Assembly: GCA_017381395.1 (NCBI GenBank) | Contig: JAFOCH010000095.1 | Coordinates: 1 to 29,889, forward strand | Source of the DNA: Clostridia bacterium | GTDB taxonomy: Bacteria; Bacillota; Clostridia; Oscillospirales; Acutalibacteraceae | Reading direction: 5' to 3' | Length of the DNA: 29,889 bases | In this document: piece after piece, positions 1 to 29,889 of the stretch | Position numbering within the stretch: the stretch's first letter is position 1 | Layout: the number at the start of each line of letters is the position of its first letter | The notes under the pieces: model-generated | Told to the model about the DNA's origin: nothing | Seen by the model: the letters and a program-made list of their open reading frames with translations, nothing else | Database searches by the model: none | Program-made: the position numbers and the translations under genes

Positions 1-1
1 A

Positions 2-820
2 TTTTGCCAGGTGTGCGGAAGTGCCGAGTTCATTACCAATAATGTTCCTACAAATCAACCTGTTTATAATCAAAACCAGTACAATCAGCAGCCTACGGTT
101 AATCAGACATGGCAACCCCCTGTTCCTCAAAATCAACCCAAGAAAAAGAAAACTGGGTTGATTATTGGTATTGTTGCAGCTGTATTAATTGTTCTTGCAA
201 TAATTGGTATGGTTGCTGAAAAGGTATTCCAAGAGCAGGGATACGGTGATAACACCGGTAATAATGGTGATTTTAGCTATAATATTGGTGAATCGGGTGG
301 CACAACAAATAATAGCTCACAGGAAACGCCTGAAAAACTGTACTATTCTAAGGGCACTTTTGATGGCTCGGTTTATGAAAACAAATGGGCAGATATCAAA
401 TTTACATTGCCTGAGGGATTCTCTGACGCTGATTCATCAACATATATGGCGGCTGAAAATTCAAACACTGAGTGTGGTATGTACTTCATGGCTGATGATA
501 CAATGGGCTTGATATATATTTGCTATGAAAAACTTCCTACTTTCCCAGTATATGATGAAGAAGAATATCTTGATTCTGCAATGAAATCTTTACAGAATGT
601 ATCGGGTGTCACATATAAAATTCCTGATACATATTCTACTGCGACCATCGGTGGCTACGCTTATGCAAAAGCAGAATGTGAATTTAATAACGGCAACGGT
701 GATTTCGCCAATACTTTTTATACCAGAAAACTTGATAATTATATGATTGTCATTTCTGCAATCGGTGTCAATTCCGAATATAATGATGCTTTGGTAGCTA
801 ATATAACAACTGCTAAATAA
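2..820 (+). CDS. Zinc-ribbon / single-TM membrane protein with extracellular domain (5'-truncated by the window edge); paralogue of 20465-21424
   Basis: The frame is open from base 2 (FCQVCGS, a CxxC half of a zinc ribbon). It has a Q/P/N-rich linker, KKKK plus one TM (TGLIIGIVAAVLIVLAIIG) and then AEKVFQEQGYGD, as in the paralogue. Stop TAA at 818-820. Confidence 0.85.
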   Translation, partial: FCQVCGSAEFITNNVPTNQPVYNQNQYNQQPTVNQTWQPPVPQNQPKKKKTGLIIGIVAAVLIVLAIIGMVAEKVFQEQGYGDNTGNNGDFSYNIGESGGTTNNSSQETPEKLYYSKGTFDGSVYENKWADIKFTLPEGFSDADSSTYMAAENSNTECGMYFMADDTMGLIYICYEKLPTFPVYDEEEYLDSAMKSLQNVSGVTYKIPDTYSTATIGGYAYAKAECEFNNGNGDFANTFYTRKLDNYMIVISAIGVNSEYNDALVANITTAK

Positions 821-831
821 GGAGAAGGATT

Positions 832-1857
832 ATGGCACGTTATATAAAAGATTTTCAAATAAATGTAGATCCTCAGACTGCCCACTCTGCAGTTAATCAA
901 TATCTACAAAAAGAAGGATATGAATACATTAATTATGATGGGGAAAATGTATTCAAAAAAGGCCAGGGAGTATGGTCAAACCCAACTTTTTTTAAATTTT
1001 CATACGCTGGCCATGTGGTAAGAATGGAAACTTGGATGAAGTACGCATTCTTTCCAGGCGTTTATGTCGGAGAATTAGGTGTAACGGGATTTGTTGGTAG
1101 TGCGATGAAAGGACCTTGGAAAAAGAGAATCGCTTATTTGGAAAATGTTCTTTCAAGTATGGCAGCACAAACAACCTACTATCCTCCAACCTCTGTTCAA
1201 AATACAGCTGCTACATTTGAGGATAATGAAACTCAACTTCTCAATGAAAATGATGTGTTTGAGGAAACTTGTGTTTTGTCAGAAAATAAAGCAGAAGTTC
1301 CTTCTGAGGTTGTTGCTTTCTGCATAAGTTGTGGAGCGCAGTTGCCTTCTGGGACGTTATTTTGTTCTGTTTGCGGTCAAAAGAGGGATAATGTTACCCC
1401 CACCCAATCGGGTAATTCATACGTTCAGGAAGAACCTCAGCCTCAGCCGCAATATACTAACCCCTTCGATGCTCAAGCAACTGCCGCATATCCGCCCGCA
1501 GGTCAGTATGTTAGCAGAAAAGAATTTATTGAAAAATATGTGCAGCCGTCTTTACGTAAAAACATAAAAAGCATTTCGATTCTGTGCTATGTTTGTGCAG
1601 GCCTTACATTCTTGATGTCGATTGCAGTTAATCCTTATGGAATTATTGATGCTCTCGTACTGTTAGGATTCGCTCTTGGGATGCACATTGCAAAAAGCAG
1701 AGTCTGTGCAATTCTAATCCTTATTTTAAGCATATTGGAAGTTATCTTATCACTCATTGTCGGAGCATTCCCGTTCTGGTGGTTAATTGCTGGTATTTCT
1801 GCTGTAATTACTTTTAATAAGATCGAGAAACAGTATAAAGAGTTTTTGAAGAGATAA
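832..1857 (+). CDS. Membrane protein: unassigned N-terminal domain, acidic Thr-containing linker, double zinc ribbon, ~4-TM C-terminal domain
   Basis: RBS AAGGAGAAGG precedes the ATG. Contains FCISCG-x8-FCSVCG. The C-terminal ~110 aa closely match the C-terminus of 21563-22243. Confidence 0.9.
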   Translation: MARYIKDFQINVDPQTAHSAVNQYLQKEGYEYINYDGENVFKKGQGVWSNPTFFKFSYAGHVVRMETWMKYAFFPGVYVGELGVTGFVGSAMKGPWKKRIAYLENVLSSMAAQTTYYPPTSVQNTAATFEDNETQLLNENDVFEETCVLSENKAEVPSEVVAFCISCGAQLPSGTLFCSVCGQKRDNVTPTQSGNSYVQEEPQPQPQYTNPFDAQATAAYPPAGQYVSRKEFIEKYVQPSLRKNIKSISILCYVCAGLTFLMSIAVNPYGIIDALVLLGFALGMHIAKSRVCAILILILSILEVILSLIVGAFPFWWLIAGISAVITFNKIEKQYKEFLKR

Positions 1858-1997
1858 AGAATATAAGGAAAACGGTTGTTTTATCTTTATAACGTAGGAT
1901 TGTTTTGCACGTTAATAATAACACTGTACAAAATTGTTTTAATGTAGGTTCTACGGTAAATAATGTTAGAAAATTGGTTAAAAGGGGCAAAACTTAG

Positions 1998-3698
1998 ATG
2001 AAAAGAATAATTAGTTTATCCATTACCATCACATTGCTTTTGACGATGCTATTGTCATTTTCTGGCTGTAGTCCAAAGGCTAGTGAATGATTAGAATTTT
2101 CTTCTAATGGTGATGGGACATGTAAATGGACTGGCATAGGAACATGTGTTGATACAGAAATTATCGTTCCAGAAAAGAATGGTGATGAAACAGTTGTTAG
2201 TGTTGCAAGCAACACACTCAATTTTGAGATCGACACTGTAGTAACAAAAGTTGTGTTACCTAAAACAATAAAGACAATCGAAAAAGATGCTTTTGATAGA
2301 TTGCGTAGCTTAGTTGAAATTAAATTGAACGAAGGTCTTGAAAGCATTGGTGAAAACGCTTTTTATGGTTGTGAGGCGTTAGAGTCAATTACTTTTCCTT
2401 CGACACTAAAATCTATTGGTGAGTGGGCTTTTTGCGAATGCAAATTATTAACAGAAATTGTTTTGCCTGAAGGATTCGAAGAACTTGGAAAATTTTCTTT
2501 CAGTGATTGTACTGCCATTAAAAAGATTTCTATTCCTTCAACCTTGAACAAACTTCATTTTATATCGGCAGATGGTGGAAATTGCGGTTATGAATTTGAT
2601 ACAACAAGTATTGAAGAATTTACTTTTGCAGGCGACTGGAAATATACTACTCTCGACATGGGAATGAGTGATGAAGGCAAAATTTATTTTTACGGTTCGT
2701 TAGCTAGAGACATTTCTAACGAGGAGTATCCGGGAACTTTTGAAGAGATAACAGAAAAGAATAAAGAATCCATTATTTGCGCTTTGTTAAATAAACAGTC
2801 TTTGAAAATCAATGATAAGAATTGCTCTATTACAAGTGAAAAACCAACAGGAATTTATGAGGTCCCTGGTATGTGGGGATTTACTTTGCAGGAATTTACG
2901 AAAGATAACAAATTAAATGTTTCTTATGAACAAATGATGGGCGGCGTCGTAAAGGATGTTGTGTCAAACGAATATACTTATGACGAGGAACTAAAGGCAT
3001 ATACATTTTCTCAAAGTACAACTCTTGAGGGTCAAAGTATTACAATAGAGAAAATCTTTGTAAACTTTGGTGATTTCGTTTTCTCTGTTGATTATTCTAA
3101 AATTGACAGCAGTGAAGATGCATCAATACATAAATGGATTCCTTACAGCGAAACCATTAAAGAATACATTGAAGAAGATGTTGAACTCGAAGAAGAAAAA
3201 GTTGAAGAAATTGTTGAGAAGAAGGACAACTTGTTGAATGATCTTATTGAAGCATTTAAAGCTGCTGGTATAAAAGTTAATGTTGATGAAACGACCGGTG
3301 AACTTGCATTACACTCGTCTGTATTGTTCGGCGGAGACTCGGCTGTTTTGACTGCTGAAGGTAAAACTTTCTTGAATAAGTTTGTTGATGTTTATACTTC
3401 TATTGTTTTCTCTGATAAGTATGCAGGTTTTGTTTCAAAAACTATGATAGAAGGACATACTGCTCCGGTATCCGGTAGCACCTATGAAAGTGGATTGCCG
3501 TTGTCAGAGCAGAGAGCTAACAATGTTAAAAATTATTGCGTTTCTTCTGAGACGGGTGTAGACACAAGCAAACTTGCTGCTAATTTGGAGGCAACAGGAC
3601 TTTCTAACAGTAAGCCGGTTTATGATAATAGTGGTAAAGTTGATATGGCGGCATGCCGTCGCGTTTCCTTTAGATTTATTGTTAATTTAGATAAGTAG
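1998..3698 (+). pseudogene. Lipoprotein with BspA-type LRR (LRR_5) region and C-terminal OmpA/MotB-like domain, interrupted by an in-frame TGA at 2088-2090
   Basis: ATG 1998 gives signal peptide MKRIISLSITITLLLTMLLSFSG-C (lipobox), then SPKASE*LEFSSNGDGTC, continuing in frame into ORF 2253-3698. LRR repeats: LPKTIKTIEKDAF, LNEGLESIGENAF, FPSTLKSIGEWAF. OmpA-like motifs: EGHT, LSEQRA, RRVSF. Confidence 0.85.
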
Positions 3699-3718
3699 GG
3701 ATTACTATGTTTAATGCT

Positions 3719-3755
3719 GAATATATGTCGCCATCGTAAGAGGCGACATATATTT
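3719..3755 (+). terminator. Intrinsic terminator-like hairpin
   Basis: AAATATATGTCGCC-N9-GGCGACATATATTT, ~20 nt after the stop at 3698. Confidence 0.75.
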
Positions 3756-3762
3756 GTATATT

Positions 3763-4020
3763 GAAAACCATGCGATAGTCGCGTGGTTCAAAAGAGGTTA
3801 ACCGATGAATAAAATCTTCCATTTGTGTTAAGATAGTAAAGATCTGTCAGTCAAACTAAAAACATAAATAGAGGATTTATTGATGAAAAAGAAGAAACTA
3901 ACACAAGTAGTTTAGCACATACAAAATCGAACTGTATGTATCATATAGTTTTTGCGCCTAAGTACAGAAGGAAAGCGCTTTATGAAAATAAGAGATTAGA
4001 AATACGCGATATTTTGATAA
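3763..4020 (+). mobile_element. tnpA: IS200/IS605-family remnant: left-end hairpin plus frameshifted, truncated tnpA (Y1 HUH transposase)
   Basis: Hairpin AACCATGCGA-TAG-TCGCGTGGTT at 3766-3788. RBS GAGG and ATG 3883; after a frameshift the sequence reads TSSLAHTKSNCMYHIVFAPKYRRKALYENKRLEIRDIL, the typical IS200 TnpA N-terminus. It ends before the HUH motif and catalytic Tyr. Confidence 0.85.
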
Positions 4021-4088
4021 ATAGATGCGTTATCGCAGATGTTGTTGCAATGATGTTAAGGTGGTGTTTCTTATTTTAATATAGTGAT

Positions 4089-4354
4089 CACCCAACCCCG
4101 TCTCTTTCCACTTGTTTCGTGGTCAGGGGCGGGGTCAAAAGTTGTTGCGAGCCCTGAAAACGTGTTGAAATAAGGGCTTTTTGCACAAAGGGGTTAGTTC
4201 TCCAAAACCGTGTGCCGTGGGGCGCGTCGGTGAGCGCCGCAAAAAGCGGATTGAGCGAGCCGAAAGCGGGTGCCGCGGTCGAAATTCGCCGAGCGAAAGG
4301 GAGGATGAGCGAATTTCGGGCACCGCAAACGGGCGAGTCCTTCTGCCCCTGCCA
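4089..4354 (+). repeat. 266-bp direct repeat copy A (putative att junction: left arm + tRNA-Trp 3' half with insert)
   Basis: Aligns without gaps to 19840-20105 with 17 mismatches (manual count). Contains TCGTGGTCAGGGGCGGGGTCAAAA. Confidence 0.95.
4199..4354 (+). pseudogene. 3' half of tRNA-Trp(CCA), T-loop interrupted by a 112-nt insert (4222-4333)
   Basis: T-CTCCAAA-ACCGT-GTGCC-GTGGG [insert] CGAGT-CCTTC-TGCCCCT-G-CCA matches canonical positions 31-76 with anticodon CCA at 4202-4204. There is no D-arm or 5' anticodon stem. Confidence 0.85.
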
Positions 4355-4355
4355 T

Positions 4356-4395
4356 GAAAACACCGTAATTGTGATATCACAATTACGGTGCTTTC
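4356..4395 (+). terminator. Perfect hairpin directly after the tRNA CCA end
   Basis: CACCGTAATTGTGA-TA-TCACAATTACGGTG. Shares the AAAACACCG...CGGTG frame with the hairpins at ~6614 and ~20108. Confidence 0.6.
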
Positions 4396-4396
4396 A

Positions 4397-4563
4397 GCTA
4401 TATTCGCCTTCGGCGAGCTATATTGGCTGCGCCAGTTATATTTGCTTCGCAAGTGATATTGGGCTTTGCCCAGTTTTGGAGGCGAATATAATATCACTGC
4501 TGCGCAGCAGCAATATAACTTTCACGCAGTGAAAATATCACTCCGGCAAAGCCGGAATATAAC
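4397..4563. repeat. Branched palindromic (REP/BIME-like) array
   Basis: Four G(C/T)(T/G)ATATT octamers (4397, 4417, 4435, 4453), each followed by a short GC hairpin. Four inverted AATAT(C/A)AC octamers (4490, 4512, 4534, 4556) are separated by hairpins. Confidence 0.8.
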
Positions 4564-4567
4564 TTTA

Positions 4568-4603
4568 AATGCCCAGCCAGGATTGTTTTCCCGGTTGGGC
4601 ATT
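4568..4603. terminator. Hairpin, possible terminator for the minus-strand genes
   Basis: AATGCCCAGCC-N14-GGTTGGGCATT. Confidence 0.5.
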
Positions 4604-4720
4604 CTGCGTTTTAAGACCCGTTTTCCATAACAAATCGTTAGAATTATGGGGGTATCGGGTTTGTGAGGTAATCATTAGAATTGTGGGTAATCGTTGGATT
4701 TATGAGAAACAATATCACAA

Positions 4721-4742
4721 ACACACAGAACCGTCCCCTGTG
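4721..4742 (+). repeat. 22-bp inverted repeat, left copy
   Basis: ACACACAGAACCGTCCCCTGTG; its reverse complement matches 6459-6480 at 21/22. It is itself a hairpin (ACACAG/CTGTGT). Confidence 0.85.
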
Positions 4743-4784
4743 TTCTTGCCGCTGTTTTGCTGCGTTCCGGTTTATATAACCTTA

Positions 4785-5438
4785 TTATCTGCCAATCATC
4801 TTTTTATATTTGGCTTCATTCTCTGAGGAGTATCTTAAAAGCAATTCCGTATCACTTCTTTTTTGCAATTCCACAATAGCACTTTTTAGGATGGCATCGT
4901 ATCTTCGGTTATGGCATTCGATTCCTGAATAGCTAATGATTCCGTCGTTTTTTGTACCAAGTTTAATGGATGCATAACCCTTATAGGTTGAAGTATAGAT
5001 CCAATAAATTTCATTGCACGGTATTGGCAATCTCTTAAAGTTTTTGGGGAACAGGTATTTATCCGACAATATTGCCTTATCTCCGAACTCAACTACTTTG
5101 CTGGTCTCTAAGTCAAAGATCATTTCTCTTATTGTATCGGTTCTTTCAAGCTCTTTTATTCTTTTAAACAATTTGATGATGCGTGGCAATCTGATTAATG
5201 CATAAAGGCCAGGATATACGCAAAGGAAAGCAACAGAACCCAATACTATATACAGCCAATAAATTAACAGGGACTCTTCGCCGGTAAAGCCCATAGCAAC
5301 AAGTATGGCACAGATTAAGAGCATGGTAGCTAACGTTACCAGCATAAAAACGGACACAATTTTACCACGTATGATTTTTGCTTTGAATTTTCTTACTTTT
5401 TTATTTAGTTCTTTACTCGTGATCTCAGTTTTATTCAT
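4785..5438 (-). CDS. Hypothetical membrane protein (2 N-terminal TMs + soluble domain; DUF6709-like by appearance)
   Basis: 217-aa ORF with RBS GGAG before the ATG, two hydrophobic segments, and 15 nt spacing from the upstream gene. The family call is by eye only. Confidence 0.75.
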   Translation of the reverse strand: MNKTEITSKELNKKVRKFKAKIIRGKIVSVFMLVTLATMLLICAILVAMGFTGEESLLIYWLYIVLGSVAFLCVYPGLYALIRLPRIIKLFKRIKELERTDTIREMIFDLETSKVVEFGDKAILSDKYLFPKNFKRLPIPCNEIYWIYTSTYKGYASIKLGTKNDGIISYSGIECHNRRYDAILKSAIVELQKRSDTELLLRYSSENEAKYKKMIGR

Positions 5439-5453
5439 AAGGTTTCTCCACTA

Positions 5454-6263
5454 TTATTTCTTGCTAAGCTGGCATTCTATTTCTATCCCTGCTTCTGTGT
5501 TTATCCTTTTGATGTACCGGAGCATCCTTTTGCACGGCATAAGATTATACGTTAGGATTGCTAAGTTAAGATAATCCGGGTCGTTTTTTATCGCCTCGTC
5601 TATATGGTTTTTCTTTATGTATTTTTTAACATCAAGAAAAGGACAGATCATTTTCATTAAAAGCAGCGGAATTGCAATGATAAGAAGCGCAATGATCGTT
5701 ACTTTGTTCCACATTTTTTGAATGATGGAAAAGGCAATATACATCGCTATAATACTACCAGGTCCAGGTCCATCCAGAAAACGCACAAAGCTATTCGGTC
5801 TGTAATTATCAATAATTTCTTTTATCGTGAAACCTTTTGTTGACTTTTTCTTCGCTTTTTTCTCAGGTGCTATTGATTTTACGCTGGGATCTACTGAAAC
5901 AGTCTTAACAGTAAATACGATCAGATCGCATTTATCCTCATCTGTTTTTTTGAAAATCTTTTCGTTTTCTTCGATATTATTGGGAACAAGAACCGCAATA
6001 TTCTTGCCTAATTCTTTTATATAAACATTGTTGATTGTACTTTCTTTCGTTTTTTTCGAAACAACTGCATCAAATTCTACATATAAACTACGCTTGTTCT
6101 CATCAAAAAATTCATTTGTAGATTGTTTTACAACTTCAAGATCATCACGACTGTTATCAACACGCTTACCGGCATCTTGTGATATCGGACAGCCACAGTG
6201 TACACACGCATTTGCTCTATCGGATATTTCTCTGCCACATTCCTCACATTTAATTAAAGCCAT
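5454..6263 (-). CDS. Zinc-ribbon domain membrane protein
   Basis: N-terminus MALIKCEECGREISDRANACVHCGCPI, RBS GGAGG, two TM segments in the C-terminal third. Confidence 0.85.
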   Translation of the reverse strand: MALIKCEECGREISDRANACVHCGCPISQDAGKRVDNSRDDLEVVKQSTNEFFDENKRSLYVEFDAVVSKKTKESTINNVYIKELGKNIAVLVPNNIEENEKIFKKTDEDKCDLIVFTVKTVSVDPSVKSIAPEKKAKKKSTKGFTIKEIIDNYRPNSFVRFLDGPGPGSIIAMYIAFSIIQKMWNKVTIIALLIIAIPLLLMKMICPFLDVKKYIKKNHIDEAIKNDPDYLNLAILTYNLMPCKRMLRYIKRINTEAGIEIECQLSKK

Positions 6264-6301
6264 TTTATACCTCCCAATCGAGAATAATGATTAACATAAA
6301 A

Positions 6302-6330
6302 ATTATACCATACGGTTGTGGGTTTTTCAA
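6302..6330 (-). promoter_or_regulatory. Sigma-A promoter for 6263->4785
   Basis: Minus strand TTGAAA-N17-TATAAT with TGn extension. Confidence 0.7.
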
Positions 6331-6392
6331 CAGTTTTAATAGCCCAGGAGCCGATTCTGTTTGCGCTCTTGTATAAACCCTTTAACGATTCC

Positions 6393-6452
6393 CTAAAGGA
6401 ATGCTATGAAACAGAGTATTGGCTAGAACGGATGCAAAAAGCAGATCTATTA
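6393..6452 (+). pseudogene. Fragment of a four-helix-bundle (TIGR02436/'S23' IVS, Avd-like fold) gene
   Basis: Reads LKECYETEYWLERMQKADLL, resembling the family motif (A)LKExxETxYWLELL. Both termini are missing. Confidence 0.55.
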
Positions 6453-6458
6453 CTGCAG

Positions 6459-6480
6459 CACAGGGGACGGTTCTATGTGT
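6459..6480 (-). repeat. 22-bp inverted repeat, right copy
   Basis: CACAGGGGACGGTTCTATGTGT, the inverse of 4721-4742 with 1 mismatch. Confidence 0.85.
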
Positions 6481-6501
6481 TAATTGGCATAAAAACAACC
6501 A

Positions 6502-6582
6502 TGACCCCCTCTGTGAAAATTCCGACCCTCTCTCGGTCTAAAAACGACCCCCCTTAACCGGAAAAACGACCCCCGGGGGTCG
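6502..6582 (-). repeat. Cluster of GACCC(C) direct repeats ending in palindrome GACCCCCGGGGGTC
   Basis: TGACCCCC, CGACCCTC, AAAAACGACCCCCC and AAAAACGACCCCCGGGGGTCG at roughly 22-nt spacing. Confidence 0.6.
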
Positions 6583-6611
6583 CAGCATTTCAAAATTAGG
6601 GTTCTTACACA

Positions 6612-6772
6612 CAAAAAACACCGAAAAACCTTGATATATAAGGGTTTTCGGTGTTTTTTTTGTTTTTCACTCTCTTACAAAAATTCACAGTCAAAACTAC
6701 CTCTTTTCACTTGATTTTACCTATTTCGTGGTCAAATCGTGGTCAAAATCAGGGTCAAAAAGTGGTCAAAAA
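6612..6772 (+). repeat. Putative right (P'-type) att arm with four GTGGTCAAA-like direct repeats
   Basis: Homologous to 20106-20232 (AAAACACCGAAAAACnTTGATATAT...TTTCGGTG...CTTACA...TTTCG(T/C)GGTCAAATCG). Repeats: GTGGTCAAA, GTGGTCAAAA, AGGGTCAAAA, GTGGTCAAAA. Confidence 0.75.
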
Positions 6773-6934
6773 TGAGCGGAAAACACGCGGGAAATGAGTA
6801 AGACGGCGACATGGTTTTCCCATTTCTCGTTTATTTTATTTATTTAATAAAAGTTACGAAAATTCTGCACAACTCGCATTTTTTTAATATTCCGAAAAGC
6901 AAAATATAAAACTCTAATAAATGATGTTTATATA

Positions 6935-6963
6935 TTGCCAAATTTGTCGAAACGTTGTATAAT
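6935..6963 (+). promoter_or_regulatory. Sigma-A promoter of the pilus locus
   Basis: TTGCCA-N17-TATAAT. Confidence 0.6.
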
Positions 6964-7165
6964 ACAATGTTATAGGGGGAACTATGCCCATTAGTTAAAA
7001 AACAATAAAAGACAGATACAGAAGGTCAGTGCAGTGCGCTTTTGTTAATCGCACAAATAAGGGATAATGGAGACCTTTTAAATCAAAAAAACAAAAATAC
7101 ATATGCGAAACTATTCGTAATGTATAAAGAGTTTATTTGATATAAGCTTTATAGAAGGTTTTGCA

Positions 7166-7726
7166 GTGTTTAGGGGATTAAGAATAGTGGAAAAAGATTC
7201 AAAGAAAAAGTACAGTTTTTTTAAATCGGCTTTATTTAGGTCGACCTTAAAAATAGTTATTATCGTAATAGTAACCGCGTCGCTTCTTTTGAATTTGTTT
7301 ACCTTTATTATGCCGGTTGTCAAGTACTATGGTACGAGCATGTCGCCCATGTTAGAGGACGGACAAATTTTGATTGTAAATAAAATATCGGACATTGAGA
7401 GCGGAGATATCATAGCGTTCTATTATAATAATAAGGTATTGGTGCGGCGAGTTGTCGCAACGGGAAACGAGCAAGTATCCATTGATGTTTTCGGCACGGT
7501 TTCGGTTAACGGAAAGGAATTGGACGAGCCATACGTTGAAAACAAGACATTGGGACAGTGTAATTTGAATTTTCCGTACAATATACCTTCGGGAGCGTTT
7601 TTCGTTCTGGGGGATAACAGGGATTCTGCAATGGACAGTCGGTTAGAAGAAATAGGTGTAGTAACCGATGACCGACTGATTGGAAAGGTAGTTTTTTCGA
7701 TAAAACCGTTTGGGTTAATAGATTAA
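7166..7726 (+). CDS. Pilus-associated signal peptidase I-like (S26) protein, probably catalytically impaired
   Basis: GTG start with GAAGG RBS, one TM, GTSMSP (catalytic Ser), GDIIAF, FFVLGDNRDSAMDSR. The box D Lys position reads VLVRRV instead of xxKRV. Confidence 0.9.
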   Translation: MFRGLRIVEKDSKKKYSFFKSALFRSTLKIVIIVIVTASLLLNLFTFIMPVVKYYGTSMSPMLEDGQILIVNKISDIESGDIIAFYYNNKVLVRRVVATGNEQVSIDVFGTVSVNGKELDEPYVENKTLGQCNLNFPYNIPSGAFFVLGDNRDSAMDSRLEEIGVVTDDRLIGKVVFSIKPFGLID

Positions 7727-7754
7727 AATTTTTTAAGTAGAGAGTGGAACAACA

Positions 7755-10700
7755 ATGAATGCTTTTGAGTGCAAAAAGCTTAATATAAAAAGCATTATAT
7801 TTGTCGCAATCATGGCGGTACTCGGTGTCGCAGCTTGCGTTTTGTTGTTCTGCCTTAATATCACTCCTGCCGTAGCTTTAGAACAGCAAATTCGTTGCGG
7901 TATTGAGGAGCATACACACACGGATAGTTGCTATGACGGCGATTTTTTGATATGCGAAAAACCTGCGCATACTCACGACGGTAACTGTTATATCGTTCCG
8001 CTGAAGGAAAACGATATTAACGAAATATTGACACTGCTTGGGAATAGCGATGCCCGTTCACTTGAATATGTTATAACCGATACCATGTCATCGGCGCTTA
8101 CCTTTAATTCTAATATAAATGCAGTAGAAATTGTTGATGCTCAACCGATTGCTTTTTCGCAAAACACGGTAGCGGAGCTTAATAATACGATTTCTCATGA
8201 AGAAGAGCTTCCGGATATAGTGTTTAACGAGAACATCAATAACATAAACACCATAGAGTTGGATGACGTAACAACCAATGAAATACAGAGCGGCGCAGGA
8301 GCAACTACATTAAGCGTTGGTGAAGAACCGGTCACTTCAAACTATACAGCGAATTTTTATATCTACTTAGATGGAAAATGGAACTGCATTGGCTCGTTGC
8401 CTTTCACATCTGTAAAAAATAGCACCCGATATAACGGCACAATCGCAACCTCAGATATTTTAAATCTTGTAAATAACGCCCTTGATGCTAATTTTGTTTA
8501 CAATTCATTTGATATTGCCGTATCCACTTCGCAAAACAGCGGATATTCAAAAAGCAATATAGGAATGAATTCGGTAACAACGACAATAGCATACAGACAA
8601 TCAAGCACAAATATCAGAAGTGTAAGGCATGTTAGGTTGATACCTGAAGGCGGGTCTGCAACCAGCACGGCGTTTGCGTTTTATACAGTAAAATATGTTT
8701 ATCCCGATGGAAACACAGTAACGAACTATGTGCGTTCGGGTACGACCATAACGCTTCCGTCCGGTAATTACGAGTGGTCGGACGGCAATAATACCTATTC
8801 TTCCGGCGAGGCAGTAACAATAACATCCACGACCACGTTCGAAGCAATAACGTTAGGTCCGCCTACTTATGTTAATATCAATTATGACGTAGATTTCCCG
8901 GTTGTAAGCGGGGTTACGGTTGGTGCGACTCCTACGATTGCAGGGTACGCCACAACAACGCATAGGGATGAATATACCGAGAATTCGGAAGCAACCGTTC
9001 GCAACGTTTCTCAGCAATCGGTGCAAGGAACGGTAAATAATAATGGTACGGGACTGACTCGTGTAATTCAGTTTAAAGGATGGAGGGTTGGCACCACCGA
9101 TGTCATTCTTCAACCAAATACCAAGCTGATATGGGAGGAGCTTGTTCAGTATTCTAACAATACGACAAGCATAAAGTTGACTGCTGTTTGGGAGTATAGT
9201 CCCTTGCAAACAGCAACCTTCTTTATCCGTTTTGACTCGGTTGCGGTTGATACCGAGGGAAATATTACCGGACAGGATTCCAATAAATATACTAAACAAA
9301 TTTTTGCAGCTTATGTAGGCGGAGTTGACACCTCCCTCGGCACGACCCAGCTTCAAAGAAATTTTGGAATTGCAGATACCACGTCGGACAATTCTTATGG
9401 CGCAGACCAAGAGATTCGGGCACTTTACGGAGAGCGTACAGACGGTGTTTGGTTGAGCGCCTTTCCGACGGATGAATTTGTTTTTGAGGAATTGGTTGAG
9501 TATGCACAAACCGGGTATCTATCGGTGGACGGTGTAGCCGTAAAAGCCGAAGATTTGAACAGCAAGGAATATGCTATTCGTTGGTATGTATTTAAAAGTC
9601 AGGACGATGCGTGGCATATTGATGGAAAATTGGTTAAGAAGGTCGGTCTAATTCACGTTTATAAGACGTTTGCAGGTAATAAAGAGCTTGTTGCCGAGGC
9701 AAAAACCGACTTTTATATCGATGCAATCGATGTTTCCACCGGCGAAAATACGGTTTTGAATTTGAATAATTATACCACCCGCGATTTAGCAACCGATACT
9801 TATATGTGGGAAATCACCGATGTAGAATACGGAGAGTATTGGGAAATAACCGAGCATCCTCATCAGTTTGATGACGAGCAGGTTAATTTCAGCGTTTATT
9901 CTGAGTTTACGGTAATGGACGCTCATGGCGAACAGTCCATTACAGGCACAGGAACCTCGCTTACGGTTAGCGGCATGACCTATGCGCTCGATGAGGGTGT
10001 AGATGAGGTACTGCGAGCACAATTTACAAACATATATAATCGCAACGATTCGATTATTATTAAAAAGCAGGATAGTCTAACCGGGGTTTCTATTGGAGGA
10101 GCCGTATTCCAATTATCACAAAACGGACAAGCGCTTAAATTCACCTACAATGCCGAAAAAGATCGTTATCAATATGATGCCGAAAATGGAAGCGTGGTAA
10201 ACCTTTCAGGCAATGCAAACGGTTATTACGAAATCTGTATTGACCATTTCAGTTATGACCTTGGCCCGATAGTTATTAAAGAAATAACGGCACCAACGGG
10301 ATATACGTCCATCGGCAATATAGAAATCGGCTATACCGATGACGGAGAAACGGTTGGCATTCTTAGCGGAAACAGTGAATTGATTAAATTTATTAGCGGT
10401 GTATTGATTGTCGGAAACAGCACCGATTCATCCTCGGTTACTGTTAAAAAAGAGTGGGAGTGCGACCAAACCGAGTGGCAGGATGTTACCGTTCAATTAT
10501 TAGCGAATGGTAAGCTTGTTACTACTGTTATTGCAGGAGTTGAGCCGCAGGCAATTCTGAACAGCGACAATAATTGGCAACACACTTGGAAAAATCTTCC
10601 TGTTTATGTCAATGGTGTAAAGATTAACTGGTCTGTAAAAGAAACAATGATTGGTACGGAATCCGCAAAGGCGGACGGTTCGTTTATCAACTGGCTGGTG

Positions 10701-11240
10701 TCCTATGAATTGCCGATTGTATCGACCGATGGGGACGGTAATGAAAACACCTTGCTCACCATCATAAATACTACTAAACGAGTAATGCTTCGTTTGACCA
10801 AAACTGACCTTGGCAAGTCAACGCAACTTTCGGGAGCAACCTTTGTTTTGGAAGGGGTGGATGCTCACGGCAACCTTTTGCCAACCGAAGTTGCAAAAAC
10901 AGCTACAACCGGCGCAACAGGAACGTTGGTGTTTGACAACTTAAAGTGTGGCGTCAGGTATCGCCTTACCGAAACGGAAGCTCCAATCGGATACCTAAAA
11001 ACAAATGAATATATTTATTTCGTAATCAATGAAGACGGAACCGTTTCGGTGGAAGAAAGCTTCTTTGCCGAAGCCGGGTCCACGGCCTACAACATTGTTG
11101 TTCGAAATGGTATAGCAGTTGACCTTCCCGACTCAGGGGGCATGGGAACAGGTATGTTTTATGCACTTGGCTTGTTGCTTATGGCGGCAACCCTGTGCAT
11201 TTACATAAGATATCTCCGTAAAAGGAGGTGTCACAATTAA
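7755..11240 (+). CDS. Large sortase-anchored pilus tip adhesin/ancillary pilin (Cna-B and SpaA-type domains)
   Basis: Signal peptide, VKKEW..W..VTVQLLANG (Cna-B), E-box YRLTETEAPIGY, then LPDSG + TM + RKRR. Confidence 0.9.
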   Translation: MNAFECKKLNIKSIIFVAIMAVLGVAACVLLFCLNITPAVALEQQIRCGIEEHTHTDSCYDGDFLICEKPAHTHDGNCYIVPLKENDINEILTLLGNSDARSLEYVITDTMSSALTFNSNINAVEIVDAQPIAFSQNTVAELNNTISHEEELPDIVFNENINNINTIELDDVTTNEIQSGAGATTLSVGEEPVTSNYTANFYIYLDGKWNCIGSLPFTSVKNSTRYNGTIATSDILNLVNNALDANFVYNSFDIAVSTSQNSGYSKSNIGMNSVTTTIAYRQSSTNIRSVRHVRLIPEGGSATSTAFAFYTVKYVYPDGNTVTNYVRSGTTITLPSGNYEWSDGNNTYSSGEAVTITSTTTFEAITLGPPTYVNINYDVDFPVVSGVTVGATPTIAGYATTTHRDEYTENSEATVRNVSQQSVQGTVNNNGTGLTRVIQFKGWRVGTTDVILQPNTKLIWEELVQYSNNTTSIKLTAVWEYSPLQTATFFIRFDSVAVDTEGNITGQDSNKYTKQIFAAYVGGVDTSLGTTQLQRNFGIADTTSDNSYGADQEIRALYGERTDGVWLSAFPTDEFVFEELVEYAQTGYLSVDGVAVKAEDLNSKEYAIRWYVFKSQDDAWHIDGKLVKKVGLIHVYKTFAGNKELVAEAKTDFYIDAIDVSTGENTVLNLNNYTTRDLATDTYMWEITDVEYGEYWEITEHPHQFDDEQVNFSVYSEFTVMDAHGEQSITGTGTSLTVSGMTYALDEGVDEVLRAQFTNIYNRNDSIIIKKQDSLTGVSIGGAVFQLSQNGQALKFTYNAEKDRYQYDAENGSVVNLSGNANGYYEICIDHFSYDLGPIVIKEITAPTGYTSIGNIEIGYTDDGETVGILSGNSELIKFISGVLIVGNSTDSSSVTVKKEWECDQTEWQDVTVQLLANGKLVTTVIAGVEPQAILNSDNNWQHTWKNLPVYVNGVKINWSVKETMIGTESAKADGSFINWLVSYELPIVSTDGDGNENTLLTIINTTKRVMLRLTKTDLGKSTQLSGATFVLEGVDAHGNLLPTEVAKTATTGATGTLVFDNLKCGVRYRLTETEAPIGYLKTNEYIYFVINEDGTVSVEESFFAEAGSTAYNIVVRNGIAVDLPDSGGMGTGMFYALGLLLMAATLCIYIRYLRKRRCHN

Positions 11241-11289
11241 TACGCTTTCAATAAATTTGAAAAAATATAACAGAAAAGGAGTTAAAACA

Positions 11290-13002
11290 ATGAAAGCAAT
11301 CAAAAAAATCTTGGCAATCCTCGTAGTTTTATGTGTGGTATTCAGTTGTGGCGCTTTGGCGGCAATAGCTGCTGAGCCGACCGGCAGTATTACCATACAG
11401 AATCCGGGCAATTCCAATGCCACAGTAGCAGGCAAAACCTTCAAAGTTTACAAAATCTTTGACGCTACTACCAGTGGTAACAATACCTCTTATAGCTGGT
11501 ATAAGGATGGGGGTAACATTCCGTTTTACGATTTCTTCTATGGCGCAAACGGCATTGTTGGACAGAATGTTGAAAATGGTAATGTTCAGGGTGCCGTTCA
11601 GTATTTAGCAGAAAAGAACTCGGGCGGAAACAACTTTGAACTCTCGCAGGTTGCAGAAAAGCTGCACGACTACATTGTTGAAAAGAACATAGCTTATGTA
11701 GAAAAGATTACCGCTTCGGATACAGCAACCTCTGTTACCGTTTCTGACCTTAGCTACGGCTATTATCTTGTGTATGACGATACCGACCTTTCAGGCGACG
11801 GTACCAGCGCTGTACGTTCTGCGGTTATGTTGTCCAACGTTAACAAGGACGCCGTCATCACCTTGAAGGCAAACCGTCCTCAGATTTTAAAACAAATCAA
11901 AAAGCATAATGAAGAATACGGCAAAGGAACCTCGGTTTCTATCGGTGACACGGTTACATTTAAAATTACAACAGTCGTTCCTTCTCATACCCTCTATACA
12001 GATTATACTTACTACGTAGAAGATGTTATGCACGATGGTTTGGTTCTTGATGTAGATAGTATCAAGGTGTATAAGAACGATATAGAGCTCGAAGGCGACT
12101 TTACTCTTACTACAACAGGATTGAGTGAAGGTGTTGACTTTAAGGTTGATTTCACCGCTCTCATGAATGACGATGACAAATATGAAATCGGTGACGAGCT
12201 GGTTATCATATATGACGCAAAGGTCACAAATGCCATCCAGGCACAAAAGGCAAACCAGAATACAGCAAAGCTTACTTACAGCAACGACCCGACCGTACCG
12301 ACATCTACCGGTAGCGTAAGTGATGTTGCTAACGTGTATTCTTATCAGTTTGTATTTACTAAATTTGCCGAAGATACACACGGAGTTTTGACAAACGTTC
12401 GTTTGGCAGGTGCAGAATTCAAGCTTTTCAGAGTGGTTGAGGGTCAGGAGGACCAGCTTATCACATTTACAACAATAGAAAAAAATCATGAATCTATCGA
12501 GGAGGGTGGCCAAGCAACTACATATACACAATACGTAGTCGCAGAAGGAAACACCGGCTCTATCGACACCCTCACAACCCATAACGAAGGTAAAGCTACC
12601 ATTAGCTTGGGCCATCTCAATATGGGCGGACATCTCGGCGATGTTTCAATATTTGGTTTGGCAGAGGGCACATACAAGCTTGTCGAAACAAAGGCACCGG
12701 ATGGCTATGTTATTGCTGATAAGCCCTTCGAAATCAAAATCGAGGACCAAATCGGCGAGCTGGGCTCTGTTGGCACATTGACCGTTACAGGACAGTATGA
12801 TGGCGAAATCGGTAACATCGTTAATACAAATGGTATTGCCGAATCCATCTTGACCGTTTGGGCAGAAATCACCAACAGACCCGGTTCTGCGCTTCCCGAA
12901 ACCGGCGGAATAGGTACTACACTCTTTACCGTTTTAGGTGTAATTCTCATGGCAGGTGCTGTTGCTTTTTTTATTTCAAGAAAAAGAAATAGTGCGGTAT
13001 AA
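11290..13002 (+). CDS. Major (backbone) pilin, SpaH/EbpC-like
   Basis: RBS AAAGGAG before ATG 11290 (preferred to TTG 11257), signal peptide, D2-type GDTVTFKITTVVP...N.AKLTYSN, E-box YKLVETKAPDGY, then LPETG + TM + RKR. Confidence 0.92.
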   Translation: MKAIKKILAILVVLCVVFSCGALAAIAAEPTGSITIQNPGNSNATVAGKTFKVYKIFDATTSGNNTSYSWYKDGGNIPFYDFFYGANGIVGQNVENGNVQGAVQYLAEKNSGGNNFELSQVAEKLHDYIVEKNIAYVEKITASDTATSVTVSDLSYGYYLVYDDTDLSGDGTSAVRSAVMLSNVNKDAVITLKANRPQILKQIKKHNEEYGKGTSVSIGDTVTFKITTVVPSHTLYTDYTYYVEDVMHDGLVLDVDSIKVYKNDIELEGDFTLTTTGLSEGVDFKVDFTALMNDDDKYEIGDELVIIYDAKVTNAIQAQKANQNTAKLTYSNDPTVPTSTGSVSDVANVYSYQFVFTKFAEDTHGVLTNVRLAGAEFKLFRVVEGQEDQLITFTTIEKNHESIEEGGQATTYTQYVVAEGNTGSIDTLTTHNEGKATISLGHLNMGGHLGDVSIFGLAEGTYKLVETKAPDGYVIADKPFEIKIEDQIGELGSVGTLTVTGQYDGEIGNIVNTNGIAESILTVWAEITNRPGSALPETGGIGTTLFTVLGVILMAGAVAFFISRKRNSAV

Positions 13003-13106
13003 AAGAAATAATTGTTTTTGACGGAATGATGCTTATTTTAGTTGACCTAAAAAGCTGTTTCTTTTTCTAAATTTTAAATAAGATAAATTAAAGGAGGGAA
13101 AAATCG

Positions 13107-13967
13107 ATGAAGAAGCATTTACCGACAATTATCATGGCGGTTATATTTCTCTGCGGTCTTTCCCTCTTTCTTTATCCTACCGTCAGCAATTTATATAATG
13201 AACATTTAAATAATAAGCTTATTGGCGAATATGAGGAGACCTTTGCTGCCATCCCTTCGGAAGAATTTAATAAAGCGATGCAGGATGCAGTTGATTTTAA
13301 TAAAAATCGCACAAATGCGGACAAATTGCAAGAGCTTGGTTTAACCTATGAAGAAGTACTTAATATTGCAGATAACGGAGTGATGGGATACATTGAGATT
13401 CCTAAAATCAGTGTTTCGCTCGTTATATATCACTCTACGGAAGAAACTGCTTTGCAGAGGGGGATTGGACATCTACCCGACTCCCATTTACCTATCGGGG
13501 GCAGTAGCACCCATTGTGTACTCGCCGGTCATACTGGACTGCCTTCGGCGAAATTGCTTACCAATATCGATCACTTGAAAGTAGGCGATCGATTCTATAT
13601 TCATGTGTTAAACGAGGTTCTGGAATACCAAATTGATGATATTTCTGTTGTTGAGCCCCACGAGGCGTCACGGCTCAATGTAATCAGCGGTAAGGACTGT
13701 GTTACCTTGGTTACCTGCACGCCCTATGGAGTGAATTCTCACCGTTTGCTTGTTCGCGGTGTTCGCGTTGATGACTTGGATATGTCTGCTAATAAGGACG
13801 GAGTTACAAACGAGATTTTAAATATAGGTATGAAATACCTGCTAACATTTTCGTTGGTTGGGCTTTGTATTATCTTTGTAGTGATAGTGAAATTGCGCTC
13901 AATTTATAAAAAGAGAAGGGCGCAAGGCAAAAAAGGAGACGAGGTAACAGATGAAATTAACCATTAA
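13107..13967 (+). CDS. srtC: Class C (pilin) sortase
   Basis: N-terminal TM, LAGHTG, TLVTCTPYGVNSHRLLVRG, C-terminal TM. Confidence 0.95.
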   Translation: MKKHLPTIIMAVIFLCGLSLFLYPTVSNLYNEHLNNKLIGEYEETFAAIPSEEFNKAMQDAVDFNKNRTNADKLQELGLTYEEVLNIADNGVMGYIEIPKISVSLVIYHSTEETALQRGIGHLPDSHLPIGGSSTHCVLAGHTGLPSAKLLTNIDHLKVGDRFYIHVLNEVLEYQIDDISVVEPHEASRLNVISGKDCVTLVTCTPYGVNSHRLLVRGVRVDDLDMSANKDGVTNEILNIGMKYLLTFSLVGLCIIFVVIVKLRSIYKKRRAQGKKGDEVTDEINH

Positions 13968-14838
13968 AAACATAGTTATCTTTATTTTATCGGCAGTGTT
14001 TGTTATTGCCTTGGCTTTGCCTTGTCTTGCGGCTACGGAAAGCGGAAGCATAACCGTAACTTTAGAGGATAATAGTAAAAATAAAATTAACGGTATAACG
14101 GTACATCTTTGTCAAATAGCGGAGCTTAATAATTCAGGATATTACCCCACCTCGTCGTTTGAAAGCTCCGGCATATCCATTTCGGGCATTGTGAATGGTC
14201 CTGACGACCTGACTGCAAAAGCTGTTGTGGATTATATTGAGGACAATGAGATAGACTCGCTGTCATCCGTGTCAGAAAACGGAAAGGTGTCTTTTTCAAA
14301 TTTGGATTTGGGCATTTGGGTTGTGTTTTGCGAGCAGGATGGCAAATATATCTTTAATCCGTATATTGTTTTTTTGCCCTACGAATCGGAAGGTAAACTA
14401 TTCTACGACGTAGCATCCATACCAAAGACGGAGGATAGCAAACCTGATGAAATCAGCATTTATGTTATAAAAAGATGGGACGACAATAATAATGCTGCAA
14501 AAAAGCGTCCCGAGTCGGTTGTTGTTGAGCTGTTGAACGGGAATAAAGCGGTGTCTTCGGTTGAGCTTAGCGAGTCAAATGGATGGACTCATACGTTTAC
14601 TTGTGTTGCAAAGAATGGCAAGTATTCTGTCAGAGAAAAAAGCGTAAAGGACTATAAAGCGACATATAGCGGGGATGTAGCTAATGGCTTTGCGGTAACA
14701 AATTCATACGTTGGAGAAAAGCTTCCGCAAACGGGTCAGTATTGGTGGCCGATTGTTATTATGGCTATTGCCGGCTTCTGCTTCGTTTTACTCGGCATCT
14801 ATGAGATTGGAGTAAAGAAACATGACAAGAAGAAGTAA
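13951..14838 (+). CDS. Minor pilin with Cna-B domain
   Basis: Signal peptide, VIKRWDD....RPESVVVELL (Cna-B), then LPQTG + TM + KK. Confidence 0.9.
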   Translation: MKLTIKNIVIFILSAVFVIALALPCLAATESGSITVTLEDNSKNKINGITVHLCQIAELNNSGYYPTSSFESSGISISGIVNGPDDLTAKAVVDYIEDNEIDSLSSVSENGKVSFSNLDLGIWVVFCEQDGKYIFNPYIVFLPYESEGKLFYDVASIPKTEDSKPDEISIYVIKRWDDNNNAAKKRPESVVVELLNGNKAVSSVELSESNGWTHTFTCVAKNGKYSVREKSVKDYKATYSGDVANGFAVTNSYVGEKLPQTGQYWWPIVIMAIAGFCFVLLGIYEIGVKKHDKKK

Positions 14839-15394
14839 AGGCATCATCCTTCTGATTGTTGGATGTGTTCTGCTTCTAAGCTCAGGCGGTTGGTACATTT
14901 ATAACGTTCAGGAGGACAAAAACGCAGGGCGTCAAGCAACTGAAATACTCGGTAAATTAGACAACGAGCAAAATATAATTGATAATAGCGATACCGCTCC
15001 TGTGATTACCGTAGATGGTGATGCTTTCTGTGGCAAGGTTGTTATTGAAAAGCTGGGCGTGGAGCTTCCGGTGTATGATGAATGGAATTATACTCGATTA
15101 AGGTCAGCACCCTGTCGTTATATGGGAAGCGTTGCTACGGATGATATCATTATCGCGGCGCATAATTATAAGAGTCATTTCGGTTCGCTTAACAAGTTGC
15201 AGACGGGCGATGAAATTCGATTTATAGACGCTTATGGAACAGCGCACACCTATTCGGTATGTGAGCTTGTCACTTTAAACGGAACAGATATTTCAGAGAT
15301 GCAGTCAAGTGGATGGGATTTTACGCTTTTCACCTGCACAAAGGGCGGCAAGCAGCGCGTTACCGTGAGATGTAATAGAACCCAAAACCGTTAA
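14822..15394 (+). CDS. Second, shorter sortase (no C-terminal TM)
   Basis: N-terminal TM, IAAHNY, TLFTCT....QRVTVRC catalytic His/Cys/Arg. Overlaps the minor pilin stop. Confidence 0.92.
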   Translation: MTRRSKGIILLIVGCVLLLSSGGWYIYNVQEDKNAGRQATEILGKLDNEQNIIDNSDTAPVITVDGDAFCGKVVIEKLGVELPVYDEWNYTRLRSAPCRYMGSVATDDIIIAAHNYKSHFGSLNKLQTGDEIRFIDAYGTAHTYSVCELVTLNGTDISEMQSSGWDFTLFTCTKGGKQRVTVRCNRTQNR

Positions 15395-15447
15395 AGACAA
15401 AGAACAAAGCAAATAATTATAGTTGCTTCTTTCAATTAAATCAATAA

Positions 15448-15481
15448 ACACGGCCCGAAACTGATGAGTTTCGAGCCGTGT
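15448..15481. terminator. Bidirectional terminator between convergent genes
   Basis: ACACGGC.CGAAAC-N6-GTTTCG.GCCGTGT flanked by A/T runs. Confidence 0.75.
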
Positions 15482-15553
15482 AATTTTATTTATATTTCGG
15501 GTAAATCTTCTATATTTATTTTATTTAGATGGATGTAAGCGTTAATCTGTCGC

Positions 15554-18500
15554 TTATGCCTTTCCGAGCAGGAGCATTTGGAGCAATACGATGTCGGCGC
15601 TGTCGATAATTTCGTTGCCGTTGTAGTCGGTATAAACGAAATTGTCATTGCCGACAGAATCTATATCCAACAAATACTGTTGCATCACAAGCAGGTCGCT
15701 GGTATCTATCTTTTTATCGAGGTTTACGTCACCAACATTATAAACTGTGGCTATTTCGGTTTCGCCGACGTATTCGGTGCCGTTAAAGGTGGCATAAACC
15801 GTTGCCTTGATATCGGTGTTAACATGAGTGTCGTCGATTTTTGCATTGAATACGTAGTATTCGTCAACCTTTTCATAATCGGTAATTGTGCTTTGCGCTC
15901 CGTTAATATCGATTACCAGATAGGGAGCATCATAACCGCTATTCTCGATTTGTTCAGCGCTTAGTTTGAAATCAACCGATTTTTCGCCATGCACCTTGGC
16001 GGTTGATTCATAAATTCGCAGATAATCAAATTCACCGCTTTTGACAGTATCGCCGCAGTTTTCACACCATATTTCATATTTACCGCTGAGTATTTCTGTC
16101 GGTTGTGAATAGACGGATAACCTATCCGAAGACGTATGAACAAGCGAATAGTTTGCTCCGCTTAAAATAGCTGCATAAAACACCTCTACGTTTTCGCATG
16201 AGGAAACAACCGTCGCATTTTGACACAGTATAAAGGCGTTTTCGGCGGCAGAGGTGATGCTGTCGGGTACCGTAATATCGGTAACGTCGTCATCGCACGA
16301 AAAATATTCGTCAATGCTGGTTACGGCTATGCCGTCGATTTCGGTGGGGATTTCTATACTTGTGTTTTCGCCATAATATCCCGTAACGCATACACTGTCG
16401 TTATCGTTATAAATATATCCCCAGTCACCCTTTGCACGAGTGTAAGCCGCAACAATATAACCTGCGCCAACATAACTGATTTGAGGTGTATAGCCGATGC
16501 TCAAAACACCGCTTTCGTCGGTTTGCGCCTGAACTAAATATAGGAGATTGCCCGATTCAAGCGGATTTTCGACCGTTTTCGATTTAACCGCATAGAAATT
16601 GTACAGATATTTGGGTTTGAGACCCGTGACCGAAACTCCGCTATCGTCAACCGTGACGTTGTCATCGTTTGCGAATGAATGTGTGCTATACGATGCTAAC
16701 GAGGTTGCTCCCGGCAAAGTGATTCTTTCGGGCATATCTTTGTTTGCAGTTGAGCCGAGACCAAGCTGTCCGTATTTATTATATCCCCAGGTGTATAGCT
16801 TGTGGTCCTTTGTAATTGCCGCACTGTGGCTGTTGCCGAGACTGACTGACGCCACGTTTTCATAAATAATCACGGGAACATATTGAACTTGTGTTGAGCC
16901 GTTTCCTATTTTTCCTGCGGTATTACTTCCCCAAAGGTACAGTTCGCCATTTTTTGTAACTGCGGAAGCGAAATAGCCACCGAGACTAACTGATGCTATG
17001 CTGCTCATAATGTGTGTAGGAGAGTTTCTTTGGGTAGTGGTGCCGTCACCAAGCTGACCGAGATAATTATCTCCCCAAGTATAAAGTTTACCATCCTTTG
17101 TAACTGCGGCGCTGTGATAATCACCCATACTTATAGAAGCAACGTTACTCATAATATATTTAGGAGTAGTTCTTTTGGTAGTAGTTCCGTCGCCGAGCTG
17201 ACCGCTGCTATTAAGTCCCCATATATATAATTTACCGTCTTTTTTAATAGCGGCGCTGTGATAAAGACCAAGACTAACTGATGCAACGTTACTCATCAAA
17301 AATTTCGGCTTTGTGCTTCTGGTGGTAGTGCCGTCGCCAAGTTGTCCGTTGATATTATATCCCCAAACGTACAGATTGCCGTCCTTTGTAATAGCGGCGC
17401 TATGCTCGAAACCGAGCTCAACTGATGCAACGTTGCTCATAACGTGTCTTGGCGAGTATCTGTTATATCTTGTGCCGTCTCCGACCTGTCCTTCGTCATT
17501 TCGTCCCCAAGTATAAAGTTTGCCATCCTTTGTAATAGCGGCACTGTGGTAATCACCCATATTGATTGAGGCAACGTTGTCCATAATGTATGTAGGAATA
17601 TTTCGTTGTGTAGTAGTGCCGTCGCCAAGCTGGCCGTAATCGTTGGCACCCCATGTGTATAGCTTGCCGTCTCGAGTTATAGCGGCACTGTGGTCGGTGC
17701 CGAGACTTACTGCGGCAAATTCATATTGAGCGTTAATGAGGGAACTTTCACTTTCTATTGAAATGTCAATTTCTCTGGCTTTGTCCTTGATTTTATAGGT
17801 TTTTTCAAGAGAGATATATCCCTTTTTGGTTACCGTAACGGTGTATTTTCCGTTTTTGAGATATACCGCTTCGATTTTTCCGTCCTTGTCGGTGGTTTTT
17901 GTAATATCCTCGCTGCTTGACGAAATTTTTACCGAAGCACCTTGGACAACATCTTTGCCTTCTAATACGTTGACGATAAAGGAGTAGCTGATATATGGGC
18001 AGGTGCCGAAGCCGAACTCATCATGGTCGAATGAATAATAAAAATCACGCAACTTAATCTTTTTGTCCATGACAGTAAGCTTAAAGGTGAGTTTTTTGAG
18101 ATTTAGGAATTTTGCTTCGAATGACAATGATGCTCTTGCCGAAAAGTCGCCGTCAACGCAGCTTTTACATTCGTGCTTTTCGCTTGTTGGCTTGTCGGAA
18201 GTATAGCGGAGAGTGCCTTTTATTTCTGCGCCGAATCGGCCTGACATTTTGGCTTGTGCTACTTTTTTGCTGACTATTGCAATCGACGGTTCGAGAGAAA
18301 TGCCGATAAATACAGTAGCTTCTACCTTAAACTGACATTCAAATTTAGGCGTCGACGAGGTGTTTTTTATCTTTTTTGTATCTGTCGATGCCTTAAATCC
18401 AAATTGTCCTTTCAGTTCACCGCTTACACTAACCTCACCGCTTAATTCTAAAATAAACGAGGGGGTAAACGAGATATATACGCCGGGGCAAACAGCAATT

Positions 18501-19678
18501 GCTATATAACCCAGCGGAATTTTTGCAGCAATCGAGCCACTGACCTTTATTTCTACTCCGAAGGAATATTCTAATTTCACCTCAACAGTCGAGTATTTCA
18601 GACTCACGTACACGTCCATTGAAGCTTTTATTGTAAACATGGCTTCGCCGTTGAGTGTAACCTTTTTCGAATCGGTCGAAATGAATTCTTTTTCGGCAAA
18701 GGTGTATGATGCGGATATACTTTTTGACTTGCTTATATCAGCCAGCGCAAAGGTTGACGGCCCCTCGAAAGCACCGTTATATTCAATGCCTTCTTCGAGC
18801 CCGGAAGGGTCAATTTCTGTGTTTTCAAAGGTGGTGCCACCCTCGATTCGAACATAGTCGAATACCTCGTCGAGCGATGTTTCATCACCAACGATGGTGG
18901 CGGTTGTGCCGTCGATTGAGATGCTTTTTACCTTTACGATTATGAGGTCGCCATTAGCCGCCTCAAAGGCAAGTATTTCACCTTCGGTCAGCGATAAAAT
19001 GTCACTGTCCGCATTTTCAAAAACGTATGTATCGGAAGCAGCATCCTCGGTTACCTGAATCGAGTTCGAATCATCGCTGACGATGTTTACTTCGTCATTA
19101 TAAACCGCGTAGTTGGTTGTATCACTGTCGTCAAAGTTAACCACTCGGTCCTGGTCAAAGTCGGCGGATGTCTTTGATAAAAACTCCTGCATTTCCTTTG
19201 TATATAACGAATTTATGTATGCGGTGCAAAGGGGTTTCAGGTCCTCGGTTTTGACCAAATATGCTCCTGCAACAAAGTATTGCGGCATATCCTCGTCGGC
19301 TATTTCGATTTCGGCACTGCTTTCGTCGGGCGAAACCTGGGTCGAGCCGTAGGCAAGTATATTTTCGCCCAGCTCATCGTACAAGCAAACCACGAGCGTA
19401 CACGAATCAAGTGCTTCATACTCGACGGTTACAAAGTTGTCCTCAACGTTTATCGAAAATACGTTATAGCCGTTGCCGTCGAGCTGCTTTTGCATCTCGT
19501 CGCCTATTGTTTGTGTTAATAAATCGCCGAAGGAATTGGTCGATTCGATGGTCAAATCGCTGTCACCGGTGGTGGTTGAATCTGCACCGGCAGTTTCCTC
19601 GGCATGAGCGTTTATCGGCATGATAAATGTGGTTGCCAACAATGTTAATATTAGGATGATGGAAATTATTTTTTTCAT
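15554..19678 (-). CDS. Secreted 1374-aa protein: acidic N-terminal domains, carboxypeptidase-regulatory-like Ig domain, 7 RCC1 repeats, short LRR cap, C-terminal dockerin
   Basis: Signal peptide MKKIISIILILTLLATTFIMPINAHA. Seven 48-aa repeats (HSAAITKDGKLYTWGxNxxGQLGDG) at ~16712-17710. Duplicated Ca-binding loops GDVNLDKKIDTSD...DYNGNEIIDSAD at the C-terminus. Confidence 0.93.
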   Translation of the reverse strand: MKKIISIILILTLLATTFIMPINAHAEETAGADSTTTGDSDLTIESTNSFGDLLTQTIGDEMQKQLDGNGYNVFSINVEDNFVTVEYEALDSCTLVVCLYDELGENILAYGSTQVSPDESSAEIEIADEDMPQYFVAGAYLVKTEDLKPLCTAYINSLYTKEMQEFLSKTSADFDQDRVVNFDDSDTTNYAVYNDEVNIVSDDSNSIQVTEDAASDTYVFENADSDILSLTEGEILAFEAANGDLIIVKVKSISIDGTTATIVGDETSLDEVFDYVRIEGGTTFENTEIDPSGLEEGIEYNGAFEGPSTFALADISKSKSISASYTFAEKEFISTDSKKVTLNGEAMFTIKASMDVYVSLKYSTVEVKLEYSFGVEIKVSGSIAAKIPLGYIAIAVCPGVYISFTPSFILELSGEVSVSGELKGQFGFKASTDTKKIKNTSSTPKFECQFKVEATVFIGISLEPSIAIVSKKVAQAKMSGRFGAEIKGTLRYTSDKPTSEKHECKSCVDGDFSARASLSFEAKFLNLKKLTFKLTVMDKKIKLRDFYYSFDHDEFGFGTCPYISYSFIVNVLEGKDVVQGASVKISSSSEDITKTTDKDGKIEAVYLKNGKYTVTVTKKGYISLEKTYKIKDKAREIDISIESESSLINAQYEFAAVSLGTDHSAAITRDGKLYTWGANDYGQLGDGTTTQRNIPTYIMDNVASINMGDYHSAAITKDGKLYTWGRNDEGQVGDGTRYNRYSPRHVMSNVASVELGFEHSAAITKDGNLYVWGYNINGQLGDGTTTRSTKPKFLMSNVASVSLGLYHSAAIKKDGKLYIWGLNSSGQLGDGTTTKRTTPKYIMSNVASISMGDYHSAAVTKDGKLYTWGDNYLGQLGDGTTTQRNSPTHIMSSIASVSLGGYFASAVTKNGELYLWGSNTAGKIGNGSTQVQYVPVIIYENVASVSLGNSHSAAITKDHKLYTWGYNKYGQLGLGSTANKDMPERITLPGATSLASYSTHSFANDDNVTVDDSGVSVTGLKPKYLYNFYAVKSKTVENPLESGNLLYLVQAQTDESGVLSIGYTPQISYVGAGYIVAAYTRAKGDWGYIYNDNDSVCVTGYYGENTSIEIPTEIDGIAVTSIDEYFSCDDDVTDITVPDSITSAAENAFILCQNATVVSSCENVEVFYAAILSGANYSLVHTSSDRLSVYSQPTEILSGKYEIWCENCGDTVKSGEFDYLRIYESTAKVHGEKSVDFKLSAEQIENSGYDAPYLVIDINGAQSTITDYEKVDEYYVFNAKIDDTHVNTDIKATVYATFNGTEYVGETEIATVYNVGDVNLDKKIDTSDLLVMQQYLLDIDSVGNDNFVYTDYNGNEIIDSADIVLLQMLLLGKA

Positions 19679-19839
19679 TTTTTAACATCCCTCATTTTAA
19701 ATTGTTATACAATAATATGTTAACAAAAGGTTCACAATATTTCAAGTGTTATTAGGAATTACAATATTTGGTGTGTGGTTGTTTAAATAAGGATTATTAT
19801 ATATTTTTAATGAATTGTCGTGCGACAGTAATCTTATAC

Positions 19840-20105
19840 CACCCAACCCCGTCTCTTTCCACATTTTTCGTGGTCAGGGGCGGGGTCAAAAGATGTTGCG
19901 AGCCCTGAAAAGGCGATGAAATAAGGACTTTTTGCACAAAGGGGTTAGTTCTCCAAAACCGTGTGCCGAGGGGCGCGTTGGCGAGCGCCGCGAAAAGCGG
20001 ATTGAGCGAGGCAAAAGCGGGTGCCGCGGTAGAAATTCGCCGAGCGAAAGGGAGAAAAAGCGAATTTCGGGCACCGCAAACGGGCGAGTCCTTCTGCCCC
20101 TGCCA
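19840..20105 (+). repeat. 266-bp direct repeat copy B (putative att junction)
   Basis: See copy A. Confidence 0.95.
19950..20105 (+). pseudogene. 3' half of tRNA-Trp(CCA), T-loop interrupted by a 112-nt insert (19973-20084)
   Basis: Anticodon CCA at 19953-19955. The T-stem GAGGG/CCTTC pairs fully (one G.U); 3' acceptor strand TGCCCCT-G-CCA. Confidence 0.85.
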
Positions 20106-20232
20106 AAGAAAACACCGAAAAACATTGATATATGAGGACTTTCGGTGTTTTTTGTTTCCCGATTGCTTACAGGAATTTACAGCCGAAACTGTCTTTTCTC
20201 ACCTGTTTTTTTGCTGTTTCGCGGTCAAATCG
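20106..20232 (+). repeat. Putative right att arm, homologous to 6612-6745
   Basis: Hairpin AAAACACCGAAA...TTTCGGTGTTTT, then CTTACA...TTTCGCGGTCAAATCG. Confidence 0.75.
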
Positions 20233-20280
20233 GTTGGTATTGTCAATATATGCAAAAAAATGCAATTTTGTTTGCATTTA

Positions 20281-20309
20281 TTGACATAGGTGTCATATAA
20301 TGATATAAT
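20281..20309 (+). promoter_or_regulatory. Consensus sigma-A promoter with overlapping palindrome
   Basis: TTGACA-N17-TATAAT with TGn extension; TGACA-N4-TGTCA at 20282-20295. Confidence 0.85.
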
Positions 20310-20464
20310 ATATTATTAAATTATTGTTTCTATAACTATTTTTTGTTAGAATATATTTTATAATAATAAGGTGTTTGGAATATAGGTAAAAAAATTCAAA
20401 ACAACGAGTAGTTAAGTATGAATTTTAATAAAAACAAACCATTATTTTCGAGGAGATGGGCGTT

Positions 20465-21424
20465 ATGAGCGAAGGCAAGACAAGGTTCTGTGTAAACTGT
20501 GGCGAAGAATTGTCAGAGGAGCTTGTTTTTTGTACCAACTGCGGTCAAAAACAACCTGAAATTGTCGCAAAACCGGTAAACAACGCACAAGCCGCTAACC
20601 AGAGCCAGCCGACCGCAAATCATCCGATTATAAATCAGCCAGTACCTTCTCAAACTCAATATAGTCAGCCGCAGCCGACTGTAAATCAATCCTTTCAGCC
20701 GCCGGTTCAACAAACTCCGCCAAATAAAAAGAAAACAGGGCTGATAGTTGGCATTATAATAGCGTCTGTTATTCTGCTTTCAGGAATCGGAGTTATTGCG
20801 GAAAAGGTGTTTCAGGAGCAGGGATACGGTGATGACGATTATGATACGGATACATATTCCAGCTATGATTATGATGACGATTATTATTGTGATGACACCT
20901 ATTCGTATGACGTGGACAATTATGTATCAGAAGCAAGCTCTGACAGTACGACTCAAAACACTAAATATTCAAAAGGTGCTGTTGTCGGGAACAGTTATGT
21001 AAATAGTTGGGCAGGTATAATGATTACGCTGCCAAGTGATTATTCAAACGCGGATGCGGATACCTACGCATCTATGGAAAACAGTGCCACCGATTGCGGA
21101 GCATATTTCACATCTGACAGTAGTATAATTTATATTCTCTACGAAAAAACGATATATGGTGAAGAAGCTTATCTCGATATAGTAATGAACATTCTTGATT
21201 CTAAAACCGATGTGAACTATGAGACAGCGAGTGTTTATGCAACCGCAAATATAGCCGGATATGCCTATTCAAAGGCGGAGTGCAAATTCACTAACGCTTA
21301 TGGCGATTTTGTCCAAAGTATATATGTTAGAAAGATTGACGATCGTATGGCTGTGATTTCTGTGCTCGGAGTTTCCGGCAGCGCTAATGATTCTCTTGTC
21401 CGTTCGATCAAAAGTGCCGGCTGA
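20465..21424 (+). CDS. Double zinc-ribbon, single-TM membrane protein; paralogue of 2-820
   Basis: AGGAG sits directly against ATG 20456, so ATG 20465 is the likelier start. FCVNCG-x8-FCTNCG, Q/P linker, KKK + TM, D/Y-rich tract. Confidence 0.9.
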   Translation: MSEGKTRFCVNCGEELSEELVFCTNCGQKQPEIVAKPVNNAQAANQSQPTANHPIINQPVPSQTQYSQPQPTVNQSFQPPVQQTPPNKKKTGLIVGIIIASVILLSGIGVIAEKVFQEQGYGDDDYDTDTYSSYDYDDDYYCDDTYSYDVDNYVSEASSDSTTQNTKYSKGAVVGNSYVNSWAGIMITLPSDYSNADADTYASMENSATDCGAYFTSDSSIIYILYEKTIYGEEAYLDIVMNILDSKTDVNYETASVYATANIAGYAYSKAECKFTNAYGDFVQSIYVRKIDDRMAVISVLGVSGSANDSLVRSIKSAG

Positions 21425-21562
21425 GAGAATGCTTAGGTGATCTGATATAGTTTTTGGCTTAATAAGTAAATATTTCTGCGCAGAAGCTGAATGGATAATC
21501 GGTAGCTACGCAGAATATTTCAAATAAAAATTAAACAATAAATTTTGAGGAGACAGGTATTT

Positions 21563-22243
21563 ATGAGTGAATTTAAGTTCTGTTACAGTTGCGGCGAGAG
21601 ATTGCCCCAGGAAACTATTTTTTGCACCAACTGCGGACAAAGACAGCAGGAGGTTGTCGCTGCCCCGGTAAACACCATTCCCCCGATGGACAACGTTCCC
21701 CCGATGAATAACGTTTCTCCGGTAAACAACGTTTCCCCGATGAATAACGTTTCTCCGGTAAACAACGTTTCCCCGATGAATAACGTTCCTCCGGTGAATA
21801 ACGTTCCTCCGGTGAATAACATCCCTCCGGTGAATAACATCCCTCCGGTGAACAATTTCAATCCTGTTCAGGCAGCTCCTATGGGCACATCTATTAGCCG
21901 AAAGGATTTTATTGACAATTACGTTGATGCTTCATTAAGAAAAAATATCAATATCATAGCGATTATTTGCTATATCTGCGCAGGATTGACATTTGTTGTT
22001 TCCTGCATGATGAATCCGCTTGGAATCATTGATGCGCTTGTTTTGCTTGGATTCACCTTGGGCATGCATATCGGAAAGAGCAGAGGATGTGCAATCGGTA
22101 TTTTCGTTTTAAGCATAGTCGAAGTAGTTTTATCACTAATTGTTGGAGCATTCCCTGTTTGGTGGTTGGTTGCCGGCATTTGGGCACTGATAACCTTTAA
22201 CAAGATTGAAAAGGAATATAAATCTTTTAACATGTACAGATAA
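21563..22243 (+). CDS. Double zinc-ribbon protein with PVNNVP repeats and ~4-TM C-terminal domain
   Basis: RBS GAGGAG/AGG before ATG 21563, FCYSCG-x8-FCTNCG; the C-terminus is paralogous to that of 832-1857. Confidence 0.9.
   Translation: MSEFKFCYSCGERLPQETIFCTNCGQRQQEVVAAPVNTIPPMDNVPPMNNVSPVNNVSPMNNVSPVNNVSPMNNVPPVNNVPPVNNIPPVNNIPPVNNFNPVQAAPMGTSISRKDFIDNYVDASLRKNINIIAIICYICAGLTFVVSCMMNPLGIIDALVLLGFTLGMHIGKSRGCAIGIFVLSIVEVVLSLIVGAFPVWWLVAGIWALITFNKIEKEYKSFNMYR
21665..21862 (+). repeat. In-frame 18-bp tandem repeat, 11 units
   Basis: CCG(G/A)T(A/G)AAYAAY(G/A)TYYCY encoding P(V/M)NN(V/I)(P/S). Confidence 0.95.
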
Positions 22244-22286
22244 AAAGGTTAAAATATAAATAAAATTCGAAAGGGTTGTTTTAAAA

Positions 22287-24188
22287 ATGAAAAAACTTTT
22301 ATCATTATTGTTATTGGCGGCGTTAATCGTTACAATGTTCGTCGGTTGTGGAGAAGATGAAGCAGCTGGCAACGCACAAAACGGAGCAGTTAAAACCGGC
22401 ACTTTCTCGGAATACTTGGTAGTTGAAAAGGTTGGTACCATAAACAAAGAAAGCTTTTTCACCGCTGCAGGCGGACTTTATTACAAGGAAAATGATGCTT
22501 GGGGCATTATGTCGCTTAACGGTGCGCGTGATACCGGTGCTATTTATTCAAGCATAAGCACAACAGGAAATTATTTTATTGCCCGTACGAGAGAGTTTTC
22601 CAACTTCAACGATATTGCAGGATTAAATTCAGCATCGCTTGTTGACGGAAAAGGAAAAACCTATATATCGGGATATGCGGCTTATTATGAACTCAATGAA
22701 CGTTATGTAAAGGTTGTCAAGGTAACCGAGCGTACATATTCTGAGGATGATCTTGTTGCCAGTGCTACTGAAAATGGCCTCTGCTTTACCGGTAAGTTTG
22801 GCGATGATGCTTGGTATAAGGGTAACTGGTATGTATTTGATACAGTTACAGAAACTTTTGTTCCCGGTGCTACCGGTACAGCGGATACCTTTGTAAGTGC
22901 AAATGGAAGATATGTACAGTTCAGTGATGCAAACAACAATTCAATCAAAATCAATGAAAAGGGTGAACCTTTGCCCGAGAATTCAAGATTGTTTGATGAC
23001 GGCTCGTACAAGGTAGAAACCAAAATCGGTGAGATGTACGATGCAGACGGCAATTTATTGTTTAACTATGATTTGACCGGATTTGTACCTTCATCTTATG
23101 AAAACGGATACTATTCCGCCAGCAAATATGAAGATGGAGAATCAAAGTATGTTGTTATGGATAGAAAGGGAAATATTATTTCCTCAGAATTTGACGAGTA
23201 TTTTACCATCTACGGCGAAATTGTTGCATGCGATGGCAAGATTTATAATTTAGAGGGTAAAAACATCATTGATGGAACATACGATTCGGTATATTTTGAT
23301 AAAGTGTTCAATCAAAACTGGCTGCTTAGAAAGGATAAGCAGTACACCATGATTGATAAAAATGGTGCAGTGTATTTTACCGGCAGTTATAAAGGTGATT
23401 ATACTATTTGGACAAGTGAATTCTTAGCATCAAAGAAGACAAAGGATGGTACTTATTACTATTCTCACAAGGATAAGGATTATACCATTGAGGGTTATGG
23501 CTTTGCTCCGTGGATAGTAAAGACTTCAAACAGCAATTCGTTGTACAATCTGGTAGATACCATGACAGGTAAGACCCTGTTAGAAGGATATAAGAGCTAT
23601 GATAGCGTTTCGAGACGTTCCTTGGCTTACTACGTATATGCAAAGTATAATGGCGGAACCGACGTATATTTGGTAGTTTCCGGCGCACAGCTCAAGGATG
23701 TTGTTACTAAAAAGGCCAATTTGTTTGACGACCTTATCGCAGCATTCGAGACCGAAGGTATTGCAGTAACGGTTAACAAGGAAAATGGCGAAATTGCGCT
23801 TGACTCGTCTGTATTGTTTGGTGGCGATTCTGCCGAGCTTACCGCCAGCGGAAAGACCTTCCTTAACAAGTTTATAAAGGCATACACAACCGTTGCCTTC
23901 TCGGAAAAATACGAGGGCTTTATTTCAAAAACAATGGTTGAAGGACATACAGCTCCTGTAAAGGGAAGCACCTATGCCAGCGGATTGCAGCTTTCTGAAG
24001 AAAGAGCATTGAACGTAAAGAACTATTGTCTTTCTGCGGAAACAGGCGTAGATGTTTCAAAAATTAGCAAGTCATTGGAGAATGTCGGCTATTCAAACAG
24101 CCAGCCGGTTTATGATAAGGACGGAAAGGTTAATATGGCCGCTTCTCGTCGAGTATCCTTCAGATTTATTGTTAACGTAGATTTCTAA
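22287..24188 (+). CDS. Lipoprotein with beta-rich repeat region (WG-repeat-like) and C-terminal OmpA/MotB-like domain
   Basis: Lipobox MFVG-C, aromatic/Gly beta repeats (YGEIVACDGKIYNLEGKNII). The C-terminal ~155 aa are highly similar to the C-terminus of 1998-3698. Confidence 0.9.
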   Translation: MKKLLSLLLLAALIVTMFVGCGEDEAAGNAQNGAVKTGTFSEYLVVEKVGTINKESFFTAAGGLYYKENDAWGIMSLNGARDTGAIYSSISTTGNYFIARTREFSNFNDIAGLNSASLVDGKGKTYISGYAAYYELNERYVKVVKVTERTYSEDDLVASATENGLCFTGKFGDDAWYKGNWYVFDTVTETFVPGATGTADTFVSANGRYVQFSDANNNSIKINEKGEPLPENSRLFDDGSYKVETKIGEMYDADGNLLFNYDLTGFVPSSYENGYYSASKYEDGESKYVVMDRKGNIISSEFDEYFTIYGEIVACDGKIYNLEGKNIIDGTYDSVYFDKVFNQNWLLRKDKQYTMIDKNGAVYFTGSYKGDYTIWTSEFLASKKTKDGTYYYSHKDKDYTIEGYGFAPWIVKTSNSNSLYNLVDTMTGKTLLEGYKSYDSVSRRSLAYYVYAKYNGGTDVYLVVSGAQLKDVVTKKANLFDDLIAAFETEGIAVTVNKENGEIALDSSVLFGGDSAELTASGKTFLNKFIKAYTTVAFSEKYEGFISKTMVEGHTAPVKGSTYASGLQLSEERALNVKNYCLSAETGVDVSKISKSLENVGYSNSQPVYDKDGKVNMAASRRVSFRFIVNVDF

Positions 24189-24261
24189 TAAGTGTAACGA
24201 GATTTATTCGATGACGTAATAGCGTTTACAATCATCGGTAAAAAAAGATTTAGAAAATTAT

Positions 24262-24807
24262 ATGCAAAAATACTGTGGCAATTGCGGTGCACAAATGCCA
24301 AAGAATGTCAATTTCTGCGGCATTTGTGGTACCAGGTTTAATATTCAACCAGCTATTCAAGCACATAAGACAAAAACACGGTTAACCAATGCGGTAATCA
24401 ACAAGGATATTCATAATCAAAAACATACTTTTTGGCAATATTTGGGACAGCTCAGTTTGCTCGGTCTAATGTTTCTGGTATGCTTCCTTGGTAACCCGCT
24501 GATTATGCTGTGCAGCATTCCGTGGGCACTCACCATGATAAAAATGATACGTGACGACGTGCGAAGGTCTAATCTTAAATATTATGTCCTCGAAAGGGCT
24601 TGTATGGAAAAAAAGGTTGTCCAGCAGGATGATGGTCCGGATACGTTGCAGCTTTGGTTTGAAAATGCAACCAGAGAGTTTATCGTAGCCGTAGAGGTTA
24701 AGCAAGCGGTTTATGATACGGCCGAGGTTGGCGAGCAATTTTACATCGTGTTTTTGGCAAAGGAAAAGACACCGTGTCTTTGCTATAAAAAGAGCGAATG
24801 GGTTTAA
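24262..24807 (+). CDS. Zinc-ribbon membrane protein (2 TM)
   Basis: YCGNCG-x8-FCGICG, hydrophobic hairpin, small C-terminal beta domain. Confidence 0.85.
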   Translation: MQKYCGNCGAQMPKNVNFCGICGTRFNIQPAIQAHKTKTRLTNAVINKDIHNQKHTFWQYLGQLSLLGLMFLVCFLGNPLIMLCSIPWALTMIKMIRDDVRRSNLKYYVLERACMEKKVVQQDDGPDTLQLWFENATREFIVAVEVKQAVYDTAEVGEQFYIVFLAKEKTPCLCYKKSEWV

Positions 24808-24978
24808 TAATACCAAGATGATTTTTTAAAAAAAGCCCATTTCGTTGGTATAATTGTTATAGCTCAACGAGCAGGTGTTTTTGCATCTGTTATCAGAATA
24901 ATATAGTTTTAATTTATAAAAGCCGGAAGGATGTTCGTTTGGTCTTTCCGGCCGTTTTTTCAGGAAGGTACTGTTATT

Positions 24979-26421
24979 ATGTACGATGTTTCAAAGATAT
25001 GGCCAAAATGGAAAATTAACAGAACGATCGGAGAAGGCAGCTTCGGTAAGGTTTATGAAATCAGTAGGAATGAGTATGGGATCGAAGAGCATTCAGCGCT
25101 GAAAATTATTTCTATTCCTCAATCTGACGGAGAAATACAGTCGTTAAAGAGCGAGGGCATGAATGACATTGACACTACTGAATATTTCAAGGGCATTGTA
25201 AATGATTTTATTCAGGAAATTCAGCTGATGACCAAGCTCAAAGGCAGCTCGAATATCGTTGCCTACGAGGACTTTGCCGTAGTGGAAAAGACGGGTTCAA
25301 TCGGCTTCGATATACTAATCAGAATGGAATTGTTGACCGGTCTGCCAAGCTATCTCAGAGAAAATCGTTTCAGAGTATATGACGTAATACAGCTTGGTAT
25401 TGATATGTGCAAGGCACTTGAAGTTTGTCGAGACCTCAATATTGTGCATCGCGATATAAAGCCGGACAATATTTTCGTTTCCTCGACCGGCAAATTTAAG
25501 CTGGGCGATTTTGGCGTTGCACGTACTATTGAAAAAACGATGGCGGGACTTTCCAGAAAAGGTACGTACAGCTATATGGCGCCGGAAATTTATAATGGCA
25601 ACGAATACGGATTTGAAGCGGATATTTATTCATTGGGCATAGTACTTTATAAGCTGCTCAATAATAATCGTGATCCCTTCCTTCCGCAGTATCCTAATGC
25701 CGTTAAATACAGCGACAAGATGGATGCAATGGTAAAGCGCATTCAGGGTCTCGAAATGCCGCTTCCCGTCAACGCTGATGAAAAATTGGCGCAAATAATA
25801 TTCAAGGCGTGTGCCCATAATCCGTTGGAAAGATACTCTCATCCAAAGGATTTACGAGACGACCTTGAATCAATAGCATTGAGATATGTTGAATTGCAGA
25901 GTGAAGTTTTTTCAGTAGCGGGAATAAATTATTACACCAACGACCTGCTTGTAAGTGTAGAGTTAACCGGCGACAGCTCGTCAAAAAGTGTTTCGGTTGC
26001 CGAAAAAGCAACTGCTATCACCGACCAAGCAGTAAATAACTCCGTAAACGATGAAGCAACTGGCGTCGTAGAAGACGAAGCAACTTGCATCGAAAACGAT
26101 GATAAAGTTGCACCTGTCGAAATTGAAGATGAAGGAACAATGGTTCTTTTCGATAATCATGAGGAATCTGACCTCAATAAAAAAGAAGAAGCACCTAAAA
26201 ACATCATTTATGCTCAAAAAATCAGTCAACCCAAGCCCATGCAAAAGGAAGCTCTAAAATGTCCGGTATGCAATAATATCATTAAATCGGGCAATAAGTT
26301 CTGTGGTCATTGCGGAAACAATTTGGAAGCTAAAAAAGTACCGGCTACAGTTTGTCCTCGTTGTGGATTTAGTATGAAACCCGGGGTAAAATTCTGTGGC
26401 AAGTGCGGCTTTAAATTTTAA
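24979..26421 (+). CDS. Hanks-type Ser/Thr protein kinase, soluble, with C-terminal double zinc ribbons
   Basis: GEGSFGKVY, ALK, HRDIKPDN, DFG, GTYSYMAPE, DIYSLG. C-terminus CPVC..FCGHCG..CPRCG..FCGKCG, no TM. RBS AGGAAGG before ATG 24979. Confidence 0.95.
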   Translation: MYDVSKIWPKWKINRTIGEGSFGKVYEISRNEYGIEEHSALKIISIPQSDGEIQSLKSEGMNDIDTTEYFKGIVNDFIQEIQLMTKLKGSSNIVAYEDFAVVEKTGSIGFDILIRMELLTGLPSYLRENRFRVYDVIQLGIDMCKALEVCRDLNIVHRDIKPDNIFVSSTGKFKLGDFGVARTIEKTMAGLSRKGTYSYMAPEIYNGNEYGFEADIYSLGIVLYKLLNNNRDPFLPQYPNAVKYSDKMDAMVKRIQGLEMPLPVNADEKLAQIIFKACAHNPLERYSHPKDLRDDLESIALRYVELQSEVFSVAGINYYTNDLLVSVELTGDSSSKSVSVAEKATAITDQAVNNSVNDEATGVVEDEATCIENDDKVAPVEIEDEGTMVLFDNHEESDLNKKEEAPKNIIYAQKISQPKPMQKEALKCPVCNNIIKSGNKFCGHCGNNLEAKKVPATVCPRCGFSMKPGVKFCGKCGFKF

Positions 26422-26440
26422 TGTGTAAGGAAAAAATGAT

Positions 26441-27160
26441 ATGTTGAATTATGCTTCGATAACAAACTCCGGCGGCAGAATGCTTAACGAGGATTGTTTA
26501 AAAATATCATGCGTTTCTAATCGACATTGTTTTGTTGTTTGTGATGGACTTGGTGGACATGATTCAGGAAACGTTGCTTCACAAATAGCAGCCAACTCAT
26601 TTGTTGACGAGCTTTATTATTGCGAGGATTTGTCCGAGTATTTATTAAAGGCGTTTGATATTGCTCAAAAGCAGGTTTTGCTCCGTCAAAAAGAAAATGA
26701 TGCGAATAAAGAAATGAAAACAACGGCTGTTTGTTTGGTTACTGATGAAGATACCTTTCAGGTTGGTCATGTTGGCGATTCGAGATTTTACGGGTTTAAA
26801 AATGACGGAACCTATATACGCACCTTAGACCATAGTATGCCTCAGTTGTTGGTTCAATCGAATACCATCACCGAAGCTGAAATCCGCAAACATCCCAGCC
26901 GAAATATGCTTTTAAAGGCGATTGGTGATGAAAGTAATGAACAGTTGTGTGATTTATCCGACCATTTGCCTTTAAGTGATTTTCGCGCATTCCTTTTGTG
27001 TTCGGACGGCTTTTGGGAGCTGGTTGATGAGGATGAAATGTTATTCACCTTATCCCAAAGCAGCTCTCCGCAGGAATGGCTGGATAAAATGAGCGAAATT
27101 ATCACCGGCAAGGCAAACGACATCAGCGACAATTATTCTGCAATAGCGATTATTATTTAA
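26441..27160 (+). CDS. PP2C/PPM-family Ser/Thr phosphatase
   Basis: GGR..NED, VVCDGLGGH, HVGDSRFY, LLCSDGFWE, DNYSAI. Confidence 0.95.
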   Translation: MLNYASITNSGGRMLNEDCLKISCVSNRHCFVVCDGLGGHDSGNVASQIAANSFVDELYYCEDLSEYLLKAFDIAQKQVLLRQKENDANKEMKTTAVCLVTDEDTFQVGHVGDSRFYGFKNDGTYIRTLDHSMPQLLVQSNTITEAEIRKHPSRNMLLKAIGDESNEQLCDLSDHLPLSDFRAFLLCSDGFWELVDEDEMLFTLSQSSSPQEWLDKMSEIITGKANDISDNYSAIAIII

Positions 27161-27261
27161 CGAAAAATTGGCGTAGTATTGCAGATAATGTTAAAAATAT
27201 GGTTTTGTTTTCAGTAGCGGCGCTTATGTCAATGCGATGCCCTGATAAAAATATAAAAAAT

Positions 27262-27300
27262 AACTCCTCTTACTGAATTTATCAGCGAGAGGAGTTTTTT
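27262..27300. terminator. Bidirectional terminator
   Basis: AACTCCTCT-N17-AGAGGAGTT with a T-run on the right and an A-run on the left, between convergent genes. Confidence 0.8.
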
Positions 27301-27357
27301 TGTTTAAACCAATCGAGCGATAATAAGGTTTAATCAGTATATATTTAATTTCGCTTT

Positions 27358-27591
27358 TTAGTATTGTTTTACCTTGGTGATACATGTTTCGCATAAAGAA
27401 AGAGCGTCATTCACATTTTTAGGCGAGCCGCAAATTTTACATTTCGGGGTTATAATCTCGATGGTTAGCTTGCCATCACTTTCACATAACAAAATCTTTG
27501 TACCGGTATCGATATTCATTCTCTTACGAATTTCTTTTGGCAGCACAATTCTTCCTAATTTATCGACAGTTTTAGTGATTTCGGAAGCCAT
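27358..27591 (-). CDS. AbrB/MazE/SpoVT-family DNA-binding protein with C-terminal Cys cluster
   Basis: KTVDKLGRIVLPKEIRKRMNI, followed by CKICG...LCETC; RBS AAAGGA. Confidence 0.9.
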   Translation of the reverse strand: MASEITKTVDKLGRIVLPKEIRKRMNIDTGTKILLCESDGKLTIEIITPKCKICGSPKNVNDALSLCETCITKVKQY

Positions 27592-27615
27592 CTGTTTATC
27601 ATCCTTTTATGCAAT

Positions 27616-28110
27616 TTATTTTTTACACAATATTTCTACGCAGTTATCGAAATCGTAATTAAGTTTAACAAAAGAAATTTCCACACCAAACAATTCGAGA
27701 GCCAAATTAACGTAATTTTTAAAGTTAATTTCTTTAGTAATAGAGATATATGTAATTGTGAATTTGTTGTATTCGGTGTTTTTAATGCCCATTATTTTTA
27801 TGTATTCGTTATTATCAAACGCATTTTTGCAATGAGCCAAGATTTCCGAAGAAAAATCATCTGTTTCATACGAAAGACGTTGTTTCTTTGGCTTTGCGAC
27901 AAAATAAGAACAATTTTTTTCTTTACAATTATGCTGTTTAATTAAATCGGCTGTTAAAAAGCCGGGATGCTCATCATATTGACAGTAACCCAGACATTTA
28001 TTTCTACCGGTTATACGCCCGTCAATACATATACGCGTAAATTTGTTGGGGCTTTTTTTCTCGAAAGATGCATACTTATCTACTTCGGTTGTGTAAATCA
28101 AATTACCCAT
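27616..28110 (-). CDS. Hypothetical protein with Cys/His cluster
   Basis: 164-aa ORF, RBS AGGGG, motif CLGYC..DEHPG......KQHNC.EKNC; likely co-transcribed with the AbrB-like gene. Confidence 0.75.
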   Translation of the reverse strand: MGNLIYTTEVDKYASFEKKSPNKFTRICIDGRITGRNKCLGYCQYDEHPGFLTADLIKQHNCKEKNCSYFVAKPKKQRLSYETDDFSSEILAHCKNAFDNNEYIKIMGIKNTEYNKFTITYISITKEINFKNYVNLALELFGVEISFVKLNYDFDNCVEILCKK

Positions 28111-28221
28111 AAAAATCCCCTTATTCTATAATTTTGTATTATAATTTTATCACAGATAGGTAGACAAGTATTGTTTTTTTATGCTCATTTTTCGACAATA
28201 AGAGTTTCCGAGAAATAAAAT

Positions 28222-28250
28222 TTGACAATTTTTTCAAGTTTTTTTATAAT
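28222..28250 (+). promoter_or_regulatory. Consensus sigma-A promoter
   Basis: TTGACA-N17-TATAAT upstream of 28354. Confidence 0.85.
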
Positions 28251-28353
28251 AAAATAAAGATGGTTTATTGCGCTATTGTTAATTTTTGTACATAAAAACA
28301 CAATTCAAAATAATTTGTATATTGTATAATTGTTTTTGAAAGGGTGAAAAAGA

Positions 28354-29268
28354 ATGAATGCAGAACAAAAGTATAATAGGATAATAGATTTTATCGAAGA
28401 AGAAATTGCAAAAGGACTAAACCAAAAAGCACGCGATATATTATCAGAAATAAAAAAGGAATTCTGCATTGATCAACGCAGTTTAAGCGGAATATTTGAT
28501 TTTTTAACAGGGATGCCGGTTGTTTCATATATAAAAATGCGACAACTGATGAAGGCGGCAGAGGTTGTTTTATCAGGCGGCAGTAATCAAGATGCTATCA
28601 AATATACCGGTTTTAATGACGAATCCAGTTTTATTAAAGCTTTTGGCAGAGAGTTTTCTTGTTCGCCCGGTAATTTTGCGGAACGAAAAAATGTGGAAAT
28701 AAAAAAGTCGATAACCTGGGTAGATATTACGGATAGTGTGCAAAAAGCTTCGGATAAAAAACAAACGCCTGTTCAGATGAAATTCGGCATTCCCATAGAT
28801 ACGTATAAAAAAATTCTTGAAGCGGAGAATATGCAGCTTCTTTACGGATTTGATGATGAAGCAAGCAACGTCGCATACAAAATAGCAGAGAGATTTAACG
28901 CAGAGGTAGCGGATGCGTTTGAGTTGGTGGATCAGCTTATAATAATGTTTGAAGATAAACGACCATTTATTGATGATTACGATAATTGGATAAAGATGTG
29001 TGACGAACTGATCGGTTTTTATTTTAAGCTGGAGAACGTATCGTTTAATAATGCAATTGATATATTTGCGGGTATAAAAGCAAAAGGGATCGAAAATCTC
29101 AGCCAAGAGGATTATGAAAGGTTATCAGAAAACCCGTATGTTTTTTGGGAGCCGACATACTTAAATACGTTCGGATATGAATCTTCTCAGACGGATAGCG
29201 GGTTAGACGGTTATGAGGACTCCTTTAACTCGTATGAGGCGTATAAATCATACAATCCGTATAAATAA
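28354..29268 (+). CDS. AraC-family regulator with N-terminal HTH pair and unassigned acidic C-terminal domain
   Basis: RSLSGIFDFLTGMPVVSYIKMRQLMKAA...TGFNDESSFIKAFGREFSCSPG matches the AraC HTH signature. Confidence 0.85.
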   Translation: MNAEQKYNRIIDFIEEEIAKGLNQKARDILSEIKKEFCIDQRSLSGIFDFLTGMPVVSYIKMRQLMKAAEVVLSGGSNQDAIKYTGFNDESSFIKAFGREFSCSPGNFAERKNVEIKKSITWVDITDSVQKASDKKQTPVQMKFGIPIDTYKKILEAENMQLLYGFDDEASNVAYKIAERFNAEVADAFELVDQLIIMFEDKRPFIDDYDNWIKMCDELIGFYFKLENVSFNNAIDIFAGIKAKGIENLSQEDYERLSENPYVFWEPTYLNTFGYESSQTDSGLDGYEDSFNSYEAYKSYNPYK

Positions 29269-29346
29269 TCTGCAAATGAATGCGCAAATACAAAACACAT
29301 ATTAAAATTTAGCGATATTATGTCGCTTAAAAAAGGAGAGGTTGTA

Positions 29347-29664
29347 ATGGAAAAGTACTTTGACACCGAGAGCTATATGCAGGGGTTTGAATACGAGCCA
29401 CCTGAACCCACCGAAGATGATTTTTTGGAACCTGATTTTTTGGAGGATGAGTTTTTAAATGAGCAGGAGTCGGATGAATACCAAATTATGCAGCTTGAAG
29501 CCGAGTTTGCGCAGGAAGCCGAAATTGAGTTAGCAATGGCAATGAATACGTTGGAGGATTTAATAATTCAAAGCGGCACATTATATAATCAGCTTTTGGA
29601 TTTATATAAAAGAACGGGTCGAGACGTTAACCAATTAAAAATAAAGCATCCGGAATTAAAATAA
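29347..29664 (+). CDS. Small acidic hypothetical protein
   Basis: RBS AAAGGAGAGG before ATG 29347; Glu/Asp-rich N-terminus, helical C-terminus. Confidence 0.65.
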   Translation: MEKYFDTESYMQGFEYEPPEPTEDDFLEPDFLEDEFLNEQESDEYQIMQLEAEFAQEAEIELAMAMNTLEDLIIQSGTLYNQLLDLYKRTGRDVNQLKIKHPELK

Positions 29665-29697
29665 ACGATTTTTGGTCGAAATTGAATTAAAATAAAA

Positions 29698-29728
29698 AAA
29701 GCGAGGAGGAAAATTTCTTTCTCGCTTT
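29698..29728 (+). terminator. Terminator-like hairpin
   Basis: AAAGCGAG-N15-CTCGCTTT after the stop at 29664. Confidence 0.6.
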
Positions 29729-29744
29729 GAAATTTTAATAAATC

Positions 29745-29774
29745 TTGAAAAAAATGTACCAAATTCGGTACAAT
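29745..29774 (+). promoter_or_regulatory. Probable promoter with palindromic operator
   Basis: TTGAAA-N18-TACAAT; TGTACC-N6-GGTACA at 29755-29772. Confidence 0.6.
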
Positions 29775-29777
29775 AAA

Positions 29778-29889
29778 GGTGTTATGATGTAATCATAAAC
29801 CGCCAAGCCCTTTTCAGTAGCGTACAGCTTGAAGCAATTCAAGACGGGCAGCGAGTCGCTGTCTGAGGTTTTTGATGGCCCGTATCCGC
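29778..29889 (+). ncRNA. Candidate structured RNA/leader, truncated by the window edge, family not recognised
   Basis: Consecutive hairpins immediately after a promoter: TTATGAT/ATCATAA, CTTGAA/TTCAAG within GCCC/GGGC, CAGCGA/TCGCTG. Confidence 0.35.

Follow-up and report, generated by a model that had tools for sequence, protein, structure and literature searches.

A duplicated, mosaic three-gene envelope cassette at a T7SSf-like secretion locus of a small gut Clostridia clade

The 29,889-nt contig analysed here (the window) carries, in duplicate, a three-gene cassette that is an undescribed, mosaic accessory block of a T7SS locus and not a free-standing system. Cassette A spans positions 2-3698 (genes g1a, g2a and g3a) and cassette B positions 20456-24188 (g1b, g2b and g3b). 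The initial annotation had already recognized the duplication, and the open reading frames together with BLASTP between the copies bear it out; its gene order also stands, except that the start it gave for g1b (20465) is an internal ATG of a frame that begins at 20456. Judged by their sequences, A and B are diverged paralogues, and they are the sole cassettes in the 1.24-Mb, 74%-complete MAG. We tentatively infer, with somewhat less than even confidence, that the cassette is a lineage-specific envelope module feeding kinase/PP2C/FHA control of a T7SSf-like T7SS in a small clade of gut Clostridia.

The first gene encodes a zinc ribbon, one TM segment and a PsbP/DcrB-like ectodomain. In g1a (2..820, + strand) the contig end cuts the 5′ part of the zinc ribbon, which is followed by a Q/P/N-rich linker, poly-Lys, the TM segment, the juxtamembrane AEKVFQEQGYGD stretch and the ectodomain; the uncut protein, 289 aa long, is found in L063, a contig from another sample. 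The second copy, g1b (20456..21424, +), consists of a zinc ribbon, a linker, the TM segment, an acidic D/Y-rich linker and the ectodomain. The two align with 45% identity over 283 aa (BLASTP, E 1e-76), sharing the TM segment, the juxtamembrane stretch and the ectodomain and differing in the linker, as originally described. Zn_Ribbon_1 was matched by Pfam in g1b, g2a and g2b. The predicted structure of the g1 ectodomain (pLDDT 94) adopts the PsbP/DcrB/Mog1 fold, a likeness at the level of fold only, with Z scores (VIA) of 11.8 to CyanoP (2xb3; 134 aa, rmsd 3.6) and 11.2 to DcrB (6e8a); Foldseek returned 2xb3 with E 1.8e-6 and TM 0.58-0.64. No sequence-family match to the ectodomain was found in Pfam or NCBIfam, and it makes up a separate family, with about 150 clusters at 50% identity.

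Gene 2 joins a zinc ribbon to a four-helix TM bundle. The first copy, g2a (832..1857, +), begins with a 112-aa cytoplasmic alpha+beta domain and an acidic linker containing NETQLL and EETCVL, followed by the zinc ribbon, a further linker and the bundle. The other, g2b (21545..22243, +, with an ATG at 21563), lacks the N-domain and the Thr motif and instead inserts PVNNVP-type tandem repeats, encoded by 18-nt tandem repeats at 21640-21873, between zinc ribbon and bundle. The copies match with E 8e-54 (BLASTP); the 4-TM part is about 70-71% identical and the zinc ribbon is also kept; the division into a shared bundle and copy-specific N-terminal parts holds as first proposed.

Gene 3 encodes a lipoprotein with a variable head and a MotB/OmpA-like C-terminus. 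In g3a (1998..3698, +), a lipoprotein signal (1998-2087) is followed by an in-frame TGA (2088-2090), six codons past the lipobox Cys, which had escaped the initial annotation. Downstream lie a BspA-type leucine-rich repeat (LRR_5, PF13306; E 7.1e-29, 100.7 bits against a cut-off of 27.7), a middle domain and the C-terminal domain. Four other assemblies carry the same TGA, and g3a is probably a pseudogene. In g3b (22287..24188, +), orthologous to the gene 3 of L011, L022 and L024, relatives with a single cassette, the head is a 440-aa beta-rich region without a Pfam family. Identity between g3a and g3b (67%, E 4e-73, BLASTP) covers the last 165 aa only; the N-terminal regions are unrelated, LRR_5 being present only in g3a. 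Both C-termini exceed the Pfam OmpA (PF00691) gathering cut-off of 27.2, at 38.1 bits for g3a and 37.6 for g3b. The best PADLOC match of this domain is ZorB1 (PDLC00609; E 1.5e-39), over profile positions 45-217, which leave out the TM helix, and its closest solved relatives are MotB chains. Zorya was rejected as an identification, as g3 does not have the N-terminal TM helix of ZorB and PADLOC gave no Zor match among the other scanned proteins. In OmpA and MotB domains, peptidoglycan is contacted through the GHTD Asp, an Asn preceding LS and the LSxxRA Arg. Both g3 copies read GHTAPV...SGL.LSE.RA, replacing the Asp and Asn contacts and keeping the Arg; aligned to MotB 6ysf, g3 is without the 'DN' and has Gly-Leu in place of Asn-Trp. 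By alignment, then, the C-terminus is MotB/ZorB-like without two of the peptidoglycan-contact residues.

These resemblances would also suit a split ion-driven stator of the MotAB or ZorAB kind, with g2 as a 4-TM channel, g1 as its single-TM partner and g3 as the detached peptidoglycan-binding part, and the four TM helices of g2 do contain an invariant Asn and an invariant Asp in an NPxGIIDAL segment. Such a stator is nevertheless extremely improbable: g2 has no ZorA match in PADLOC and no MotA/ExbB match in Pfam or NCBIfam, its bundle structurally resembles generic four-helix bundles only, the g1 TM segment has no acidic residue, and ZorC and ZorD genes are absent. A structural or adhesive accessory is another reading, in which g3 would anchor the secretion machine to peptidoglycan, as TagL/TssL do in the T6SS, and the g3 head and g1 ectodomain would recognize ligands on target cells or in the matrix, serving contact-dependent delivery. 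The MotB/OmpA-like domain, the BspA-type and further swapped heads and the few membrane parts known for T7SSf (Garrett, Higginson & Palmer 2024, Microlife 5:uqae013, PMC11217815) speak for this role; it is very unlikely all the same, with the Asp and Asn contacts replaced in both copies, gene 3 missing in L014/L015 and interrupted in cassette A, and no such cassette reported for the Clostridium T7SSf loci of that article.

The preferred reading, an envelope module serving a T7SS, draws on the neighbourhood of the cassette. The window is a whole contig, so the region upstream of g1a is out of view in it, and neither it nor the rest of the 74%-complete MAG contains T7SS genes. The T7SS link for this organism comes from L063, which matches the window at 99.87% identity across 11.9 kb. 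Directly upstream of g1a, L063 encodes an AAA_31/TadZ-like ATPase, YukD, EssC, small helical proteins (YwqH-like), LXG, DUF4176 and WXG100; this series leads into cassette A, an inserted pilus/surface-protein island, cassette B, a zinc-ribbon protein, a double-zinc-ribbon kinase and PP2C. The EssC of L063 is a 1489-aa FtsK_SpoIIIE protein in which Pfam matches FHA only faintly and in which the canonical phospho-Thr signature of FHA domains was not found. In the relatives L020/L021 the order is EssC, three WXG100 genes, g1, g2, g3, a gene for a 496-aa protein, zinc-ribbon-DUF805, kinase-DZR and PP2C, and L013 follows it as far as the kinase. Two DUF6382-FHA proteins and a ParA/TadZ-like ATPase (CbiA/AAA_31 in L062) are added upstream in L011/L062; these FHA proteins keep the S-R-x-H and N-G signatures and have no TM segment by hydropathy scan. 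The cassette contig of G076 also bears WXG100 genes. Of the eight distinct cassette loci, at least seven have T7SS genes next to the cassette or close by.

The position of the cassette at the effector end of the locus invites the idea that it confers immunity, g1 neutralizing an envelope-acting T7SS effector through its PsbP/Tsi3-like domain, g2 and/or g3 neutralizing others, and the second copy being an orphan allele that protects against the variants of competitors. Between the LXG gene and g1 there is no other gene of obvious immunity type (L063, L011, L014), the g1 fold also resembles those of Tsi3 (Z 7.9) and TplEi (Z 10.2), two T6SS immunity proteins, and duplication, mosaic recombination, a pseudogene and fast ectodomain divergence (58-86% identity in g1 among relatives, dropping where effectors differ) are traits of conflict loci. 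Yet the cassette keeps its place where the upstream effectors vary (LXG in L011, L014 and L063; phospholipase-like and CHAP in L013; Mbeg1-like in L020), and one would not expect immunity proteins to have zinc ribbons in the cytoplasm or to conserve a cytoplasmic domain and a Thr motif. The PsbP/DcrB fold is moreover very common in envelopes, and the LXG C-terminus, inspected by eye and in precomputed Pfam assignments (LXG only), has no recognizable toxin domain. We regard immunity as quite unlikely.

The co-occurrence of the three domain families envisaged in the initial annotation holds within a narrow, patchy clade but not generally: the full cassette is restricted to that clade, and distant members of each family stand alone. 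Among 18 loci with distant g1 or g2 homologues, covered for about 10 kb to either side as far as the contigs extended, none had a T7SS, kinase or OmpA gene as neighbour, and no T7SS genes lie near L025, L026 or L029. The proposal that a conserved core, associated with membrane and cell wall, carries modules that can be exchanged fared well. At least four unrelated gene 3 N-terminal regions occur across relatives; the g3a ectodomain is 63% identical to a sister-species protein anchored by a zinc ribbon and TM segment and not by a lipoprotein signal; and the g2 N-domain can occur by itself or joined to a DUF805 membrane domain. Between lineages, a tract of 87-99% nucleotide identity with sharp edges coincides exactly with gene 2, its flanking genes being about 50-70% identical.

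Delivery on att-bounded units, which had also been suggested, finds no support. The only long repeat, of 266 nt, lies downstream of cassette A and outside it (4089..4354) and, in a 94% identical copy, upstream of cassette B (19840..20105). It thus sits between the cassettes and flanks the pilus island. The interval between the copies contains no recombinase gene and no tRNA (ARAGORN, Rfam), and an integrated mobile element with att sites was rejected. Loci of other lineages lack the repeat, which recurs only in near-identical contigs of this organism.

Cassette B leads into three further genes on the + strand. A 181-aa zinc-ribbon membrane protein (24262..24807) takes the position of the zinc-ribbon-DUF805 gene of relatives. 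It is followed by a soluble Hanks Ser/Thr kinase (24931..26421), whose linker is acidic (EATGVV, EGTMVL), whose C-terminus forms a double zinc ribbon and in which no TM segment or sensor domain was found, and by a PP2C (PPM) phosphatase (26441..27160; Pfam PP2C_2, E 1.4e-12), the counterpart of TsfF in T7SSf, which L020/L021 have at the same position. The association of kinase and PP2C with the cassette, part of the first description, recurs in relatives. In the sequence, intergenic spacing is tight, with no terminator-like site between g3b and PP2C. About 150 nt upstream of g1b, a perfect sigma-70 consensus (20281..20309, +; TTGACA, 17 nt, TATAAT, with TG) is a match to consensus only.

A rare acidic Thr-x-x-Leu motif is common to gene 2, the kinase and an FHA protein. 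With the pattern [DENQ][DEGTAQ]T-x-[VIL]-L, defined after the motif had been seen, there are two occurrences in g2a, one in the kinase (EGTMVL, with EATGVV as a second under a looser scan) and two in a DUF6382-FHA protein. The background in the MAG is 0.064 per 1000 aa, and g2a is the sole ORF with two. Gene 2 homologues at 37-42% identity keep the motif just before the zinc ribbon. Cassette B has no Thr motif; this and the interruption of g3a count against a T7SS-input reading, as do the lack of T7SS genes in the window and MAG, the distant homologues without T7SS neighbours, the faint FHA match in EssC and the definition of the motif after the fact.

Because all cassette loci come from a narrow clade, conserved synteny could reflect inheritance and not function. 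The cassette proteins might be sensor or substrate partners of the kinase and PP2C in general cell-wall homeostasis, independent of secretion, with T7SS adjacency as inherited synteny. Kinases do adjoin g2 homologues without a visible T7SS gene (L027-L029, L019), cassette B is preceded by a consensus promoter-like site of its own and continues into kinase and PP2C, and sister species in which a T7SS went undetected have a related zinc-ribbon-LRR-OmpA protein. The frequency of T7SS genes at cassette loci and the Thr motif in a T7SS FHA protein point the other way, as does the inclusion of a PPM phosphatase among T7SSf components (PMC11217815), and we regard this explanation as unlikely.

Under the preferred reading of envelope input to T7SS control, the cassette proteins would form a complex. 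Its cell-wall side would consist of g1, with its PsbP/DcrB-like domain and single TM segment, and g3, with its variable head and putative MotB-like wall-binding domain, and the zinc ribbons and disordered linkers of g2 (through its 4-TM bundle) and g1 would face the cytoplasm. The soluble kinase, having no sensor domain of its own, would work on these membrane proteins and phosphorylate acidic Thr-x-x-Leu motifs in g2 and some g1 proteins as well as its own. T7SS FHA domains (in DUF6382-FHA proteins and EssC) would read the phospho-marks and PP2C would erase them; through this writing, reading and erasing, cues from the envelope would control whether the secretion system assembles or fires. 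A bolder proposal, possible but doubtful, is that the cassette, together with the zinc-ribbon/DUF805 protein and the kinase with its double zinc ribbon, supplies the missing sensory input of T7SSf-type systems as a trans-envelope receptor, composed of zinc-ribbon membrane proteins and a wall-bound lipoprotein whose heads are swappable; FHA domains of the secretion machine would read the acidic Thr-x-x-Leu phospho-marks that it writes. If so, duplication and gene-sized recombination would diversify what the receptor senses.

The components of T7SSf include TsfA (WXG100), TsfB (YukD-like), TsfC (an FtsK-type ATPase whose N-terminus bears an FHA region), TsfF (a PPM phosphatase), TsfJ (DUF6382+FHA, with two TM helices) and TsfV (a TadZ-like ATPase); phospho-regulation has been proposed, and no kinase was found with T7SSf (PMC11217815). 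The locus described here has, like T7SSf and the related T7SSe/j subtypes, WXG100, the YukD-like protein, the FtsK-type ATPase, a PPM phosphatase and LXG-type substrates with small helical partners. The DUF6382-FHA proteins of the relatives L011/L062 and the TadZ/ParA-like ATPase of L062 and L063 are candidate counterparts of TsfJ and TsfV. It differs in its duplicated cassette, in its division by a pilus island, in DUF6382-FHA proteins without TM segments by hydropathy scan, and in a kinase with a double zinc ribbon beside PP2C (window, L013, L020); with a kinase next to PP2C, the locus is therefore T7SSf-like and not a textbook T7SSf. The initial annotation recognized no named system, which fails for the neighbourhood and holds for the three cassette genes: the article names no zinc-ribbon, PsbP-like or OmpA-like components, the words 'zinc' and 'OmpA' being absent from its text (PMC11217815).

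Individual domains have relatives elsewhere. The g1 ectodomain has the fold of the envelope proteins CyanoP (2xb3), DcrB (6e8a), LpqN, Tsi3 and TplEi but, unlike these PsbP/DcrB/Mog1 proteins, is borne on a zinc-ribbon/TM anchor and has no sequence-family match. The last ~170 aa of g3 resemble MotB/ZorB (PF00691, PDLC00609) in combining a linker helix with an OmpA-like domain and the LSxxRA Arg. Unlike MotB/ZorB, g3 is a lipoprotein with a large variable N-terminal domain, without a plug or TM helix, without a MotA or ZorA partner, and with the GHTD Asp and the Asn replaced. The threonine phosphorylation pathway of the Pseudomonas aeruginosa H1-T6SS is composed of TagQRST, PpkA, PppA and Fha1. 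It belongs to a different secretion machine, and the locus described here has no homologous proteins and a monoderm host; the apparent likeness, one of logic only, is that a secretion locus groups a lipoprotein and membrane or periplasmic sensors with a Hanks kinase, a PP2C phosphatase and a reader of the FHA type.

The cassette, a set of three genes (g1, g2 and g3), is a new, lineage-restricted feature within an already known type of locus. The source metagenome-assembled genome (MAG; 1.24 Mb, 74% complete, 43.6% G+C), whose entire contig C120 is the window, carries it twice, with the same gene order and orientation. Cassette A consists of g1a (2-820, co-oriented with cassette B and cut at its 5' end by the contig end), g2a (832-1857) and g3a (1998-3698), and cassette B of g1b (20456-21424), g2b (21545-22243) and g3b (22287-24188). 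In BLASTP comparisons, g1a and g1b are 45% identical (E 1e-76), g2a and g2b match with E 8e-54 and are ~70-71% identical in the four-transmembrane (4-TM) part, and g3a and g3b share 67% identity (E 4e-73) confined to their last 165 aa. Pfam detects zinc ribbons in g1b, g2a and g2b, BspA-type LRR and OmpA in g3a, and OmpA in g3b. The open reading frames, BLASTP between the copies and Pfam thus confirm the twice-present three-gene set described in the initial annotation; no third copy was found in the MAG. A sigma-70 consensus matched at 12/12 positions, including the TG of an extended -10, lies at 20281-20309, ~150 nt upstream of g1b.

Each g1 protein comprises a zinc ribbon, a Q/P/N-rich linker, a poly-Lys stretch, one TM helix, the conserved juxtamembrane AEKVFQEQGYGD, a variable acidic linker and a 165-aa ectodomain. 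The ectodomain belongs to no Pfam family, and a profile search against PDB sequences and Pfam gave no significant match. Its confident structure model (pLDDT 93.8) resembles 2xb3 (Foldseek E 1.8e-6; VIA Z 11.8) and DcrB (VIA Z 11.2), and the predicted fold is PsbP/DcrB/Mog1. Further structural likenesses are to LpqN, to TplEi and Tsi3, which are immunity proteins of the T6SS, and to the PknH sensor domain. An immunity or decoy role for the cassette, which the likeness to TplEi and Tsi3 might call to mind, is quite unlikely. The ectodomain family has 151 representatives at 50% clustering; among the best 150 relatives, 92 begin with a zinc ribbon and 13 are lipoprotein-like.

Compared with g2b, only g2a possesses a 112-aa N-terminal domain followed by an acidic, Thr-bearing linker; in their place g2b has 18-nt tandem repeats. 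For the N-domain, which has a small alpha+beta fold, the matches are weak and either KA1-like or generically alpha+beta (Chk1 KA1 E 3.8e-3; VIA Z 7.5-10); no function follows from them, and in predicted-structure libraries the domain adjoins zinc ribbons in many uncharacterised proteins. In the disordered g2 linker lie a conserved T-Q-L-L motif and, as a second one, E-E-T-C-(V/I)-L; the g2a threonines concerned are Thr133 (NETQLL) and Thr146 (EETCVL). The C-terminus forms a compact four-helix TM bundle, in which NPxGIIDAL holds an invariant Asn and an invariant Asp. A relationship of the bundle to DUF805 was rejected, as hhalign had aligned the shared N-domain and zinc ribbon rather than the TM parts. 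Complex prediction for the 4-TM part of g2a with the TM and ectodomain of g1a scored 0.00 and is uninformative on binding either way. In two same-genus genomes, zinc-ribbon proteins (L042:8737-10785; L043:8166-10184) have cytoplasmic linkers made up of long PVQQ(E/A)A tandem repeats, the analogue of the PVNNVP units in g2b. Linker expansion by repeats seems to be common to these zinc-ribbon membrane proteins in general.

The third protein, g3, is a lipoprotein whose last ~170 aa pass Pfam OmpA. This C-terminus matches the PADLOC ZorB1 model (E 1.5e-39) over everything except the TM helix, and MotB chains are its closest solved sequences. Unlike the OmpA/MotB family, however, g3 has lost the GHTD Asp (the position reads GHTA) and the Asn that precedes LS, both being replaced, while keeping the Arg. 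A split MotAB/ZorAB-like stator would draw on the ZorB1 and MotB matches and would have to accommodate a g2 bundle that matches generic four-helix bundles only (Z 9-11, the noise range for helical models); it is highly improbable. The g3a gene also contains an in-frame TGA at 2088-2090, six codons past the lipobox Cys, which the initial annotation overlooked. Four other assemblies, one of them from a strain with 14 SNPs over 11.9 kb, share the identical TGA, which is therefore not an assembly slip, and from its sequence g3a is probably a pseudogene. Gene callers in those assemblies begin the gene at an internal GTG (2253), giving a predicted protein without a signal peptide.

The proposal of exchangeable modules on a conserved core holds up across genomes. 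At least four unrelated N-regions occur on the one conserved g3 C-terminus (63-84% identity), and no Pfam family was found for the g3b N-region or the other g3 heads. The g3b N-region is orthologous to those of three relatives (L011, L022 and L024; 54-59%). The whole g3a ectodomain is 63% identical to 672-682-aa proteins in two same-genus genomes, where a zinc ribbon, a PVQQ-type repeat linker and a TM helix provide the anchor instead of a lipoprotein signal. Likewise, L014 and L019 have a 95-aa gene for the g2 N-domain by itself, and in L019 the domain also occurs in fusion with a zinc-ribbon-DUF805 protein. Between L063, a contig near-identical to the window, and L020, a relative with one cassette, nucleotide identity reaches 87-99% exactly over g2 (L063:9989-10981), against 48-82% for g1, ~50% for g3 and 67% for EssC, which marks a gene-sized recombination tract. 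Together, the swapped g3 heads and anchors, the different settings of the g2 N-domain and the g2-sized tract support real module exchange.

The interval between the cassettes holds the g3a tail, a 266-nt repeat, two minus-strand membrane genes, a sortase-pilus operon, an RCC1/dockerin protein and a second repeat copy. The G+C-rich direct repeats (4089-4354 and 19840-20105) are 94% identical, and a hairpin follows each copy. Within the MAG they occur on this contig only; loci of other lineages have none, and the near-identical contigs L063-L066 each have one copy, downstream of cassette A. Delivery on att-bounded units, as originally suggested, does not fit this arrangement: the repeats are located between the two cassettes instead of enclosing them, no recombinase is encoded in the interval, and ARAGORN and Rfam found no tRNA at the repeat. 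The reading of the repeats as att sites or tRNA was rejected. Beside the first copy are sub-threshold Gut-1 RNA-like Rfam matches at 4395-4464 (+; 37.7 bits) and 4508-4571 (-; 30.1 bits), the cut-off being 50. Inverted repeats of 23 nt (4720-4742 and 6459-6481; 96% complementary) enclose the minus-strand pair, which encodes a 3-TM protein (4785-5438) and a zinc-ribbon membrane protein (5454-6263). The pilus operon (7166-15394) encodes an S26 signal-peptidase-like protein, a 1161-aa SpaA/Cna_B protein, an LPXTG backbone pilin, two sortases and a Cna_B protein. It is followed by a minus-strand gene (15554-19678) for a protein of 1374 aa that has seven RCC1 repeats, seen in the DNA as a 144-nt periodicity, and a type I dockerin at its C-terminus. 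A role of the cassette as a structural or adhesive accessory, to which the BspA-type LRR of g3a might point, is distinctly unlikely. The pilus operon is an insertion between the cassettes, and L063 agrees with the window up to its own end within the backbone pilin gene.

The left end of the window hides what lies upstream of g1a, and the missing part was taken from contigs whose g2a is identical to the window's. In L063 (99.87% identical), the upstream order is a TadZ/ParA-like ATPase, YukD, a 1489-aa EssC-type ATPase, a YwqH-like protein, a 92-aa protein, an 818-aa LXG protein, DUF4176 and WXG100, followed by g1a (full length 289 aa), g2a and g3a; beyond these, the genes are those of the window. 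Relatives with a single cassette (L020/L021) have an unbroken block of EssC, three WXG100, g1, g2, g3, a 496-aa gene, zinc-ribbon-DUF805, a double-zinc-ribbon kinase and PP2C; L013 resembles them as far as the kinase, and L011/L062 have two additional DUF6382-FHA proteins upstream. Given the L063 order and these unbroken relatives, the ancestral block appears to have been split in the window's organism, cassette A staying with the T7SS core and cassette B with the zinc-ribbon gene (24262-24807), kinase (24931-26421) and PP2C (26441-27160). The link to a kinase/PP2C pair proposed earlier is likewise upheld, as cassette B and the single-cassette relatives adjoin these genes. Queries with EssC, WXG100, YukD and DUF6382-FHA retrieved no T7SS gene from the MAG, and a TadZ-like query gave one weak TadZ/ParA-type match on another contig (27.5% identity, E 5e-7). 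This does not amount to absence, because the MAG is 74% complete and the contig begins inside g1a.

The g2 family comprises ~50 close-relative clusters (59-98% identity) in 5.8 billion proteins, and a few more at 29-42%. Among 150 genera of the same GTDB family, full-length g2 occurs in one genome besides the MAG (G076, the source of L024), which also has g1; there, WXG100 genes share the contig of the cassette, and a fragment of EssC lies on a different contig. Both g1 and g2 are absent from the same-genus genomes, and DUF6382, present in 12 of 151 genomes, hardly overlaps with the g1 and g2 sets. The neighbourhoods of 18 distant g1-type or g2-type genes, covered to ~10 kb in both directions as far as the contigs reached, yielded no partner gene, kinase, PP2C, OmpA-like or T7SS gene. 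The contexts of L025, L026 and L029 agree, except that L026 pairs g2 with g1 and that a short kinase adjoins g2 in L027-L029. Kinase-linked wall sensing without a tie to secretion, with which those short kinases would be compatible, is unlikely though worth keeping in mind; T7SS genes lie at or near at least seven of eight distinct cassette loci. The expected co-occurrence of the three families is thus found in a narrow, patchy clade and only there, as the family survey and the partnerless distant neighbourhoods indicate.

With 20 matches in 314,308 aa, the acidic Thr-x-x-Leu motif is uncommon in the MAG, and g2a alone contains it twice. It is kept in g2 homologues down to 37-42% identity, directly ahead of the zinc ribbon, and also occurs in some g1 proteins and in the acidic linker of the kinase, a soluble protein that ends in a double zinc ribbon. 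A common preference of FHA domains is pT-x-x-(I/L/V). From this preference and the recurring motif we infer a scheme in which the kinase would be the writer, PP2C the eraser and the FHA proteins of the T7SS the readers, with g2 and g1 as putative membrane-bound substrates or adaptors and the g1 and g3 ectodomains as envelope-facing input. One DUF6382-FHA protein of a relative (L062:6031-7713) has two ETTVL motifs, of the type found in g2 and the kinase, immediately before its own FHA domain, hinting at intramolecular or chain-forming phospho-Thr/FHA contacts, and both DUF6382-FHA proteins retain the S-R-x-H and N-G signatures.

The restricted distribution, and a function that is inferred throughout, set the limits of the claim; if the synteny is merely inherited, the finding shrinks to an uncharacterised lineage-specific operon. 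The g2-sized tract and the swapped anchors and heads illustrate how surface-facing parts of such loci diversify. In its working, the proposed scheme is similar to the T6SS threonine phosphorylation pathway, whose proteins have no homology to those found here. The gene set of the locus matches the T7SSf-like group (Garrett, Higginson & Palmer 2024; PMC11217815), so the neighbourhood is of a described kind and not the unnamed system first supposed. T7SSf components include WXG100, a YukD-like protein, an FHA-bearing ATPase, a PPM phosphatase, DUF6382-FHA and a TadZ-like ATPase; novel T7SS clusters often include kinases, phosphatases and FHA proteins, a kinase for T7SSf was not found, and 'zinc' and 'OmpA' have no match in the text of that paper (PMC11217815). 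Among the papers searched, no other treats T7SSf. T7SS subtypes c-j were defined by genomics alone in 2024. For the membrane parts and regulation of T7SSf, the locus supplies a candidate kinase, candidate membrane proteins with a conserved putative phospho-Thr docking motif and a candidate wall-binding lipoprotein, all testable for control of toxin export in gut Clostridia.

What the first reader, a model, noticed from the sequence alone, without database searches (positions are those of the whole stretch)
4089..20232. Tandem array of integrase-free cargo islands separated by tRNA-Trp att junctions
Seen: [arm with GTGGTCA/GGGGTCAAAA]-[tRNA-Trp from position 31 to CCA]-[AAAACACCG..CGGTG hairpin] occurs twice, and a further right arm with four GTGGTCAAA-like repeats lies at 6612-6772. 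tRNA similarity begins exactly at the anticodon loop. Established: many tyrosine integrases cross over in the anticodon loop, duplicate the tRNA 3' half, and bind short directly repeated arm sites. No integrase, excisionase, relaxase or phage gene is present between or around the junctions. Inference: stacked cassettes (signalling unit, pilus+dockerin unit, signalling+kinase unit) mobilised in trans, forming an integron-like surface-trait array at tRNA-Trp. Prediction: an intact plus-strand tRNA-Trp and/or an integrase lies upstream of base 1, and 6612-20105 can be lost as a unit.
Basis: partly seen in the sequence, partly recalled or inferred. Interest (0 to 1): 0.8.

Follow-up and report, generated by a model that had tools for sequence, protein, structure and literature searches.

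The report
Decayed island array at tRNA-Trp
The two 266-base repeats are most likely leftover attachment-site junctions of gene islands that insert into the tryptophan tRNA gene, one of which carried a pilus operon and has lost its integrase. This is a known way for bacterial genomes to stack foreign genes, not a new integron-like system.

Summary
A 266-nt direct repeat (94% identical) lies at 4089-4354 and 19840-20105. Each copy is a 110-nt arm, tRNA-Trp positions 31-53, a 112-nt GC-rich insert replacing T54-T55, then tRNA positions 56-76 and a hairpin. The genome's real tRNA-Trp is on another contig (C139). It is followed by the same hairpin, five GTGGTCAAA-type repeats and a tyrosine integrase. 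In a sister species (G005), tRNA-Trp is followed directly by window 6615-15543 (98.65% identical, the whole pilus operon) and then the same integrase. In the window only the last 17 integrase codons survive (15490-15543). Distant relatives of this integrase also sit beside tRNA-Trp.

My reading is a decayed tandem accretion of tRNA-Trp islands, of the CIME or tycheposon-remnant type. The variation actually seen breaks at 6775/15443 and at 15543, not at the repeats. No excision joint was found.

The 112-nt insert belongs to an uncatalogued structured element found in 55 of 151 genomes of the order. It nearly always sits in the elbow loops of tRNA fragments next to live tRNA genes. Earlier notes of this scan describe similar tRNA-linked elements on other DNA. 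Integron likeness and trans-mobilisation are not supported.

The parts
1..3698 (+). Three-gene module: two Zn-ribbon membrane proteins and a BspA-LRR/OmpA protein. It is paralogous to 20456-24188.
   Evidence: Pfam. Repeats D5, D6 and D8 show 67-79% nt identity at about 20.4 kb spacing.
3753..4015 (+). IS200-like end plus an N-terminal TnpA fragment. It is a high-copy repeat in the genus.
   Evidence: Read directly from the sequence. Many genus matches to 3753-3890. Metagenome depth rises to 261 here. An intact IS200 Y1_Tnp sits beside the G001 copies.
4089..4354 (+). Junction J1. It consists of the arm 4089-4198 (hairpin AACCCCGTCTCT..GTGG..AGGGGCGGGGT, motifs GTGGTCA and GGGGTCAAAA), tRNA-Trp positions 31-53 at 4199-4221, a GC-rich structured insert at 4222-4333, and tRNA positions 56-76 with CCA at 4334-4354.
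   Evidence: The covariance model R1 scores 119.8 bits here.
4355..4396 (.). Perfect 21-nt-arm palindrome or terminator variant. It shares the CACCG/CGGTG base of the tRNA-Trp terminator.
   Evidence: Inverted repeat I10; alignment A2.
4395..4571 (.). Array of small, differing hairpins joined by ATAT-type spacers. It resembles Gut-1 RNA but scores below threshold, and it is a dispersed repeat in the genus.
   Evidence: Rfam Gut-1 at 37.7 and 30.1 bits against a gathering score of 50. Ten or more genus copies at 73-87% identity.
4720..6481 (-). Segment holding two ORFs (4785-5438 and 5454-6263; membrane and Zn-ribbon proteins). It is bounded by 23-nt inverted repeats that are 96% complementary.
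   Evidence: Inverted repeat I3; Pfam. One metagenome contig skips 4745-6456, and the inverted repeats join other DNA elsewhere.
6610..6774 (+). tRNA-Trp-type terminator (6616-6659) plus an arm with four GTGGTCAAA-like repeats at roughly 11-nt spacing. This is the integrase-proximal (attL-side, P'-type) arm.
   Evidence: 91% identical to C139:4323-4483 just behind the real tRNA-Trp. 92-98% identical to G005:C9 just behind its tRNA-Trp.
6775..15443 (+). Pilus cargo: S26 signal peptidase, a 1161-aa tip pilin (SpaA/Cna_B), an LPXTG backbone pilin, a sortase, a Cna_B minor pilin and a second sortase.
   Evidence: Pfam. 98.65% identity over 8954 bp to G005:C9. Absent between the same flanks in C139 and in a contig of run X3, which joins 6761 to 15444.
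15490..15543 (-). Remnant of the tyrosine integrase gene: the last 17 codons plus the stop. Its terminator lies at about 15450-15482.
   Evidence: Translation gives INAYIHLNKINIEDLPEI* against the G005 integrase C-terminus. 97% nt identity to G005 and 96% to C139 up to 15543. Metagenome contigs continue from 15543 into the integrase.
15554..19678 (-). 1374-aa protein with 7 RCC1 repeats and a type I dockerin. It occupies the place of the integrase and the rest of the island.
   Evidence: Pfam. Its 83% homologue in G001:C6 lies beside tRNA-Pro(cgg). Absent from run X3, which does hold the pilus unit.
19840..20105 (+). Junction J2. It consists of the arm 19840-19949, tRNA-Trp positions 31-53 at 19950-19972, the GC-rich insert at 19973-20084, and tRNA positions 56-76 at 20085-20105.
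   Evidence: R1 scores 114.2 bits.
20106..20232 (+). tRNA-Trp-type terminator (20110-20153) plus a decayed arm in which only GCGGTCAAATCGG remains.
   Evidence: 78-83% identical to 6615-6739, C139:4299-4446 and G005:C9:18133-18280.
20456..27160 (+). Right flank: Zn-ribbon proteins, an OmpA-domain protein, a Ser/Thr kinase with a double Zn-ribbon, and PP2C.
   Evidence: Pfam.

Best explanation
The window is a decayed tandem accretion of genomic islands that integrate into tRNA-Trp through one clade of tyrosine integrases.

How the system works (inferred from the anatomy):
- The integrase crosses over at or near the anticodon loop.
- The incoming element rebuilds the tRNA 3' half and brings its own terminator and a row of GTGGTCAAA arm-type sites next to its integrase.
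- The displaced tRNA 3' half ends up at the far end of the element, behind the other arm (GTGGTCA..GGGGTCAAAA).

What the parts of the window are:
- J1 and J2 are such far-end (attR-type) junctions.
- Together with the terminator-plus-arm blocks at 6610-6774 and 20106-20232, they form the hybrid junctions expected between stacked elements.
- The middle element carried the pilus operon between its arm sites and its integrase.
- Its integrase and everything up to the RCC1-dockerin gene were later deleted or replaced. What remains is an integrase-less relic with att-like ends, that is, a CIME-type remnant.

Origin of the insert in the junctions (inferred):
- The displaced tRNA fragment in both junctions is fused to a native tRNA-linked GC-rich structured element.
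- In other genera this element sits just behind tRNA-Trp.
- The fusion most simply arose by deletion between two direct copies of tRNA positions 44-53.

What is shown and what is inferred:
- Shown: the repeat anatomy, the homologies, the integrase remnant, the presence/absence variants, and the tRNA-Trp linkage of the integrase clade.
- Inferred: the crossover position, that the GTGGTCAAA repeats are integrase arm sites, the order of events, and the physical link between contig C139 and this contig.
For: 1. The repeat anatomy and the start of tRNA-Trp identity at position 31 are confirmed.
2. C139 carries tRNA-Met, tRNA-Trp, the terminator, five GTGGTCAAA-type repeats and the 3' end of a PF00589 integrase on the opposite strand.
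3. G005:C9 has the same layout, with window 6615-15543 (98.65% identical, 8954 bp) between the arm repeats and a 396-aa integrase. An Xis-like ORF, a RepL-like gene, an AbiEii TA pair, DUF3800 and HsdM follow.
4. The neighbouring core DNA of the two species is only about 91% identical. This argues that the pilus unit was exchanged recently.
5. The window keeps the last 17 integrase codons up to a sharp break at 15543. Metagenome contigs run from 15543 into the integrase.
6. G006:C72 has the same arm joined to an uninterrupted tRNA-Trp 31-76, then the native terminator, then an inverted tRNA 44-59 fragment. This is the predicted precursor of J1/J2.
7. G040, G022 and G001 have the GC-rich unit directly behind tRNA-Trp.
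8. Five of the eight other matches to this integrase in these searches at E <= 1e-40 (31-45% identity; G285, G024, G078, G317, G003) lie convergent beside tRNA-Trp. G003 has its own direct repeats (TTTATAACCAA twice) in the same place.
9. An unrelated metagenome contig has tRNA-Trp, a terminator and three GTGGTCAAA repeats.
10. The motif clusters only at these loci in the MAG.
11. The concept of tandem accretion plus decay to CIMEs is described in PMC5704250, section 2.3. Stacked elements separated by partial tRNAs, with fragmented integrases, are described in bioRxiv 10.1101/2020.12.28.424599.
Against: - No single element was seen with both the integrase and the J-type arm.
- G005 (93% complete) has no second tRNA-Trp fragment or J arm.
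- G006 has the arm but only a 27%-identical integrase homologue.
- Linkage of C139 to this contig is unknown. The MAG is 74% complete with 166 contigs, and no contig-end overlaps were found.
- All gain/loss breakpoints seen lie away from the tRNA cores.
- The tRNA tail plus GC element is a standard unit of a family that occurs behind many tRNAs without any integrase. The tail of J1/J2 therefore need not come from site-specific recombination.
- The integrase N-terminus gave no significant arm-binding Pfam domain.
Confidence: 0.65

Rival explanations
1. J1 and J2 are not integrase junctions. They are local versions of the tRNA-linked GC-rich structured unit, a small RNA gene or miniature mobile element that copies tRNA ends in the manner of RtT. 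They were duplicated together with about 110 nt of upstream sequence. The neighbouring islands are then coincidental.
For: The insert belongs to a family present in 55 of 151 genomes of the order, at 1-14 copies each. In 20 of 27 loci fetched it lies within about 400 nt of a co-oriented tRNA gene. It is always embedded in D-loop or T-loop positions of tRNA fragments. Covariation is strong: 96% of cells paired and 22 of 26 pairs with double changes. Units with a tRNA-Trp tail lie behind tRNA-Trp in G040, G022 and G001 with no integrase motif nearby.
Against: G006 carries the same arm joined to an intact tRNA-Trp 31-76 without the GC element. The other tRNA-tail (T-loop) units looked at start at about tRNA position 40-44 with a foldback (the D-loop units instead carry the tRNA's first ~19 nt), whereas J1/J2 start at position 31, the anticodon loop. 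The arm shares GTGGTCA and GGGGTCAAA with the integrase-proximal repeats. Both junctions are followed, J2 directly and J1 2.2 kb further on, by the terminator plus arm block that sits between tRNA-Trp and the integrase.
Confidence: 0.2
2. One reading: a working, integron-like array of integrase-free cassettes that a trans-acting tRNA-Trp integrase still excises, reshuffles or transfers.
For: A cognate integrase gene exists in the MAG on C139. The arm core motif and the anticodon-loop core are identical in J1 and J2; of the 17 differences, 7 lie elsewhere in the arm, 1 in the tRNA part and 9 in the insert. J2 is an intact arm-core-terminator-arm hybrid.
Against: No 4354-to-20106 joint and no circle junction appear in three DNA metagenome assemblies (contigs only). 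Recombination between the live tRNA-Trp and J1 or J2 at the anticodon loop would give the only tRNA-Trp found in the MAG a T-loop disrupted by 112 nt. The arm at 20156-20232 has decayed. No IntI, attI or attC features are present.
Confidence: 0.1
3. The arrangement is an assembly artefact. The repeats caused mis-joins between strains, so the 'array' does not exist on one molecule.
For: The source is a fragmented MAG. C139 and the window share three repeat blocks. Independent Logan contigs break at every repeat.
Against: Logan contigs of runs X1 and X2 bridge 4089, 6615, 15543 and 19840 individually (records 2, 4, 6, 22, 23). Run X3, from another study, bridges 6615. J1 and J2 differ at 17 positions, which lets an assembler tell them apart.
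Confidence: 0.05

Closest known systems
Tandem accretion of integrative elements and cis-mobilizable elements (CIMEs), as in the ICESt1/ICESt3 family of Streptococcus thermophilus and IME/ICE tandems at tRNA-Lys in S. agalactiae (review PMC5704250, section 2.3)
   Same: Site-specific integration into the 3' part of a gene or tRNA. Elements are stacked and separated by hybrid att sites. Integration genes are lost while att sites are kept.
   Different: No conjugation or mobilisation genes were seen here. The far-end att fragment is fused to a 112-nt structured element. Excision was not shown. Linkage of the intact tRNA and integrase to this contig is not established.
Tycheposon islands of Prochlorococcus (bioRxiv 10.1101/2020.12.28.424599)
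   Same: tRNA-targeting tyrosine recombinase elements with cargo. New arrivals push older ones into the island. Partial tRNAs and fragmented integrases are left behind.
   Different: The host is a rumen or gut Clostridia MAG. The integrase clade is different. No tycheposon replication module was seen. The cargo is a sortase pilus, and the G005 island also carries defence genes.
Integrons
   Same: Only the idea of an array of cargo units separated by recombination sites.
   Different: There is no IntI-type integrase next to an attI site, no attC hairpins and no promoterless single-gene cassettes. The junctions are tRNA fragments with arm-type repeats.
RtT repeats behind tyrT in E. coli (Rfam RF00391), for the GC-rich insert only. 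This is a lead from an earlier scan note plus my own recollection.
   Same: Structured repeat units that lie behind a tRNA gene and end in a copy of that tRNA's 3' tail.
   Different: No Rfam match of any kind covers 4222-4333, even at E<=10. This family also occurs in D-loops of 5' tRNA fragments upstream of tRNA genes, and it caps the truncated tRNA fragment with a palindrome.

Membership tests
tRNA-integrating tyrosine-recombinase genomic island | A tyrosine integrase gene lies next to the target tRNA gene. | tested here: met
   Met on C139 and G005:C9. In the window itself only a 17-codon remnant remains at 15490-15543.
tRNA-integrating tyrosine-recombinase genomic island | A direct repeat of the tRNA 3' segment bounds the island (attL at the intact tRNA, attR at a displaced fragment). 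| tested here: inconclusive
   Two displaced fragments that start at tRNA position 31 lie in direct orientation. The intact tRNA is on another contig with unknown linkage.
tRNA-integrating tyrosine-recombinase genomic island | The integrase clade shows consistent target specificity. | tested here: met
   The integrase on C139 and G005, plus 5 of the 8 other matches at E <= 1e-40 (31-45% identical), lie beside tRNA-Trp.
tRNA-integrating tyrosine-recombinase genomic island | Presence/absence polymorphism has breakpoints at the att cores. | tested here: not met
   The breakpoints seen are 6615, 6775/15443, 15543 and 19697. None lies at a J1 or J2 core.
tRNA-integrating tyrosine-recombinase genomic island | Excision products exist (circular attP junction, empty attB). 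| tested here: inconclusive
   None was found in the Logan contigs of three DNA runs. Contigs drop rare variants.
CIME (cis-mobilizable element) | att sites are retained while integration and transfer genes are lost. | tested here: met
   Arm blocks and J junctions are present, the integrase is reduced to 54 nt, and no xis, relaxase or T4SS domains were found.
CIME (cis-mobilizable element) | Mobilisation in cis by an element integrated in tandem. | not testable with these tools
   This needs culture or read-level junction assays.
Integron | An IntI integrase with an adjacent attI site and Pc promoter. | tested here: not met
   There are only three PF00589 matches in the MAG, none in the window. 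There is no integrase Pfam hit in the window.
Integron | Cassettes are bounded by attC hairpin sites. | tested here: not met
   The junctions are tRNA fragments with arm repeats. The cargo is multi-gene operons of up to 8.7 kb.
RtT RNA (RF00391), for the insert | A match to the Rfam covariance model. | tested here: not met
   cmscan at gathering threshold and at E<=10 gave no hit over 4089-4354.

The most novel reading that the evidence does not exclude
The GC-rich structured element inside J1 and J2 may be a self-propagating miniature element, or an RNA gene, that copies tRNA ends and lodges in the elbow loops of tRNA fragments. By fusing to displaced tRNA halves it would create or 'lock' att-like junctions, so that it shapes where islands pile up. 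On this reading the 266-nt unit would be a composite of two mobile systems and not a plain att scar.
Probability: 0.15. Interest if true: 0.75.

Novelty: new member of a known kind. Interest (0 to 1): 0.4.

Why it matters
The locus shows how a rumen or gut Clostridia lineage acquires surface traits. A complete sortase-pilus operon travels as cargo of a tRNA-Trp island between species and then becomes fixed when the integrase is lost. That is useful for annotating islands in fragmented MAGs, but the mechanism is a known one.

The more unusual by-product is the uncatalogued, strongly covarying 117-nt element. It is tied to tRNA genes in about a third of the genomes of the order, and it deserves a study of its own.

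Tried and rejected
- ARAGORN finds no tRNA in the window. The fragments are not genes.
- Rfam at gathering threshold and at E<=10 gives nothing over the repeats.
- I considered a full tRNA-like RNA, with AGGGGC at 4124 pairing with GCCCCT at the 3' end. I rejected it because the G006 copy does not keep the pairing.
- I considered that 4369-6614 is an insertion into the terminator's left arm, since AAAACACCG occurs at both edges. I left this open because 4355-4396 is itself a complete variant hairpin.
- I looked for synteny of the right flank with the G006 flank through PP2C and kinase genes. I rejected it because the PP2C proteins are only 24% identical.
- Searches for a complete element failed. 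The search for related loci with the integrase returned only G005 itself. The metagenome scan for the J arm returned nothing. The scan for the doubled GTGGTCAAA repeat returned mostly unrelated iteron-like arrays, plus one locus with tRNA-Trp.
- I looked for an attR in G005:C9 up to position 46999 and found none.
- I looked for contig-end overlaps linking C139 and C120 and found none.
- I looked for an arm-binding Pfam domain in the integrase N-terminus and found none that was significant.
- The RNA run X17 gave no usable coverage of the repeats.
Full report
**1. What is there**

The window is a whole contig (C120) of a 1.24-Mb, 74%-complete MAG. A 266-nt direct repeat lies at 4089-4354 (J1) and 19840-20105 (J2). 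The two copies differ at 17 positions, and there are no other full copies in the MAG.

ARAGORN finds no tRNA in the window. The genome's tRNA-Trp(cca) is on contig C139, at 4244-4319, behind tRNA-Met.

Alignment with that gene splits each repeat into four parts:
- a 110-nt arm holding an imperfect hairpin and GTGGTCAGGGGCGGGGTCAAAAG;
- tRNA-Trp positions 31-53, starting at the anticodon loop (TCTCCAAAACCG);
- a 112-nt GC-rich insert in place of T54-T55;
- tRNA positions 56-76, identical to the gene over 21 nt up to CCA.

A CACCG...CGGTG hairpin follows each copy. At 6610-6774 the same hairpin is followed by four GTGGTCAAA-like repeats. A decayed version follows J2 at 20106-20232. In the MAG, GTGGTCAAA clusters only here and on C139.

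**2. The integrase and the real attachment locus**

On C139 the tRNA-Trp is followed by three things: the terminator, five GTGGTCAAA-type repeats, and the 3' end of a PF00589 integrase on the opposite strand that runs off the contig.

A sister species, G005 (a goat-caecum Clostridia MAG by its record title), has tRNA-Met, tRNA-Trp, the terminator and six to seven repeats. These are followed by window 6615-15543 at 98.65% identity over 8954 bp, which is the entire pilus operon. Then comes the same integrase (396 aa; SAM-like plus catalytic domains). Behind it lie a weak Xis-like ORF, RHH, DUF3800, DUF6088/AbiEii, a RepL-like HTH and HsdM genes.

The DNA upstream of the tRNAs is only about 91% identical between the two species. 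The pilus unit is therefore unusually well conserved, which fits recent exchange.

C139 is the same structure without the pilus operon. Its arm repeats (equivalent to window 6615-6774) are followed, about 70 nt further on, by the equivalent of window 15444-15543 and then by the integrase. A contig of an unrelated metagenome, run X3, shows the same pilus-less joint from 6761 to 15444.

**3. The relic in the window**

Homology to the integrase gene stops abruptly at 15543. On the minus strand, 15490-15543 still encodes NAYIHLNKINIEDLPEI*, the integrase C-terminus with the catalytic tyrosine. In runs X1, X2 and X3, other contigs continue from 15543 into the integrase.

In the window the integrase is replaced by a 1374-aa RCC1-dockerin gene. 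Its 83% homologue in G001 lies beside tRNA-Pro(cgg). The gene is absent from X3, although X3 holds 4532-15461.

The window has no other integration, excision or transfer gene.

**4. Are J1 and J2 att junctions?**

Evidence for:
- G006:C72 has the same arm (about 85% identity) joined to an uninterrupted tRNA-Trp 31-76. A different, native-type terminator and an inverted tRNA 44-59 fragment follow.
- The start of identity at the anticodon loop is a common crossover position for tRNA-targeting tyrosine integrases. This is established knowledge, not tested here.
- The arm core motif is the best-conserved part of the arm in G000, G002 and G006.
- Both junctions are followed by the terminator-plus-arm block that lies between tRNA-Trp and the integrase, J2 directly and J1 2.2 kb further on.
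- The integrase clade is tRNA-Trp-linked. Five of the eight other matches at E <= 1e-40 (31-45% identical; G285, G024, G078, G317, G003) lie convergent beside tRNA-Trp. G003 has a different pair of direct repeats in the equivalent place.
- One unrelated metagenome contig has tRNA-Trp, a terminator and three GTGGTCAAA repeats.

Evidence against:
- I found no element with both the integrase and the J arm.
- G005 has no second tRNA-Trp fragment.
- G006 lacks a close integrase.
- Contig linkage is unknown.

**5. The GC-rich insert**

The insert is not specific to this locus. Eleven copies from six genomes align with covarying helices (A1). A covariance model (R1) finds it in 55 of 151 genomes sampled across the order, at 1-14 copies each and with E-values down to 1e-26. 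One further copy lies in this MAG at C47:4323-4439.

On 42 copies, 96% of cells pair and 22 of 26 pairs show changes on both sides, far above the slid and shuffled controls. The alignment was fitted to the model, which favours pairing.

In 20 of 27 loci fetched, a co-oriented tRNA gene lies within about 40-400 nt. Two layouts recur:
- Upstream of a live tRNA (Ser-cga, Pro-cgg, Leu): leader plus tRNA 1-19, the element in the D-loop, tRNA 20-31, and an inverted copy that makes a palindrome.
- Downstream of a live tRNA (Trp, Ser-gct, Met): an inverted tRNA piece of about positions 40-58, a direct 44-53, the element in the T-loop, and tRNA 56-76 with CCA and a terminator.

The tRNA-Trp version sits directly behind tRNA-Trp in G040, G022 and, twice in tandem, in G001.

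This suggests the origin of J1 and J2. An attR (arm plus tRNA 31-76 plus native terminator) stood next to the native GC unit, and a deletion between the two direct 44-53 copies fused them. G006 looks like the state before that deletion. This step is inference.

Rfam has no family for the element. Earlier notes of this scan describe comparable tRNA-end-copying structured elements on other DNA, one of them compared with RtT. I tested only that RtT's model does not match here.

**6. How it most likely works**

I read the region as accretion followed by decay. The sequence would be:
- Successive tRNA-Trp islands integrated at the live tRNA.
- Each pushed the older ones rightwards and left hybrid junctions of arm, displaced tRNA half, terminator and arm.
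- The pilus-bearing element then lost its integrase.

This is the route to CIMEs described for streptococcal ICE/IME tandems (PMC5704250). It also matches the stacked elements, partial tRNAs and fragmented integrases of tycheposon islands (bioRxiv 10.1101/2020.12.28.424599).

An integrase acting at the anticodon-loop core between the live tRNA-Trp and J1 or J2 would give the only tRNA-Trp found a disrupted T-loop. Such excisions should be selected against (inference). J1xJ2 recombination would be harmless, but it was not seen (a weak test).

**7. Verdict**

- The att-junction idea is the best reading, at about 0.65.
- The integron-like, trans-mobilised array is not supported.
- The predicted unit of loss is not the one observed.
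- As an island array this is a new member of a known kind.
- The embedded tRNA-linked structured element is the part that may be new. It should be judged under its own finding.

Noticed in passing
window 4222-4333 and 19973-20084; G000:C47:4323-4439; loci L035-L061: An uncatalogued structured element of about 117 nt, with core GCGGTCGAAA...TTTCGGGCACCGCAA. It is present in 55 of 151 genomes of the order. It is embedded in D-loop or T-loop positions of tRNA fragments next to live tRNA genes. The truncated tRNA fragment is capped by a palindrome. Covariation is strong and there is no Rfam match.
   Followed up: partly
window 4395-4571: An array of small hairpins with different stems joined by ATAT-type spacers that flip orientation. 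It gives sub-threshold Gut-1 RNA hits. Ten or more copies per genome occur in the genus at 73-87% identity.
   Followed up: partly
window 4720-4742 / 6459-6481: 23-nt inverted repeats, 96% complementary, bracket a 1.7-kb two-gene segment. One metagenome contig lacks the segment and keeps only the palindrome. The same arms join other DNA in metagenomes, as if genes sit in the loop of a dispersed palindromic repeat.
   Followed up: partly
window 3753-4015; L028 9727-10041 (G001:C1): IS200-family remnants or genes lie right next to the tRNA-Trp-derived units in two genomes. 3753-3890 is a high-copy repeat, with metagenome depth of about 260 against 15-20 elsewhere.
   Followed up: no
window 1-3698 versus 20456-24188: A three-gene module (Zn-ribbon membrane protein, Zn-ribbon protein, OmpA-domain protein) occurs twice at 67-79% nt identity. 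One copy is left of J1 and the other right of J2.
   Followed up: no
window 15554-19678; L027 4563-8716 (G001:C6): The RCC1-dockerin gene sits beside tRNA-Pro(cgg) in G001. In this MAG the tRNA-Pro(cgg) locus (C47) lacks it and the gene lies inside the tRNA-Trp array, which suggests relocation between tRNA-linked sites.
   Followed up: partly
window 21640-21873: Nine or more tandem 18-nt repeats (NVxPxx-type hexapeptide units) lie inside the Zn-ribbon protein gene 21545-22243.
   Followed up: no
L039 (G133:C12) 1380-1980: Two pseudo-copies of tRNA-Ser lie upstream of a live tRNA-Ser(cga). One carries the GC element and the other is a plain 1-38 fragment ending at the anticodon loop. The live gene has a different acceptor sequence, which hints at gene replacement.
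   Followed up: no
L084, L089 (metagenome contigs): Long 11-nt-period arrays of GTGGTCAAATC / GTGGTTAAATC repeats occur in unrelated environmental contigs and look like iterons.
   Followed up: no
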